DNA from: a bacterium
GTDB taxonomy: Bacteria > SZUA-182 > DTGQ01 > JAFGSM01
Direction: 5' to 3'
Length of the DNA stretch: 61,900 nt
Assembly: GCA_049472355.1 (NCBI GenBank)
Contig: JBLIRP010000008.1
Location: 1-61,900, forward strand
Shown here: positions 1 through 61,900 of the stretch, one piece after another
Position numbering within the stretch: the stretch's first letter is position 1
How the letters are laid out: each line of letters opens with the position of its first letter
The notes under the pieces: model-generated
Database searches by the model: none
What the model was told of the DNA's origin: nothing
The model's input: the letters and a program-made list of their open reading frames with translations, nothing else
Translations under genes and position numbers: made by a program

Positions 1-273
1 ACCGAACCCGTAAACCGGGTAGGCCGGCTCGGACTGCCTCCAGCCGTGGTTATATGGGCTGTCCCAGTACTCGAAGTTGTCGACCAGGATGTCCCCCGTA
101 CCTTTGAAGGGATCCTCCCATGTCGGCACCTGGAGCGGTTGACTTGAGAATGATGGAAAATCCCACAGCGGCGGGAAACCGAAACCCACCTGGGCCATGG
201 CTGTTGATCTGACCATCACAAACGCTAAGGTCACAACCAAGCAAACCATTAAGGTCTTCATTGCATGTTTCAT
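1..273 (-). CDS. Secreted hypothetical protein, N-terminal part; runs off the left edge and is not in the ORF track
   Basis: Manual translation from ATG at 273, after RBS GAGGTG: MKHAMKTLMVCLVVTLAFVMVRSTAMAQVGFGFPPLWDFPSF...DNFEYWDSPYNHGW. Sec signal peptide ending AMA-Q; no stop before position 1. Confidence 0.85.
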   Translation of the reverse strand, partial: MKHAMKTLMVCLVVTLAFVMVRSTAMAQVGFGFPPLWDFPSFSSQPLQVPTWEDPFKGTGDILVDNFEYWDSPYNHGWRQSEPAYPVYGFG

Positions 274-310
274 ATCTATGCACCTCGCTTTAAAGGATGA
301 CCGTATTCAA

Positions 311-703
311 CTACTGCAAAAGTGTCCATGCTAAGTAGAAACTTGGATCGCCATACGCATAGGTCGGATAATCGAACCGCGCATAGGGGATCGGCGTACC
401 TGGCAAGGTGGTGTAAGGGAACGTCGTCTGATATGGAGACCCGAAGTACGGATAGGTCGCAATACCAAGGGTATTGTACGCCGTGGCCACATCAGGAGTC
501 AGAAACGGAGTGAATGGTGCAAATCCGAGCAGGTAGCCGTTTATCGTGTTGAAATAACCGTAATCGGAATAGAAAAGCGGACTTGTATAATAATACGATG
601 TGGGAAAAATCTGAGCCTGAGCCATCGGTCCCGCGAGGAGCATTATCCCGATTGCCAGGACAACTCCGATCACCCACACTTTCAAAAACCTTAAATTACC
701 CAT
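311..703 (-). CDS. Secreted Tyr/Pro/Phe/Thr-rich hypothetical protein (~130 aa)
   Basis: Start re-called at ATG 703 (RBS GAGAGAGG). Signal peptide MGNLRFLKVWVIGVVLAIGIMLLAGPMAQA-Q; low-complexity aromatic mature region. Confidence 0.85.
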   Translation of the reverse strand: MGNLRFLKVWVIGVVLAIGIMLLAGPMAQAQIFPTSYYYTSPLFYSDYGYFNTINGYLLGFAPFTPFLTPDVATAYNTLGIATYPYFGSPYQTTFPYTTLPGTPIPYARFDYPTYAYGDPSFYLAWTLLQ

Positions 704-1151
704 AGCCTCTCTCCATCTTACTTTAAAGATGTTGTGAATTACGTTGCTAACCAACATACGTGTGATCAGGCCACTTGGTTATGATTTTTTTCGATCAGCG
801 ATCACCTCCTTGGTTTCTGAATTGATATTATGAAAACTTACAGTTGAGAAATGACCTCCTACTCCACCTCCCTTCCTGATCAATCAATCAAATCCTTCTT
901 CCCATGGTCAGGGTTAAGGGGTATCGCATTTGATACGTCTTGCACCGTTAAACACCTCAGGAAAAGCGACTTGATCGATAACTCTCCATTCTCCGTTTTT
1001 GAATTATGGGTAAATAAAAAATGTATCATTGAAACCAAAACCAATCAAAAAGTATTTAAAAACAACAAGTTAAACAATGACCAATCTGCGTTGAACGTTA
1101 CACATGTTCACCCTGGGCATGGGTGAATAAAAATATACCAATAATAATCTA

Positions 1152-1167
1152 AGCAAAAATCATTCCA
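1152..1167 (-). promoter_or_regulatory. Putative sigma-54 (-24/-12) promoter for the leftward secreted-protein genes
   Basis: Minus strand reads TGGAATGATTTTTGCT (GG-N10-GC), inside a very AT-rich divergent intergenic region. Confidence 0.5.
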
Positions 1168-1729
1168 AAAAATATCAGATGGTACGCTCATGGTTCAATT
1201 CATGGAAAAAATTGTATTTTATATCAATAAAATCATAATAATAGACAAATTGTCCACGGTCATTACCTGCACCGTGATATTAAAAAGCGCGTTTATTTTT
1301 TTAGAATAAAGTAAATTTTTATTCATAAAATATAAAAAGTGAGATAGACAATCAATGAATAGACAAAAAATAAAAAATAAAAAAAATAGAAAAATATTAA
1401 AAAATAATAAAATAATTGCGAAGATCAAAAAATGGAACAAAAAATAAATTCAAAATATAATAAATTATTTTTAAAATATTTTTTTGTGAAGTCGTTGAAA
1501 GAGTCCTGTTCCGTTTATATATGATTGTGTATAAAATTTCATATTTTGTGATTTGTTTTTCATCTTTATTCTGTTTTCTATTGTAAGCCTTGGATATGGT
1601 TACCGGAGTACTCGGTGAAAAAAAGCACGAAATTCCTGTATGCACACCAGTCTTTGCCATAGGCTTCTTTGATGAAGTTATATGGATATCTTGCAAAATT
1701 TGTTCTCATATCAGGGGCTGCAATATACC

Positions 1730-1758
1730 TTGACCACCGGGGGCAGTTCTGGTACTAT
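1730..1758 (+). promoter_or_regulatory. Putative sigma-70 promoter of the radical SAM operon
   Basis: TTGACC-17 nt-TACTAT with an extended -10 TG, about 105 nt upstream of the ahbD-like start. Confidence 0.5.
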
Positions 1759-1863
1759 GCAAAAGGCTAATAATATTACCACGTTATAATTAATTTGGGG
1801 TGCCTACTCCATGAATCGTTTTGGGTCGCCAATGAATCGGCGAACATTCATATGGAGAATACC

Positions 1864-2961
1864 ATGTCGGAAAGGGAGCATTCGTTAATCCTCGGCGGAC
1901 CACCGAGGCTCATTGCCTGGGAATTAACCCAGTCCTGTAATCTTCACTGTGTGCACTGCCGGGCATCCGCAACGGAGGAAAGATCCACGGAGGAGCTTAC
2001 CCCGGAAGAGGCCGGGGAGTTCGTCAGATCCCTGCCCGATCTGGGACGCCCCATCCTGATATTGACCGGCGGGGAGCCGCTCATGCGCCCGGATGTCTTT
2101 TCCCTGGCGCGCCTGGCCACGGATATAGGCCTTCGAGTGGTGCTCGCCACCAATGGGACGCTGATCGATGGGACGGTTGCTTCCAAAATAGCCGCATGCG
2201 GCATCAAACGGGTGAGCATCAGCCTGGACGGGCCTGATGCCCCTTCCCACGACCGGTTCCGAGGCGTTTCAGGCGCCTTTGAACGTGCGGTGCAAGGGAT
2301 CGAGAGCCTCAAGGCCGCAGGGGTGGAGTTTCAGATCAATACGACGGTCACCACAAGGAATGCCCATCTCATAGGAGACATGACAAGGCTTGCATCGGAC
2401 CTGGGGGCCAGGGCGCTGCATATCTTTCTGCTCGTGCCTACCGGGAGAGGGAAGGACCTGGAAAACGAGGCGATTTCCGCGGCGGACTATGAGCGGGTGC
2501 TCCATGAATTTTACGATCTTTCACAGCGGACGACCCTCCAGATGAAGGCCACCTGTGCGCCCCATTACTACCGCATAGTCGCCCAGAAGGAGCGGGGTGG
2601 TAAAACCTCTATGGGAGGATCCGAAACCCATGGCCATGGTTTTTCATCCATGACCAGGGGGTGCCTGGGAGGAACGGGTTTCTGCTTTGTCTCCTTTAAG
2701 GGTGAGGTGTGCCCGTGCGGGTATCTCCCCCTCGTTGCAGGAAATATCCGGGAGGCAAGCCTGAAGGAGATCTGGTACAATGCCCCACTTTTCCGTGATC
2801 TCCGTGATCTCTCCCTGTTGAAGGGGAAATGCGGCGCATGCGAATACAAAATGGTGTGCGGCGGTTGCCGGGCACGGGCCTTCAATCAATCAGGGGATTA
2901 TCTGGGTGAGGAGCCGTTGTGCATCTATCAGCCGCGAGGGGCAACGGGTGCCGGGTCATAG
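1864..2961 (+). CDS. ahbD: Radical SAM/SPASM heme b synthase (AhbD-like)
   Basis: LIAWELTQSCNLHCVHCRASA, TGGEPL, KATCAPHYYR, TRGCLGGTGFCF and a SPASM CxxCx5CxxC(GGCRARA) tail. Start placed at ATG 1864 after GGAGA. Confidence 0.8.
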   Translation: MSEREHSLILGGPPRLIAWELTQSCNLHCVHCRASATEERSTEELTPEEAGEFVRSLPDLGRPILILTGGEPLMRPDVFSLARLATDIGLRVVLATNGTLIDGTVASKIAACGIKRVSISLDGPDAPSHDRFRGVSGAFERAVQGIESLKAAGVEFQINTTVTTRNAHLIGDMTRLASDLGARALHIFLLVPTGRGKDLENEAISAADYERVLHEFYDLSQRTTLQMKATCAPHYYRIVAQKERGGKTSMGGSETHGHGFSSMTRGCLGGTGFCFVSFKGEVCPCGYLPLVAGNIREASLKEIWYNAPLFRDLRDLSLLKGKCGACEYKMVCGGCRARAFNQSGDYLGEEPLCIYQPRGATGAGS

Positions 2962-5611
2962 CCTCCTTGCCGCCCTCCAGCGACCAGCGCGCTATATCGG
3001 CACGGAGACCAATGCCTGCATAAAGGACCCTGCCGCAGTCACGATCCGGGTTGCCCTTGCCTTCCCGGACGTGTACGAGATCGGTGAATCCAACCTCGCC
3101 CTCAAGATCCTCTATACCATCCTGAACAGCATACCGGATATCTGGGCGGAGCGGGTCTATGTCCCCTGGAGGGATGCCGAGGACCTGCTCGCACGGAAGG
3201 GGCTCCCCCTGACCAGCCTGGAATCGGGGACCCCGATACACACGTTCGATTTTCTGGGGATCACCCTCCCCTCGGAACTGTGCTATACCAATATACTTAC
3301 CCTCCTCGCATCGGGTCGTATCCCCCTGCACGCAGGGGACCGGGACCTCCGTTTTCCCCTGGTCATGGGTGGGGGCTCCGGGGCCTCGAATCCCGAACCC
3401 CTTGCCCGCTTTTTCGATCTTTTCGTGCTTGGCGACGGCGAGGAGGTCATACTCGAGATCATGGATCGATGGCGTGAGGTGCGGGGAGGGGCGACCGGCA
3501 GACAGGAGCTGGTCGAGTCCTTCGCCTCCATTGACGGGGTATACGTGCCGCACCTTTACACCCCCGAGTACCATGAAGATGGCAGGGTAAAAGCGGTGAT
3601 ATGCCATGCCCCGGGGCGATCCCCGGTGCAGCGCAGGGTAGTGACCGACCTGGGACGCGCCCCGTATGTCGACGCCCAGATTGTTCCCTTTATCAGTGCC
3701 GTGCACGACCGGGTTGCCGTTGAGATTGCGCGGGGGTGCACGCGGGGATGCCGTTTCTGCCAGGCAGGGATGATCTACCGGCCTCCGCGTGAGCGACCCA
3801 TGGAACGAATCAAGGAACTGGCGCATTCCCTCATATGCTCCACCGGGTATGAAGAGGTATCCCTCCTCTCCCTCAGCTCCGGGGACTATAGCTCCCTCGG
3901 GGAATTGATCGCCATGCTGCGCAAGGATGACCCCGGTGTAGGACCGCTCGTGTTTTCCCTGCCCTCGCTCAGACCGCAAGGGATACCCTCCACGATACTC
4001 AAGCTCCTTCGGGAGGGGAGAAAACCGGGGTTCACCCTTGCCCCGGAGGCAGGCTCCGAGAGGTTGCGCGGAATCATCAACAAGGGGATCACCGATGAAG
4101 AGATACGCCTCATGGCGAGGCAGATCTTCATGGCGGGATGGGACCTGATAAAACTCTATTTCATGGTCGGCCTCCCCTGCGAGACGGAATCGGACCTCCT
4201 TGCGATCAGGCTGCTGGTCAAGGAATTGGGCATGCTCGGCAAGGGCATCTTAGGAAAGAGGCCCCGGTTCAATCTCACCATTTCCCCCTTTGTGCCGAAA
4301 CCCCACACCCCTTTCCAGTGGGCTGCCCAGGATGCGGTTGAAACCATAAAGGAGAAGGAGGGACTCCTGCACAGGATATTGTCGAGCGGCCTGATCCGCA
4401 TCAAATCCCATACCCCGGAATTGAGCCTTGTCGAGGCGGTCCTTGCCCGGGGGGACCGGCGGATCGGTGAGGTCCTGGAGAAGGCATGGGGCCTCGGTGC
4501 GCGATTCGATCAGTGGGGGGAGCATTTCAATTTTACGTTGTGGAGGAAGGCATTTCACGCAACAGGCATCGATCCCTCCTTTTATGCGCATAGGCGGCGA
4601 TCCATGGATGAGGTGTTTCCCTGGTCGCATCTCTCGATGGGTGTTGACGATGCATTCCTGATGAGCGAATATCGCAAGGCATTGGAGGGGGAGATGACAC
4701 CGGATTGCCGTGTCGGGGGGTGCAACCGGTGCGGGGCCTGCACCAAGGCCATGCAGTCTCTCGTCGAGCACACCAGGGCAACGCCGTCATCCCAGGGGGA
4801 GCACAGTGATGATCTGACCGAACCGATATCGCATCTCACGAAGCCCGAGGTCGGTCATGCCCATTCGAAGGTACGGGTGCAGTGTACCTACTCGAAAACA
4901 GGGCATGCCGTTTTTTATTCTCACCTGGACCTCATCCGGTTGATCGGACTTGCGGTGAGAAGGGCCGGGATACCCATCGCCTATACCCAGGGGTTTCATC
5001 CCGCCCCGCGGATCTCGTTCGGACCTGCCCTACCGGTGGGTACGGAGGGACTTGCAGAGTACATGGAGATGGACCTGGACGGGGAGATCGACCCCTGCAG
5101 CCTTATCGGGAGGCTCAATGGCGAGCTCCCCGACGGGGTAATTATCAGCGAGGCAAGGACCGTACCCCTGCATGCACCCTCTATCATGGGCCTCATCAAC
5201 GAGGCGGAGTATCGCATCCTTCTTCCCACGGATATCGCCGGTAAGGTGGGCACCATACAACGCCATCGTGAATGCATTGAAGCAGCCATGGCGCTGCCTG
5301 CGATCCATATCTGGCGTGAGGTGAAAGGCAGGGGAAAGGATATCGACATTCGCCCCCTTATTCGGGGGATAGGGATATCCGAACGGGATGACGGGATTGA
5401 ACTTTTTCTGAAGGTAAGGGTTTCCACCGAACAGAACGTACGGCCGCGTGAGGTGCTTGCTGCCCTGTATGGACCGATGGCCGAGGAATGGATCGGTCTG
5501 GTGAGGATATCCCGAACGGGCATCTTTTCCTCCATCGCGAATGAAAAGGGTGAGCGTCCGGGTATCGATCCGGCGCCCTCCCCGCATGCCCCGTCTCCCC
5601 CGGAGGCGTGA
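2948..5611 (+). CDS. TIGR03960-type B12-binding radical SAM protein fused to a TIGR03936 radical SAM-linked domain
   Basis: PARYIGTETN, LAFPDVYEIG, EIARGCTRGCRFCQAG, FTLAPEAGSERLR; C-terminal SHLDL...AYTQGFHPAPRISFGPALPVG. GTG start at 2948 overlaps the ahbD end. Confidence 0.9.
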   Translation: MPGHSLLAALQRPARYIGTETNACIKDPAAVTIRVALAFPDVYEIGESNLALKILYTILNSIPDIWAERVYVPWRDAEDLLARKGLPLTSLESGTPIHTFDFLGITLPSELCYTNILTLLASGRIPLHAGDRDLRFPLVMGGGSGASNPEPLARFFDLFVLGDGEEVILEIMDRWREVRGGATGRQELVESFASIDGVYVPHLYTPEYHEDGRVKAVICHAPGRSPVQRRVVTDLGRAPYVDAQIVPFISAVHDRVAVEIARGCTRGCRFCQAGMIYRPPRERPMERIKELAHSLICSTGYEEVSLLSLSSGDYSSLGELIAMLRKDDPGVGPLVFSLPSLRPQGIPSTILKLLREGRKPGFTLAPEAGSERLRGIINKGITDEEIRLMARQIFMAGWDLIKLYFMVGLPCETESDLLAIRLLVKELGMLGKGILGKRPRFNLTISPFVPKPHTPFQWAAQDAVETIKEKEGLLHRILSSGLIRIKSHTPELSLVEAVLARGDRRIGEVLEKAWGLGARFDQWGEHFNFTLWRKAFHATGIDPSFYAHRRRSMDEVFPWSHLSMGVDDAFLMSEYRKALEGEMTPDCRVGGCNRCGACTKAMQSLVEHTRATPSSQGEHSDDLTEPISHLTKPEVGHAHSKVRVQCTYSKTGHAVFYSHLDLIRLIGLAVRRAGIPIAYTQGFHPAPRISFGPALPVGTEGLAEYMEMDLDGEIDPCSLIGRLNGELPDGVIISEARTVPLHAPSIMGLINEAEYRILLPTDIAGKVGTIQRHRECIEAAMALPAIHIWREVKGRGKDIDIRPLIRGIGISERDDGIELFLKVRVSTEQNVRPREVLAALYGPMAEEWIGLVRISRTGIFSSIANEKGERPGIDPAPSPHAPSPPEA

Positions 5612-6540
5612 TGTCCCCTGTACCCGCCTATCTCGGCATCAGCGACCCTGAATGGAACGAAAGGCTCCATGCAGCCCGGGGGCTTTTTGCGGGGTGCCGG
5701 TGTTGTCCCCGCCAGTGCCGGGTGGACCGGCCGGCCGGTGAGAAGGGGTTCTGCGGCGCAGGGGCCGAAATCGTGGTTGCATCTTCAGGCCCTCATTTCG
5801 GGGAGGAACCCCCCATCTCGGGAACCAGGGGATCGGGTGCCGTCTTTTTCACCCATTGTACGATGAGGTGCGTGTACTGTCAGAACTATCCCTTCAGCCG
5901 GCTCGGGCAGGGGCGGGTGAGGAGTGCCGGGGAACTGGCTGCATGCATGACCATGCTGCAGGAAAAGGGGTGTCACAATATCAACCTGGTCACCCCCGCC
6001 CATTTCATCCCTCCCGTCATCCAGGCCCTGCGACTGGCCGTTGACCGGGGCCTCAGGATTCCCATCGTTTACAATACGAGCAGCTTCGAGAACCCGGAGG
6101 TCCTTTCCCTCCTGGACGGCATCGTGGATATCTTTCTTGCGGACATGAGGTATGCCGACCCGGCAATGAGCGAACGCTATTCGGGGGTGCGTGAATACCC
6201 GGAGAAGGCGAGGGATGCCCTCAAGGAGATGTATCGCCAGGTGGGCCCCCTCATGACGGACCATGACGGCATCGGCTCACAGGGGCTCATCGTCCGGCAC
6301 CTCGTGCTGCCCAACGGCATAGCCGGAAGCAGGGAGGTCTTCTCCTTCATAGCAACGGAGCTCTCGAAGGATGTGCCGGTCAGCCTCATGAGCCAGTACT
6401 ACCCTGCGTACCAGGCCATCGGCATCCCCGAGCTGAGTCGTCCCATCACCGCCAGGGAATACGAGGAGGCCCTGCAGTGGCTGGAGGAATCCGGGCTCAC
6501 CGAGGGATGGCGACAGGGCCTTGAGGATGAGGGGGAATAA
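5608..6540 (+). CDS. PflX-like radical SAM protein (PFL-activating-enzyme related)
   Basis: CxxCPRxCxVDR, HFGEEPPISG, CTMRCVYCQN, GCHNINLVTP, IVRHLVLP, SLMSQYYP. Confidence 0.85.
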   Translation: MMSPVPAYLGISDPEWNERLHAARGLFAGCRCCPRQCRVDRPAGEKGFCGAGAEIVVASSGPHFGEEPPISGTRGSGAVFFTHCTMRCVYCQNYPFSRLGQGRVRSAGELAACMTMLQEKGCHNINLVTPAHFIPPVIQALRLAVDRGLRIPIVYNTSSFENPEVLSLLDGIVDIFLADMRYADPAMSERYSGVREYPEKARDALKEMYRQVGPLMTDHDGIGSQGLIVRHLVLPNGIAGSREVFSFIATELSKDVPVSLMSQYYPAYQAIGIPELSRPITAREYEEALQWLEESGLTEGWRQGLEDEGE

Positions 6541-6768
6541 ACCGGCATTGCTCATTTTGAAGCTTTCGGCAGAGAGCGTGAGCAGACATGTTTAAACATC
6601 CCTGCTCACGACGACGCGATGCCAAAAAAGATTAAGGGGTATATGCAAAATTGGAATTTCAGACAGGCCACATCAGTGGTGGATTGTGTCCAGGAAATGG
6701 TGTAATGTAGGAAAGACGGGTACACCATGGAGGACCGCTATGCCGATCATTCCCGGGGGGAATCGATT

Positions 6769-7320
6769 ATGAAGGATGTACGGAGGAAGATTCGAGGCAG
6801 CATATCCCTGACCCTCGTAATGCTGCTTGTTCTGCTCATTGCAGCGGCCACCCTGGTGGGGGTGGTGCTCAAGATTCGTTCCCCTGCTGGAAAGGGTATG
6901 CTCACCCTGGCCCCGCCCATAGAGACCGTATGGGGGATGTACAATGCCTCGCTCAGGGGGGATATCGACGGGTACCTCAACTGCTTTACCCCCGAATCAC
7001 GTCAGCCCATACAGGCCACGTTGGAGAGCATGGGGGAAGAGGCATTCAAGGAGTACCTCCGGAACAAGGCGGCCGGAATCATGGGGATCTCCATCTATAC
7101 CCCCGCAGAAGAGGAACTGGGAAATCCGGGCGAATGGTTGCCCGATGACCGTGAAAACGAGGGAATGATCAGCCTGCCTGTGGAAATCGTCTACAAGGAG
7201 CGGAATGAACGCCAGGTGTTCCGTCTCAAGCGCCTCGGCGAGGGATGGAGAATCGTCTCCGCGTCTTCCCCGGTCTTCACCCCCCAGCCGATCCCCTACG
7301 GCACCAACGTGAACGAATAA
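6769..7320 (+). CDS. Membrane-anchored hypothetical protein with a possible NTF2-like periplasmic domain
   Basis: One N-terminal TM helix; GDIDGYLNCF and a C-terminal LKRLGEGWRI pattern. Alternative start at 6727. Confidence 0.7.
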   Translation: MKDVRRKIRGSISLTLVMLLVLLIAAATLVGVVLKIRSPAGKGMLTLAPPIETVWGMYNASLRGDIDGYLNCFTPESRQPIQATLESMGEEAFKEYLRNKAAGIMGISIYTPAEEELGNPGEWLPDDRENEGMISLPVEIVYKERNERQVFRLKRLGEGWRIVSASSPVFTPQPIPYGTNVNE

Positions 7321-7783
7321 TCCTCCCAATCGCATCGCCGTTGAAGAGCGCATCACGGGCCATCCTCGATATTTCTCTGCATTACCTGCAACCAACCTTT
7401 GTTAGAGCGGAGCGAAGCGAAGCTGCTGCAAAAAGGCTTCTTTTGCAAAGCAGAAGGACTTGCTTCGTTTTCAGGCCCGAAGCGAGCCCTCTCTTCAAAG
7501 CAGACCTTCCTGACCCTCCGTAAGGCCCCGGGACCGGCACATCCCCTGTCGAGACACCCCTGACATCCCGCCCTCCAATGCACGAATGATCGTTATTTCG
7601 CTTGATTATTGTCGAATAAAGGAGAAGGAGGACCTTTGTGGTATACGTGCGCACGGACGAGGGAAGGTCAACTTCCTCGCTCCTTGGGCACCCCCTGTCA
7701 TGGTTGGGGACAATGGCGCGAACGTGGGTACAACAGGAGAGGATGACCAGGAAACATCCTGGTTTGACGGGCCGGAGGTGTGA

Positions 7784-8530
7784 ATGATCGCCGGAATTCA
7801 CCAGCCGCAGTATCTGCCGTGGCTGGGATATATGAACAAGATTGCCAGCTCGGATGTCTTTGTTTTCCTTGATACCGTTCAATATCGAAAGAATGAATGG
7901 CAGAACAGGAACCGGATCAAGACAGCGCAAGGGTGGCAGTGGCTGACCGTGCCTGTCTGCTATCGCTACCCGGAGAGGATTTCCGAGGTAAGGATTGACA
8001 ACGCCACCCCCTGGGGGGAGAAACACTGGAAGACACTGGTTACCAACTACAGCCGCGCCCCCTACTTCGATGCCTACGCGGATTTTTTCCATGATACCTA
8101 CACCAGGGAATGGGAACTGCTCGCGGACCTCAATATACATATAATCCGGTTTTTGATGGGGGTGTGTGGATTGAAGACCAGGACCATACGGGCGAGCGAG
8201 CTGGATGTGGACAACACCGACCCAACCGGCCGCCTCGTGGCCATCTGCAGAGCGGTAAAAACGGATACCTATCTCTCCGGCAGGGATGGGGCGAGGTACA
8301 TGGATGCCGATCAATTTCATGACAACGCGATCAGGGTCTGCTACCAGGACTGTGCCCCTGTTGAATACCCCCAGTTGTTCGGAGGATTCATCCCGAATCT
8401 GTCCGGCATCGACCTTCTGTTTAATTGTGGACCCTCGGCAACGGGAATCATCGAGAATCAATTCGTGGTTTCCGAGCACATAAAGGAACGAGACTATGAA
8501 GGTATTGGCAATCGGTGCCCATCCCGATGA
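7784..8530 (+). CDS. WbqC-like family protein
   Basis: IHQPQYLPWLGY, FLDTVQY, WQNRNRI, YLSG, LSGIDLLFN. Confidence 0.9.
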   Translation: MIAGIHQPQYLPWLGYMNKIASSDVFVFLDTVQYRKNEWQNRNRIKTAQGWQWLTVPVCYRYPERISEVRIDNATPWGEKHWKTLVTNYSRAPYFDAYADFFHDTYTREWELLADLNIHIIRFLMGVCGLKTRTIRASELDVDNTDPTGRLVAICRAVKTDTYLSGRDGARYMDADQFHDNAIRVCYQDCAPVEYPQLFGGFIPNLSGIDLLFNCGPSATGIIENQFVVSEHIKERDYEGIGNRCPSR

Positions 8531-9110
8531 CATAGAATACGGGTGTGCAGGCACCCTCATCCGGTACCGTCAGGCGGGACATAGCGTCTCTCTCTTTGTC
8601 ATGACGCGGGGTGATGCCGGCGGGGATCCCGATATGCGTGCGGAGGAGCAGATTGCCTCGGCCCGGATCATCGGTGCGGAGGAGGTCCTGTGGGGAGGGT
8701 ATCAGGACACCATGCTCCCACTCTCCCGCGAGTTGATCATCAGGCTTGAGGATGCGATTACCAGGGTCGCCCCGGACATCATCCTGGTCAATCACCGGTA
8801 TGACACCCACCAGGATCATCGCACCCTTTCGGACGCCACCATCTCCGCCACCCGCAATGCGAAGAATGTCCTTTTTTACGAGGGTCCCACCACCTATAAC
8901 TTCGTGGCCAATATCTTCGTGGACATCACCGCCTTCCTTCACCAGAAGCTCGACACCCTGAACGCCCACCATTCCCAGATCACCAAGACCAATATCAATT
9001 CAATGAGTATCCTCGAGCTTGCAACCTCCACGGCCAATTTCAGGGGGATCCAGAGCCGCGTGAAATATGCCGAGGGATTCATCTCGAGCAGACTGTTTAT
9101 AACCATATGA
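8496..9110 (+). CDS. PIG-L/LmbE family deacetylase
   Basis: AIGAHPDDIE and DTHQDH motifs. Confidence 0.9.
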   Translation: MKVLAIGAHPDDIEYGCAGTLIRYRQAGHSVSLFVMTRGDAGGDPDMRAEEQIASARIIGAEEVLWGGYQDTMLPLSRELIIRLEDAITRVAPDIILVNHRYDTHQDHRTLSDATISATRNAKNVLFYEGPTTYNFVANIFVDITAFLHQKLDTLNAHHSQITKTNINSMSILELATSTANFRGIQSRVKYAEGFISSRLFITI

Positions 9111-10198
9111 AGACAAAACCGATCAGGCATTCAATGCCTACACTGGACCACAGGGAGATCGACGCCCTTGCGGACACCATCCGTTCAAACCATATCGCGG
9201 CAGGCGACCAGGTGGCCCTGTTCGAAGATGAGATGGCCCGTTATTGCGGCGCGTCGGGTGCAGTGGGGTGTTCCTCCGGCACGGCAGCCCTTCACCTCGC
9301 CCTCCTCGCCATAGGCGTTGGCCAGGGAATGGAGGTCATCATCCCCAGCTTCACCTGTGCATCGCTCTACCACGCGGTAACCTATACCGGCGCCGTACCG
9401 GTGCTCGCGGATTGCGATCCCGACACCTTCCTCCTCACCGCTCCGACCATCATGGCAAGGATCACCCATCGAACCAAGGCGGTCATCGTGCCCCACATGT
9501 TCGGTCTTCCTGCGGATATGAAGGAGATCGTGAGCCTCGGGCTGCCCGTTATCGAGGACATCTCCCAGGCCATCGGCGCAACCTATATGGGGAGGAGGAC
9601 AGGGTGTCTCTCCGAGGTTGCGGTCTCCTCATTCTATGCCACCAAGCTGATCACCACCGGTACGGGGGGGATGGTCCTCTCCGGCAATCCCCGGGTGCTC
9701 GGGAAGGTGCGCGAACTCAACGGGGTGGACAAGAAGAAGGACCTGAATTGTCACCTTCCCTATATGATGAATGACCTGCAGGCGAGTATGGGACGGTGTC
9801 AGCTCAGGAAACTGGATGATTTCATCAGCAAACGCAGGGACCTGGCATCCCACCTCAGCCTTGCCTTGAAATCAATCCCGGCCGCACCCCCGGGTGATCT
9901 TTCCTTTAGGGAGCACATCTTCTTTCGCTATTGCGTAAAGATACACAAACCGGTCGAGCCGGTGCTCGCATTCCTGCGCAGGAACGGCATAGAGGCAGCA
10001 AGGCCCATCTTCTCACCGCTCCACCTCCTGGACAAAAGGGAAACAGCAACGAGTGGCGGTGATTTTCCCGGGACCATGGAGGCATGGAGGGAGACCATCT
10101 CGCTGCCGATCCATCCCGGGCTCACCAACAAGGAGGTCCTCAGGGAGGCGTGCCTGTTGGGGGACATACTCAACGTAATGGCGTATTCAAACGCATGA
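9107..10198 (+). CDS. DegT/DnrJ/EryC1/StrS sugar aminotransferase
   Basis: SSGTAALHLAL, IEDxxQAIG, SFYATK (PLP lysine), ISLPIHPGL. Confidence 0.92.
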   Translation: MKTKPIRHSMPTLDHREIDALADTIRSNHIAAGDQVALFEDEMARYCGASGAVGCSSGTAALHLALLAIGVGQGMEVIIPSFTCASLYHAVTYTGAVPVLADCDPDTFLLTAPTIMARITHRTKAVIVPHMFGLPADMKEIVSLGLPVIEDISQAIGATYMGRRTGCLSEVAVSSFYATKLITTGTGGMVLSGNPRVLGKVRELNGVDKKKDLNCHLPYMMNDLQASMGRCQLRKLDDFISKRRDLASHLSLALKSIPAAPPGDLSFREHIFFRYCVKIHKPVEPVLAFLRRNGIEAARPIFSPLHLLDKRETATSGGDFPGTMEAWRETISLPIHPGLTNKEVLREACLLGDILNVMAYSNA

Positions 10199-11358
10199 AA
10201 CGGACCGCCTACCATATATTCGGTTGTTGTGCGGCCTTCCTGACCGTTTGCCTCATCCATCCGGGACTGAGGGGGATGTTGCACCGCTGGGGGAATCGAT
10301 GGATTTTCGTCCTCCTGCTTTCGACGAGCATCTCCTTCCTCGCAACCCCCGTGGTACGAATGCTGGCCTGGCGGTTCAGGATACTCGACGTTCCGGACAC
10401 CCGCAAGTCACACCAGGGTCCCACCCCGCTCCTGGGAGGGATTGCCATCTATTGCGGGTTTGTGGTTTCCCTGGTTTCCTACGCCGTGTTTTCCCGCGCA
10501 TTGCGATCACTCCTCCTTGCGGGCACCATCATTCTGTTCGTGGGTATTCTCGACGACTGGCGGGAAACGAGCGCCTCCCTCAGGCTGATGCTGCAGATCC
10601 TGGCAGTGGGCATCGTCATGGGAAACGGCGTCCATTTCCTCTTCCTGCCCGAAGGGCTGCTGGGAAACGCGGCCGAGTGGCTCCTCACCCTGGTGTGGAT
10701 CATCGGCATCACCAATGCACTCAATTTCCTGGACGGTCTCGACGGCCTGGCCACCGGGTCCGCGATCATCATCGCCTTCTACCTCGGGGTGGTGGCCTTT
10801 CAGTCAGGCCAGCCCTTCCTGGGGTGGGCCCTGGTGGCGATCATCGGGGGATGCCTGGGGTTTCTCCCTTACAATCTGCGGCTCGGCAGCGCCACCATCT
10901 TCCTTGGTGACGCAGGCAGCACATTCCTGGGATTTATGCTCGCAAGCCTCACGGTAATGGGCAACTGGGGCCCTGATAACGCCATCAAGACCTTCACCCC
11001 ACCCCTGCTCATCTTCGGACTCCTTATCTTCGACCTCTTCCATATCACCATCTCCCGCATAGTGAGCGGGAAGGTGACCTCATTCAAGGGATGGATCGAC
11101 TTCGTGGGCAAGGATCACCTCCACCACCGGCTTGAGACCCTGGGAATGACCAAGAAGGAGGTGGTCATGTTCATCTTTCTCTTCGAGATCTGTCTGGGGG
11201 CGGGGGCCCTGCTTATCCGCCAGATTCACGAAATGCAGGCAATGCTCCTTCTCCTGCAGAGCCTGGGGATCATCGCCCTGTTCGCCGTGCTGGAGCACCT
11301 GGGAAATGTGGCGTCAAAGGAACGGTGCGAAACGTCCGATAAGGATTATGTGTCGTGA
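10195..11358 (+). CDS. MraY-family (WecA/TagO-like) undecaprenyl-phosphate HexNAc-1-P transferase
   Basis: RKSH..PTPLLGG, GILDD, NALNFLDGLDGL, FLGDAGS, HLHHRL and many TM helices. ATGA overlap start. Confidence 0.9.
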   Translation: MKRTAYHIFGCCAAFLTVCLIHPGLRGMLHRWGNRWIFVLLLSTSISFLATPVVRMLAWRFRILDVPDTRKSHQGPTPLLGGIAIYCGFVVSLVSYAVFSRALRSLLLAGTIILFVGILDDWRETSASLRLMLQILAVGIVMGNGVHFLFLPEGLLGNAAEWLLTLVWIIGITNALNFLDGLDGLATGSAIIIAFYLGVVAFQSGQPFLGWALVAIIGGCLGFLPYNLRLGSATIFLGDAGSTFLGFMLASLTVMGNWGPDNAIKTFTPPLLIFGLLIFDLFHITISRIVSGKVTSFKGWIDFVGKDHLHHRLETLGMTKKEVVMFIFLFEICLGAGALLIRQIHEMQAMLLLLQSLGIIALFAVLEHLGNVASKERCETSDKDYVS

Positions 11359-11652
11359 GGAAAGGCCCCTCCGGCGGGTTTTGATGCAAGAATGATAATG
11401 ATAAGGATGCTGCCTATGGTGATGAGCAGGGATTGCACCATCGATACTACGAAAAAGGCCCTTGCGAAGTCCTTCGCACCGATGGAAGTATTGACACCAT
11501 ACTGCCGATATAGGTGATATAACGATACCCAGTCGGTATACCGTGGTTGGATGGTGCGAATATGAGTGTTGAGGCGAAAGAAGCGACGGACCGGAAAGAT
11601 GCCTTGTGCTTATGTTACCATGAGTTAACCAAAGGAAAAGGTTTTGGGAACA

Positions 11653-12708
11653 ATGATTGAAGATACCAATCCAGCAACCGGCACAGCACAGATTGAATCC
11701 CAAGCAACCCCCCAATTCAGCGGAGCGTCGTCGGAAGGCAAGCGGCAGCCCTTCTTCTGTGACCTTTTCTACCAGCAGCTTTGGCAGAAGGCAAAGGATT
11801 TCTATGGCTGGGCGGTTGAGTACTGCGCCCACAAGAATGAATCCATCGATACACTGAAGGGGCTGGTCAGGGACATAGAGAATGACGGGATCTGGGCCAA
11901 CCTGTTGGAGAGCCTCTCCATGGGGGACGACCTCCTCTTCAACGTGTTCATGCCCAGGGACAAGTACGATATTCTCACCCACCATCCGGTCAATGTCACC
12001 ATTCTGAGTCTGAAGCTCGGGATGGGACTCAACACATTCTCAAAACAGGACCTCAAGCGGCTGGGTCTTGCCGCCCTGATCCATGATCTGGGGATGGCGG
12101 AGATCTTGATGTCCATCATGAACAAGGACGCGAATCTCTCGGTCGGGGAGAAGCGGTCCATCGAACGACACCCTTCGGTCACCAGGTCGCTGGTCACACA
12201 ACTCGGCCTCGATTATGAGTGGCTGGCCATGGTGGTGTACCAGGAACACGAACGGGAAAACGGACAGGGATATCCGGAGGGACTCTCCGGCAACGGGATC
12301 AATCTCATGGCCAAGGTCATCGGCCTCATGGATACCGTCGATGCGATGATCCATCCCCGGCCGTGGAGGAGATCGATTCCTCCGCCCGACGTGATCCAGG
12401 CCCTTCTGACCAGTCAGAGGGAGTTCTTCGCCTCCGATCTGGTAAAGGCGCTTATCCGGGAGGTGTCCCCGTTTCCCCCGGGAAGTTATGTGCGCCTCAA
12501 TTCCAAGGAAATCGGGCAGGTTATCCGGGTGGCAAAGAAGCATCCCCTGCGGCCCGATATGATCATCTGGTTTGATTCAACCGGGGTGCGGATACGCGAG
12601 CCGAAGATCGTGCAGCTCAAATCACAGCCGTTCCTGCATATTGTAGGTTCGGTGGATACGGAGGAACTCCCCTCCCAGACAGTAAAGGTAATGGATGCCG
12701 AGCGATGA
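11653..12708 (+). CDS. HD-GYP domain protein (cyclic di-nucleotide phosphodiesterase-like)
   Basis: HPVNV, IHDLG, EHERENGQGYPEGL, DAM..PRPWR; C-terminal FPPGSYVRLNSKEIG. Confidence 0.85.
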   Translation: MIEDTNPATGTAQIESQATPQFSGASSEGKRQPFFCDLFYQQLWQKAKDFYGWAVEYCAHKNESIDTLKGLVRDIENDGIWANLLESLSMGDDLLFNVFMPRDKYDILTHHPVNVTILSLKLGMGLNTFSKQDLKRLGLAALIHDLGMAEILMSIMNKDANLSVGEKRSIERHPSVTRSLVTQLGLDYEWLAMVVYQEHERENGQGYPEGLSGNGINLMAKVIGLMDTVDAMIHPRPWRRSIPPPDVIQALLTSQREFFASDLVKALIREVSPFPPGSYVRLNSKEIGQVIRVAKKHPLRPDMIIWFDSTGVRIREPKIVQLKSQPFLHIVGSVDTEELPSQTVKVMDAER

Positions 12709-15194
12709 GAGCCATTGACACACATACGTATGGTGTATCATACCGTACACGGTCATCAAGGATCGCCTGCGTAGTTGCCCTCATGACCGCCGTGCTCATG
12801 CTTTTTGCCGGCGGGTGCGCAAAGCCGGTGCGTGAATTTTCACCCGGCAAATTCTCACTCCTGCAAGGCCCCCCCCTTGCCGGTCACTTCCTCACTATAG
12901 CAGCGGGTGATTTCGACGGTGACGGGTACACCGATCTGGTTGCAGGCAACTCCGTGCCCACCGGACATGACCTGGTGATCTGGTACGGCGCGGGCGACGG
13001 GACCTGGAACAGAATGGTGAAGCTCCCTGTGTACGGTGCGGTCCATTCCCTGGCGACCGGCGACGTCAACGACGACGGACTCGAGGATATATGCCTTTCC
13101 GTCTGGGAGCGAAGCCTGGGTATCATCGTCTGGCTGAACAGGGGGAACGATCTCTGGCAGCAGATGCACTCGCCTTCCAGGTCCGGGCTCTATGACGGGG
13201 TTCGCCTCCATGACCTCAATGGGGATGGGAGGGATGACATCATAGCGGCCAACCATTCCCTGGATACGGGAATACCCGGTGGCATCCACGTTTGGCTCAG
13301 CAAGGAGACCGGGGAGTGGAGCAACAACCTGGGTCCGATCGGGCATGGCCGATTTGCCAACATAACGATCGCCGATCTGAACCTGGACGGCAGCCCCGAC
13401 ATTGCGGGAACGAGCTGGGGCCCTGACGGACAATGCGCGGTATGGCTTGGAAGAGAGAGGATGCAGAACTGGGCGGCAATGCCTCCCCTGGATGCCGGGA
13501 ATTTTTGGGGTATCGAGTCCGCAGACCTCAACAATGACGGAATTCTCGATCTGATCACCTCCACCTACAAGGAGGGGATACGCATCTATTATGGGGATTG
13601 CACCGGTCTTTTTTCACCGGCCCAGGTCCTCACCGATACCGGTCACTTCTGGGACGTCGTGCCCTGCGACCTGAACGGAGACGGCTGGCTGGACATCCTG
13701 GCAAGCACCTTCGATGATAAGGGGATCGGTGTGTGGATCAATGCGGGCGCCGGTGCATACACAGAGTGGAACAACCAGAGCGGGCACATGAAGATCGGTA
13801 CACGGACATGGAGGCCGATGCCCGGATTGCTCCCCAACTACGGCAGCTTCTATCAGATGCTCGTTGGCGATTTCGACCGGGACGGCCATACGGATCTTGC
13901 TGCGGCACACCGTGGGCAGGGGGTGAAGGTATGGGTGAATCTCATCAACTCCGATCAGATTGCCGGGCTCAACGCCGAATTGCTCAACGATCCCAATGTC
14001 CCTGCAATGCCCCAGACCAAACGCGTTGCACAGACCGGCCAGTCAAACGGACTGGTAAGCAGCGACCGCTTCGAAGAGTACTTCCTGAACGGGGATGCCG
14101 CCGACGTGCCCCGCAGGAAGTCGAATGGGAATCCATCGAGTGGAAACCCAACCCAAGGGAATGCGCACCGTACTGTCAATACCGAAACCGAGATCGAGGG
14201 GGAAGATGGCGGGTACCAGATAAACGGCGGCACCTCAATGCTTGCCGCAAAAATGGATGACGACAAGGATAACCGGGTGTTCCGGATGATAAACGGGGTT
14301 GCGGAATACATCATCGGCCCGGGTGATACCGTGGAAATCACCTTCTGGGAGGCCATGGACGCCAAGGTCTATACCGTGATCGTCAAACCCGACGGCGCAA
14401 TATCCACCCCTTTTTTCGAGGATTTCAAGATCGGCGGGCTCACCGCCTTTGAGGTGGATCAGCTTCTCACAAGAAAGATGAAGCGGTTCATGCACAATCC
14501 CAAGATCGATGTCCGGATCATCGAGTTCAACAGCAAAAAGGCCACCATCCTGGGGGCGATTGCACACCCCAGTCCTGACAAGGGCGCCGGCACCTACAGC
14601 CTTACGGGTAAGACCAGGGTCCTGGAGTTCGTGGCCCGGGCAGGCGGGCCTGGTCCCGATGCGGATCTCAAACGGGTGGAGGTGATCCACCGCGGGGAGA
14701 CAAAAAAACTGAACCTCTACAAGGCCATATTTCAGGCCGATTGCACCCAGAATATCATTGTTGACAACGACGACGTGATCTTTATCCCCCGCATCAGCGA
14801 CACCTCCTCCAAGGTGTATATCTTCGGAGAGATCAACTCCCCGGGCATCTACACCTTTTCCGGGCCGTTCACCGTGCTGGATGCCATTGCCCAGGCAAAG
14901 GGATACGGCAAGGACGCCCGCATCGATTCCATCAAGGTGGTCCGCGGAGATCTGGCGAACCCCGAGGTCATAGCATGCAATCTGTCCGATATCATCAAGA
15001 AGGGTGATATCGTCAGCAACGTGCACCTCATGAACAACGACCTCATCTACGTGCCCAAGAGCACGATTGCCAATATGAAGCGTTTTGTGGAGAAGGTTGA
15101 CTCCCTGCTGAAACTGGTGCTCTATCCGGTGGCACTGGTCAACACCATCAAGGACCCCGAAGATCTGGAGCTGCGACTCGATGTCGGCTATTAA
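12705..15194 (+). CDS. Lipoprotein with FG-GAP/VCBS repeats fused to a Wza-like polysaccharide export domain plus SLBB domains
   Basis: Lipobox LFAGGC; about seven GDFDGDG..DL-type repeats; then YIIGPGDTVEI, VKPDGAIS.P, ILGAI and VYIFGEINSPG. Confidence 0.88.
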   Translation: MRAIDTHTYGVSYRTRSSRIACVVALMTAVLMLFAGGCAKPVREFSPGKFSLLQGPPLAGHFLTIAAGDFDGDGYTDLVAGNSVPTGHDLVIWYGAGDGTWNRMVKLPVYGAVHSLATGDVNDDGLEDICLSVWERSLGIIVWLNRGNDLWQQMHSPSRSGLYDGVRLHDLNGDGRDDIIAANHSLDTGIPGGIHVWLSKETGEWSNNLGPIGHGRFANITIADLNLDGSPDIAGTSWGPDGQCAVWLGRERMQNWAAMPPLDAGNFWGIESADLNNDGILDLITSTYKEGIRIYYGDCTGLFSPAQVLTDTGHFWDVVPCDLNGDGWLDILASTFDDKGIGVWINAGAGAYTEWNNQSGHMKIGTRTWRPMPGLLPNYGSFYQMLVGDFDRDGHTDLAAAHRGQGVKVWVNLINSDQIAGLNAELLNDPNVPAMPQTKRVAQTGQSNGLVSSDRFEEYFLNGDAADVPRRKSNGNPSSGNPTQGNAHRTVNTETEIEGEDGGYQINGGTSMLAAKMDDDKDNRVFRMINGVAEYIIGPGDTVEITFWEAMDAKVYTVIVKPDGAISTPFFEDFKIGGLTAFEVDQLLTRKMKRFMHNPKIDVRIIEFNSKKATILGAIAHPSPDKGAGTYSLTGKTRVLEFVARAGGPGPDADLKRVEVIHRGETKKLNLYKAIFQADCTQNIIVDNDDVIFIPRISDTSSKVYIFGEINSPGIYTFSGPFTVLDAIAQAKGYGKDARIDSIKVVRGDLANPEVIACNLSDIIKKGDIVSNVHLMNNDLIYVPKSTIANMKRFVEKVDSLLKLVLYPVALVNTIKDPEDLELRLDVGY

Positions 15195-15211
15195 CCAAGG
15201 GTGGATGGATT

Positions 15212-17365
15212 ATGGCACAGTATGAATTGAATCTAAAGGATTATTGGTTCATCGTCCGCAAGAGGAAGATGCTCATCATCCTCGTTGCGCTCCTGATAGG
15301 GATCTTCAGCTTTATCTTCGCATACGTCAACAAGCCGACCCCCATCTTCGAGGCGACCACCCAGGTAAAGATCGAACGGAACACCACCTTTGCGGGGCTC
15401 ATGCTCGAGGTCATCCGGTGGACCTCCTGGAACGACATGGAGACCAACGCCCGGATCGTCAAAAGCTTCTCCCTCGTCGAACAGGTGGCCAAGAAGCTGG
15501 GGTATGTCGATCCCAATATGAACACCCTGGAGATCCTCAACAACGAGAAAGTCATCCAGAAGATAAACGATATCCAGTCAAAGACCTCCGCGTCCCAGAT
15601 CTCATCGAGCAATATCCTGGAGATACGGGTCACCTCGGATGATCCCCGGGAGGCCCAGACCCTCGCCAATACCATAACGGAGACCTTCAGGCAGGAAAAC
15701 ATCGGCCTCAACAACAGACGGATCATCGAGGCGAAGATGCTCATCGAGAACCTTCTGCGAAAACAAAATGATCGGCTCGTGGTTGCCGAGGAGGACCTGA
15801 AGGTGTTCAGGAGGAACGAGAGCCTCTTCGGCATCAATCAAACCACCGACTACGCCTCCGACAAGTTCCTGGATGCGCGGAAGAATATCGAGGAGATCCA
15901 GAAACAGAAGAGGACCACCGCCTGGATGATCAACGAGCTGAGTCAGCGGAATGCCTCCGTGTACGAGGTGTTCAACACCATCTTCCTCACCCCCGACCTT
16001 CAGAAATTCTATGAGGACATGCGCGAGCTGGTGACGGTGAAGGAGGCGCTCCTGCTCGACTACACCGAGGAGCATCCGGCGGTCAGGAAGGTGCAGCGGC
16101 AGATCGACGGAATAAGGGCCGAGATCCTCACCCACCTCGTCAACAAGAACGAGAATCTCCACAAGGAGGAGGACCTTGCCAAAAACATGCTCGCCCTGAC
16201 CGAGGAGGAGGCCAAGCAGGCCCTTGAATACGAGATCGAATTCAACCGGCTGGACAGGGAGATCAAACTGAATGAACGGTTGGTGACCTTTTTGAAGGAA
16301 AAGTACCAGGAGGCCCTTATCAGGGAATCCGGCCCCATCGAGGAGATATACATCATAAAGCCCGCCCTGCTGCCCAAAAAACCTATAAACCCCCACAGCA
16401 GCGCAAAGCCGACCATGATCGGGACCATCATCGGCCTCATCATCGGGATGGTTGCATCCTTCCTCGCCGAGAGCCTGGATCCCTCGATCGGAACCATCGA
16501 AGAGGTGGAATCCTATCTGGGAGTCCCCGCCCTGGGGATCATTCACTATGCAACCATGGACAATATAGAGAAATATATGCGCAAGCATGCGATCCGGCTT
16601 GAGAATGAAAAGGTGCTCAAGCACATCATCTACCTGATGACGCTGTGCATGCCCAAGTATGTGACATCGGAAATGTACCGCACCCTGCGCACGACACTGC
16701 AGTTTGCCGCCGAGGACAAGAAGGCGAAGGCCTTTTTGGTCACCAGCGCCGTGGACGGCGAGGGCAAGACCTCGGTGAGCGTCAACATTGCCTTCACCCT
16801 TGCACAGATAGGCAAGAAGACCCTTCTGATCGGCGGGGATTTCCGCAGACCACAGATTCACAAGATATTCGGGATCGACAGGGAGCCCGGCCTCGCCGAC
16901 GTGCTTCTCGGGAACTGCAAATGGGAGAATGTGGTGCGCGATGCCGCGGATATCCTGCTCGGCACCCTGAGCATCAAGAACGCCATCTCATCCCCCGGTC
17001 TCGACAACCTGCATATCATGACCTGCGGCATCCAGACGATCCAGTCGGTGGAGATCCTGCAATCAAACACCATGAACAACCTGTTGGAGCAGCTCAAGAA
17101 GCACTACGACTATATCATCATCGATTCCACCCCCATCGTCCCGGTCAGTGACGCCATCGTCCTGAGCGCGAAGATGGACGGCACCATCATCGTCTACCGG
17201 GTCGGGAAGGTCAGCCAGATGCTCCTCAAGAGGGCCAAGCTCCAGCTCGATACGGTGAAGGCGAACGTTTTGGGCATCGTCTTCAACGGCTTGAGGCAGG
17301 ATGCACTCAAGGAGATCTTTTCATCGGGGTATAAGGTTTATCAGTACTACGATGAAAAAAAATGA
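15212..17365 (+). CDS. wzc: Wzc-type polysaccharide co-polymerase / BY tyrosine kinase
   Basis: Two TM helices with a coiled coil between them; EMYRTLRT, Walker A SAVDGEGKT, DFRRP, IIIDSTP; C-terminal Tyr cluster GYKVYQYY. Confidence 0.9.
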   Translation: MAQYELNLKDYWFIVRKRKMLIILVALLIGIFSFIFAYVNKPTPIFEATTQVKIERNTTFAGLMLEVIRWTSWNDMETNARIVKSFSLVEQVAKKLGYVDPNMNTLEILNNEKVIQKINDIQSKTSASQISSSNILEIRVTSDDPREAQTLANTITETFRQENIGLNNRRIIEAKMLIENLLRKQNDRLVVAEEDLKVFRRNESLFGINQTTDYASDKFLDARKNIEEIQKQKRTTAWMINELSQRNASVYEVFNTIFLTPDLQKFYEDMRELVTVKEALLLDYTEEHPAVRKVQRQIDGIRAEILTHLVNKNENLHKEEDLAKNMLALTEEEAKQALEYEIEFNRLDREIKLNERLVTFLKEKYQEALIRESGPIEEIYIIKPALLPKKPINPHSSAKPTMIGTIIGLIIGMVASFLAESLDPSIGTIEEVESYLGVPALGIIHYATMDNIEKYMRKHAIRLENEKVLKHIIYLMTLCMPKYVTSEMYRTLRTTLQFAAEDKKAKAFLVTSAVDGEGKTSVSVNIAFTLAQIGKKTLLIGGDFRRPQIHKIFGIDREPGLADVLLGNCKWENVVRDAADILLGTLSIKNAISSPGLDNLHIMTCGIQTIQSVEILQSNTMNNLLEQLKKHYDYIIIDSTPIVPVSDAIVLSAKMDGTIIVYRVGKVSQMLLKRAKLQLDTVKANVLGIVFNGLRQDALKEIFSSGYKVYQYYDEKK

Positions 17366-18798
17366 TTGGCAACAAATTTCCCATGCTCAGACATGACAAA
17401 AACCACGGCGCGCTCCAGCTTCTCTTACTGTTTATCTTCGTCACCCTTTTGCTGAGCACCTCCTTTTTCATGTCCCAGGTCAAGCCCTTCATGGCGATCG
17501 GGATCGCCCTCGCCATCGGGATATTCCTCGTCTCCTTCCTGGACACGAACGTGGCCCTGTACATCCTCATCCTCTCCATGCTCCTCTCACCGGAGTTCGG
17601 CCAGCGAACGGTGGCAGGCAGGGGGTTTACCCTTCGCATCGAGGACATCATCCTTCTCATCGTCGGGTTCGCATGGCTCGCCAAGAATGCCTATTACAAG
17701 GAAGTCGAGGAGATCGGCCTTTTGAGGAAGACGCCGATCAATCCTTACATCTATGCCTATATCGTGGTGTGCGCCGCCGCCACCGCCGTGGGCATGATTG
17801 CAGGCAGGGTGGATGCGACCAGGGGGTTTTTCTTTGTCCTGAAATATTTCGAATACATCATCGTGTTCTTCATACTGATAAACCATCTCCATACGAAGAA
17901 ACAGGTTCGGGAGTTTACGATCCTCCTGCTCATCACCTGCTTCATCGTGTGCGTCATCGCCATCGTGCAGATACCGCGTGGGGTGCGCGTATCCGCTCCC
18001 TTCGAGGGGACCCACGGCGAACCGAATACCCTGGGGGGCTACCTGGTCCTCATGCTCGCCCTGTGCATCGGCATCATCTATACCATCGATTCCATGACCG
18101 TGCGCATGTATACCACCGCGCTCACCCTCATCATCACCTTCGTGCTCCTCTACACCCTGTCCAGGAGTTCATGGGTCGCGGCATTGTCCCTCGTGCCCTT
18201 TTTTCTCTTCTTCCTGAAAGGAAACAAGCGGGTGACCGCCGGGCTCACGGCCACCACAGCGGTGTGCCTGCTGATCCTTCTTGCACCTCATGAGGTGCGG
18301 GAGAGGGTTTCCAGTACGTTCATCAAGGAGAATGTCTCCTATCAGCACCAGACCATTTTGGGAAAGAAGCTGGACCAGTCGGCATCGGCCCGGATTTCCG
18401 ACTGGAAAATCGGCCTGAGGGACTGGCTGAAAAATCACTTTATCCTGGGGTACGGGATCACCGGGTATTTCTTCATGGACGCCCAGTACGTGAAGATTGT
18501 GGTGGAGACCGGGATAATCGGTCTCGTCGCCTTTCTCGCCCTTATCTTCGGGATCTTCAAATATGCCTGGCGTTCCTATACCAAGGTTCAATCACCCCTG
18601 TTCAAGGGGCTGGCCCTGGGGTATCTGGCAGGTCTGGGTGCCCTGCTCGTGCATAGCATCGGTACCAACACCTTCATCATCGTGCGCATTATGGAGCCAT
18701 TCTGGTTCCTGACGGGCATGGTGCTCATGCTTCCTGAAATCGAGGGAAGGCCCGATGAGGAAGAGGAATACGCCCCCACTGTGACTTTGGCCGCATAG
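17362..18798 (+). CDS. O-antigen ligase / Wzy-like polymerase family membrane protein
   Basis: Many TM helices; PNTLGGYL, TLSRSSW, SASARI..W, ILGYG, ETGIIGL. Confidence 0.82.
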   Translation: MIGNKFPMLRHDKNHGALQLLLLFIFVTLLLSTSFFMSQVKPFMAIGIALAIGIFLVSFLDTNVALYILILSMLLSPEFGQRTVAGRGFTLRIEDIILLIVGFAWLAKNAYYKEVEEIGLLRKTPINPYIYAYIVVCAAATAVGMIAGRVDATRGFFFVLKYFEYIIVFFILINHLHTKKQVREFTILLLITCFIVCVIAIVQIPRGVRVSAPFEGTHGEPNTLGGYLVLMLALCIGIIYTIDSMTVRMYTTALTLIITFVLLYTLSRSSWVAALSLVPFFLFFLKGNKRVTAGLTATTAVCLLILLAPHEVRERVSSTFIKENVSYQHQTILGKKLDQSASARISDWKIGLRDWLKNHFILGYGITGYFFMDAQYVKIVVETGIIGLVAFLALIFGIFKYAWRSYTKVQSPLFKGLALGYLAGLGALLVHSIGTNTFIIVRIMEPFWFLTGMVLMLPEIEGRPDEEEEYAPTVTLAA

Positions 18799-18835
18799 CG
18801 GCTGAAGCACTTCATCAGACAAAGCGCACGTTCAC

Positions 18836-19672
18836 ATGGAATCAGCCCTCGACAGTAACATCACCATCATAGAGCCCCGCACGGGGTGGCTGGCGGGATT
18901 CAGCCTCAGGGAGATGGTGCGGTACCGTGAGCTCCTCTACTTCCTGGTGTGGCGGGACGTCAAGGTGCGCTACAAGCAGACGGCGCTGGGTGCTGCCTGG
19001 GCCGTGCTGCAGCCCTTCTTCACCATGGTGGTGTTCACCGTGTTCTTCGGAAGGATGGCGGGGGTGCCCTCGGACGGGATCCCCTACCCCATCTTTTCCT
19101 ATGCGGCCCTGCTTCCCTGGACATACTTTTCAAACGCCGTCTCCCAGTCGGGGAACAGCCTGGTGAACAACGCGAACCTCATCACCAAGGTGTACTTCCC
19201 CCGCCTGTGCATCCCCATGGGCGCCACCCTCGCCGGTCTGGTGGACTTCTCCATCGCCATGGTGGTGCTCGGGGGGATGATGGCCTGGTACCGGTACGTG
19301 CCGGGCGCAGGACTCCTGCTCTTCCCCCTCCTGGTGGCGGTGACCTTTCTGCTGGCCACCGGTGTGGGGCTCCTGCTGTCCGCCCTGAACGTGCAGTACC
19401 GGGATGTGCGGTACGTCATCCCCTTTCTGGTGCAGGTGTGGCTGTTCGTGACGCCGGTCATCTACCCGGTGAGCCTCGCCGGGAGGTATGCCTGGCTTCT
19501 GTACCTGAACCCCATGGCCGGGATCATCGAGGGATTCAGGGCATGTATCCTGGGGCATAAACCCATCCCCTGGTCCCCCATCGGTATCTCCGTGCTCCTG
19601 ACCCTTCTCCTGTTCATGGCCGGATCGATTTACTTTCATCGCATGGAAAGGCAATTCGCCGATGTGGTGTGA
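18836..19672 (+). CDS. wzm: Wzm-type ABC-2 polysaccharide exporter permease
   Basis: RDVKVRYKQT.LG..W..LQP, KVYFPR, TPVIYP, LNPM, FADVV. Confidence 0.92.
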   Translation: MESALDSNITIIEPRTGWLAGFSLREMVRYRELLYFLVWRDVKVRYKQTALGAAWAVLQPFFTMVVFTVFFGRMAGVPSDGIPYPIFSYAALLPWTYFSNAVSQSGNSLVNNANLITKVYFPRLCIPMGATLAGLVDFSIAMVVLGGMMAWYRYVPGAGLLLFPLLVAVTFLLATGVGLLLSALNVQYRDVRYVIPFLVQVWLFVTPVIYPVSLAGRYAWLLYLNPMAGIIEGFRACILGHKPIPWSPIGISVLLTLLLFMAGSIYFHRMERQFADVV

Positions 19673-19684
19673 GGAAGGAATGCC

Positions 19685-20998
19685 GTGAGCGATACAGCCA
19701 TCAAGGTGGAGTGCCTGTCCAAGCGCTACCGCATCGGCACCAGGGAGCCGTATCGCACCCTGCGCGATTCGATTGTGGCTGCAATCAGGCGCCCCCTGCG
19801 CAGGATTGCTCGTCGGGGGAATATTTCTCCCGGTTCGGAGACCATCTGGGCACTGAAGGACGTGTCCGTGAAGGTCGGCGAGGGAGAGGTCCTGGGGATC
19901 ATCGGACGCAACGGTGCGGGCAAGACCACCCTCTTGAAGATCCTCTCGCGAATCACCCAGCCTACGGAGGGAAGGGTGACGCTCTTCGGGCGGGTGGCCA
20001 GCCTCCTCGAGGTGGGCACCGGGTTCCACCCCGAGCTCACCGGACGGGAGAATATCTACCTCAACGGGGCCATCCTGGGGATGAACCGGTTCGAGATCGG
20101 CAGGAAGTTCGACGAGATCGTTTCCTTTGCCGAGATCGAACAGTTCCTGGATACGCCGGTGAAGCGATACTCGAGCGGCATGTACATGCGCCTTGCCTTT
20201 GCCGTTGCCGCGCACCTGGAGCCCGAGATCCTCCTGGTGGACGAGGTGCTGGCGGTCGGGGACGCGGCGTTTCAGAAAAAGTGCCTGGGGAAGATGGGTG
20301 CGGTTGCCAGGGAGGGCCGCACGGTGTTGTTCGTGAGCCACAACATGGCGGCGATCCGTTCCCTGTGCACCCGGGTGATCCTCCTGGAGTCCGGCCGGGT
20401 AAGGAATTCGGGAGGCGCCGAGGAGATCATCTCCGAGTACCTGGGCATGGACGGGGGCACTGCAGGGGAACGCGAGTGGTCGGATTCCTCGGAAGCGCCG
20501 GGGGACAACGATCTCCGGATACGCGCCGTGCGCATCCGAAACAGCGGGCAGGAGGTCTCCTCGTCCGTCAAGGACAGTGAGGATATGTACGTGGACATCG
20601 AGTATCAGGCATCCACCCCCCTTCGGGATGTGCGTCTCGGGTTCTATCTCCTGGCCACCGACGGGACCGTTATACTGACCTCCGGCGACGGCGACGCTGT
20701 GTCCGGAGCGATCCTGCGCGCACCGGGCATCTACCGCGCCAGGTGCCGAATCCCCAAGTACTTTCTGAACAGCGGCTCCTATGTCATAAAGCTGTTCGGC
20801 CACATCCCCGGCATCCGGCTGCTCTTCGACGGGGACGTGCTGCTTCCCTTCTCCGTGACCCAGACCACCGAGATCGGGGGCCACGGGAGGAGCCCGGGTT
20901 TCATACGCACGCTGTTTGAATGGGACACGAAGAGGGTCGCTCTTACGGAGGATGCGAAACAGAAGGAATGCACCACAGTGGGAGGACGGACGGCATGA
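19685..20998 (+). CDS. wzt: Wzt-type ABC ATPase with C-terminal carbohydrate-binding (Wzt_C) domain
   Basis: Walker A GRNGAGKTT, YSSGMYMRLAF, DEVLAVGD, FVSHN, plus a C-terminal extension. Confidence 0.92.
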   Translation: MSDTAIKVECLSKRYRIGTREPYRTLRDSIVAAIRRPLRRIARRGNISPGSETIWALKDVSVKVGEGEVLGIIGRNGAGKTTLLKILSRITQPTEGRVTLFGRVASLLEVGTGFHPELTGRENIYLNGAILGMNRFEIGRKFDEIVSFAEIEQFLDTPVKRYSSGMYMRLAFAVAAHLEPEILLVDEVLAVGDAAFQKKCLGKMGAVAREGRTVLFVSHNMAAIRSLCTRVILLESGRVRNSGGAEEIISEYLGMDGGTAGEREWSDSSEAPGDNDLRIRAVRIRNSGQEVSSSVKDSEDMYVDIEYQASTPLRDVRLGFYLLATDGTVILTSGDGDAVSGAILRAPGIYRARCRIPKYFLNSGSYVIKLFGHIPGIRLLFDGDVLLPFSVTQTTEIGGHGRSPGFIRTLFEWDTKRVALTEDAKQKECTTVGGRTA

Positions 20999-21954
20999 AA
21001 TACATTCCATGCAGGAGACTTTTGAGGGGCGGGCGGCGGCTCCTGCGAATCCTCTTCAGTCGCGCCCCGTACCGGGAAAAGCTCTATGAGCTGTATCGAT
21101 TGTGCGGCATCCGGTATGTGCCGGTGACCATGAGGGGAAATCGGATCTGGCTCGATCTGAGCGACAGGACCCTCGCACGGCACTTCTTCATCCACCGCGA
21201 CTACGAGCCGTTCGAGGTCTTCCTCCTGGAACGGGCGGCGAGAAAGGGGATGACCGCCCTGGATATCGGCGCCTGCATAGGCTTTCATACCCTCATCATC
21301 TCACGGTGCGTGGGGGAATCCGGGAGGGTGATCGCCTTCGAGCCGGCCCCGGGGAACTACTCCGTGTTGATGCGAAACATCCGGGCGAACGGCTTTGTGA
21401 ATGTCTCGCCCCTCAATGCCGCGGTCATGGATTACCGGGGAAGCATCGACCTCTACCTGTCGAAGACGAATTTCGGCGACCACCGGGTGTATGATGCGGG
21501 CGACGAGGTGCGGTTCGAGGAGGGGGTCCCCCGTGACAGGGTGAAGGTCCCTGCGGTGAGGGTGGATGACGTGCTGGAGGAATTGCGGCTCACCGCCGAC
21601 GTGATCAAGATCGATGTGCAGGGCGCTGAAATGGCGGCCTTCAGGGGGATGCGGCACGCGCTTTCCCATCCGGAGGTGATCCTGTTTTGTGAGTTCTGGC
21701 CGTACGGGCTGCGGAAGTTCGGTGCGTCCCCCAAGGAGATGCTCGATTTCCTCGCCTCGCTCCGCCTCGAGGTCTGCGAAATCTGCGAGGAGGATGGGTG
21801 TATCAAACCCATAGACAAGGACGAGTTGATTCGTCGGTTTCCCGATCTGGGATTCACGAATCTGATGTGTTTCCACCAGGGTAGCTCATCGGAAAAGGCG
21901 CTTTCGGCATTCCTCTCCGATCGTGGTATACAGCGGTCATCCGCCAACAGATGA
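20995..21954 (+). CDS. FkbM family methyltransferase
   Basis: LDIGACIG, IAFEP, IKIDVQGAE. ATGA overlap with wzt. Confidence 0.88.
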   Translation: MKYIPCRRLLRGGRRLLRILFSRAPYREKLYELYRLCGIRYVPVTMRGNRIWLDLSDRTLARHFFIHRDYEPFEVFLLERAARKGMTALDIGACIGFHTLIISRCVGESGRVIAFEPAPGNYSVLMRNIRANGFVNVSPLNAAVMDYRGSIDLYLSKTNFGDHRVYDAGDEVRFEEGVPRDRVKVPAVRVDDVLEELRLTADVIKIDVQGAEMAAFRGMRHALSHPEVILFCEFWPYGLRKFGASPKEMLDFLASLRLEVCEICEEDGCIKPIDKDELIRRFPDLGFTNLMCFHQGSSSEKALSAFLSDRGIQRSSANR

Positions 21955-22074
21955 CTGAACCCTTAATGAATCCTTCCCGCAGCACGCTGCGGGGTATCCA
22001 AAGGTAAAGATTTTTTCTTTTTATAGTGGAGGTAACCCTGCAGTAAGCTACAGGGAATTCTCAAGTTAAAGGTT

Positions 22075-23262
22075 ATGAATCGACCGGAAAAAATGATACG
22101 CAGGGTATGGGGAACCCTCAGGAGGCTCTGCTCCGGGCCGCGTGTGCGCCGTCTTTTCGACATTGTCCTGGAGAGTGATAATGCCCGGTCCGTCACCAAG
22201 AGGGCCCTTCTCTCGTACATCGTCCATCCCTTTTTCATAACCAGGAAGGACCCGTGTTTCTTCAACCACATAAACATCTGGCATGCGCAGGAGATCGTGC
22301 GGGTGCTGAATCACCTGGGCTATAGCGTGGATGTGGTGGACTACACGGACAGGGATTTTCTCCCGGAGCGCCGCTACGACCTGTTTATAGGCCACGGAGG
22401 GATCAACACCGAGACCATCCTCTCGCACCTTCCGGCTCGGGCGGCACGGATATATTTCTCCACCGGGTGCTACTGGAGGTTTCACAACGAACAGGAATGC
22501 GCCCGTCTCGATGCCCTCAGAAGGCGGCGGGGAGTGTTCCTTCATCCCGACCGGTTCATACACCACAGCGAGGAGGAAGCCCTTGTCTCCTCTCACGGCA
22601 TCGTGGGCATCGGCAACGGATTCACCCGAAAGACCTATTCCCGGTTTTCACCGGCGGTCATGATCAACGGCACCTCCCTTGCCGATGACCGCTATGAGAG
22701 GATAGACAAGGACTTCGGGGAGGGGAGGGGACACTTTCTCTATTTTGCCGGAAACGGCCCGGTGCACAAGGGACTGGACCTTCTGCTGGAGGCGTTTTCC
22801 GGACTCCCCCAGCACCTGTGGATCTGCACCCGGCTTGATCAGCCCTTTGAAGATGCCTACTTCGATGAACTGCACCACCGTCCCAATATCCACCTGGAGG
22901 GCGTGGTCCGGCCCCGCTCGGACCGGTTCTATGCCCTGACCGATCAATGCGCCTTCGTGATCCTCCCCTCCTGCAGCGAGGGGCAGGCCCAGTCCGTGGT
23001 GGAATGCATGAACCAGGGGCTGATCCCGGTGGTCAGCCGCGCCTGTGGCCTGGACATCGACAGGCATGGCGTGCTCATCGATCCCTGCACCATCGATGAG
23101 ATCGTCCGTTTGATCAAGGATCTCTCCGCCTGGCCCGCCACCATGTGCCGTGAGATGGCGCAAAAGGCACGCACTATAGCCATAAAGGACTATTCCGAAG
23201 GGGCCTTCCGGCAAAATATACGACGCGCCATCGAGGAGATCCTTGTGCAGAAGGGGAACTGA
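22075..23262 (+). CDS. Glycosyltransferase (GT4-like)
   Basis: HKGLDLLLEAF, LPSCSEG, ECMNQGLIPV. Confidence 0.85.
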   Translation: MNRPEKMIRRVWGTLRRLCSGPRVRRLFDIVLESDNARSVTKRALLSYIVHPFFITRKDPCFFNHINIWHAQEIVRVLNHLGYSVDVVDYTDRDFLPERRYDLFIGHGGINTETILSHLPARAARIYFSTGCYWRFHNEQECARLDALRRRRGVFLHPDRFIHHSEEEALVSSHGIVGIGNGFTRKTYSRFSPAVMINGTSLADDRYERIDKDFGEGRGHFLYFAGNGPVHKGLDLLLEAFSGLPQHLWICTRLDQPFEDAYFDELHHRPNIHLEGVVRPRSDRFYALTDQCAFVILPSCSEGQAQSVVECMNQGLIPVVSRACGLDIDRHGVLIDPCTIDEIVRLIKDLSAWPATMCREMAQKARTIAIKDYSEGAFRQNIRRAIEEILVQKGN

Positions 23263-23268
23263 GCGGCC

Positions 23269-24102
23269 ATGTCCATCGCATTCCAATGGGATCCCCGGGA
23301 TTTTTCACACCTTGTCGACTCCTGCGAGCGGGATGACGCCACCCGGTACATCCTCACCTATATGCCCAGGGATGGGCTCGTGGTGGAGGCCGGGTGCGGA
23401 CTGGCGCGATACGTGGAGTTCCTGCACCGGAGGGGATACAGGGTGCTCGGCATCGAGCTGGATGCGGACACGATCGACACCGTGAAGAAGCTCTCCCCTC
23501 ACCTGGATGTCCGGCAGGGGGATCTGCTAGCCATGGATTTCGCAGATGAGTCCCTGGCGGGGGTCATCTGCCTCGGCGTGGTGGAACACTTCATGGAGGG
23601 ACCGGAAAGGCCCCTCAGGGAACTGCACCGGGTGTTGAAGCCGGGTGCACATGCGGTGATCACCGTCCCCAGCTTCAACCTCCTCCGGAGGGTGCGCTAT
23701 TACCTGGGTATCGTCAGTCCGATCAGGCTTGCAAAACGATCCCGGTTCGTCCGCCGCATCCTCGGGAAGGGGCCCGTGCAGGGTTCCATCAACTCCGGGT
23801 GCACCTACCATCCAGGTACGGTGCCGTACCGGCATCGGCGCGGCATACCATCGGAGGGATTTTTTGAATATCTCTTTTCACGAAGGGAGTTTGAGGCAGA
23901 GCTCGATCGGGCGGGATTCATCAGGGTGGAAAGCGTGCCCATAGGCCACATGGACGGCATCCATCACGATATCAGCAAGCGGATGGCGTCCTTTCGAAAC
24001 TGGGCCTTTTACCCGAACCGGGCGGCCAGGCTTCTGAACCGGATACTGGGCATGATCCCCTTTTGTCACAATCACATGCACCTGTGTGTGGTGAGGAAAT
24101 GA
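23269..24102 (+). CDS. Class I SAM-dependent methyltransferase
   Basis: VEAGCGLA, GVVEHF, RVLKPG. Confidence 0.85.
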   Translation: MSIAFQWDPRDFSHLVDSCERDDATRYILTYMPRDGLVVEAGCGLARYVEFLHRRGYRVLGIELDADTIDTVKKLSPHLDVRQGDLLAMDFADESLAGVICLGVVEHFMEGPERPLRELHRVLKPGAHAVITVPSFNLLRRVRYYLGIVSPIRLAKRSRFVRRILGKGPVQGSINSGCTYHPGTVPYRHRRGIPSEGFFEYLFSRREFEAELDRAGFIRVESVPIGHMDGIHHDISKRMASFRNWAFYPNRAARLLNRILGMIPFCHNHMHLCVVRK

Positions 24103-24791
24103 TCGCGCACCATTATTACCGAATGTGCAGCCGGGTGAGGAAGGCCATGTCCTGGAGATTCCCCGGCCGATTTCCCGGGCTCTATTCCACCCTGGACGCA
24201 CCCATGGAGGTGCCGGTGCAGGTTGCAGCGTATGAGCTTGCAACGAAACGGTATCTCAGGGAGGGGGACAGGGTGTGCGACGTGGGGTTCGGCCTGGGGT
24301 ACGGATTGCGGATTATGGCCCGGAAGGCCGGGCAACTCGCGGGCATCGACATCGACAGGCGGGCGGTGGCCGGGGCGCGCTCACTCATGGACACAATCCC
24401 CCGCATAACCGAGGTGAGGCGCTATGACGGGCACACCATCCCCTATGATGCCGGGTCATTCGACGTGGTCACCTGCATCGACGTCATCGAGCACGTGCCC
24501 GATTATCTGGGGTTGATCAAGGAGATGGTGAGGGTCTCCCGCAGGGTCGTTTTCCTCTCCACACCCAACCGTCTCCCTGAAAATACGGACCCGGACGGAA
24601 AACCACGGAATCACTGGCACCTCAGGGAATGGTCCTTCGAGGAACTCGACGCCATCCTGCGAGGGATTCCCTGCATCCGGGTGGAATGGAACTTTTTGGA
24701 CGGCCCCTGGGAGGGGCCCTTCGATAGCGCCTCTGCACCATCGAAACACACAATGGCATTGACCCCCAGCCTGATCCGGATATCGACATGA
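24099..24791 (+). CDS. Class I SAM-dependent methyltransferase
   Basis: CDVGFGLGYG, SFDVV..DVIEHV, STPNR, HLREW. ATGA overlap start. Confidence 0.85.
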   Translation: MIAHHYYRMCSRVRKAMSWRFPGRFPGLYSTLDAPMEVPVQVAAYELATKRYLREGDRVCDVGFGLGYGLRIMARKAGQLAGIDIDRRAVAGARSLMDTIPRITEVRRYDGHTIPYDAGSFDVVTCIDVIEHVPDYLGLIKEMVRVSRRVVFLSTPNRLPENTDPDGKPRNHWHLREWSFEELDAILRGIPCIRVEWNFLDGPWEGPFDSASAPSKHTMALTPSLIRIST

Positions 24792-25912
24792 AGATCGTGG
24801 TTGACGGGTACATCTACCAGCGTCAGGCGCGCGGGGGAATTTCGCGGATCTATACCGAGATGCTCCCCCGTATGTGCGACCATGAGGAGTCTTTGAATGT
24901 CACGCTCCTTACGGAGGGGCCGCTCATGGCCGAGCCTCCGTCCCATCCCCGGATCACCCATCGCACAATCCCCCTGGTCAGCCGCTGTTTGCGTCCGGGG
25001 CGTTTGTGGCGACCACTGGTGCCGGCGATCAGGCGAGCCGCTCTGAGCCTTATCACAGGCCCCACCCAAAAAAAGGTATGGCACTCCACCTATTATACAT
25101 TGCCCGATCGGTGGAAGGGCCCGCGGGTGATCACCGTATACGACATGATTCATGAACGGTTTCCCAATCTGTTCAACGACCTATGGGGCGACCGGTTCCG
25201 CAGGCAGAAGGGGGAGTGCATCCGCTCGGCGGATGTGCTTATCAGCATCTCCCACACCACACGTGAGGACATCGTTCGTTTTTATGGAATCGACCCGGCA
25301 AGAATACACGTGGTGCCCCTCGCCGCAAGCCCCGTATTTAGACGGATGCCGGATGCAGGTGATGAGGTCTCCGGGGGGAGGATGCGCCCCTTCCTTCTCT
25401 ACATCGGGGATCGTGGCCTGTACAAGAACTTCGCCGGTGTGCTGGATGCTTACTGCGCATGGCCACGCAGCCGGGAGGTCGACCTCGTGGTGGTGGGAAG
25501 GCACTGGTGTCCGGATGAGGAAATGCGCCTTGCGGACATGGGGCTTGATGGCCGGGTCCGCCTCCTCACCGGCATTGATGATGAGCACCTGTGCCGCCTG
25601 TACAATCAGGCCTTCGCGTTCGTTTATCCCTCCCTGTACGAGGGATTCGGTATACCCCTGCTCGAGGCCATGGTCTGCGGCTGCCCGGTGATCGCCTCCC
25701 GCATCCCCTCCACAGTGGAGGTGGCAGGGGAATGGCCCGTCTACTTCGACCCGGGTGATCGGGGGGGGGCCGTCGATGCATTCGAGCGCATCCTTGCCGA
25801 GGGGAGGGATTCTCAACGCACCCTGTCGGGGCTGGAGCAGGCAAAGGAATTCTCCTGGGAACGCGCCGCTGCCGGAACACTGAATGTATACAGGGAACTG
25901 CTCGATAATTAG
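24788..25912 (+). CDS. GT4 glycosyltransferase (mannosyl/rhamnosyltransferase-like)
   Basis: GGISR, TVYDMIHE, YPSLYEGFGIPLLEAM. Confidence 0.9.
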   Translation: MKIVVDGYIYQRQARGGISRIYTEMLPRMCDHEESLNVTLLTEGPLMAEPPSHPRITHRTIPLVSRCLRPGRLWRPLVPAIRRAALSLITGPTQKKVWHSTYYTLPDRWKGPRVITVYDMIHERFPNLFNDLWGDRFRRQKGECIRSADVLISISHTTREDIVRFYGIDPARIHVVPLAASPVFRRMPDAGDEVSGGRMRPFLLYIGDRGLYKNFAGVLDAYCAWPRSREVDLVVVGRHWCPDEEMRLADMGLDGRVRLLTGIDDEHLCRLYNQAFAFVYPSLYEGFGIPLLEAMVCGCPVIASRIPSTVEVAGEWPVYFDPGDRGGAVDAFERILAEGRDSQRTLSGLEQAKEFSWERAAAGTLNVYRELLDN

Positions 25913-25978
25913 TGATTCATCGTTTAGTGCCTATTCCACCTTCGGCACTCCACAGGACATGAAAATCAGCCCAATTCC

Positions 25979-26989
25979 ATGAAAAACGCATTGATAACCG
26001 GCATCACCGGCCAGGATGGGGCCTATCTTTCTCGGCTTCTGCTGGAAAAGGGGTATCAGGTGTACGGGATCAGCCGGGACTCCTCGGCCCTGAATACGGC
26101 GAATCTCTCGTTCCTCGGCATCGAGGACCGGGTCACCATCCACACGGCAAACATGCTCGACCTCTCCAACGTCATCAGGCTCCTCGACATCATCAGGCCC
26201 GACGAGATCTACCACCTTGCCGCCCAGAGTTCGGTGGCGACCTCCTTCGAACAGCCCATCTGGACCGTGGATTTCAATATCATGGCCACCCTCAACCTGC
26301 TCGAGGCGGTGAGGCTCCTGCAGCTCGACACGCGTTTTTACCACGCATCATCAAGCGAGATGTACGGCAGGGTGGGGCAACTCCCGGTGAACGAACAAAC
26401 CGCGTTTCACCCGGTGAGCCCCTATGCCGTGTCCAAGGCGGCGGGTCACTGGCTCACCGTCAACTACCGGGAGGCCTACGGCCTGTATTGCTGCTGTGGG
26501 ATCCTTTTCAATCATGAATCAATATTGAGGCCGCCGCATTTCGTGACCAAGAAGATCATTGCCGCGGCAGTTCGCATAAAAAGGGGGGCAGGTTCGAAGC
26601 TCAGGCTGGGCAATGTGGAGATACGAAGGGACTGGGGGTATGCCCCCGAATATGTGAAGGCCATGTGGCTTATGCTCCGGCAGGATGCACCGGGGGAGTT
26701 CATCATCGCAACGGGTGAGTCCCACACCCTGTGGGAATTTGTGGATTGTGCCTTCCGGCACCTGGGGCTGGACCCCGGGGAGCACGTGATCACCGACCCC
26801 GCCCTGTACCGCCCTGCCGATATCCAGGACATCTGCGGCGACCCCTCGAAGGCGAAGGAGGGGCTTGGCTGGGAATACGCCATGTCCTTCGAAGGGCTCA
26901 TCGCCGCACTGGTGGACGAGGAGTGGAGAAGCCAGGAAACGGGTCGATCAGCGCAAGAGATGGCGCGAAGGGAACATGCCCTGGTGTGA
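25979..26989 (+). CDS. gmd: GDP-mannose 4,6-dehydratase
   Basis: GITGQDGAYL, LAAQSSV, SSSEMYG, SPYAVSK, GILFNHES, RDWGYA. Confidence 0.9.
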   Translation: MKNALITGITGQDGAYLSRLLLEKGYQVYGISRDSSALNTANLSFLGIEDRVTIHTANMLDLSNVIRLLDIIRPDEIYHLAAQSSVATSFEQPIWTVDFNIMATLNLLEAVRLLQLDTRFYHASSSEMYGRVGQLPVNEQTAFHPVSPYAVSKAAGHWLTVNYREAYGLYCCCGILFNHESILRPPHFVTKKIIAAAVRIKRGAGSKLRLGNVEIRRDWGYAPEYVKAMWLMLRQDAPGEFIIATGESHTLWEFVDCAFRHLGLDPGEHVITDPALYRPADIQDICGDPSKAKEGLGWEYAMSFEGLIAALVDEEWRSQETGRSAQEMARREHALV

Positions 26990-27162
26990 TCCTCCCGGTG
27001 CGATTTTGAGCAATGAGGATCATCTATACGCGTAGTGAAAACAGGTTGAATTACCTCGTGCGGGCTTAATACTGCCGACCGATAAATAACACACAGCGCA
27101 ACGACCATGGCGAAGGCGGGGGATCATTCGCCTTTGCCTGGAACCTGAAAGGGATAGTGAGC

Positions 27163-28080
27163 ATGAAAAAGAAAGCGCATACCGTGAAACGAATCTACAT
27201 CGCCGGGTGCGGGGGCATGCTCGGCGAGGCCTTTTACAAGCAGTTGAAAAACCACTACCGCCTTAGGTGCACCGATATCGACGTGAATGAGGAATGGCTG
27301 AGCTACCTCGATTTCAGGAAGCTCGAGGCATACCGCAAGGATGTGCGCGAGTTCCGGCCCGATTACCTTTTCCACCTGGGCGCCTATACCGACCTGGAAT
27401 ACTGCGAGCTCAATCCCGACGACACCTATGCAACCAACACCATCGGCGTGGAGAACGCGGTGTACATCGCCAACGAGCTGGACATCCCCATACTCTACGT
27501 GAGCACCGCCGGCATATACGACGGGAAGAAGGAATCCTACGACGACTGGGACCTCCCCAATCCCCTGGGAAACTATGCACGCTCCAAGTACCAGGGGGAG
27601 GTGTTCGTCAAGGAGAACGCCAAGCGCTACATCATCTGCCGCGCAGGGTGGATGATGGGGGGAGGACCGGCAAAGGACAAGAAGTTCATCCAGAAGATAC
27701 TCAGCCAGGTCAAGGAGGGGAAAAAGGACCTCTACGTGGTGAGGGACAAACTGGGCACCCCCACCTACACCCACGATTTCGCCCGGAACGTCAAGGTCCT
27801 CCTGGAAAACGGGTTCTGGGGACTGTACAACATGGTGTGCGAGGGGCTCACCAGCAGGCTGGAGGTCGCCCGGGAGATCCTCTCCGTGCTCGAATTGAAG
27901 GATTCGATCCGCATAAACGAGGTGTCCTCCGAGCACTTCCGCAAGGAATTCTTCGCCCCCCGGCCCGACTCCGAGCGCCTGATCAACAAGAAGCTGAACC
28001 TGCGCGGCATGAACCTCATGAGGGACTGGAGGGTGGCCCTGCGCGAATACCTGGAGGATTATTACCATGACTACCTGTAA
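27163..28080 (+). CDS. RmlD-like nucleotide-sugar reductase (extended SDR)
   Basis: GCGGMLG, YVST, YARSK, GTPTY. Confidence 0.8.
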   Translation: MKKKAHTVKRIYIAGCGGMLGEAFYKQLKNHYRLRCTDIDVNEEWLSYLDFRKLEAYRKDVREFRPDYLFHLGAYTDLEYCELNPDDTYATNTIGVENAVYIANELDIPILYVSTAGIYDGKKESYDDWDLPNPLGNYARSKYQGEVFVKENAKRYIICRAGWMMGGGPAKDKKFIQKILSQVKEGKKDLYVVRDKLGTPTYTHDFARNVKVLLENGFWGLYNMVCEGLTSRLEVAREILSVLELKDSIRINEVSSEHFRKEFFAPRPDSERLINKKLNLRGMNLMRDWRVALREYLEDYYHDYL

Positions 28081-28110
28081 GGGGCTGCCGCAATAGGTAG
28101 GGGAAACCCC

Positions 28111-29109
28111 ATGCGTTCCCCGTGCCTGAAGGACCTCCCCCCCCCTCCTCCCGGCAGGACCGGCTGGCCCTGGACCGAGGAAGGCGAGGCCTTCCCGGAT
28201 GCCATGCCCGACGGCAGTACATGGCCTCGCCTCAGCATCGTCACCCCCAGCTACAACCAGGGGGGGTTCATCGAGGAGACCATCCGCTCGGTCCTTCTCC
28301 AGGGATATCCGGACCTTGAGTATATCCTGATCGACGGCGGGTCCCAGGACAACACCCCGGAGATCATCCGCAGATACGAGCCCTACCTCGCATGCTGGGT
28401 GAGCGAACCCGACGGGGGGCAGACCGACGCCCTCAACAAGGGATTTGCCAGGGTGACCGGCGACATCGTTGCCTGGCTGAATTCCGATGACTGCTATGTG
28501 CCCGCCACCTTCAGGAACATCCTTCGCTGGATGTGTCCCACCGGGGGAATCGTCCGGCCCATCGTGTACGGGGATTGCGAGCTGGTGGATGCAGAGGGGA
28601 GGGTGATCAAACGGTGGCATGCAAAGCCGGTGAGCACGGAGCGGCTCCTTGCCTTCTGGCGGGGCGGGTATCTCATCCCGCAGCAGACCGTGTTCATGTC
28701 CCGGCATACGCTGAGGGATATCTCCCTGGATGCGTCCCTGCGCTATGCCATGGACTGGGAGCTGTACCTGAGGCTGAGCATGCGCTATCCCTTTGTGCCC
28801 ATACCGGAGGTCCTCGCCCGGTTCCGCATGCACGGCCTGGCCAAGACCGCCGGAGGTGCCCGGAGGTTTGCCCGGGAGCAGCTCCGCATAAGCATGGGAT
28901 ACTGGGAGCCGGGGCTTCAGACCATCCGGTACCGCATCGAGTATCTCCTTGCCCCCGTTATCCAGGGGGTATGCGGAATCCCCCGGTGCGTGAGGCGGGT
29001 CCTCGGATGGCTCCTCCCTGAGCAGACCTATGACATGCTCCGGGGGATCAAGCGGAGGCTCCTCCCCCGCCATGGCTGTCCCATAAGGGAGGAGGAACGA
29101 TACCTCTGA
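28111..29109 (+). CDS. GT2 glycosyltransferase
   Basis: GRTGWPW, SIVTPSYNQG, IDGGSQD, WLNSDD. Confidence 0.9.
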   Translation: MRSPCLKDLPPPPPGRTGWPWTEEGEAFPDAMPDGSTWPRLSIVTPSYNQGGFIEETIRSVLLQGYPDLEYILIDGGSQDNTPEIIRRYEPYLACWVSEPDGGQTDALNKGFARVTGDIVAWLNSDDCYVPATFRNILRWMCPTGGIVRPIVYGDCELVDAEGRVIKRWHAKPVSTERLLAFWRGGYLIPQQTVFMSRHTLRDISLDASLRYAMDWELYLRLSMRYPFVPIPEVLARFRMHGLAKTAGGARRFAREQLRISMGYWEPGLQTIRYRIEYLLAPVIQGVCGIPRCVRRVLGWLLPEQTYDMLRGIKRRLLPRHGCPIREEERYL

Positions 29110-29134
29110 AATCCTCAACGGAGAATCCCGGGCG

Positions 29135-30580
29135 GTGAAGATCCTCTTCGCCACGGACGGCAGGTACCCCGAGCACGTGAACGGGGTCTCCGTATACGTG
29201 CATTACCTTGCCGAAGAGATGGCAAACAGGGGGCACGAGGTGCACATCTTTCACCATATACACTCCGAGTTCCTAAGGAGGCCCAGGATGATCAGCACGG
29301 TCCGGGACGGCATCCGCTACCACGGAATCGAGCATTCCCCCACCTCGTTTTCCGAGGCCATGGTCCATCCCTTGAAGAGCTGGAGCGAGAAGGGAACCGA
29401 GGCACTATTCACACAACTCCTCGATCGGATACAGCCGGACATCGTGCATTTCCACGAGTTCGAGCGCACCCCCTCCCGGTGCATCGACATTAGCGCGGAC
29501 TGCGGTATCCCCACCCTGGTCACCCTCCACGATTACTGGTTCATATGCCCCAGGTGCCAGCTCTTCACCCCGGACGAGCGGATATGCGAGGGACCGGGCG
29601 ACGGGACACACTGCGTGTCCCGCTGCCTTGCCCGCGGATTCCTCACCAGGCAGTACCGAAAAATGACCATGCTCCTTCCCGACGGGGTCCTGCTCAGGGG
29701 GCTCAAACGGGTGCGAAATGTATATAAAGGGATAACAGGCAAGCGGCTCGGCCAGGCCGCACCACGCACGGGATCGGAAGTGCATCCGGCAGTGGTCGAG
29801 AACAGCGGCGAGGCCGAGGCATACGGCAGGAGACCAACGCTCACCCTCGGCTCCCTTGCCAGGGCGGACCTGGTCCTCGCGGTGTCCTCCTGTGTGAAGG
29901 GGGTGTTTTCGCGTCACGGCATCGACACGAACAAACTGGTCGTAAACCAGCTCGGGGTGAAGTCCGCTGAGTGGGTGACCAGGAGGCGCCGAAGGTTTTC
30001 CTCCTATCCGGTGCGATTCGGTTTCATGGGCCACCTGGGACCCTCCAAGGGGGGGCACCTCATCATCCGGGCGGCACAAGGCATCAGGCCCGGGCGCGCC
30101 CGTTTTCTTTTTTTCGGGGGTGCCGATCGGGAGACCCTTCACGATTTCAGAAACGACACCGAAGAAATGCCCTACTGCAGCTACGAGGGGCGATACGACT
30201 ACCGGGCGCTCGACCGGGTCTTCGACCGCTTCGATGTGCTGATCATCCCCTCCCTGTGGCAGGAGACCCTCGGGATGATCGGGCTCGAGGCCCAGGCAGC
30301 GGGCATTCCCATCATTGCATCGGATACGGGAGGGATGAGGGACTACGTGACCCACGGCACAAACGGCCTCCTCTTCCCCGTGGGGGACGCTGCAGGACTG
30401 CGACAGTGTATCGAGCGCATCCTCGATCATCCTGAGATGATCGAGGACCTGTCATGCCACGCGATCGCCCCCAAGACAATCCCTGAGAATTGCACCGAGA
30501 TCATCGGATACTACGAAAGGCTCAGAAGCCGGGACCCTGTTCACGCCGACCATTCCTATGCCATGAGCGTGCGTCCATGA
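29135..30580 (+). CDS. GT4 glycosyltransferase with Cys-rich insert
   Basis: TLHDYWFICPR, PSLWQE, EAQAAGIPIIASDTGG. Confidence 0.88.
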   Translation: MKILFATDGRYPEHVNGVSVYVHYLAEEMANRGHEVHIFHHIHSEFLRRPRMISTVRDGIRYHGIEHSPTSFSEAMVHPLKSWSEKGTEALFTQLLDRIQPDIVHFHEFERTPSRCIDISADCGIPTLVTLHDYWFICPRCQLFTPDERICEGPGDGTHCVSRCLARGFLTRQYRKMTMLLPDGVLLRGLKRVRNVYKGITGKRLGQAAPRTGSEVHPAVVENSGEAEAYGRRPTLTLGSLARADLVLAVSSCVKGVFSRHGIDTNKLVVNQLGVKSAEWVTRRRRRFSSYPVRFGFMGHLGPSKGGHLIIRAAQGIRPGRARFLFFGGADRETLHDFRNDTEEMPYCSYEGRYDYRALDRVFDRFDVLIIPSLWQETLGMIGLEAQAAGIPIIASDTGGMRDYVTHGTNGLLFPVGDAAGLRQCIERILDHPEMIEDLSCHAIAPKTIPENCTEIIGYYERLRSRDPVHADHSYAMSVRP

Positions 30581-31617
30581 GGGCGTCCATCCTCATCCGA
30601 AACTACAACGGACTGGAGCTTCTTGCAAACCTCCTGCCCGGATTGACCCAGGTGGTTTCAAAAAGGGGGGAGGGGGACGAGGTCCTGGTGGTGGATGACG
30701 GGAGCACGGACGGGAGCCCTCGGTTCGTTGAGCAGCGCTTCCCCGGCGTCCGTCTGGTGCGGCTTTCCCCGAACAGCGGCAACAGCATCCTCCCGGTCAA
30801 TGCGGGGGTGGAGGCGGCATCGGCTGAGGTGGTGATCTGCCTTGACAGCGACGTAATCGTGGACAGCGACTTCATCACCCCGATGATCGGGCATTTTAAG
30901 GATGACAGCGTGTTCGCGGTGTGCCCCCGCATCGTGAACCCCGGACATGGCAACACCGTGGAGAGCGTCAACTACCCCCTGTTCAGGAGGGGGCGCCTGG
31001 TGGGGATGGTGCCCGGCATGGAACAGGGGGCCGTGCTTCCCGGGGAGCCGACCGAGGTCTGGTATGCGCCGGGAAGCGGGGCAGGGTACCACCGGCAGAG
31101 GTTCCTGGAGATGGGTGGCCTGGATATCCTCTACCGTCCCTTCTACTACGAGGACCTCGATATATGCCAGCGGGCGTGGCGCAGGGGATGGCGCACGATC
31201 TACGAGCCGCGTGCGGTTACCTACCACCTGAAACACGTGACCACCAAAAAGAGCATACTCAGGCCGATCGATTTCCGGACCTACCGGATGAAGAACATAC
31301 TGCTCTTCACCTGGAAGAACCTCCTGGACAGGCATCTCATGAGAAGGCACCTGGCATGGACCGGCCTTTCCCTCGCCCGGGCGCTGCTGACCGTCGATCG
31401 GGCCTATCTGACGGCCTTCCTTATGGCGGTCCGCCAGCTACAGGAGGCGCTCGCCGCGCGAAGGCGCGAGCGGAAGGGGATGCTGGTGGATGACCGCACG
31501 ATATTCTCGCGCCTCTCCGCAATCCACAGCAATGGGTACGAGAATCAGGGCGTTTCCGGAACAGTGGAATCCTTGAAACGGACCTATGCAGATGCAGGGA
31601 TTTCCGGATGCCTGTGA
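30577..31617 (+). CDS. GT2 glycosyltransferase
   Basis: VVDDGSTD, LDSD, YYEDLD..RAW. ATGA overlap start. Confidence 0.88.
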   Translation: MRASILIRNYNGLELLANLLPGLTQVVSKRGEGDEVLVVDDGSTDGSPRFVEQRFPGVRLVRLSPNSGNSILPVNAGVEAASAEVVICLDSDVIVDSDFITPMIGHFKDDSVFAVCPRIVNPGHGNTVESVNYPLFRRGRLVGMVPGMEQGAVLPGEPTEVWYAPGSGAGYHRQRFLEMGGLDILYRPFYYEDLDICQRAWRRGWRTIYEPRAVTYHLKHVTTKKSILRPIDFRTYRMKNILLFTWKNLLDRHLMRRHLAWTGLSLARALLTVDRAYLTAFLMAVRQLQEALAARRRERKGMLVDDRTIFSRLSAIHSNGYENQGVSGTVESLKRTYADAGISGCL

Positions 31618-32372
31618 TTCGGCGGATCAAGCGAAGCCTGAGGCCCCTGTTCTACCGGTACTTCGAATACGCCCACGTGGTGAGGACGTTCGAGTGGTCG
31701 GTCATCAGCAGGTGGCTCAAGCCAGCCCCCGGTGACCTCATCCTGGACATCGGCTGCGGCCACGGACATTTCGTCCGAAGGCTGTGGAGGCCAGGCCTCA
31801 GGATCCTGGGCATCGACCTGCATGAAAACGGTATCGGCATCGCCCGGCAATACAACAATCCCGACGGGTGCGCCTTTCTCCGGGCGAATGCCATGTCCCT
31901 TCCCTTTGCAGGCGAACGGTTCGACAGGGTGATGAGCGTCTGCTCCTTCGAGCACTTCAGCGATGACGACAGGGCGATACGGGAGGCGAACCGGGTCCTG
32001 AAGCGGCAGGGCACCCTCGTCCTGAGCGTGGACAGCTTTAGCTATCCGGGCATCAGCGAATCCTACAGGGAGCGGTGCAGGAAGAAGCACGCGGTGTGCC
32101 AATTCTATACGAACGGCGAGCTGCGGGGAAAGCTGGAGCGGGCAGGGTTCAGCATCCTCAACGAGCGGTGCGTGATCTCCTCGCCCCTTGCAGCACTGGG
32201 ATACCGGCTGGGCACCTTCTTCCGGTGGTCGGGCATCGACTTCATGGACCCCCTCCTCTTTATCCTGCTCTTTCCGGTCTCCTTCCTCTTCGAACAGATC
32301 CTTGGATTGCGCCTCAAAGAAAAGGGATACATACTCGTCATGGAGGCGCGAAAGGTGGCGTGTCCCTCATGA
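31608..32372 (+). CDS. Class I SAM-dependent methyltransferase
   Basis: LDIGCGHG, LPF...FD, EH, RVLK..G. Confidence 0.87.
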   Translation: MPVIRRIKRSLRPLFYRYFEYAHVVRTFEWSVISRWLKPAPGDLILDIGCGHGHFVRRLWRPGLRILGIDLHENGIGIARQYNNPDGCAFLRANAMSLPFAGERFDRVMSVCSFEHFSDDDRAIREANRVLKRQGTLVLSVDSFSYPGISESYRERCRKKHAVCQFYTNGELRGKLERAGFSILNERCVISSPLAALGYRLGTFFRWSGIDFMDPLLFILLFPVSFLFEQILGLRLKEKGYILVMEARKVACPS

Positions 32373-33580
32373 GGGTCCTGATCGTCGCGCCCTTTTTCCC
32401 TCTGCCGCTTGACAGCGGCGGCGCAATCCGCATCTACAACCTGGTCCGGCATCTTTCCCGGTTCCATGAGATCACCCTCCTGAGCTACATCAAGGCGGAT
32501 CAATATCCCCTCCTGAGCGAACTGGAGCCGTATTGCCGCGTCGTTGCGCTCCCCTTTCCCGAGATGGCACGGTCGTGGCCCATGCATGCATGGCACCTCT
32601 TCTCCCGGCTTCCCTATTCCCTGGTATACATCGACCGCCGGTTCAGGGACCTGCTTGCGGAGGTATGCCGGGAGTCATGGGACATCATCCAGATCGAGTT
32701 CCTCCCCTTTGCCCACTATGCGGACATCCTGCCGAGGTCCGCACGGCGGGTGGTGGTTGAGCACTACATAGCGCTGGAGGCGCGAAAGAGACTGGTGGGC
32801 CTGTGGAAATGGGGCCTGAGGAAATTGTACTATGCATGGGAGCTTAGGAAGATACGCGCCTATGAGCAGGGGGTCCTCGACCGTTTCGACCTGTGCCTTG
32901 TCACCAGCACCGCCCACGAGGCGCTCCTGCGGTGGTGGGGTGTGCGCACCATGATCAGGGTGAGCCCGAACGGGGTGGATGCAACCTACTTTTCCCCGCC
33001 GAGCGGGCATGCCCCTCCGAACGCGGAGCCCGGCCCGCCCACCCTGGTGTACATGGGGGCCTTTCACCTGGAGCCTGCGAACATCGACGGCCTGACCTAC
33101 CTGCTTAAGGATATCCTCCCGCTCATACAGCAGGAGGTCCCTGACCTCAGGCTGGAGATCATCGGCAAGGGCCTTCCCCGCTCATTTGAAAAGATATATA
33201 AAGGCGATCGGATACATTTTTACGGCTACCTCGACGACATCCGGCCGGTCCTGGGCAGGGCCGGTGCATTCGTCCTCCCCTTGCGGGGAGGGTCAGGCAC
33301 CAAGATACGCATTCTCACCGCCATGGCCATGGGGATTCCGGTGGTGGCGACCTCCATAGCCGCCGATGGGATCGAGGCCCGGGACGGATGGCACCTGCTG
33401 ATCGCTGACGACCCCCGGGTGTTTGCACAGAAGGCCGTTCAGCTTCTCAAGGACCCCCGGCTGCGCAGCACCATCGGCAGGGCGGGCCGCAGTCTGGTGG
33501 AGGAACGCTACACCTGGAAGCGGGTGGCGGACGACCTGGATGCCATATATCGCGGTCTTTCCAGAGTCGGGAGGAATTGA
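32369..33580 (+). CDS. GT4 glycosyltransferase
   Basis: P.PLDSGGAIRIYN, PNGVD, PLRGGSGTKIRIL.AMAMG.PVV. Confidence 0.88.
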   Translation: MRVLIVAPFFPLPLDSGGAIRIYNLVRHLSRFHEITLLSYIKADQYPLLSELEPYCRVVALPFPEMARSWPMHAWHLFSRLPYSLVYIDRRFRDLLAEVCRESWDIIQIEFLPFAHYADILPRSARRVVVEHYIALEARKRLVGLWKWGLRKLYYAWELRKIRAYEQGVLDRFDLCLVTSTAHEALLRWWGVRTMIRVSPNGVDATYFSPPSGHAPPNAEPGPPTLVYMGAFHLEPANIDGLTYLLKDILPLIQQEVPDLRLEIIGKGLPRSFEKIYKGDRIHFYGYLDDIRPVLGRAGAFVLPLRGGSGTKIRILTAMAMGIPVVATSIAADGIEARDGWHLLIADDPRVFAQKAVQLLKDPRLRSTIGRAGRSLVEERYTWKRVADDLDAIYRGLSRVGRN

Positions 33581-33583
33581 GCA

Positions 33584-34756
33584 GTGGAGACCCATCCCTA
33601 CGGGAAATGGAGCCGGGGAATCCACGAACGCATGTCCTCCCGGCGGGTCCCCCTGAGCTGTTCGGTGGAGGTCACCAGGCGCTGCCCCCTCTCCTGCCGC
33701 CACTGCTACAACAATCTCCCCCTGGGGGACCGCAAGGCCGCACACGATGAGATGAGTTGCGAGGAGCATTGCCGCATCCTCGACCAGTTGGCGGAGGCGG
33801 GGTGCCTGTGGCTTTTGTACACAGGCGGCGAGCCCTTCGCCCGGGGGGATTTTCCGGACATCTATCGATATGCCAAGGGCAAGGGCATGCTCATCACCCT
33901 CTTCACCAACGGCGTTCTGATCAGCGAGCGGATCGCCGATCACCTGGCTGCATGGCCCCCCTTCTCCATCGAGATTACCCTCTACGGTCGCACCAGGGAG
34001 GTCCACGAGCAGGTGACCCGCGTGCCCGGCTCCTATGATGGGTGCATGCGCGGCATCACGCTTCTCATGGAGCAGGGCCTTCCCCTCCGGCTCAAGACGG
34101 TGGCCCTCACCATCAACCGGCATGAGATCGGGGAGATGCAGCGATTCGCAGAAGAGGATCTGGGGGTGGAATTCAAGTACGATCCCATGATCAACCCCCG
34201 GATCGATTGCTCCAGGGCGCCGCTCGCACTGCGCCTTTCACCCGCCGAGATCGTGGCGCTCGACCTCCGGGACCCGCAGCGGGCCATGGAGTGGCGGGAG
34301 TTCGCCGGACGGTGCGGTACCCCAGCCGGGACGCCATCCACCGGACACGACCTCTACCTGTGCGGCGGCGGCGTCAACTCCTGCGCCGTCGATCCCTACG
34401 GCATGCTGCACCTGTGTGTGCTCTCCTCCGCTGCCGGGTACGACCTCCGGAAGGGAAGCCTTTGCGAGGGGTGGGAGCGGTTCCTCCTCGATATCAGGAA
34501 CACACGGGCATCCCGTCACACCAAATGCCTGACGTGCGGCCTCAGGGCCATGTGCGGCATGTGTCCGGCAAACGGCGAGCTGGAGTGCACGGACCCCGAG
34601 TCCCCGGTGGACTTCCTGTGCCGGGTGGCGCACCTTCGTGCATACGCCCTGGGCATCCCGGCCCCCCCCCACGGCGATTGCGAGTACTGTCCGGGGGGGA
34701 AGGGGTACGAGGAGATGATGCGCACGGCGGAGTCGCTCGCAAAGGGATGCTGCTGA
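33584..34756 (+). CDS. Radical SAM/SPASM putative peptide maturase
   Basis: CPLSCRHC, TGGEP; SPASM cysteines YLCGGG...LHLC and KCLTC...CGMCP...FLC; extra HGDCEYC tail. Starts 3 nt after the last glycosyltransferase. Confidence 0.9.
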   Translation: METHPYGKWSRGIHERMSSRRVPLSCSVEVTRRCPLSCRHCYNNLPLGDRKAAHDEMSCEEHCRILDQLAEAGCLWLLYTGGEPFARGDFPDIYRYAKGKGMLITLFTNGVLISERIADHLAAWPPFSIEITLYGRTREVHEQVTRVPGSYDGCMRGITLLMEQGLPLRLKTVALTINRHEIGEMQRFAEEDLGVEFKYDPMINPRIDCSRAPLALRLSPAEIVALDLRDPQRAMEWREFAGRCGTPAGTPSTGHDLYLCGGGVNSCAVDPYGMLHLCVLSSAAGYDLRKGSLCEGWERFLLDIRNTRASRHTKCLTCGLRAMCGMCPANGELECTDPESPVDFLCRVAHLRAYALGIPAPPHGDCEYCPGGKGYEEMMRTAESLAKGCC

Positions 34757-34759
34757 TCC

Positions 34760-35218
34760 ATGCACCCGAGCCCGGTCCTCACCCCCTCCTCGCTTTCCTG
34801 GGGGCACAATCTTTTTTGCGAGGTATGCTCATCCCTCCTGCTCGAGGGGTATGCCGTCCGCTTCAGCGCGCCGGGAAGGAGCATGTACCCCACCATCCTC
34901 GACGGTGACGCAGTCACCGTACATCCGGTAAAGGAATCCGTGATCAGGCGAGGGCACATCCTTCTGTGCCGGTACAAGGGCAGGGTCATCGCCCACCGGG
35001 TCGTTCGCATCGAACGCCGGGATGGGAATACACCGCTCTACACCCTCCGTGGAGACTCCCACGGGGCACCCGAGGAAGTGGTGGATGCCGGTGATGTGCT
35101 GGGCATGGTGCGCTCGGTGGAGCGCAGCGGCCGCAGCATCGATGTGTCCCGTCGGCAACCGAGCCTTCCCCGGATCGCCCGCAGCCTCGTCAGCCGCATC
35201 GCGCGACTCCTTTCCTGA
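34760..35218 (+). CDS. S24/S26 family peptidase (signal-peptidase-like)
   Basis: GRSMYPTI.DGD (catalytic Ser), IAHRV, LRGD. No TM anchor. Confidence 0.8.
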   Translation: MHPSPVLTPSSLSWGHNLFCEVCSSLLLEGYAVRFSAPGRSMYPTILDGDAVTVHPVKESVIRRGHILLCRYKGRVIAHRVVRIERRDGNTPLYTLRGDSHGAPEEVVDAGDVLGMVRSVERSGRSIDVSRRQPSLPRIARSLVSRIARLLS

Positions 35219-35260
35219 TCCATCCTCGATAATCAATCCTCCTCGATAACGATTCACACC

Positions 35261-35350
35261 TCACAGAACTGTCCACGCATCAGATAGCAGTCCTTCCCTT
35301 TTTGTGTCTTCCCTTTCATTATCTTCCGACTCGTCTACTGCTATGATCAT
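35261..35350 (-). pseudogene. Truncated VapC/PIN toxin remnant
   Basis: Coupled by a TAATG overlap to the abrB-like gene; reads MIIAVD, then unrelated sequence, and stops after 29 aa. Confidence 0.5.
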
Positions 35351-35580
35351 TATGCCTTTCCGCGGAGATCATCGATAATCTCATCCGAATCCCTCCCTTT
35401 CAAGTGCGAGAGGAACCCCGTGTAGTTTCTTAGATTTTCTATTGAGGCCCTATGTCCCTTAACAAGGACAACCTTGCCCGCATCCTCTATAAAAACAACC
35501 TCATCGCCAGGCTTTATTCCCAACTTTTTCCTTATTTCCAGCGGGATGGTCACCTGGCCTTTTTGTGTTACCTTTGACAT
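35350..35580 (-). CDS. AbrB/MazE/SpoVT family antitoxin
   Basis: SKVTQKGQVTIPLEIRKKLGIKPGDEV; GGAG RBS upstream of ATG 35580. Confidence 0.9.
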   Translation of the reverse strand: MSKVTQKGQVTIPLEIRKKLGIKPGDEVVFIEDAGKVVLVKGHRASIENLRNYTGFLSHLKGRDSDEIIDDLRGKA

Positions 35581-35804
35581 ATTCGCCATCTCCATGGGTC
35601 TTTCGTTAAGAATTACCAATGGTATTTTGTTTGTCACGTATGAAGGGAAGGATCACCAATCCACGGCTGCAAAGAACCTTGGATGGGAGCATACAAAACT
35701 GAATGGGCATTCCCTTGCAATTTAATTGTGTAATGATTAATGTTATAGTAACAATCAATTGCTTGTAAAGCAGGCCTTTGTCATTAAGGAAAAAGGGCTA
35801 CACA

Positions 35805-36281
35805 ATGACAGCCGCAAGAAAAAGGGATACGCCGCCTCCCCCTCCCGATGCAGTTAAGGAATTGCTTCACGCCTTTTTTGAGAATCATCCCGAGGTGATT
35901 CTGGCGTATCTCTTTGGATCATTCATTACACGAAAAACCGGTTCGTTCAATGACATAGACATTGCCGTCCTTGTTATCCCCGAGCGCCTGGAAGAACTTG
36001 ACCGGTCATCGCCCTACGGATACGCCGCCTATGTGATTGCGGAGTTGGCCCATCTGCTGAAGTACGACCGGATTGACTTGACCATCCTGAACCGGGCACC
36101 GCCCCTCCTGTTGAGGCGGGTCATCGGCGAGGGGATGCTCGTGTTTTGCCGCTCTGAGTCGGATCGTGTTCGCTTCGAGGTTGCGTCGTTAAAAAGGTAT
36201 GCGGATACGGCGCATCTTCGCACAATTAAAAGACATTACATGAGGCAACGAATCAAGAAAGGTAAGGCTTCGTATGCTTGA
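35805..36281 (+). CDS. MNT minimal nucleotidyltransferase antitoxin (MntA-like)
   Basis: AYLFGS-x10-DIDIAV, IDL..LN.APP.L. Confidence 0.88.
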   Translation: MTAARKRDTPPPPPDAVKELLHAFFENHPEVILAYLFGSFITRKTGSFNDIDIAVLVIPERLEELDRSSPYGYAAYVIAELAHLLKYDRIDLTILNRAPPLLLRRVIGEGMLVFCRSESDRVRFEVASLKRYADTAHLRTIKRHYMRQRIKKGKASYA

Positions 36282-36705
36282 TCGACCGGTTATCGAGCAA
36301 CATCTGCTCACCATGGAAGAGGCACTGGCAAATCTCGAACGATACCGGGATGTTTCATCGTCGGATTTCGAAAATGACCTGAGCCTTATCTGGATTGCCG
36401 AGAAGGGACTGGAGATCCTGATCCAGAATCTCTTGGATATCGGCGCCCATATCCTTGCCTCGGAGATCAGAAACGATTGGGATGATTACAGAGAAATCAT
36501 CCGCAAACTCGGCCACCATGGGATCCTTCCAGGGGATTTTGCAGAAAGGATTCAGGGCATGGCCGGTCTTCGAAATATTCTGATCCATGATTACATAAGG
36601 GTAGATGTGGGAAAGATATATGATGTTCTGAAAAACCGGCTTGGAGATTTCGTGGAGTTTATGTCATATATTCAGAGATATATGGAATCCATCAACCGCC
36701 GTTAA
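36274..36705 (+). CDS. HEPN/DUF86 RNase toxin (HepT-like)
   Basis: Rx4HxY motif RNILIHDY; overlaps the MNT gene. Confidence 0.9.
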   Translation: MLDRPVIEQHLLTMEEALANLERYRDVSSSDFENDLSLIWIAEKGLEILIQNLLDIGAHILASEIRNDWDDYREIIRKLGHHGILPGDFAERIQGMAGLRNILIHDYIRVDVGKIYDVLKNRLGDFVEFMSYIQRYMESINRR

Positions 36706-37050
36706 TAACCCCGTCTGCACGACCTGAGGCCTATTTCCTCCTCAACGGTTCCCTTCTATATCCCCTTGTAACACCCGTTTCCGTCCTTGATTACCATCAA
36801 TCCCATCGCACGCATTTTTTCAGGCAGACGAATTCCGTAAGGTATCGACGTGGTTGTATGGTAAAAACGAGGGTGTTTGCATGGCTTGTTGCCGCGAATC
36901 GTCACCATGTGACATGAATTGTCAGTATCGAGGAAACGATTCGAGCGTTCGAGAGACCCGTAGGGCACATTCATTCGCGGGCACACGGGTGTACCCGTTC
37001 CACCTTCCTGTCCTGCAATGTGGTGGGCTGTTTCAATAAAACAGTGCTAA

Positions 37051-37089
37051 TTGACAAAAATTGTTAATCGGATGACATAAAGTGTCATC
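37051..37089 (+). promoter_or_regulatory. Tandem palindromic operator/UAS sites (TGACA-N5-TGTYA, two copies)
   Basis: TTGACAAAAATTGTTAA (37051-37067) and the perfect palindrome GATGACATAAAGTGTCATC (37071-37089). Confidence 0.55.
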
Positions 37090-37162
37090 AAAATCACCGT
37101 ACATCATGAGGCTTCTTCTGTAAAATAATAATAATAACAAATAGATATAAGATTTTCAGTGC

Positions 37163-37178
37163 AGGCACGGTATATGCT
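37163..37178 (+). promoter_or_regulatory. Putative sigma-54 promoter of the giant C25 gene
   Basis: AGGCACGGTATATGCT (GG-N10-GC), preceded by an AT-rich tract and tandem palindromes. Confidence 0.6.
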
Positions 37179-37510
37179 CTAAAACAATACGGCCGTAAAG
37201 GGGTATGCCTGCACGGTGGCGCAAAAAAGATATTTTGATATATTTTACAGTACGTTAATGCATTTCGCCGATGTTTGGTGAAGGGAATGACGATATACGT
37301 ATATTAGAAAAGGTCTGTATGCGAACAGAGAGGCCACGGTTATGGAAGAGGGACACAAAAAAATGATGTGTATTGCATGGGGCGGCCGGCGGCGATCGTG
37401 AGACGCTGATTCCGGCGGGTATTCACCTGGACCTCCTACCTTGCTGAAAAGGATTGCCTGCCCGGGCGATCGGTTTTGCCGATAGATGATCCTTTACGGG
37501 GGGAGGTCAC

Positions 37511-40500
37511 ATGAACGCAATACAACGGATTTTCCGGCACCCGGCAGTCATTGCCGTGTTCCTGGGTGTTCTTGTTGCCCTGCTTCCGCTGTGCGCGGCG
37601 CGGGCTGCCGTGTATTCAAACTCCACCTCCATCAGCATCCCCGATTCCGGCGCTGCCACGCCCTATCCATCGACTATTACGGTCCCAAGCACCTCCGGCA
37701 CCGTCACCAAGGTCATGGTGAAGTTCATCGGGCTCAGCCATACATGGCCGGATGACATAGATATACTCCTGGAAGGTCCCGGCGGGCAGACGATCATGCT
37801 CATGTCTGACCAGGGCGGCGGCGGGGCTGTAAGCGGCGTCACCCTGACCTTTGACGATAACGCAACCGAGGATATTCCCGATGGGGTAGGTGTCGTTTCC
37901 GGCATGTACAAGCCCTGCGAGACCACCCAGGGCGACACCCTCCCTTCTCCTGCCCCCTCGTCCCCCTACACGGGCACACAGCTTTCGGTATTCAATGGTG
38001 TGGCCCCCCAGGGCGATTGGGACCTATATGTCATAGATGATGCCGGCGGTGACAGCGGCTCCATCTCGGGCGGGTGGGAGTTGATCATCATCACGGACGA
38101 GGAGAGCGATATCTATCGCCTCGGCGGCTGGCACACCGGCCTCACCGGGTATACCGCCCCCTCCGGCACGAACCGTCTCCTTGTCTTTGTCTCCGGTTAT
38201 GAACATGGCCCTGTAGGCGATTCCGATATTACGAATGTCACCTATGGCGGCGTTCCCATGACCGAGGCGGTGGGTTGCATCACCTCAGCAAGCGGTGTTA
38301 AGGCCCGATGTGAGATCTGGTATCTTCTCGATGCGGGCATTCCGGGCGGCAGCAACGATTTTGCTGTAAGTTATTCTATTTCTCCCATTGATGTTGGAAT
38401 GTTGGATGCATCAATAGCCGATCCAACACAGACTACCAATATTTATATAAATTATGTGAATCCCGCCAATGCAAATGGTTATTTGAACAAAATTACATGT
38501 AATGTAAATACCGTTGGAGATGGTGACTTCCGTGTCTTTACCTGCAGCAAGAGTGGCAGTAACTTCACTGTCAGGGACTTTGCAAATTTAACCGTTACTG
38601 CCACGGGTGAACAAACCCATTCAGTCAATTTGCAGGTAAACAGTGGTGATTATTTGGGATTCTGGTGTAATACACTACGGCTTGAAAGAGGCGATGAAGG
38701 GGCCATACAATATTATTATGAAAATCCGGCGGGATTGCCGACTGTTCCTGGTATTGGAACGGTATATTCATGCAGTTTTGGAGATCGAAATTTAAATATA
38801 TTATTGTATGGCGAATATGTAGCCCCGAATGATCCCTTTCATGCGGCTGCGACCTATGCCAACGTAAACCAGGCAGACCCGTTTGAAGATACCGCTCAAA
38901 ACGAGGATTCGGTTGACCCGATTACCAATCCTATCGAGGTAACCGGCAATGTGGTTGAAGGAGGCATAGCCATTGCAGGCGCCGTGGCCGGGGACACCGA
39001 TCCCTATACCTGGGGAAACGGCTGGGACACGTGTTCGAATCAGGATACCGTCGAGGCGGCGATGAGTACGGCAGAGCACATGATCACGGCAACCGGCACG
39101 GATACGGCGAGTGCATATCATTCAGGCACCAACCATTATCGCCAGGTCATCGTTGCGGTGAGCCTCAATCCGTTAGTGGGGCTAAGCCTTTCCAACCACG
39201 CCGCGGGCCAGGAGGGGGACAAGTTCGGCACGGGTGCATCGGTCACCGGCGCGGAGCTCTTCGCCTTCAAGTTGACGAACAACGGCACTTCGGATGCGAC
39301 CGTGGATACGGTGGAGTTCCAGCTCTCCTCGGTCACGGGTATTGTGCAGGGGGATTTCGCGAACCTTGCGATATACATAGACACCGACAACGACGGGACC
39401 ATCGAGGCGGGGGAGATCACCACGGTGGGCGGGGCAGGCGCGGTAGATGCCGGGGTGACCACCATCACCTTTCTTGCCGACTTCACCGTTTCAGCGGGCG
39501 CTACGGTCAACTACATCCTGAAGGGGGATGTGAGCAACCTCGCCGAGGGGGATGAACTCACCATCAGCCTGGCTACAGGCAATGTCACCCTCACTGCAGG
39601 GAGCACGGGCGGCTCAGGCACCACCAGCGTCACCCACGAAAAGGAATTTTACTATGCCCACCGCAGGCGTATCACCATCGACCACACCCTGATAGGGGTG
39701 GACTGTGCATCCGACCTCATCGATTTTCCCTTCCTTTTCGAGATGACGGACAACGACCTGAAGGGAACGGCAAGCGGCGGATGCATCGAGAACGCAAACG
39801 GCTACGACATCATCTTTATGGATGAGTCGTGCACGATCCAGCTCGATCACGAGGTGGAGCTGTACGACAGTGCCGCCGGCAGGATGGTGGCCTGGGTGAG
39901 GATTCCCGTCCTCTCGTACACCGCCGACACGGCCATCTACATCTGCTACGGCAACAGCGGCATCACCTCACCCACGGAGAACCCCGAAGGGGTGTGGGAC
40001 TCCAATTACGCAGGGGTGTGGCATTTAAAGGAAACCGACATCGACGGAGGACCCGGGGACATAAAGGACAGCACCTCCAACGCACATCACGGCACGACCT
40101 TCGGCATGGATATAAATGATCAGGTGGCAGGAAAGATTGACGGCTCATTTGATTTTGACGGTGGTGATTATGTCGGCCTGTCAAATGATTCTTTCAGCAC
40201 GTTATCGAGCGTTACGGTTGAGGCTTGGGTTAAGACAAATAACAGTTCCGCCCAACAGACGCTTTTTGATGCCAAAGAGGGCACGGATGCCAATGATTCA
40301 TTTGGATTGGGTATCTATTCGAACAAATTCAGGGTCTGGGTTAAGCGGGGAGTTGCATATACAGCCATATCCTCAGATAATGCCCTCGCGGATGGCAGTT
40401 GGTATCACTTTGTGGGCATGTGCGGTTTATCAGGATTAAAGATGTATGTTAACGGCTTGGAACAATTGGCTACCAGCCCCACAACGGATTGTCTGGATGA

Positions 40501-43500
40501 TTTGCCCACCCCGCAGAAAAACTATATCGGTGTGGAAGACTATGTTGGGGTTTTGCAGGCCTATTGGAACGGCATAATCGATGAAGTCCGCATCTCGAAC
40601 ATCGTGCGCTCGGACTGCTGGGTCGAGACCGAGTACAACAACCACGCCGATCCCAACTTCTACGAGATCGGTCCACAGGAGGGGGTCGTGGACGTGGTCC
40701 TCGCAGACCATGCTGCGGGGCAGGAGGGGGATAAGTTCGACGAGAACGCCTCGGTCATCGGGGCGGAGCTCTTCGCCTTCCAGTTGACCAACAACGAGAC
40801 GAGCGCGGCCACCATTGATCAGGTCGTGTTCCAGCTTTCCTCGGTCTCGGGGATCGCCCAGGGGGATTTCGCAAACCTTTCGATATACATTGACGCCGAC
40901 AACGACGGGACCATCGAGGCAGGGGAGTCCACCACGGTGGGCGGAGCAGGTGCCGTGAATGCCGGGGTGACCACCATCACCTTCGGCACCGACTTCGACA
41001 TCGCAGCGGGTGCCACGGTAAACTATATCCTCAAGGGGGACGTGGCCAGCCTGATCCCGAATGACACGATCACCATCGATCTGGGGCCGGACAACGTCAT
41101 TGTCCTCGGATCGGGGACTGCATCGGGCAATGATGCTGCATCTGCCGTACATTCCTCCATATCCGGTTTCGGGTACAAAAAACAGATCACCATCGACCAG
41201 TCCGTAATCGGGCCGAGCTGCGGCTCGGACCTCATCGATTTTCCCTTCCTTATCCAGATAGATAACGATACGAACCTCAGGAGCACGACAAACGGCGGGC
41301 ACGTTGAGGACCCCAACGGCTGGGACATCGTCTTCACGGATGCCAATAGTGTATGCATTCTTGATCATGAGGTCGAGCTGTATGACGGCGTCAACGGCGA
41401 CCTGGTGGCCTGGGTGAGGATCCCCACGCTCACCTATGATGCGGACACCATCATCTGGATGTATTACGGAAACAGGGGCATCTTCTCCCCCACGGAGAAC
41501 CCGGACGGGGTGTGGGACCCCAATTTCGTGGGGGTATGGCACCTGGAGGAGCAGGTGACCGATGATGCGACGGGCGGCACCCATGAGGACTCGACCGGCG
41601 CCCACGACGGCACCCAGCAATACAACGGACCCATTGCAGGCCAGATCGCGGACGGGCAGGACTTTGATGGATCAGGTGATTTCATTCAAATCGCCGATAG
41701 CGACGCGTTGAGATTCGGCACCGGTGGGACAGACCATCCCTTCTCCGTGTCGGCCTGGGTCTCCGGCGAGACCGACCATGCCCAAATTGTTGGCAAGAAC
41801 TGGGATCCTCCATATGGTGAAGAATTTGATTTCTATATTAGTAGCGGCGGTTATTTCACGTTTGAGGTCTACGACAGCGATGGCCAAGTTATCGGAAGAG
41901 CCAGTACAGCCACGGTTACGGGTGGATGGCAACACCTCGTGGCCACCTATGATGGCAGTAAATCGCCTAATGGCATAAAAATTTATATCGATGGTGCCGA
42001 ACAGGCAACAACAGACGAATCGGATCGCCTTTTGGGATTCTTGTTGTACGATGACATGGCCGCCACCTCGGCCCCGGTCCAGATCGGTGCATACGACGGT
42101 GGCGGGAATGATTGGGATACTGATGGGCAGATCGACGAGGTCCGCATCTCCAACAAGGTCCGTGACCTCTGCTGGATCGAGACCGAGTACCTCAACCAGT
42201 CGGATCCCAACTCCTTCATCGTGGGGCCCGAGATCGGCGTAGCCGTCGAGCTGGGCGACCACGCCGCGGGCCAGGAGCCGGATGCGTTCACCGATGCGGC
42301 CTCGGTCACCGACGCGGAGCTTTTCGCCTTCCATCTGATCAACCGCAGGGGCGTCACGGTTGCGGTCAATGAGATCGTGTTCCCCCTGAGCGCGGTGAGC
42401 GGGATCGTGCAGGGTGATTTCGCCAACCTCGAGATCTATGTGGACACCGACAACGACGGCACCATCGAGGCGGGCGAGGACACCCCGGTAGGAGGAACGG
42501 GGGTGGTGGATGCGGGGTGCACCACCATCACCTTCAGCGAGAACTTCGACATCGCGGCCCTTTCCACGGTGAGCTACATCCTGATCGGAGACGTGGCAAA
42601 CCTGGTGACCGGCGACACCATCACCATAAATCTTGCGCCGGCAAATGTGGCCCCGGTCGCGGATACTACCGGCGGGGTTTCACCGGCAAGCGCCATTCAT
42701 CTTGCCGGCGCCCCCACCCTCACCCAGATCCACGCCCGGTGGCGCAATGACGATGGCGTGGAACAGGCCAGTGGTTTCATCGTTCAGAGCTACCAGGGGA
42801 ACATGGGGGCGCAGTCTTCGGTGGCGGTTCCCATCACGGCCGTATCCAGTCTTGATCGTGCCTTTATTCTCGCCCCTGCCGGAAAGATGTCGGCCGGGCG
42901 CGGCTCCCTCAATGCCAACCAGAATGCGAACGAGGTCCTGGTGAGGGCGCGGTTTACCGCCACAAATCAGGTGACCCTTACCCGCGGAACAAACACGAAC
43001 GACAGTTTGTATTCGTTCTTTGTGGTCGAGGATTTGACCGGGGACGAGATCTATGTGAAGTCCGGGTCCAGCGCCTTTACCGGGAATACGGACGCAGATC
43101 TCGACATCAACGTAGGCGCGGGGATTACGGATTACACCAAGACGGTTGTTTTTCTCACCGTATCGAGCGACAGTGCTGCCACCACTTACTATAACGAGGC
43201 ACATATCCGCGGGTATATGACCTCCAATACCAATCTGGCGCTCAGGAGAACCGCGGGAAACAGCATTGCGACCGTGGACTGGTTCGTGGTGGAGTTCAAG
43301 GGGAGCGGCTGGTCCGTGCAGCAGGGGAATTTTTCACTGACAACCGGCACGCACGCCGCGCCGCAATCCCAGGCAATCGGTGCCGTAACCATGGCGGACA
43401 CCTTTGTCTTCATGAATTGGCAGGCTGACACCAATGGATTGGACCAGACCTCTGCAAAGGTTGAGCTGTCAAACTCAACCACGCTGCGCTTCTCCCGGCA

Positions 43501-46500
43501 GGATACAACCGCCGGAACCTGTACCGTGCGCTATTTCGTGGTGAGCCACAGCACCTTAAATGTACAACGGGGAAGCGACTATGCTGAATCTGCGGATTCC
43601 GCCGAGAATCAGGCAATCAGCGCGGTCGATGCCGCCACGGCATTTCCCGTTACCTTCAATGACTGTAATGGAACCGGTGCCGCCTTCCCGAGACCTTACT
43701 GGCGGGCCTGGTTCTCCAATGGCACAACACTTGACTGGGATAGGGCATACACGGGCCAGGATGGCAACCTCTTCTGGCAGGTCATCGACCTTTCGGGGTT
43801 TGGTAGTGGTGCAGCGACGTTTGCCGCTGCGGAGGACGAAAAGCTCCTCGGCCTTACCCTCGGCACGCCCATGAGGGTGCGCTTCGAGGTATCGAACGAG
43901 GGCACCCAGGATGCCGACCCTGCCACCTATCAACTCCAGGTGGCGGAGACCGCCGACTGCGGCACCGGCGTGTATACCGCGGTGCCCACCGATGCGAGCG
44001 GCGACTGGCAGATCATCGATTCGACTTACATCACCGATGGGGAGGCAAGCGCAAACACCGCCTCCGGGCTCACGGACGAGAACCTCACCTTTGTGCCGGG
44101 CGATCTCAAGGACGCAGGCAACACCACCGGCGGCATCAGCCTCGCCACGGACGAATTCACCGAGATCGAGTTCACCATCCAGGCCACCTATAACGCCACC
44201 TTCGGCGGTGATTACTGCTTCCGCCTGTATGACGCCACAAGCGGGGTGCCTCTGGACAGCTATGCTGTGTATGCCCAGGTGCAGCTCTCCGAGTGTAGGT
44301 TCATGTACCGCAAGGAGCTCACCATCGACCAGTCGGTGGTGGGGGCAAGCTGCGGCTCGGACCTCACCGACTTCCCCTTCCTGGTCAACATACAAAACGA
44401 CGCAGACCTGAAAACCACAATAAACGGCGGCCATGTGGAGGACCCCGAAGGGGACGACATCATCTTCAGGGACGCAAACGGCGTGGAGCAGCTCGACCAC
44501 GAGGTGGAGCAGTATGACCCTGCCACCGGCACCCTGCTGGCCTGGGTCCGTATCCCCACCCTCTCGGCGACCAGCAACACGATCATCTTCATGTACTACG
44601 GCAACGAGTGCATCTACACCACCTCTGAGAACCCGGAGGGGGTGTGGGACCCCAACTACATGGTGGTGTTGCATTTAAAGGAAGATGCACCCGGAACGGG
44701 AACAGCGGATGTATATCAGGATTCCACGGCAAATAATAATCATGGCGCAGATTATGTTTCAGCCGCAGGGCAAACCGGTAAAATAGACGGCGGACAGCAG
44801 TTTGACGGGACGAATGATTATATAAGCTTGGAGGGCCAGGCCATCGAAGACCATGACTATGATGCGGTGACTGTAATGGCCTGGTATAAATCTTCCGATT
44901 CAACGGTGGGTGGAACCGGAGGGGTTGATGACGAATATATTTATAATCACGTATCGAACGAGGGTTGGGTTGACTTTGTTAATATGGGTCCAACTGATGA
45001 TACCGGTGAGGCCGGTCACTTGAGAGCGAGTATCGCCGTTGGCGGCGCATACAATGATGTGTTTAGCACAACCAATATTGTTGATCAACAATGGCATCAT
45101 TGTGTAGTCGTCAGGACCGGCGGTGGTGCGGGCTCAAGGGTAAAAGTCTATGTTGACGGCTTTGAAGAAGCAGATGAAGCCGATGCTTCCGGTGGTGGCG
45201 TGATATATCTGGCACCCTCGGATGTCGGCCCTATTATTGGGGATGAGGCATTCGAGGAAGAAGCCGTGCATGGGATTTTGGACGAGATCCGGGTGTCCAA
45301 CAAGGCCCGCGACCTGTGCTGGATCCAGACCGAGTTCAACAACCAGTCGGATCCCAACTATGTCAAGGTCGGGCCCGAGCTGTACAGCCCGCCCACAGCG
45401 GTGAAGCTGGCCTCCTTCTCGGCGACGGGGAACGGTTCCTCCGTGCAGGTGAAATGGGAGACCGCCCAGGAGATCGACAACATGGGCTTTTATCTCTACC
45501 GAGCGCCGAGCCCGAACGGCCCCTTCACCAGGCTTACCGACAGGATGATACCCGGGCTCTTCTCCTCCCTGATGGGCAAGGAATACACCTTTATGGACAC
45601 CGGGGTCACCTATGGCAGGCTTTACTACTACCGGCTCGAGGACGTGGACCTTTCCGGGAACCGGACCTCCCACGGACCAATATGCGTTGACTGGGACGGG
45701 GACGGCATGCCGGACGACTGGGAACTCAGCCACGGCCTGGATCCGCTGGTGAACGACGCCATGCTCGATCCCGACGGCGACGGCCTCACCAACCTGGAGG
45801 AGTACAGGCGGGGCACCGACCCGTTCAATCCCGACTCGGACGGCGACGGCATCCCGGACGGGGGAGACCGGATACGAAACGACGGGGAGGCCCGCGTGAC
45901 CCGGTCCATTACCCCGGGTGTCCAGGTGGTGGAGCAGGACGCGACCGGCGTGACCCTGGAGCTTCGCACCGAGGCATTTGCGAAAACGGAGGTCAGGGTG
46001 AACGGCACGACCTATCAGCGCCTGAAAATAGACGAATATATCCACGGTGCAACCGAGCAGGTGGGAAGCCCCGAGCTCCCGGTGAAGGGGATCCTGCTCG
46101 ATGTGCCGGATGGCATGACCGCATCCCTGACCGTGGAGAAAACCGAGGTCACCACCCATGCCGGATACCTGGTCTACCCCGTTCCGGAAACGGTGGTCGC
46201 AAACGAGGGCGACATGGAGCGGGTGGCCGAGGTATTCGCCAGGGACGAGGCTGCCTTCGCTGCGAATGCCTTCTATCCGGAAGTGGTTGCACGGCTGGGC
46301 AGGACCTACACCTTCAGGGACCAGAAGAGGTTGCATGTCGTGTTCCATCCCCTGAGCTTCAATCCGAAGACCAGGGAGCTCAAACAGCACCACTTCATAA
46401 GGGTGCGGATCGATTACCGGGATGCCAGGGCGCGCTCCCTTACCAGGGAAAAGCCCTCCGCATGGGCGCCCCCCTCGGCTGAGCCCGCATACCGCGTGCT

Positions 46501-49018
46501 CGTGGCCGAGGAGGGTATCTACCGGCTCACCGCCAATGAGTTGGATGCGAACGCCATCGAGGACCTGAGCCAGGTGCGGCTCTACAACCTCGGGCAGGAG
46601 GCGGCGCTCTTCGTGCACGACCAGGATGCGGACGACTACCTGGATGCCAACGACTACATCCTTTTCTATGGCAGGGAACCGGACGACGAATACGCGAAGT
46701 ATTCGAACCACAACACCTACTGGCTCACCTCCTCGGGCGGCACCGGGGAGCCGATGCGCATGGCCGATGCAAACAGTGCCCCGGATATCGCAACGATTGC
46801 CGGTACGCATCTGTTCACCGTGCACCACGAGAAGGATGAGTGGTACCTGAGCAAGGCCCCGGGCGATGATTCGGTTGACCGGTGGGTCAGCCTCCCCTTC
46901 GTGCTCGGCGAGGAGATGGACGGGGGCGGGGTCCCGGTGGACTTCACCGTGCCCCTTACCGGCGTCACCGGGGAAGGGAGCATGGCGATCCGCCTGTGCA
47001 GCCTTGTCGACACCAACCACGTGGTGAAGGTGGCGGTAAACGGCGATCCCGCGGGAACCTTCGAGTGGAACTCGGTCGCATCCTACACCGCGCTCACCCA
47101 TCCCGTGGACCTGCTGGAGGGGAACAACACCGTAACCTTCAGGTGCGTGAGCGGTGCTGACTCCATAGCCGTAGACTGGATCGAGGTGACCTACGAACGC
47201 GATTTCACCGCATCCGCAAACACGCTGACATTCAAACACGACCAGGGATACGGCTACCAGGTCGAGGGATTCACCTCCAGCGATTTGTGGGCGTTCGAGG
47301 TGACCTCAGCGAACGAGGTCAGGCTCCTCACAAACTGCCAGGTATCAGGGACCAATCCCTATACCCTCGCCTGCGAGCCCCTGTATGACGGGAACATCCC
47401 CGGGGAGCGGACCTTTCTTACCCTGGCTGCGGATGCCCTGAAGACACCGGTAGCAGTGGAAAAGGACATCGCCTCGAACCTTGCCGATACCGCAAACGGC
47501 GCGGACTATATCCTGATCACCCATCGGGAGATCGGATGGGATGGAAACGGTGACCCCTTGCAGTGGATCGGTGACCTGGTGTCCCTGCGCGAGTCCCAGG
47601 GACTGCGTGTCACTGTGGTGGATGTCCAGGACATCTACGACGAGTTTGGCTACGGCATACCCGGACCGCAGGCGGTAAGGGATTTTCTCAAGTATGCCTA
47701 CACGGAATGGACTGCACCTGCGCCCACCTATGTGCTTCTGGTGGGTGACAGTACCTATGATCCCAAGACCAACTGGGACTGGTGGTCGGGTGCTGATTCC
47801 ACACCGTATCTTCCCGTGTACCTGACTCACACCGACCATATGGGTGAGGCGGGAACGGACGAGTGGTTTGCCCGGGTGAGCGGCGACGATGCGGTCCCGG
47901 ACCTGTACATAGGCCGTCTGCCGGCAACAACCGCGGACCAGGCCGCGATAATGGTTGACAAGATCGTGGCCTACGAGACAACAGCGAACACCAAGACCTG
48001 GGAGAAGAATGCCCTCCTCGTTGCAGACGACCAGGAGGAGGAGTACGAGGCGATCTTCGAGACCACGAGCGAGAACACGGCATCGCTGATTCCGGAGGGG
48101 CTGACCACATTCAAGGGATACCTGTCCGACTACTACAGCGCGGATGATCTCTCCACGGACATCGCCACGCAGCTCAATCAGGGCACCCTGGTGGTGAACT
48201 ACAGCGGCCACGGCCATATCCAGTACTGGGCCACCGAAAAGATCTTCGAGAATACCGACGTGGCTTCCCTTGCAAACAGCGGGCAGCTTCCCTTTGTTGT
48301 GGCCATGACCTGTCTTGCCGGAAACTTCACCTATCCGGAGACCTGGAACAATCCGTCCCTGGCCGAAGCCCTTCTGCGTTCGACGGCGAATGGCGCAGTG
48401 GCGGCCCTCATGCCCACCGGCATGACCGCACCCGAGGGGCAGCTCATCCTGGATACCGCCCTGTTCGACGCGCTCTTCACCCGTGACATCCGCACCCTCG
48501 GTGAGGCGATCTCCGAGGCGAAACAAACCCTGCTTGCCAACGGGGACGGCATGGGTGAGATAAGCGCAACCTTCCTCCTGTTCGGGGACCCGGCAATGAC
48601 CCTCAAGGTGCCGCTGCCAAGAAGGCCCAGGCTGCTCGATGCGCAGACCACCGTGGAGGATGGCGTGACCATCTCCTGGGAGGAGTCCTCTGATTGCTAC
48701 GGAGGATCGGTCGTCGGGTACAACGTCTACCGGAGCACCAGCCCCACGGGGGGATATACAAAGCTGAACACCGAGCTCCTGGACGAGGTGGAATTCACGG
48801 ATCCCTCCATTGTCCCCGGGGTCACTTACTACTACGTGGTGACCGCCGTGGACGGGGACGGGGACGAGAGCGTGCAGAGCGCGGCCCTTGGCGCGGGATT
48901 GCACGTGGGGATCAATGCCGGCAATGTAAGGATCATCGACAACGGCTGCTTCATCGACACGGTCAGGGATGTGCCCGCAGGGAACAGAGCGCCTTGGTGG
49001 ATGAACCTGTTCAAATAA
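37511..49018 (+). CDS. Giant (3835 aa) secreted modular protein: P-domain-like N-terminus, three spacer domains, three DUF2341+LamG modules, Ca-binding DxDxDG repeats, gingipain propeptide, C25 cysteine peptidase, FN3, GCFIDT tail
   Basis: RBS GGAGG; signal peptide ending ARA-A; SHTWPDDIDILL.GP; three LDHEVE.YD...AWVRIP and three HL.E...DE.R.S; ADYILIT, YVLLVGD, IGRLP, NYSGHG (His), MTC (Cys), LLFGDP. Confidence 0.93.
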   Translation: MNAIQRIFRHPAVIAVFLGVLVALLPLCAARAAVYSNSTSISIPDSGAATPYPSTITVPSTSGTVTKVMVKFIGLSHTWPDDIDILLEGPGGQTIMLMSDQGGGGAVSGVTLTFDDNATEDIPDGVGVVSGMYKPCETTQGDTLPSPAPSSPYTGTQLSVFNGVAPQGDWDLYVIDDAGGDSGSISGGWELIIITDEESDIYRLGGWHTGLTGYTAPSGTNRLLVFVSGYEHGPVGDSDITNVTYGGVPMTEAVGCITSASGVKARCEIWYLLDAGIPGGSNDFAVSYSISPIDVGMLDASIADPTQTTNIYINYVNPANANGYLNKITCNVNTVGDGDFRVFTCSKSGSNFTVRDFANLTVTATGEQTHSVNLQVNSGDYLGFWCNTLRLERGDEGAIQYYYENPAGLPTVPGIGTVYSCSFGDRNLNILLYGEYVAPNDPFHAAATYANVNQADPFEDTAQNEDSVDPITNPIEVTGNVVEGGIAIAGAVAGDTDPYTWGNGWDTCSNQDTVEAAMSTAEHMITATGTDTASAYHSGTNHYRQVIVAVSLNPLVGLSLSNHAAGQEGDKFGTGASVTGAELFAFKLTNNGTSDATVDTVEFQLSSVTGIVQGDFANLAIYIDTDNDGTIEAGEITTVGGAGAVDAGVTTITFLADFTVSAGATVNYILKGDVSNLAEGDELTISLATGNVTLTAGSTGGSGTTSVTHEKEFYYAHRRRITIDHTLIGVDCASDLIDFPFLFEMTDNDLKGTASGGCIENANGYDIIFMDESCTIQLDHEVELYDSAAGRMVAWVRIPVLSYTADTAIYICYGNSGITSPTENPEGVWDSNYAGVWHLKETDIDGGPGDIKDSTSNAHHGTTFGMDINDQVAGKIDGSFDFDGGDYVGLSNDSFSTLSSVTVEAWVKTNNSSAQQTLFDAKEGTDANDSFGLGIYSNKFRVWVKRGVAYTAISSDNALADGSWYHFVGMCGLSGLKMYVNGLEQLATSPTTDCLDDLPTPQKNYIGVEDYVGVLQAYWNGIIDEVRISNIVRSDCWVETEYNNHADPNFYEIGPQEGVVDVVLADHAAGQEGDKFDENASVIGAELFAFQLTNNETSAATIDQVVFQLSSVSGIAQGDFANLSIYIDADNDGTIEAGESTTVGGAGAVNAGVTTITFGTDFDIAAGATVNYILKGDVASLIPNDTITIDLGPDNVIVLGSGTASGNDAASAVHSSISGFGYKKQITIDQSVIGPSCGSDLIDFPFLIQIDNDTNLRSTTNGGHVEDPNGWDIVFTDANSVCILDHEVELYDGVNGDLVAWVRIPTLTYDADTIIWMYYGNRGIFSPTENPDGVWDPNFVGVWHLEEQVTDDATGGTHEDSTGAHDGTQQYNGPIAGQIADGQDFDGSGDFIQIADSDALRFGTGGTDHPFSVSAWVSGETDHAQIVGKNWDPPYGEEFDFYISSGGYFTFEVYDSDGQVIGRASTATVTGGWQHLVATYDGSKSPNGIKIYIDGAEQATTDESDRLLGFLLYDDMAATSAPVQIGAYDGGGNDWDTDGQIDEVRISNKVRDLCWIETEYLNQSDPNSFIVGPEIGVAVELGDHAAGQEPDAFTDAASVTDAELFAFHLINRRGVTVAVNEIVFPLSAVSGIVQGDFANLEIYVDTDNDGTIEAGEDTPVGGTGVVDAGCTTITFSENFDIAALSTVSYILIGDVANLVTGDTITINLAPANVAPVADTTGGVSPASAIHLAGAPTLTQIHARWRNDDGVEQASGFIVQSYQGNMGAQSSVAVPITAVSSLDRAFILAPAGKMSAGRGSLNANQNANEVLVRARFTATNQVTLTRGTNTNDSLYSFFVVEDLTGDEIYVKSGSSAFTGNTDADLDINVGAGITDYTKTVVFLTVSSDSAATTYYNEAHIRGYMTSNTNLALRRTAGNSIATVDWFVVEFKGSGWSVQQGNFSLTTGTHAAPQSQAIGAVTMADTFVFMNWQADTNGLDQTSAKVELSNSTTLRFSRQDTTAGTCTVRYFVVSHSTLNVQRGSDYAESADSAENQAISAVDAATAFPVTFNDCNGTGAAFPRPYWRAWFSNGTTLDWDRAYTGQDGNLFWQVIDLSGFGSGAATFAAAEDEKLLGLTLGTPMRVRFEVSNEGTQDADPATYQLQVAETADCGTGVYTAVPTDASGDWQIIDSTYITDGEASANTASGLTDENLTFVPGDLKDAGNTTGGISLATDEFTEIEFTIQATYNATFGGDYCFRLYDATSGVPLDSYAVYAQVQLSECRFMYRKELTIDQSVVGASCGSDLTDFPFLVNIQNDADLKTTINGGHVEDPEGDDIIFRDANGVEQLDHEVEQYDPATGTLLAWVRIPTLSATSNTIIFMYYGNECIYTTSENPEGVWDPNYMVVLHLKEDAPGTGTADVYQDSTANNNHGADYVSAAGQTGKIDGGQQFDGTNDYISLEGQAIEDHDYDAVTVMAWYKSSDSTVGGTGGVDDEYIYNHVSNEGWVDFVNMGPTDDTGEAGHLRASIAVGGAYNDVFSTTNIVDQQWHHCVVVRTGGGAGSRVKVYVDGFEEADEADASGGGVIYLAPSDVGPIIGDEAFEEEAVHGILDEIRVSNKARDLCWIQTEFNNQSDPNYVKVGPELYSPPTAVKLASFSATGNGSSVQVKWETAQEIDNMGFYLYRAPSPNGPFTRLTDRMIPGLFSSLMGKEYTFMDTGVTYGRLYYYRLEDVDLSGNRTSHGPICVDWDGDGMPDDWELSHGLDPLVNDAMLDPDGDGLTNLEEYRRGTDPFNPDSDGDGIPDGGDRIRNDGEARVTRSITPGVQVVEQDATGVTLELRTEAFAKTEVRVNGTTYQRLKIDEYIHGATEQVGSPELPVKGILLDVPDGMTASLTVEKTEVTTHAGYLVYPVPETVVANEGDMERVAEVFARDEAAFAANAFYPEVVARLGRTYTFRDQKRLHVVFHPLSFNPKTRELKQHHFIRVRIDYRDARARSLTREKPSAWAPPSAEPAYRVLVAEEGIYRLTANELDANAIEDLSQVRLYNLGQEAALFVHDQDADDYLDANDYILFYGREPDDEYAKYSNHNTYWLTSSGGTGEPMRMADANSAPDIATIAGTHLFTVHHEKDEWYLSKAPGDDSVDRWVSLPFVLGEEMDGGGVPVDFTVPLTGVTGEGSMAIRLCSLVDTNHVVKVAVNGDPAGTFEWNSVASYTALTHPVDLLEGNNTVTFRCVSGADSIAVDWIEVTYERDFTASANTLTFKHDQGYGYQVEGFTSSDLWAFEVTSANEVRLLTNCQVSGTNPYTLACEPLYDGNIPGERTFLTLAADALKTPVAVEKDIASNLADTANGADYILITHREIGWDGNGDPLQWIGDLVSLRESQGLRVTVVDVQDIYDEFGYGIPGPQAVRDFLKYAYTEWTAPAPTYVLLVGDSTYDPKTNWDWWSGADSTPYLPVYLTHTDHMGEAGTDEWFARVSGDDAVPDLYIGRLPATTADQAAIMVDKIVAYETTANTKTWEKNALLVADDQEEEYEAIFETTSENTASLIPEGLTTFKGYLSDYYSADDLSTDIATQLNQGTLVVNYSGHGHIQYWATEKIFENTDVASLANSGQLPFVVAMTCLAGNFTYPETWNNPSLAEALLRSTANGAVAALMPTGMTAPEGQLILDTALFDALFTRDIRTLGEAISEAKQTLLANGDGMGEISATFLLFGDPAMTLKVPLPRRPRLLDAQTTVEDGVTISWEESSDCYGGSVVGYNVYRSTSPTGGYTKLNTELLDEVEFTDPSIVPGVTYYYVVTAVDGDGDESVQSAALGAGLHVGINAGNVRIIDNGCFIDTVRDVPAGNRAPWWMNLFK
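39186..44650 (+). repeat. Intragenic domain repeats: spacer domain x3 (~39186, ~40698, ~42250) and DUF2341 x3 (~39650, ~41170, ~44300)
   Basis: Recurring HAAGQE...ELFAF.L...QGDFANL.IY.D.DNDGTIEAGE and ENP.GVWD. One further copy of each lies in the 54589-60300 gene. Confidence 0.85.
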
Positions 49019-49118
49019 ACGGAACCAAAGTGCCGAAGAAATAGTGAGGGCCCGATTGATCGAGAAAGATACACGAGAACTTCATACGCATGGTTCAATA
49101 TTGTGTGGGGGAAGGGAC

Positions 49119-49436
49119 ATGGAGGCATTGAATCGGCAGTATACGCGGCACGAGCATTTCGTCTTCAGGAGGATACAGGATGAAATGCTGCTTGTCCCCA
49201 TCAAGGACAATGTGGGGGACATGGGATGCATCTACAATCTGAACGACGTGGGTGCGTTCATCTGGGAGCACATGGATGGTGAAACCAAGCTTGGTGATAT
49301 TTTAAAGATGATGGTGGAGGAATTCGACGTGTCCTCGGAGAGGGCGGAGGAGGACCTGCGAGAATTCATTCGCCAGCTCGAAGAGATCGACGCAATCAGT
49401 TACATTGCTCGCCCAAAGGGGGGGAATGACCTATGA
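49119..49436 (+). CDS. PqqD family protein (RiPP recognition element)
   Basis: RRIQDEMLLVP, YNLNDVGAFIWE.MDG, EEFDVS...AEEDL..F..QL. Confidence 0.9.
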   Translation: MEALNRQYTRHEHFVFRRIQDEMLLVPIKDNVGDMGCIYNLNDVGAFIWEHMDGETKLGDILKMMVEEFDVSSERAEEDLREFIRQLEEIDAISYIARPKGGNDL

Positions 49437-49603
49437 CCAAGAAGGGAACACGAAAACGGGAGTATACAAAACCTGCCGTGACGCGGATCACCCTTGACGC
49501 GCGCTGCGCAGTGCTGGGGTTTTGCAAGACCAATGCGACCCTGGGCCCCGGGGTTCCCAACTGTGGTGCGCCCTTTGCGCCCTGTTCCTCCCCGGGATCG
49601 TGA
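49433..49603 (+). CDS. Putative RiPP precursor peptide, 56 aa, four Cys (not in the ORF track)
   Basis: ATGA overlap with the pqqD stop, G-rich RBS. MTKKGTRKREYTKPAVTRITLDARCAVLGFCKTNATLGPGVPNCGAPFAPCSSPGS: basic leader with YxxP, Cys/Gly/Pro-rich core. Confidence 0.85.
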   Translation: MTKKGTRKREYTKPAVTRITLDARCAVLGFCKTNATLGPGVPNCGAPFAPCSSPGS

Positions 49604-49651
49604 TCCTGGGGTTGCTCGCGATCTGATCTGAAAGGGTTTTTCCGAGACAAC

Positions 49652-50512
49652 ATGCCAGAGGTCTTGACCATACGCATCGGCGACGTATCGATCGCCATCG
49701 ATGGGGAGCGCGTGGAGGGGAATGGGCGCCTTCTGTCCTCCTATTCCCCCTTTATCGGGAATGGCAGGGTTGATATCCGCCTGCGGCTGCATTGCGGAAT
49801 CCCCGATAATTTCAGTATGGGCGAAAGGGTGTTTGCGTGTCCCCCCATGTGGACCCTCTACCGCAGGGATGGCTCCTCAATTATCACCATCTGCAATCAG
49901 GGCGCAGGGCTGGAACGGGCCCTCGTGCTCTCCCCTGAAATCGATGAAGCACAGCTCTATATCGCCCGGGAGACAAGGTTTCTGGGAGATCCCTTCTACG
50001 GCCCCACCATGGAGCTTCTGCTGCTGCACTATCTGTCCCGCGGAAGGGGGGCCATCCTGCACGCCTGCGCCGTTAATCGAAAGGGGAAAGGGATTCTGTT
50101 CATAGGGGAATCGGGTGCCGGAAAGAGCACCCTGGCCGGGATATGGCAAGCGAACGGTGCCGGCGAGGTGGTGAGCGATGACAGGGCGATCGTACGCACA
50201 CAGGGGAATCGCTTCCGGATGTACGGCACCCCCTGGCACGGGGATGCACGACTCGGCCTTCCCGGGGGTGTGCCTCTTACCCGCATATTCTTCCTGCGGC
50301 ACGGGAGCGTCAACGCCGTAAAGGACCTTGCGGGGATCGATCCGGTGGCGAGGCTCCTCACTTGTTCCTTTCTCCCCCACTGGGACCCTCAGGGAGTGAC
50401 GTTCGGCATGGATTTTTTCACCGGCCTGGCCGCCCGGGTCCCCTGTCAGGAGCTCTTCTTCAAGCCGGACCGGAGTGCCCTCCACTTCATCGAAAAGATC
50501 ATGGATGTCTGA
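49652..50512 (+). CDS. HPr-kinase-like / ScmC-like P-loop protein
   Basis: LHACAV, GESGAGKST, SDDR, YGTPW.G. Confidence 0.8.
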   Translation: MPEVLTIRIGDVSIAIDGERVEGNGRLLSSYSPFIGNGRVDIRLRLHCGIPDNFSMGERVFACPPMWTLYRRDGSSIITICNQGAGLERALVLSPEIDEAQLYIARETRFLGDPFYGPTMELLLLHYLSRGRGAILHACAVNRKGKGILFIGESGAGKSTLAGIWQANGAGEVVSDDRAIVRTQGNRFRMYGTPWHGDARLGLPGGVPLTRIFFLRHGSVNAVKDLAGIDPVARLLTCSFLPHWDPQGVTFGMDFFTGLAARVPCQELFFKPDRSALHFIEKIMDV

Positions 50513-50614
50513 AGTTGCTTTACCGGGTAACCGCATAAACCGGATTTTCAATTTTTGTCAAGGCAAGCCCGCATGCCGCTTCGTGGCGCCACGAGGCATG
50601 AAATATAATATTTA

Positions 50615-50809
50615 TTGCTTCCAAAGGGCGTTATTAAGGAACGAAAGAAACGATATAAGGACAAGGTCTATTCCTATCATTATCTAAAATACCGTGATAA
50701 TACAAAGGTGGTCAACAAACACATTGCAGGCTGGCAAGTGCAGGAAGTCTCAAGAAAACTTGAACTGATAAAAAAATATGAGAAGGATTTCAACGAATTT
50801 ATTACGTGA
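50615..50809 (+). pseudogene. Fragment of a small basic hypothetical protein
   Basis: LPKG.I...Y.YLKYR...KVV.KHI pattern; TTG start without a clear RBS, probably 5'-truncated. Confidence 0.4.
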
Positions 50810-50819
50810 TTCAGTAACC

Positions 50820-50990
50820 TTATCTCACATATGAAGCCTTTTTAAGCTTAATACCATATTGTTTTTTAGTATCTTCCGCTTCTTTCCGAATGGCTTCTAT
50901 TTTCTCTTTATCAGTCATATTTTTCATTTCTTCATAAATCTTTTCCTGAATCTCGTGGATTTCTTTCATAGGTCTGGGTTCTCTATACAT
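50820..50990 (-). CDS. Small charged protein (56 aa), probable antitoxin partner of the upstream PIN gene (not in the ORF track)
   Basis: MYREPRPMKEIHEIQEKIYEEMKNMTDKEKIEAIRKEAEDTKKQYGIKLKKASYVR; GGAGG RBS; overlaps the PIN stop. Confidence 0.7.
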   Translation of the reverse strand: MYREPRPMKEIHEIQEKIYEEMKNMTDKEKIEAIRKEAEDTKKQYGIKLKKASYVR

Positions 50991-51456
50991 ATTCAACTAC
51001 CTCCAATGGTGAATAGATTTCTATCTCTTTATAACCCATCAGTGCATTGACACCTGTGACTTCCTTTTTTGTCTTAACCTTTACTATATGTTTAAAATTC
51101 CAGCTCACCAACACATCCAAATCATTCACGGAAGCTACTGCTATATGAAGGGCATCATTTTCATATCTGGTTGGAATAATGCCTTGGTTTATGTATCTCT
51201 TGGCCAAGTTTTGAGAATCCTCATCAATAGCCAATTCTTCAGGGACAATACGTTTTATTAAATCACTCAATTTTATCCTTATCTCTTGCGGTGCCCTATT
51301 GATCTCCAGGATAACTAATTCCGAAATAAAAGCCTCATATTTGCCGCTTATTATTTCATCGAAGAGTCTTAATGTAATCCCTTTTTCATAAGGCACATCA
51401 TCTGCTAATGCAAAATTAAATATTGATGTATCTAAATAAAGCTTTAATTTCTTCAT
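50983..51456 (-). CDS. PIN domain protein (putative toxin), intact
   Basis: LYLDTSI, ISELVILE, DALHIAVA, LVSWNFKHIV. Confidence 0.88.
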   Translation of the reverse strand: MKKLKLYLDTSIFNFALADDVPYEKGITLRLFDEIISGKYEAFISELVILEINRAPQEIRIKLSDLIKRIVPEELAIDEDSQNLAKRYINQGIIPTRYENDALHIAVASVNDLDVLVSWNFKHIVKVKTKKEVTGVNALMGYKEIEIYSPLEVVEYV

Positions 51457-51577
51457 TTTACTATCCTAAATAGTATTATACTTCATAATCATTCTCCATG
51501 AAATATTTTCTAAATACATACTTAACAAAGAGACCGTGCCTGAGAAGGCTGCAAGCTCTATCTATATGAAAGTATAG

Positions 51578-51694
51578 TCAGGATTTCCGTTTTTGTAAAG
51601 ACAAATATTCCTGGCGCTCGATCTCGTCGAGCTTGAAGCAGATGTATGTGATGGTCTCCTGGAGCTGGGGTATGAAAGAATATCCCAGGGTGTT
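51578..51694 (-). pseudogene. 3'-end remnant resembling V/A-type ATP synthase subunit D
   Basis: Translates NTLGYSFIPQLQETITYICFKLDEIERQE, similar to the NALEY..IP.L.ETI.YI..KLDE.ER C-terminal helix. No start codon. Confidence 0.5.
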
Positions 51695-51782
51695 TCAAAC
51701 CTTGTATGGTTGAGAATCTCGTTTCTTCAACTATCTTGGGTTCCTTGCTCCCAGGAGGGCTGTGGGCTTGAGGTAAGGGGCT

Positions 51783-51946
51783 TTAGAAGTACACCCTGAA
51801 TGATGCCCAGTACATATTCGGGTAGGCGCCGAATTCGGAGCGGAGCAGGGGATCCGCCGAGGGATTTCCCGATACGGTCTTTTTCCGATGCCGAGGGTGG
51901 CGCCCGCTGCAAGGTAGATATCCTGCGCGATGTTGTAGTTGATCCC
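51783..51946 (-). pseudogene. Frameshifted 3'-end remnant of a probable outer-membrane beta-barrel gene
   Basis: GINYNIAQDIYLAAGATLGIGK, then in another frame PLLRSEFGAYPNMYWASFRVYF-stop (terminal Phe, alternating pattern). Confidence 0.45.
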
Positions 51947-52112
51947 CTACATTCGAGTCCCTGATAAAAGAAATATCGCTGATCCTGTGATCAGAAAGTA
52001 CACCAGCGACTTCGATTGCGTAACCGGTGCCATATGCATGGGATTTCTATGAAGGAGTTGTCGTGCCAATGCACCGATTGCCATTTTTCTTTCCCTACGG
52101 TAAGATTAATAT

Positions 52113-53090
52113 ATGGATACACAAGAAATAGTCACCAATCCCCATGACAAATTCTTCAAGGAGTTCTTCTCAAAAGAGAAAGAGGCCAGGGAGTTTTTGT
52201 CTTTGTATCTGCCGGAGCACATAAAAAAAATCATAGACCTCTCAACGCTCTCCATCTCCAAAGACTCATTCATAGAAAAAGAGCTTCAGGAGTACTTTTC
52301 AGACATCCTCTATAAGGTAGAGATACAAGGCCAGTCTGCATGTATATATCTCCTTTTTGAGCATAAGAGCTATCCAGACGCACTCGTTGCCTTTCAGCTG
52401 CTTCGCTATATGGTAAGGATCTGGGAGCAGCTTTTAAACCAGAAGCAGATACACCCGGCCTTTCCCCTCATCATCCCCCTTGTTATCTATCATGGCAAGG
52501 CAAAATGGCGCATAGGCACCCAGTTTTCTCATCTTTTTTCTTCCCACGACCCCGCCCTTTCCCCCTATATACCTGACTTCACCTATCTTCTGTATGACCT
52601 ATCCCATCTCAGTGATGATCAGATAAAAGGGGCCGTGACACTCAAGGCATTTCTTCTGTTGCTCAAATATATCTTCCATGATGACTTCAGGAAGCAATTC
52701 TATGACATGGCAGACCTCTTTAAAGAATTGGCATCAAAGGCCACCGGAATGGAATATCTCGAAGCCTTTCTAAGATATATCATCAGCACCACCGATAAAA
52801 TCAATGAACAGGATATCAAGGAGATACTGACAAAAACAGTACCACAAGGAGGTGACACAATAATGCCGACCATAGCAGAAAAATGGGTTCAACAGGGGAT
52901 TCAACAGGGGATGCGACAAGGGCTTCTCGAAGCGATACAGTTAGGATTGGAGCTTAAGTTCGGCACAGACGGGCTCTCCCTCTATGCTGATATAAGCAAG
53001 ATTGACGATATTGCCCGATTACGCTCCATCAAAGAAGCCATTGTAATCGCGAAGGAGATTGAGGAAATCAGGGGATTGATCAAGGGATAA
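52113..53090 (+). CDS. Rpn/YhgA-like (Transposase_31) PD-(D/E)XK nuclease
   Basis: PHDKFFK, SDILY, LFEHKS, QLLRYM, PLVIYHG; C-terminal MPTIAE and QQGI/QQGM/RQGL repeats. Confidence 0.92.
   Translation: MDTQEIVTNPHDKFFKEFFSKEKEAREFLSLYLPEHIKKIIDLSTLSISKDSFIEKELQEYFSDILYKVEIQGQSACIYLLFEHKSYPDALVAFQLLRYMVRIWEQLLNQKQIHPAFPLIIPLVIYHGKAKWRIGTQFSHLFSSHDPALSPYIPDFTYLLYDLSHLSDDQIKGAVTLKAFLLLLKYIFHDDFRKQFYDMADLFKELASKATGMEYLEAFLRYIISTTDKINEQDIKEILTKTVPQGGDTIMPTIAEKWVQQGIQQGMRQGLLEAIQLGLELKFGTDGLSLYADISKIDDIARLRSIKEAIVIAKEIEEIRGLIKG
52863..53090 (+). CDS. Putative internally initiated small Rpn product (RpnS-like, 75 aa)
   Basis: AAGGAGGT at 52846-52853, 9 nt before the in-frame ATG at 52863. Confidence 0.65.
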   Translation: MPTIAEKWVQQGIQQGMRQGLLEAIQLGLELKFGTDGLSLYADISKIDDIARLRSIKEAIVIAKEIEEIRGLIKG

Positions 53091-53290
53091 CCTTGCGATA
53101 CAGCATGAAGAGGAGATGTCGTCCATAGAGCATCTAACACAATGACCCATCAAAAATCCCCCTTCTTAAGCATCGTCAAGAAATCGCTCATAGATAATCG
53201 TGCCATGTTTTGCAGATCACCTTTGCCAATCGGCGCATATTTTTGCGAGGCAGGGGCTTTAAATTCCTGAATGAATATCCCAATCCCGCC

Positions 53291-53418
53291 CGCTCCAGGA
53301 GAAGGTCCCCACGGGGGCGTCGTTGACCGAGACGTCCACCAAATGGTTCGTGTCGTAGTATTTCCACATCGATATGGTCAGGCTCCCTGATCCGGCAGCC
53401 CCGGGAACGGAGAGGGTG
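53291..53418 (-). repeat. Orphan 128-bp copy of an internal segment (56493-56620) of the second C25 gene
   Basis: Manual alignment: 120/128 identical, no indels. Confidence 0.9.
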
Positions 53419-53453
53419 TCATCCACAAAGGGGTAGGGCAGGGAACCATATCC

Positions 53454-53483
53454 TTGACAATAGGTCATAAATCACTCTAAAAT
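53454..53483 (+). promoter_or_regulatory. Putative sigma-70 promoter of the toxin-antitoxin module
   Basis: TTGACA-18 nt-TAAAAT. Confidence 0.5.
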
Positions 53484-53608
53484 TGGTTCAAAGAACGGAG
53501 GCTGGTTAGTCGTTACTTCACCATTATCTCATGCCCGAATAGGATTGAATTTTAAGATAGACTTATTGTCTGAAATTTAATAAATTATTTTTTAGGAGTT
53601 CCAGAATA

Positions 53609-53830
53609 ATGTCAAAATATAACGAAAAGATATTAAAAGATATAGAAGAAATTCCAGAAGATAAAAAACCCATTTTATATAAAATTATTCATTTGTTAGT
53701 CAAAGAGTTAAAACCCGTTTCAAAAATAACAAAAGAAAGAGGATCATTGAAAGGGATATGGAAAGATAGTCAAATCGATGAATCTTTATTTTATAAAGCG
53801 AAAAAATCATTATTTACATATGAAGAATAA
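53609..53830 (+). CDS. Putative antitoxin (73 aa)
   Basis: AGGAG RBS; SLKGIWK motif; directly upstream of a PIN pseudogene. Confidence 0.75.
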   Translation: MSKYNEKILKDIEEIPEDKKPILYKIIHLLVKELKPVSKITKERGSLKGIWKDSQIDESLFYKAKKSLFTYEE

Positions 53831-53841
53831 TTAGAGTAATT

Positions 53842-54228
53842 ATGTATTATATAGCTGATACCCATGCTTTAGTATGGTATTTTACAGAAAATGAACTCTT
53901 AAGTGTAAAGGCCCAAGAAGCATTCCAGCGCACGATTGAAAAATGATTAATAATTACTCCTACTATCGTTTTAGCTGAGATCTTATATATTTCCAAAAGG
54001 GCAAGAATTTCACTTACTTTTGAAGAAACGCTTTAAAAGATAAAATCGTATGAAAATTTTGATATTTCACCATTGGATGTTGATATTCTAAAAGTGGCCA
54101 ATAAGATTGAAATTGATATGGAGATGCATGATAGATTGATTGTAGCAACAGCCATAAATTATGATGCAACATTAATTACAAAAGATGAAAAGATTAGAGG
54201 ACTGGAAATAGTGCCTACCGTATGGTGA
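53842..54228 (+). pseudogene. VapC/PIN toxin with two in-frame stops
   Basis: MYYIADTHALVWY...EMHDRLIVATA...LITKD...PTVW; TGA at 53944 and TAA at 54034. Confidence 0.9.
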
Positions 54229-54470
54229 ATAGATGCAGTAGAATAATGGGGTTCTAGTCCTTTCGAACGCGCCATGATTATTAAAGGATTAGTCGAACGT
54301 GCTCGAAATGGTCGCCCACCAGTTTGGTTTGCTCGACGCCATTCGAAGTCACCCCTTTCTCAAAGGAAAGCTACCCTCAAAGGAGTAGGGCTTTGATTGA
54401 CTCGCGAATTCACACAGATCCCCCTCCAACTATCTAAATAATAATAACCGCCTGAGGAGCCCTTTTCCGC

Positions 54471-54627
54471 TGAGATCATCCTCGATCGTATCGATGAAGC
54501 ATTCCATCGGATGAAATCATCCCCGGCCCTGTCGATGCGGCATCCATTCAGATGAAATCATCCAAATAGTATCGATGCGGCATCCCACTCAGTTGCAGTC
54601 ATCCTCGATCGTGTCGATGAAGCATCC
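54471..54627 (-). repeat. Four degenerate ~40-bp tandem copies of the GCFIDT-coding unit
   Basis: Minus-strand consensus GGATGCYKCATCGAYAC...GGATGATTTCATC. The first copy is the gene's 3' end. Confidence 0.85.
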
Positions 54628-57600
54628 ACTGCCTCCAAAACTCAGGGCGTTGATGCCCGCGGTGCTCGCTGCCCGGGATCGCACGCTCTCGTCATCAGCG
54701 GAATCCACGGACGTCACCACGTACGAGTAGGAAATCCCGATCTGAGCGGAGGCATCGGCATATTCGGTCCCGGTGATCAGGTCGGTGTTCAGCTTTTCGT
54801 AGTCACCGTCTGGGGTGAGGGCCCGGTAGATGTTGTAGCCTGCCACCGTCCCGCCCTCGCAGTCCGTGGCCTCCTGCCAGCTCAGGACAACAATATCGTC
54901 TTCTCTTTGAGCCTGGAGCCCGTTCGGCCTCATGGGGAGAGGGATCTTCAATCTCATGGCCGGGTCCCCGAACAGAAGGAAGGTGGTGGTGATATCATCG
55001 AAGTCGATGGCATTGGCCAGAAGGATCAGTTTCGCTGCGCAGATTGCAGGTCCAAGGGTCCGGGTATCCTCGGTAAATACGGCATCCAAAAGGGCCGTAT
55101 CCAGGACAAACTGGCCCTCCGGTGCGGTCATCCCGGTGGGCATCAGGGCTGCTACCGCCCCCTTACCCTCTGATCGCAACAGGGCCTCCGCCAGGCAGGG
55201 GAAGCCGTAGCTTTCCGGATAGGCGAAGTAGCCCGTCAGGCAGGTCATGTTGATAAAGAAGGGGAGCTTCTCGCTGTTGGCCAGATTGGGATCAGCCAGG
55301 TCCGCATTCTTAAAGATGGCCTCACTGGCCCACATTTGCGTGGAGCCGTGGCCGCTGTAATTGACGATCAGGGCGCCCTCGTTGATCCCTTCCTTGATGT
55401 CCGCGGTCAGATACCCCGGTGCCAGGTAGTCGCCCAGATACCCCTTGAAGGGGGCATTCAATCCCGCGGGGATCAGGGAGGCCGCCTGTTCGCTTATGGT
55501 TTCAAAGATCCCCTCGTATGCCTCCACCTGGTTGTCGGCAACAAACAGGGTATTCTTCTCCCAGGTCTTGGTGTTCGCCGCGGCCTCGTAGGCAAGGACC
55601 TTGTTGACCATAACGGCAGCCTGAGCCGCGCCTGCCGCAGGAAGCCTTCCGATATACAGGTCGGGTGCGGCATCCTCCCCGCTGACCTGCACAAACCACG
55701 CATCCGTGAGTGTCTCGCCCATGTAATCGGTGAAGGTCAGATACGTGGGCACGTATGCATAGGCGGTTTCGTCAAGGCCCCAATTGTTCTTGTAATCGTA
55801 GGTAGCGTCCCCCAGAAGGAGCACATACGTGGGGGCAGGTCTGGTCCAGTTGTCGTAGGCAAAGGCGAGAAAATCCCTGATCGCCTGCGGGGTGACCATC
55901 CCGTAGCTGAACTCGTCATAGACGTCCTGCACATCCACCACCTTCACCCTGAGCCCCTGGGCCTCGCGAAGTGAAACAAGTTCGGTGAGCCATGCATAGA
56001 GGGCCCCATTCGCGTCCCAGCCCAGGTCCCGGTGGGTGATCAGGATATAGTCCGCACCGTTTTCCGGATCGGACAGGGCGGAGGCCGTATCCGCAGCTAC
56101 GGATGCCGGGGTCTTTGTCATACCCGAGGAAAGGACCAGGTAGGTGCGCTCCCCGGTGCTATTCGGATCGGGCTCACATTCCAGGGTATACGGGCCGGTG
56201 CCGGAGACCTGAAAATCCACGATCCGCGCCACATCCCCCGGTGAGGTAATATCAAAGGCCAAAAGGTCGTTTCCCGTAAACCCGGAAATCCGGTAGCGGT
56301 ATCCTGACTCATACGAGAATTGCAGCATGTCGTTTGCAGCGGAAAAATCCCTGGGGTACGTCACGTCAAACCAGTCCACAAAAATCGTGTCCAGGTCATT
56401 CGGGTCGCCCCCGCTGCTGCAGGTAAGCGTGACGGTGTTGTCCCCAGCCACCAGATCCACCGGATCGACGGCCGCCTGGTAGAAGGCGATATCGCTCCAG
56501 GAGAAGGTCCCCACGGGGGCGCCGTTGACCGAGACGTCCACCACATGGTTCGTGTCGTAGTACCCCCACATCGATATGGTCAGGCTCCCTGGTCCGGCTG
56601 CCCCGGGCACGGAGAGGGTGAAGTCCACGGGATTCCCTCCGCCGGCGAAGCCCGCCCCTACGACAGGATAGGTGTTGATGTCGAAAAACCACCGGTCCAT
56701 GGCGTCATCCCCGGGGGCTTCGCCCACATAGTACCGGTCCTCCTCATAGTGCACCCTGCCGACATGGGTATTGGGATCGGCAGCGACTCCCGGGGTGCTG
56801 GCTATTTCCGCCATCCGTTTGGGGTCTCCGGTGCCCCCCTCGGTGGTGAGCCAGTATACGTTGTGTTTTGCATATTTTTCATACTGCGCATCCAGGGGCC
56901 TTGCATAAAACTCGATATGGTCCCCGGTGTCAAGGCGGTCGTTCCCGTTCGGATCATACACGGATATGGCCGTCTCTTCTCCCCGGTGATACAGCCGGAC
57001 CTGGCTCAGGGCCATCCCTTCGACATCGATGCCGCCGGCCTCGAGCTCGGTTCTGGTCAGACGGCAGATGCCCTCGTCGGATACGAGGATTTTGCAGGCA
57101 GGCCCTTCAGAGGGCGGGGTCCAGGCCAGAAACCGCACGGCCCCGGAGTCCATGAGTGCCCTTTTCCGTGTATCCGTGTAATCCACCCTTACCCGGATCA
57201 GTTTCCGGTGCATGAGCTCCCCGGTGGCCGGATTAAAGGCCAGGGGATAGAAAATAAGTTGAAGCTTTTGCGTATCCCTGACAATATAGGTATGCCCCAA
57301 CCGGGCAACAACCTCCGGGTAAAAGGCATCCATGCCGTAGGCAGCCTCGTCCCTGGCAAAGACCTCTCCGACATGCGCCATGTCCCCTTCACCTTGGACG
57401 ACATTCTGCGGGACCGGGTAGACCCGGTAGCCGGAATGGGTCTGCTCGTGTACCTCTTGGACGGTCAATTGCGCTGATGTGCCCTCCGGAAGGTCAAGGA
57501 GTACCCCCTTCATGGGAAGCTCCGGGGCCCCGACCGCCTCCGTGAAACCGTGGATATAGCCCGGAATCCGGAGCCGCACATAGGATTCCCCGAGGGCCTC

Positions 57601-60300
57601 GACGCCCTCCGCGGCAAAGGCATCCGTGTGAAGCTCCACCGTGATGCCTGTCTCATCGGAGGAGAGGATGTGCACGCCCTTGGTGAGGGTCCGGGACCCG
57701 CTTTCTGCCTCAGGGGCGATCCTTCCATCTTCCTCCCCATCCGGGATGCCATCTCCGTCCGTATCCGGGTTGAGGGGATCGGTGCCCAGCACATACTCCG
57801 CCAGGTTGGTAAGCCCGTCCCCATCCGGATCGATCAGGGGGTCATTCATGAGCGGGCCGAGGCCGTAGGCGATCTCCCAGTCATCGGGCATGCCGTCACC
57901 CTTCCAGTCCACACAGACGGGGCCGTGAATGGTGTGCGTTCCGTGAACGTCGATGTCTTCTAACTTGTAGTAGTAAAGCTTGTCCTGGATGACATCCGTA
58001 TCCTCATAGGTGTATGCCTTTCCCATGACGGAAAAGCTCAGGGCGGGAATGAGCCTGTCCGTGAGTCTGGTGAAGGGCCCTGCCGGGCTCTGCGCCCGGT
58101 ACAGGTAAAATCCCATGTTGTCGATCTCCTGGGCGGTTTCCCAGGAAACCCGGATGGATGCATCCTCGCCCGTGGCGGTAAAGGAGATGAGGTCGATCGC
58201 CGTGGGCGGGCCCGCCTGCTCAACGCCCAGGCTCTTGAAGAAATGACCGCTTCCGATCACGGTATCGTTCTGGTTGTTGAACTCGGTCCGGATCCAGTCA
58301 TAGTCGCGGTTGGTTCCGGAGAAACGGACCTCGTCGATGAGTCCCAGGAAATCGTCCTTGAGGGGATAAACTGCGCTGCTCCCAATAGCACAGGCATCTC
58401 CGGAGTGAGTGATCACCTCGCTGGCCCCGGTACCATCGGCAGTCCCGTTCAAATAAAGGTACGATGTGGTGGGGGTGTAAACGACGCAGATGTGATTCCA
58501 GGCATTAAAGGTGGCGGGGGTATTGCCGTGGATATGCTTGGCATCATTAAACCATACCTCTATCGCCCCCACAGGGGGTGGGAGTTTCGCCTCTTTTACG
58601 GTGAGTCCCAGAGTCGCATCCGCACCAAATCCATAGGCCATCGGCCATTCAATCTCACCGCTCCCGTAACTGGTCGGCTTTACCCAGGCGGACATCGTCC
58701 AATTGGTGTAATTGGGTACATTGAGTGAGGGATCATTTGGAATGTCTATTCTGGTGGCGTCGCCAGGGACATTGAAATTGAGTGCCCCGTCTATTTTCCC
58801 CGTGGTGCTCACCGGACTGCCATGGGGTGTGCCGTCATTGCCGTAACTGGTTGAATCCTCGTTGGTGGCATCGGTGGCTTCCTTTAAATGCCACACCCCC
58901 TTGAAGTTGCCATCCCACACATTTCCCGGGTCCTCGGAGGGGGCCGTGACGCACGCGTTGCCGTAGAATATGTAGATGGTGGTATCGGTTGCCTTGGAAA
59001 GGGAATCGATCCTCACCCAGGCCACCAGGGTCCCGTTGGTGCCGTCATACGTTTCGATCTCGTGATAGAGGCCGGTCTCACCGTCGGATTTCCTGAAGAT
59101 GATGTCAGCGCCGTTGTCGCTTTCGATCCGGCCGTTGACGGGGTCCACGGTGGTGGTCTTGAGCCAGTTGCCGGACAGGCTGACCAGCACGGGAAAGCCG
59201 GTGGCAGGCAGGGTACCGGTGTTGTTAATGCCCACCAGTGTATGATCGATGGTGATCGACCTCCAGTAGGAAAACTTGCCGTCGCCGCAGTAGAAGTGGG
59301 TGACGCTGGTGGCGCTGCCTCCCACACTTCCGGATGCAAGGGTGATGTCGCTCGTCCCCAGATCCATGGTGACGGTGTCTTTTGCCAGGAGGTTGCTCAG
59401 ATCCCCCATGAGGATATAGTTGACCGTGGCGCCTGCAGAAATGTCGAAGTCGGTGCTGAAGGTGATGGTGGTGACCCCTGCGTTCACCACGCCCGAGCCG
59501 CCTACCGTGGTGGTCTCCCCGGCCTCGATCCCGCCGTTGTTATCACTGTCCACGTAAATCTCGAGGTTGGCAAAATCCCCCTGCACAATCCCTGTGACCG
59601 AGGAGAGTTGGAAGACCACCTGGTCGACGGTGAGCACGCCGGCTGTTTCGTTGGTCAGCTTAAAGCGGAAAAGCTGCACGCCGGTGAACGGGCTGGTGCC
59701 GACGAGGCTGTTCGTCTGCTGTCCTGCGGCATGGTCGGCAAGGGTCAATGAATCATCGGCAATAGTAATGGTCTTGTCATCGAAGTCATCGGCCGCACCA
59801 TCGTTATCCACGTCCAACTCCAAGTTGTCTGCCGGTGAGACAGCACTGAAGTCGGTGAATTTCGGACCCGAAACGGTGATATACTCACCCGCAGTAAAGG
59901 TGGTTTTCACTTCCAGGAACAGGGTCTTATTATCTACATATTTGGTTTTAGTGGCATCTATCTTGGCCGTCGCAGTACCGCCAAAGGTCAGTGCGATAAT
60001 GCTGGTATCCCAGATCATGTTGAAGCTCGATGGTATCCGAATACGGATATCATCCCCCCCCTTCCCCCCGGTTATCGTTCCCCCCACATTATCAATAATC
60101 GTGATGGTGCTGATGAGGGTGGCCGGATCGCCCACCTTAAAGGTTTGATTGGCTCCCGAGGAGATCGTTTGCGCTTCAACAGGCGCTGCAAACACAAAAA
60201 GGCTCAACGACAAAAACAGCACGCCAACCCGGAACCAAAATCCTTTGTTCAGGTTCCCGAATCCCTTCACCTGCCATCTATATGTGTGTTTGCCGTTCAT
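54589..60300 (-). CDS. Large (~1903 aa) secreted paralogue: spacer domain, DUF2341, LamG, Ca-binding repeats, gingipain propeptide, C25 peptidase, FN3, GCFIDT tail
   Basis: Start re-called at ATG 60300 (AGGAGG). Signal peptide ending VEA-Q; NYSGHG and MTC catalytic motifs; colinear with the C-terminal part of 37511-49018. Confidence 0.93.
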   Translation of the reverse strand: MNGKHTYRWQVKGFGNLNKGFWFRVGVLFLSLSLFVFAAPVEAQTISSGANQTFKVGDPATLISTITIIDNVGGTITGGKGGDDIRIRIPSSFNMIWDTSIIALTFGGTATAKIDATKTKYVDNKTLFLEVKTTFTAGEYITVSGPKFTDFSAVSPADNLELDVDNDGAADDFDDKTITIADDSLTLADHAAGQQTNSLVGTSPFTGVQLFRFKLTNETAGVLTVDQVVFQLSSVTGIVQGDFANLEIYVDSDNNGGIEAGETTTVGGSGVVNAGVTTITFSTDFDISAGATVNYILMGDLSNLLAKDTVTMDLGTSDITLASGSVGGSATSVTHFYCGDGKFSYWRSITIDHTLVGINNTGTLPATGFPVLVSLSGNWLKTTTVDPVNGRIESDNGADIIFRKSDGETGLYHEIETYDGTNGTLVAWVRIDSLSKATDTTIYIFYGNACVTAPSEDPGNVWDGNFKGVWHLKEATDATNEDSTSYGNDGTPHGSPVSTTGKIDGALNFNVPGDATRIDIPNDPSLNVPNYTNWTMSAWVKPTSYGSGEIEWPMAYGFGADATLGLTVKEAKLPPPVGAIEVWFNDAKHIHGNTPATFNAWNHICVVYTPTTSYLYLNGTADGTGASEVITHSGDACAIGSSAVYPLKDDFLGLIDEVRFSGTNRDYDWIRTEFNNQNDTVIGSGHFFKSLGVEQAGPPTAIDLISFTATGEDASIRVSWETAQEIDNMGFYLYRAQSPAGPFTRLTDRLIPALSFSVMGKAYTYEDTDVIQDKLYYYKLEDIDVHGTHTIHGPVCVDWKGDGMPDDWEIAYGLGPLMNDPLIDPDGDGLTNLAEYVLGTDPLNPDTDGDGIPDGEEDGRIAPEAESGSRTLTKGVHILSSDETGITVELHTDAFAAEGVEALGESYVRLRIPGYIHGFTEAVGAPELPMKGVLLDLPEGTSAQLTVQEVHEQTHSGYRVYPVPQNVVQGEGDMAHVGEVFARDEAAYGMDAFYPEVVARLGHTYIVRDTQKLQLIFYPLAFNPATGELMHRKLIRVRVDYTDTRKRALMDSGAVRFLAWTPPSEGPACKILVSDEGICRLTRTELEAGGIDVEGMALSQVRLYHRGEETAISVYDPNGNDRLDTGDHIEFYARPLDAQYEKYAKHNVYWLTTEGGTGDPKRMAEIASTPGVAADPNTHVGRVHYEEDRYYVGEAPGDDAMDRWFFDINTYPVVGAGFAGGGNPVDFTLSVPGAAGPGSLTISMWGYYDTNHVVDVSVNGAPVGTFSWSDIAFYQAAVDPVDLVAGDNTVTLTCSSGGDPNDLDTIFVDWFDVTYPRDFSAANDMLQFSYESGYRYRISGFTGNDLLAFDITSPGDVARIVDFQVSGTGPYTLECEPDPNSTGERTYLVLSSGMTKTPASVAADTASALSDPENGADYILITHRDLGWDANGALYAWLTELVSLREAQGLRVKVVDVQDVYDEFSYGMVTPQAIRDFLAFAYDNWTRPAPTYVLLLGDATYDYKNNWGLDETAYAYVPTYLTFTDYMGETLTDAWFVQVSGEDAAPDLYIGRLPAAGAAQAAVMVNKVLAYEAAANTKTWEKNTLFVADNQVEAYEGIFETISEQAASLIPAGLNAPFKGYLGDYLAPGYLTADIKEGINEGALIVNYSGHGSTQMWASEAIFKNADLADPNLANSEKLPFFINMTCLTGYFAYPESYGFPCLAEALLRSEGKGAVAALMPTGMTAPEGQFVLDTALLDAVFTEDTRTLGPAICAAKLILLANAIDFDDITTTFLLFGDPAMRLKIPLPMRPNGLQAQREDDIVVLSWQEATDCEGGTVAGYNIYRALTPDGDYEKLNTDLITGTEYADASAQIGISYSYVVTSVDSADDESVRSRAASTAGINALSFGGSGCFIDTIEDDCN

Positions 60301-60858
60301 TGTGGCCCTCCTATGGTCCCGCAAAGGGACCTTATTTTGCGGCCTGAATGCTGCTTGCCGTTTCCAGCCCCCTGAGGGGCGGCATAGAGCGCATTTTGTT
60401 TTTTTGATGTTGAAATGGTATGGCATTGATTATTCAGGAAAAGATGCGGGGAATGAACGATCTGCATGGGTCTTGAAAGGGAGCGTGCAATCATCGGAAG
60501 GCAGATAAGGCGCCTTGTGCTCCTCGGAAGGTTCATACGATTGCCCCCTCTATCTCGGACACCTGCTCATGGATTTCCATGGGCAGTGCCCTGATACAAT
60601 GCGCAGGCCCCCTGAGTGCCTTTTATTCGAAGGCACCTCGTCGTGCCTTCAAAACTCGTGGCCGGTATCCACTGTCCGCGGCTCGATGCATGCAATCGAT
60701 CCGTGCCGGCCCAAGCCTTCAACCGGGATTCTCATACCAACTCATATCACACAACAATCATCTCCATTTCATTCTAATCGGTATACGTATCCTTAATATT
60801 CTTTATCGGCCATTCTGAAAAAAATGTTCTGTCATATCTTTTCCGGTCTTCCCTTTTT

Positions 60859-61039
60859 GATAAGCTTGTAAAAAGTCATTTACGGAATCATTGCCAGGAT
60901 CTCATAAAAAGCCATCTGTCGGGTCATTGCTAGGAGCGCAGTGACGAAGCAATCTCATTGTTTTATATAAAAGAGAGATTGCCGCGTCGGCCTTCGGTCT
61001 ATTCTCAATGATACGGTATATGACTTTTACGAGACCATC
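60859..61039. mobile_element. Putative MITE with imperfect terminal inverted repeats and an internal REP-like palindrome
   Basis: Left GATAAGCTTGTAAAAAGTC, right GACTTTTACGAGACCATC; internal GTCATTGC...GCAATCTC...GAGATTGC...CAATGA. Confidence 0.6.
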
Positions 61040-61202
61040 AAAATTAGGTGTGAGAATTGGCCCGAAGAGCATTCTAATTCGTTTTTATCACTGGCCTTTC
61101 GATGTCTTTTTACACAAATGTTGTAATGATGATGGGCAGAAATGCAAGGTAACGCGAATGCTGAAACTGACAGGCGTCATTATCTGCTAATTGTATAAAG
61201 GA

Positions 61203-61420
61203 TTACCAAATTGTTTCAATGCAAGAAAGCTCTCGGAGGGATGCATCTTTGGTCATTTTTTCTCAAAGATACTCATTGACTCAGCAATAACAATCGAAGG
61301 AATAAAAATAACACCTTTTCCTTCTTCACATTTTTTAAAGATCTCTGAAGCCTTAGAACTGATTTTAGGGCTGTCTGTAAACCACCAGAGAAGAGCGTGT
61401 GTATCTATAACGAGGTTCAT
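61203..61420 (-). pseudogene. VapC/PIN toxin with internal deletion and frameshift
   Basis: MNLVIDTHALLWWF...IVIAE...EKK-stop (61253), followed directly in another frame by TKDASLRELSCIETIW-stop; the central HDR region is missing. Confidence 0.85.
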
Positions 61421-61427
61421 AGAAACT

Positions 61428-61643
61428 CTACAGTTTTATTTTCTCATAGAGAGATTTTTTTGCATCAATAATATCCTGTTCAGTAATTTCTATACCTTTG
61501 AGGATACCTTTGAGCGAAATACTTTTTCCTCCGGATGGTGAAATGCCTTTGAGAATAGATAACTTCAGGTTCATAACATCTTTTTCAATATCTTCGATTT
61601 TATGGAGAATTTCATTAGTCGTTATTGGAGATGTATGCTTCAT
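61428..61643 (-). CDS. Putative antitoxin (71 aa)
   Basis: SLKGILKG..I...DI..AKKSL, similar to 53609-53830; upstream of a PIN pseudogene. Confidence 0.75.
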   Translation of the reverse strand: MKHTSPITTNEILHKIEDIEKDVMNLKLSILKGISPSGGKSISLKGILKGIEITEQDIIDAKKSLYEKIKL

Positions 61644-61728
61644 GAAGTTTACCCCCTTTTATTTTAATAATTTATCTTAAGGCGAATTTTTTTGTCAAGG
61701 AATGGTTAAAGGGGAACCCTTTTCGGGA

Positions 61729-61804
61729 GAAATAATCCTCCAGCGTGTCGATGAAGCATCCCCTTTTAGATGAAATCATCCTCGATCGTGTCGATGAAGC
61801 AACC
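61729..61804 (-). repeat. Two tandem copies of the GCFIDT-coding unit
   Basis: GCFIDTIEDDFI-stop followed by an untranslated GCFIDTLEDYF copy. Confidence 0.8.
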
Positions 61805-61900
61805 GGTGCCTCCAAAACTCAGCGCGTTGATGCCCGCGGTGCTCGCTGCCCGGGATCGCACGCTCTCGTCATCAGCGGAATCCACGGACGTCACCACGTA
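61766..61900 (-). CDS. C-terminal 44 aa of a third C25-family paralogue, continuing beyond the window
   Basis: YVVTSVDSADDESVRSRAASTAGINALSFGGTGCFIDTIEDDFI-stop; DNA nearly identical to 54599-54723. Confidence 0.85.
   Translation of the reverse strand, partial: YVVTSVDSADDESVRSRAASTAGINALSFGGTGCFIDTIEDDFI

Follow-up and report, generated by a model that had tools for sequence, protein, structure and literature searches.

The two gene groups described here, which flank the gene of a giant protease, probably form one conserved peptide-maturation cassette. Its predicted substrate, a peptide of 56 residues, would be cross-linked, phosphorylated, trimmed and exported, and a role in the envelope or matrix is the most likely one for it. 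Both groups lie in a stretch of 61,900 nucleotides (the window), where the cassette comes last in a sugar-polymer operon. The pathway is widespread but unstudied, and in Desulfobacterota it encloses the gene of a giant exported protease. The expected product is a small peptide with cross-links and phosphate, which likely acts at the cell surface.

Layout and conservation of the cassette

All genes of both groups lie on the plus strand at the positions assigned to them in an earlier note on this DNA. The last glycosyltransferase gene (GT4, stp1-like, 32369..33580; TIGR03087, E 6e-58, below cut-off) is followed by those of a radical SAM/SPASM maturase (rSAM) without a fused RiPP recognition element (RRE; 33584..34756; PF04055) and of an LppS-like S24/S26 peptidase, the predicted leader peptidase (34760..35218; PF00717; TIGR02228 below cut-off), and the 3-nt gaps between the three, as described in that note, read TGA GCA GTG and TGA TCC ATG. 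The second group begins 100 nt, again as described, after the stop codon of C25a, an exported protein of 3835 aa with a PorU-like C25 peptidase domain (37511..49018; PF01364, residues 3333-3698, E 9.7e-88), and encodes a discrete, LppB/B1-like PqqD-type RRE (49119..49436; PF05402, E 1.5e-17), a 56-aa precursor peptide (49433..49603; by profile search) and a P-loop kinase of the HprK-like/ScmC family (49652..50512; PF27840, with weak Hpr_kinase_C and HprK_rel_B matches). Promoter and terminator scans at the locus returned chance-level results only.

The proposal of the earlier note that both halves make up one cassette is borne out by comparison, as in 80 related loci, drawn from many phyla and collected via the kinase, the five genes are usually adjacent, and the kinase, PqqD, precursor and other cassette parts are each single-copy in the genome. 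By tblastn or profile, the rSAM gene was found in 45 of the 80 loci, S26 in 45, PqqD in 55, the precursor in 65 and an NTP_transf_5 gene in 40, counts that are not independent because many of these loci are related; for the full-flank set, 27 loci whose sequence extends 9 kb or more to each side, the corresponding numbers are 17, 15, 23, 23 and 14. The commonest gene order is PqqD-rSAM-precursor-kinase-S26, and the window's own order, rSAM-S26-PqqD-precursor-kinase, occurs without the insert in two loci (L004 and L006). The cassette is conserved across phyla.

Could the halves nevertheless be unrelated, as remnants of two different cassettes or products of a chimeric assembly? They are 13.9 kb apart, with a toxin-antitoxin pair between them and mobile genes behind, and in G001, one of five tested Desulfobacterota genomes, they are found on separate contigs. 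Against this, the other four (G002, G003, G004 and G005) carry on one strand the same nested order, exporter-rSAM-S26-[giant protein ending in C25]-PqqD-precursor-kinase-NTP_transf_5, and a same-genus assembly (G014) is colinear with window positions 29219-43866, with the GT4-rSAM order and the rSAM half present; the kinase was not detected there, but the contigs of that assembly end within C25a and shortly after C25b. Since four of the five genomes and the same-genus assembly share the nested order, the split arrangement is conserved and not accidental. Furthermore, the single-copy halves are complementary, all their reading frames are intact, rSAM and S26 are under purifying selection (dN/dS against G014 0.16 and 0.36, both <0.4), and independent metagenome contigs span the junctions at 35144-35627, 36682-37398 and 50094-52000. 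Unrelated or chimeric halves are already contradicted by this evidence and extremely improbable.

Three further features of the window were unmentioned in the earlier note. Between the S26 and C25a genes lies a lineage-specific insert, an MntA/HepT type VII toxin-antitoxin pair (35778..36705, plus strand; NF047752 and NF047751 above cut-off), which is found at the matching position in G014 and is missing there in loci L090-L092. Directly after the kinase, a low-GC mobile insert (50513..54588, GC 0.41-0.45) with a PIN gene (50983-51456, minus strand) and an Rpn-family transposase gene (52113-53090) occupies the site where relatives carry the nucleotidyltransferase gene (HprK, then NTP_transf_5), and its junction with the kinase is spanned by contigs from two independent runs. 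Last, a second C25 protein, C25b (1945 aa), is encoded at 54589..60426 on the minus strand.

Precursor and predicted maturation pathway

The precursor combines a YxKP leader with a Cys-rich core and a C-terminal Gly-Ser. In 46 sequences, Y11, C31 and K32 are invariant, and conservation reaches at least 90% at K13, P14, L21, A26, L28, C44 and S56; a profile search returned relatives in 65 of the 80 loci and the precursor itself as the sole match in the whole genome of the window. As a first step, the discrete PqqD domain, which matches TbiB1 (5v1u, E 7e-4) and LppB (9x8z, E 0.0036) in the PDB, would bind this leader. The rSAM enzyme, lacking a recognition domain of its own, may then introduce thioether-type links at three conserved cysteines; its CX3CX2C motif (C34/C38/C41) and the seven cysteines of its SPASM domain recur in all 41 aligned cassette enzymes, and in a quick tree it falls within a clade of 24 cassette rSAMs (SH-aLRT 99).

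Third, the kinase, whose Walker A motif is conserved and whose model (pLDDT 80.6) finds PEPCK and HprK/P as top folds, is a predicted serine kinase of the precursor. It would most likely act on Ser56, the near-invariant last residue, in the manner of lasso-peptide kinases, and it belongs to the Pfam family named ScmC (PF27840), in keeping with the ScmC-like label of the earlier note. A PF14907 nucleotidyltransferase encoded on another contig, C104, may put a sugar on that phosphate, as in pseudomycoidin.

The S26 enzyme would cut off the leader while PqqD holds it, and the earlier suggestion that it is the leader peptidase gains from the kept catalytic residues (S41 and H79 invariant, D99 at least 90% conserved in 28 sequences) and from the precedent of the homologous, SpI-like LppS in the passages cited (PMC13381572). 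It is predicted to be a soluble archaeal/ER-type, SipW/Sec11-like signal-peptidase homologue: the profile matches SEC11C/SEC11A (E 2e-8), the model (pLDDT 87.5) has a LexA/SPase fold, and no transmembrane segment was found in the protein. The predicted cut falls after Ala26, in the register in which LppS cuts LppA. The type of cross-link, phosphosite, cleavage site and glycosylation are all put forward here by analogy, and neither the LPP phosphosite (Ser at core position +3) nor the FET cleavage motif is conserved in the cassette precursors.

Finally, the product would leave the cell through an MsbA-like ABC exporter, also encoded on C104 after the nucleotidyltransferase. The earlier note saw neither a lasso cyclase nor a peptide exporter, which holds within the window, but an exporter is present elsewhere in the genome: this orthologous one is 59-63% identical to those abutting the rSAM gene in five loci (L004, L006, L046, L068 and L082). 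By synteny with another genome, and not by an assembled join, C104 would lie about 25 kb downstream of the window, with which no sequence overlap was found. One G014 contig joins C104-like DNA to the C25b gene, whose orthologue there lies about 12 kb from the NTP_transf_5/ABC genes, and in G017 the whole set forms one unbroken stretch that also contains the counterparts of C104's Asn-synthase-like and GT4 genes. The Asn-synthase-like gene on C104 scores 50 bits against a lasso cyclase cut-off of 525 and is nearer a PEP-CTERM amidotransferase model; GT4 genes also precede exporter-rSAM-S26 genes in L091, L092 and L093.

Giant C25 proteins and the glycan operon

C25a carries a signal peptide and a C-terminal GCFIDT motif that is CFI-box-like (10.4 bits against a model cut-off of 15.9), and in alignments its His and Cys coincide with the catalytic ones of PorU (6za2) and RgpB. 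C25b, convergent with the cassette, is 55% identical to C25a over the C25 region and also ends in GCFIDT. The front block of the glycan operon (7784..18798, plus strand; Pfam) comprises eight genes, encoding WbqC, PIG-L, DegT, a WecA-like protein of GT family 4, an HD-domain protein, Wza with FG-GAP repeats, Wzc and Wzy_C. The earlier note had proposed a neighbourhood analysis, and cassette homologues indeed proved enriched beside large C25 proteins and Wza/Wzc/Wzy-type glycan loci, although neither link is obligate. C25 genes occur in 25 of the 80 loci and 14 of the 27 full-flank loci, the remaining 13 having none within 10 kb. Homologues of the front-block genes stand beside the cassette in 21 of the 80 loci, with two or more present in 14; core exopolysaccharide (EPS) genes are found in 12 of the 27 full-flank loci, none of the eight in 15, and Poly_export is present in two to four copies per genome.

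These figures bear on the reading that the cassette merely hitch-hikes, its product being a diffusible antimicrobial or signalling peptide and the C25 and glycan genes unrelated passengers on one variable island of surface genes, functionally untied to it. The cassette is indeed patchy (in the window's class, 2 of 20 genomes have the kinase; among close relatives, one of five has the rSAM), C25 genes are common without it (13 of the same 20), toxin-antitoxin modules and the genes of PIN and Rpn transposase proteins are found within it and nearby, and LPP clusters are described by Popov et al. (PMC13381572), in the part cited, as patchy, transfer-prone and typical of conflict systems. However, C25 lies on the kinase strand in 25 of 25 loci, preceding the cassette in Desulfobacterota and following it in Acidobacteriota and Chloroflexota, so that the link survived rearrangement; in three of four relatives it is the genome's only C25 gene. 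Moreover, the eight EPS genes turn up again in unchanged order in distant phyla, L074 having all eight and the cassette between HD and Wza, and no immunity gene was seen. We regard hitch-hiking as unlikely.

We therefore favour an envelope- or matrix-acting product over a free antibiotic as most likely, a reading drawn from cross-phylum conservation, C25 nesting in Desulfobacterota and recurrence inside Wza/Wzc/Wzy exopolysaccharide loci. Whether as envelope component, glycan primer or C25 partner, the proposed roles of the peptide are suggested by gene neighbourhood. In a sharper form of this reading, the C25 protein would be a dedicated extracellular enzyme of the pathway, either trimming the peptide after export, for example at the invariant Cys31-Lys32 of the 46 precursors, or joining it to protein or glycan as a PorU-like transpeptidase. 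The retained catalytic His/Cys, the sortase PorU as best structural relative, the signal peptide and the same-strand position within or directly after the cassette speak for such an enzyme, but C25 is missing from roughly every second full-flank locus, it is present in many genomes that do not have the cassette, and the PorU model gives 280 bits against a cut-off of 420. Both variants together are rather unlikely.

Comparison with known systems

The earlier note compared the cassette with SynChlorMet, and the resemblance stands for the PqqD, rSAM/SPASM and P-loop set and the PF27840 family; membership (TIGR04248-TIGR04251) was rejected, as all four equivalog models score far below cut-off (ScmC 22/125, ScmD 34/100, ScmE 74/400, ScmF 62/400). 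Unlike SynChlorMet, the cassette has one rSAM and not two, as well as an S26 peptidase, an NTP transferase and an identified precursor. Sactipeptide/ranthipeptide-type maturases share the CX3CX2C and seven-Cys SPASM motifs, a Cys-rich substrate and RRE dependence, but here the RRE is a separate protein, and no NCBIfam maturase family reaches its cut-off with the cassette rSAM. PorU, the C25-family sortase of the T9SS, resembles C25a in its Propeptide_C25 and C25 domains, catalytic His/Cys and export, whereas C25a is a giant multi-domain protein ending in the CFI-box-like motif; PorV and T9SS C-terminal domains were not found in the 87.5%-complete genome, in a search with weak controls.

In lasso systems of the paeninodin/pseudomycoidin type, the C-terminal Ser is phosphorylated by a kinase and then glycosylated by a transferase, according to the passages cited (PMC8498205). 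The cassette shares with them the kinase, nucleotidyltransferase, B1-type RRE and terminal Ser, but not the lasso cyclase or B2 protease. The closest known system, and a better comparison than SynChlorMet, is the linear polyphosphorylated peptide (LPP) pathway of Bacillota, lppA-K-B-S-D-N (Popov et al., Nat Commun 2026, PMC13381572). In the part of that paper cited here, LppS, LppB and LppK functions are shown experimentally, the SpI-like LppS removing the leader, and LPP is described as restricted to Bacillota. By this account, both have a discrete PqqD-type RRE, an HprK-like kinase, a PF14907-type NTP transferase, an MsbA-like exporter, a precursor with a YxxPx[V/L] leader, a soluble archaeal-type signal peptidase I with Ser/His/Asp as (here predicted) leader peptidase, and an embedding in polysaccharide loci. 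In contrast to LPP, the cassette precursors lack the HQxIxFET leader consensus and the Ser at core position +3, the similarity to LppB is weak, and the cassette occurs in Desulfobacterota, Acidobacteriota, Chloroflexota, Omnitrophota and others. What is new relative to LPP is thus the additional radical SAM/SPASM enzyme, the Cys-rich core ending in Gly-Ser, and the recurrent same-strand C25 neighbour.

Gene order in the window and among its relatives

The glycan operon of the window (7784-33580, plus strand) starts with WbqC, PIG-L, DegT, a WecA-like glycosyltransferase and an HD protein, continues through Wza, Wzc, Wzy, Wzm and Wzt to methyl- and glycosyltransferases, and has a GT4 gene (32369-33580, plus) as its last member; its Wza-type polysaccharide export protein (12705-15194) carries ~500 residues of FG-GAP repeats at the N-terminus. 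The radical SAM/SPASM (rSAM) gene (33584-34756, plus) follows GT4 after a gap of 3 nt, and the S24/S26-type peptidase gene (S26; 34760-35218, plus) follows after another 3 nt. The other half of the cassette lies beyond the gene of C25a, a 3835-aa C25 protein (37511-49018, plus): PqqD (49119-49436, plus) starts 100 nt past it and precedes the 56-aa ORF of the precursor (49433-49603, plus) and an HprK-like P-loop gene, the kinase (49652-50512, plus). Positions and gaps are all where the earlier note had placed them. Absent from that note were a MntA/HepT toxin-antitoxin pair (35778-36705), a low-GC (0.41-0.45) insert with PIN and Rpn-family transposase genes directly after the kinase (50513-54588), and the gene of a second C25 protein, the 1945-aa C25b (54589-60426, minus). 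The low-GC insert occupies the exact site of the nucleotidyltransferase gene in relatives. The window's other rSAM/SPASM gene (1795-2961) was ruled out as a RiPP enzyme, as it encodes AhbD heme b synthase (TIGR04545, 526 bits, above cut-off); it opens a stretch (1795-6540) in which a B12-binding radical SAM gene (TIGR03960) fused to TIGR03936 and a third radical SAM gene follow, and these genes have no relation to the peptide cassette.

Counts from promoter and terminator scans of 31-38 kb and 48.5-54.6 kb were close to shuffled expectation and thus say nothing on operon structure. Metatranscriptome run X20 yielded seven small contigs within C25a and one at 49114-49296, none of which bridges a junction, and DNA carry-over is possible, so that these are no evidence of co-transcription. 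Among public runs, represented by short Logan contigs only, skip-type joints within the C25a gene resemble repeat artefacts. Furthermore, 35144-35627, 36682-37398 and 50094-52000 are covered by short contigs of independent metagenomes; therefore, the junctions they span are not peculiar to one assembly.

The kinase family, which carries PF27840, is large: 1079 of 5386 candidate proteins match at E <= 0.001. A profile built from 20 of the family's members recovered at least 548 confirmed relatives in species-representative genomes. The best 80 of these at least 548 loci, each taken with up to 10 kb of flank, included 45 with an rSAM of the window's type, 45 with S26, 55 with PqqD, 65 with the precursor and 40 with a PF14907 nucleotidyltransferase; among the 27 full-flank loci, in which either flank measures at least 9 kb, the respective counts were 17, 15, 23, 23 and 14. 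Most commonly, the genes run PqqD-rSAM-precursor-kinase-S26; the nucleotidyltransferase often comes next, in some cases as a fusion with S26. Two loci (L004 and L006) display the window's own order, rSAM-S26-PqqD-precursor-kinase, with ~0.7 kb in place of its 13.9 kb. Moreover, kinase, PqqD, S26 and precursor each occur once in the window's genome (3.49 Mb in 148 contigs, 87.5% complete), in which no other rSAM exceeds 34% identity. A second cassette elsewhere, to which one of the halves might have belonged, is ruled out by these single-copy parts, within the bounds of an 87.5%-complete assembly. Since the components recur together in the best 80 loci and each is single-copy in the genome, both halves belong to one cassette, as the earlier note had assumed.

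In a quick tree, the window's rSAM falls inside a 24-row clade of cassette rSAMs (SH-aLRT 99). Cassette rSAMs are of two types, with ~55-62% versus ~44-50% identity to that of the window, and these track neither kinase identities nor taxonomy; L003 and L010, for instance, have the closest kinases yet the other rSAM type. Individual loci deviate further: L004 contains a second kinase-S26-nucleotidyltransferase set lacking an rSAM (495-2974), L054 has two precursor genes, and L054 and L056 have two PqqD genes each. The ESM Atlas additionally lists clusters of proteins in which a radical SAM domain is fused to a ScmC/PF27840 kinase-like domain (578 aa, 584 members, mostly from Aminicenantota).

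Loci of Desulfobacterota have the C25 gene immediately ahead of PqqD or of the precursor, and it runs past the limit of the 10-kb flank; five such genomes (G001-G005) were searched for the rSAM. Four of the five (G002-G005) encode, on one strand, an ABC exporter, rSAM, S26, at least one giant protein ending in a C25 domain, PqqD, precursor and kinase. A GT4 gene stands ahead of the exporter in two of these four (L091 and L092), and a nucleotidyltransferase closes the order in G003, G004 and G005. The fifth, G001, has rSAM-S26-nucleotidyltransferase on another contig, next to OmpA, Rce1-like, HEAT, WbqC, PIG-L, DegT, WecA-like, HD and AAA_22 genes. The split cassette is thus the normal state of the lineage.

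Within the genus of the window, a contig of genome G014 is colinear with 29219-43866 at 81-92% nucleotide identity, encoding GT4, GT2, a methyltransferase, GT4, rSAM, S26, MntA, HepT and the start of C25a. The dN/dS values between window and G014 (rSAM 0.16, S26 0.36, GT4 0.15) are low, so these genes are maintained. The apparent lack of the kinase in G014 and other genomes of the genus carries no weight, as their completeness ranges from 63 to 97% and the contigs of G014 break at the C25 genes. A genome of the same order (G017) has a contiguous cassette with rSAM, S26, an HD protein, PqqD, kinase, precursor, a transferase, GT2, an Asn-synthase-like gene and GT4; compared with it, the window differs by two insertions, one of the toxin-antitoxin pair with C25a, the other of mobile genes with C25b and ~12 kb.

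Precursor, enzymes and the genes on contig C104

The precursor reads MTKKGTRKREYTKPAVTRITLDARCAVLGFCKTNATLGPGVPNCGAPFAPCSSPGS. Y11, C31 and K32 do not vary across 46 aligned relatives, in which K13, P14, L21, A26, L28, C44 and S56 are conserved in at least 90%. The leader motif [Y/W]xxPx[L/V/I/F/A] is present as Y11-T-K-P14-A-V16, a conserved stretch L-x-(P/D)-(E/A)-x-A-V-L-x-x-C-K follows, and Gly-Ser closes nearly all precursors, a few having another small residue before a final Ser or Thr. PqqD (PF05402, E 1.5e-17) is a discrete PqqD-type RRE closest to lasso B1 proteins and to LppB of the linear polyphosphorylated peptide (LPP) pathway of Bacillota (TbiB1, E 7e-4; LppB 9x8z_B, E 0.0036). 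None of 41 sequences lacks any of the cysteines of the rSAM CX3CX2C motif (C34, C38, C41) or of the SPASM domain (C260, C278, C315, C318, C324, C327, C346), and no N-terminal recognition domain was found in the rSAM. The kinase, a member of PF27840, which the Atlas names 'ScmC', has a conserved Walker A motif (G-E-S-G-A-G-K-S-T), and its model (pLDDT 80.6) resembles both PEP carboxykinase and HprK/P. In S26, S41 (within S-M-x-P) and H79 are invariant and G98-D99 is conserved (D99 in at least 90%); its profile matches SEC11C/SEC11A (E 2e-8) better than bacterial SPase I, its model (pLDDT 87.5) shows a LexA/SPase fold with an N-terminal helix, and no membrane segment was found in it.

These features suggest a route of maturation. 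Because the leader Tyr stands 16 residues before the cut that the LPP peptidase LppS makes in its precursor LppA, cleavage is predicted after the conserved Ala26, in the same register, and the core would then begin with V-L-x-x-C-K. The three conserved cysteines are the likely targets of the rSAM and the conserved terminal Ser that of the kinase, and together with PF14907 this Ser might become a site of phosphoglycosylation.

The nucleotidyltransferase and exporter that adjoin the cassette in relatives are found in the same genome on another contig, C104, where a 379-aa PF14907 nucleotidyltransferase gene overlaps that of a 635-aa MsbA-like ABC exporter, with an Asn-synthase-like amidotransferase and then a GT4 gene beyond it. 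Hence, the absence of a peptide exporter reported by the earlier note holds within the window and fails for the genome. The C104 exporter shares 59-63% identity with exporters abutting the rSAM gene in L004, L006, L046, L068 and L082, and 50-55% with those of L090, L091 and L093. G014 holds C104-like genes and a C25b orthologue ~12 kb apart on one contig (C28, L096), with amino-acid identities to C104 of 94% for the exporter and 92% for the transferase. Judged by this synteny, C104 (L083), reversed, probably follows the end of the window after ~1.7 kb, and no overlapping sequence joins the two contigs. Transferase, exporter, amidotransferase and GT4 would then lie on the cassette strand ~25 kb downstream of the kinase. 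By the same synteny, a 1015-aa TPR/DUF3857/transglutaminase-like protein would stand between C25b and the transferase.

Association with C25 proteins and glycan genes

A C25 protein is encoded in 25 of the best 80 loci and in 14 of the 27 full-flank loci, and homologues of the eight front EPS genes (WbqC to Wzy_C) occur in 21 of the 80 (at least two of them in 14) and in 12 of the 27 (at least two in nine), all of these counts being inflated by relatedness among loci. Conversely, C25 is absent from 13, and every one of the eight EPS genes from 15, of the 27 full-flank loci. Where present, C25 is on the kinase strand in 25 of 25 loci; 12 loci, of Desulfobacterota, have it upstream and the other 13, of Acidobacteriota, Chloroflexota and other groups, downstream. 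In one locus, L074, all eight EPS genes are present and ordered as in the window, and the cassette separates HD from Wza. As a yardstick, Poly_export genes number only 2-4 per genome of 1.5-4.7 Mb in five genomes, which were chosen for having such a neighbour and give only an expectation of a few percent. Of 20 genomes from the class of the window, two have the kinase and 13 have C25. The association of the cassette with C25 and glycan genes is therefore real but facultative; the enrichment near glycan loci and large surface proteins on which the earlier note had staked its envelope proposal does exist, in this facultative form.

C25a has a signal peptide and keeps the catalytic His and Cys when aligned to PorU and RgpB. 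PF01364 copies number three in the window's genome, one in G002, two in G003, one in G004 and one in G005, so that the nested C25 gene is the sole one in three of these four relatives. The third C25-domain gene of the window's genome lies away from the cassette, in a 4581-aa open frame (contig C72, 23789-25018, minus).

The C25 proteins of Desulfobacterota end in poly-Gly followed by G-C-F-I-x-T, an ending recorded in L015, L024, L028-L030 and L052, and in several of these proteins a hydrophobic TM helix and a basic tail extend beyond this motif; no such helix follows it in the window's C25a (48950-49018) and C25b (54589-54640) or in L003, L009 and L010. Against the cut-off of 15.9 bits for the putative CFI-box sorting motif (NF041763), C25a reaches 10.4, L030 15.6 and L015 13.4 bits, and C25b gives no match although its tail reads GCFIDT. 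An Rce1-like CPBP intramembrane protease paired with a HEAT-repeat protein accompanies the cassette in 17-18 of the best 80 loci (Desulfobacterota), shows weak similarity to MrtS and MrtJ, two models of the myxosortase family, and in the window's genome is encoded on contig C59 (L084, 7051-9314, minus). We speculate that this pair could be a candidate processing or sorting enzyme for CFI-box tails.

A far-reaching reading, to which we grant only a slim chance, makes the product a structural component of the envelope, a peptide with thioether bridges and a phospho-sugar on its C-terminal Ser: this Ser-phosphate-sugar would act as primer or anchor for the polysaccharide of the adjoining WecA-like/Wza/Wzc/Wzy genes, and the nested PorU-like C25 protein as a T9SS-independent sortase that couples the peptide-glycan to surface proteins or surface proteins to it. 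If true, a peptide-primed exopolysaccharide system would be common to Desulfobacterota, Acidobacteriota, Chloroflexota and Omnitrophota. 

The surface genes keeping company with the cassette are exported PorU-like C25 proteases, in organisms in which no type IX secretion was detected (with weak controls), and a fixed set of Wza/Wzc/Wzy exopolysaccharide genes. A giant protease gene inside the cassette, conserved across Desulfobacterota, offers a testable handle on the purpose of LPP-type phosphopeptides as well as on what the C25 “sortases” outside Bacteroidota do. Should the link be hitch-hiking only, what would still remain is a new family of radical-SAM RiPPs whose precursors have a defined motif.

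Comparison with PorU, lasso, SynChlorMet and LPP systems

C25a differs from the T9SS sortase PorU in scoring 280 bits on NF033707 versus a cut-off of 420, and searches of the 87.5%-complete genome recovered neither PorV nor Por_Secre_tail (T9SS C-terminal domains), with weak controls, as the C-terminal domain model was silent in every control genome. In lasso peptides, according to PMC8498205, HprK homologues act on the precursor by phosphorylating its C-terminal Ser, and in pseudomycoidin a nucleotidyltransferase puts a hexose on that phosphate. A lasso peptide is nevertheless ruled out here by the lack of cyclase and B2 protease: in agreement with the earlier note, the window contains no Asn-synthase-like macrolactam cyclase, nor was a transglutaminase-type B2 protease found in it, and the conserved neighbour clusters of cassette loci include no cyclase. 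The Asn-synthase homologue on C104 attains 50 bits versus 525 for NF033535. The resemblance to SynChlorMet cassettes (TIGR04248-04251) drawn in the earlier note is retained as far as the broad Pfam family PF27840 'ScmC' is concerned, the only thing in common, and goes no further: all four equivalogs score below cut-off (ScmC 22/125, ScmD 34/100, ScmE 74/400, ScmF 62/400 bits), and SynChlorMet has two rSAM/SPASM genes, whereas the cassette has one. On these scores, SynChlorMet is a distant relative only.

A closer match is the LPP pathway. As presented in the main text of Popov et al. (PMC13381572), LPP clusters reside in capsular polysaccharide loci of Bacillota and encode the precursor LppA (leader YxxPxVL...FET), the HprK-like LppK, the RRE LppB, an archaeal-type signal peptidase LppS, the MsbA-like LppD and the NTP transferase LppN. 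There, LppK polyphosphorylates Ser3 of the core, LppS (S29/H68/D93) cuts the leader after Thr-1, only with LppB, and LppN had no detectable effect; the pathway is described as restricted to Bacillota and its role as unknown. That main text contains no mention of radical SAM, SPASM or C25. The head row of the supplementary 'Total domain matrix' does list Peptidase_C25, Propeptide_C25, Radical_SAM, WbqC, HEAT_2, Abi and TIGR03087, so that at least one of the 199 peptidase neighbourhoods in that study may be of the present kind. In our literature search on the rSAM-bearing variant, Popov et al. was the one hit for LPP, and 'CFI-box' gave no hit.

All six LPP functions, as that text defines them, have counterparts in the window's system, transferase and exporter being those on C104, which synteny provisionally ties to the cassette. 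Both systems have a discrete PqqD-type RRE, a leader fitting [Y/W]xxPx[L/V/I/F/A], an HprK-like kinase (here PF27840, with Walker A and a PEPCK/HprK fold) and an SpI-like, archaeal-type leader peptidase, here a predicted one with a Ser/His/Asp triad. The full LPP consensus YxxPxVLxHQxIxFETxxS, with its phosphorylated Ser at core +3, is in contrast unmatched: the window's precursor has neither HQ nor FET, nor a conserved Ser at the equivalent of core +3. Furthermore, LPP products are reported as linear, with phosphorylation as the primary modification and no core cross-linking enzyme, whereas here a dedicated rSAM/SPASM enzyme (in 45 of the best 80 loci) is encoded in the cassette, and core and phyla are different. 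LPP-type peptides, which habitually lie in capsule loci, were described only in 2026 and, in that account, only in Bacillota; the window reveals a far more widespread relative, in phyla of anaerobic sediment and soil, with an added radical-SAM step. Its contribution is one of anatomy: a C25 gene nested in the cassette, a transferase and exporter displaced from it, and a conserved EPS block. Thus, while the LPP kind has been known since 2026, the system of the window is a new, radical-SAM-bearing and multi-phylum variant of it.
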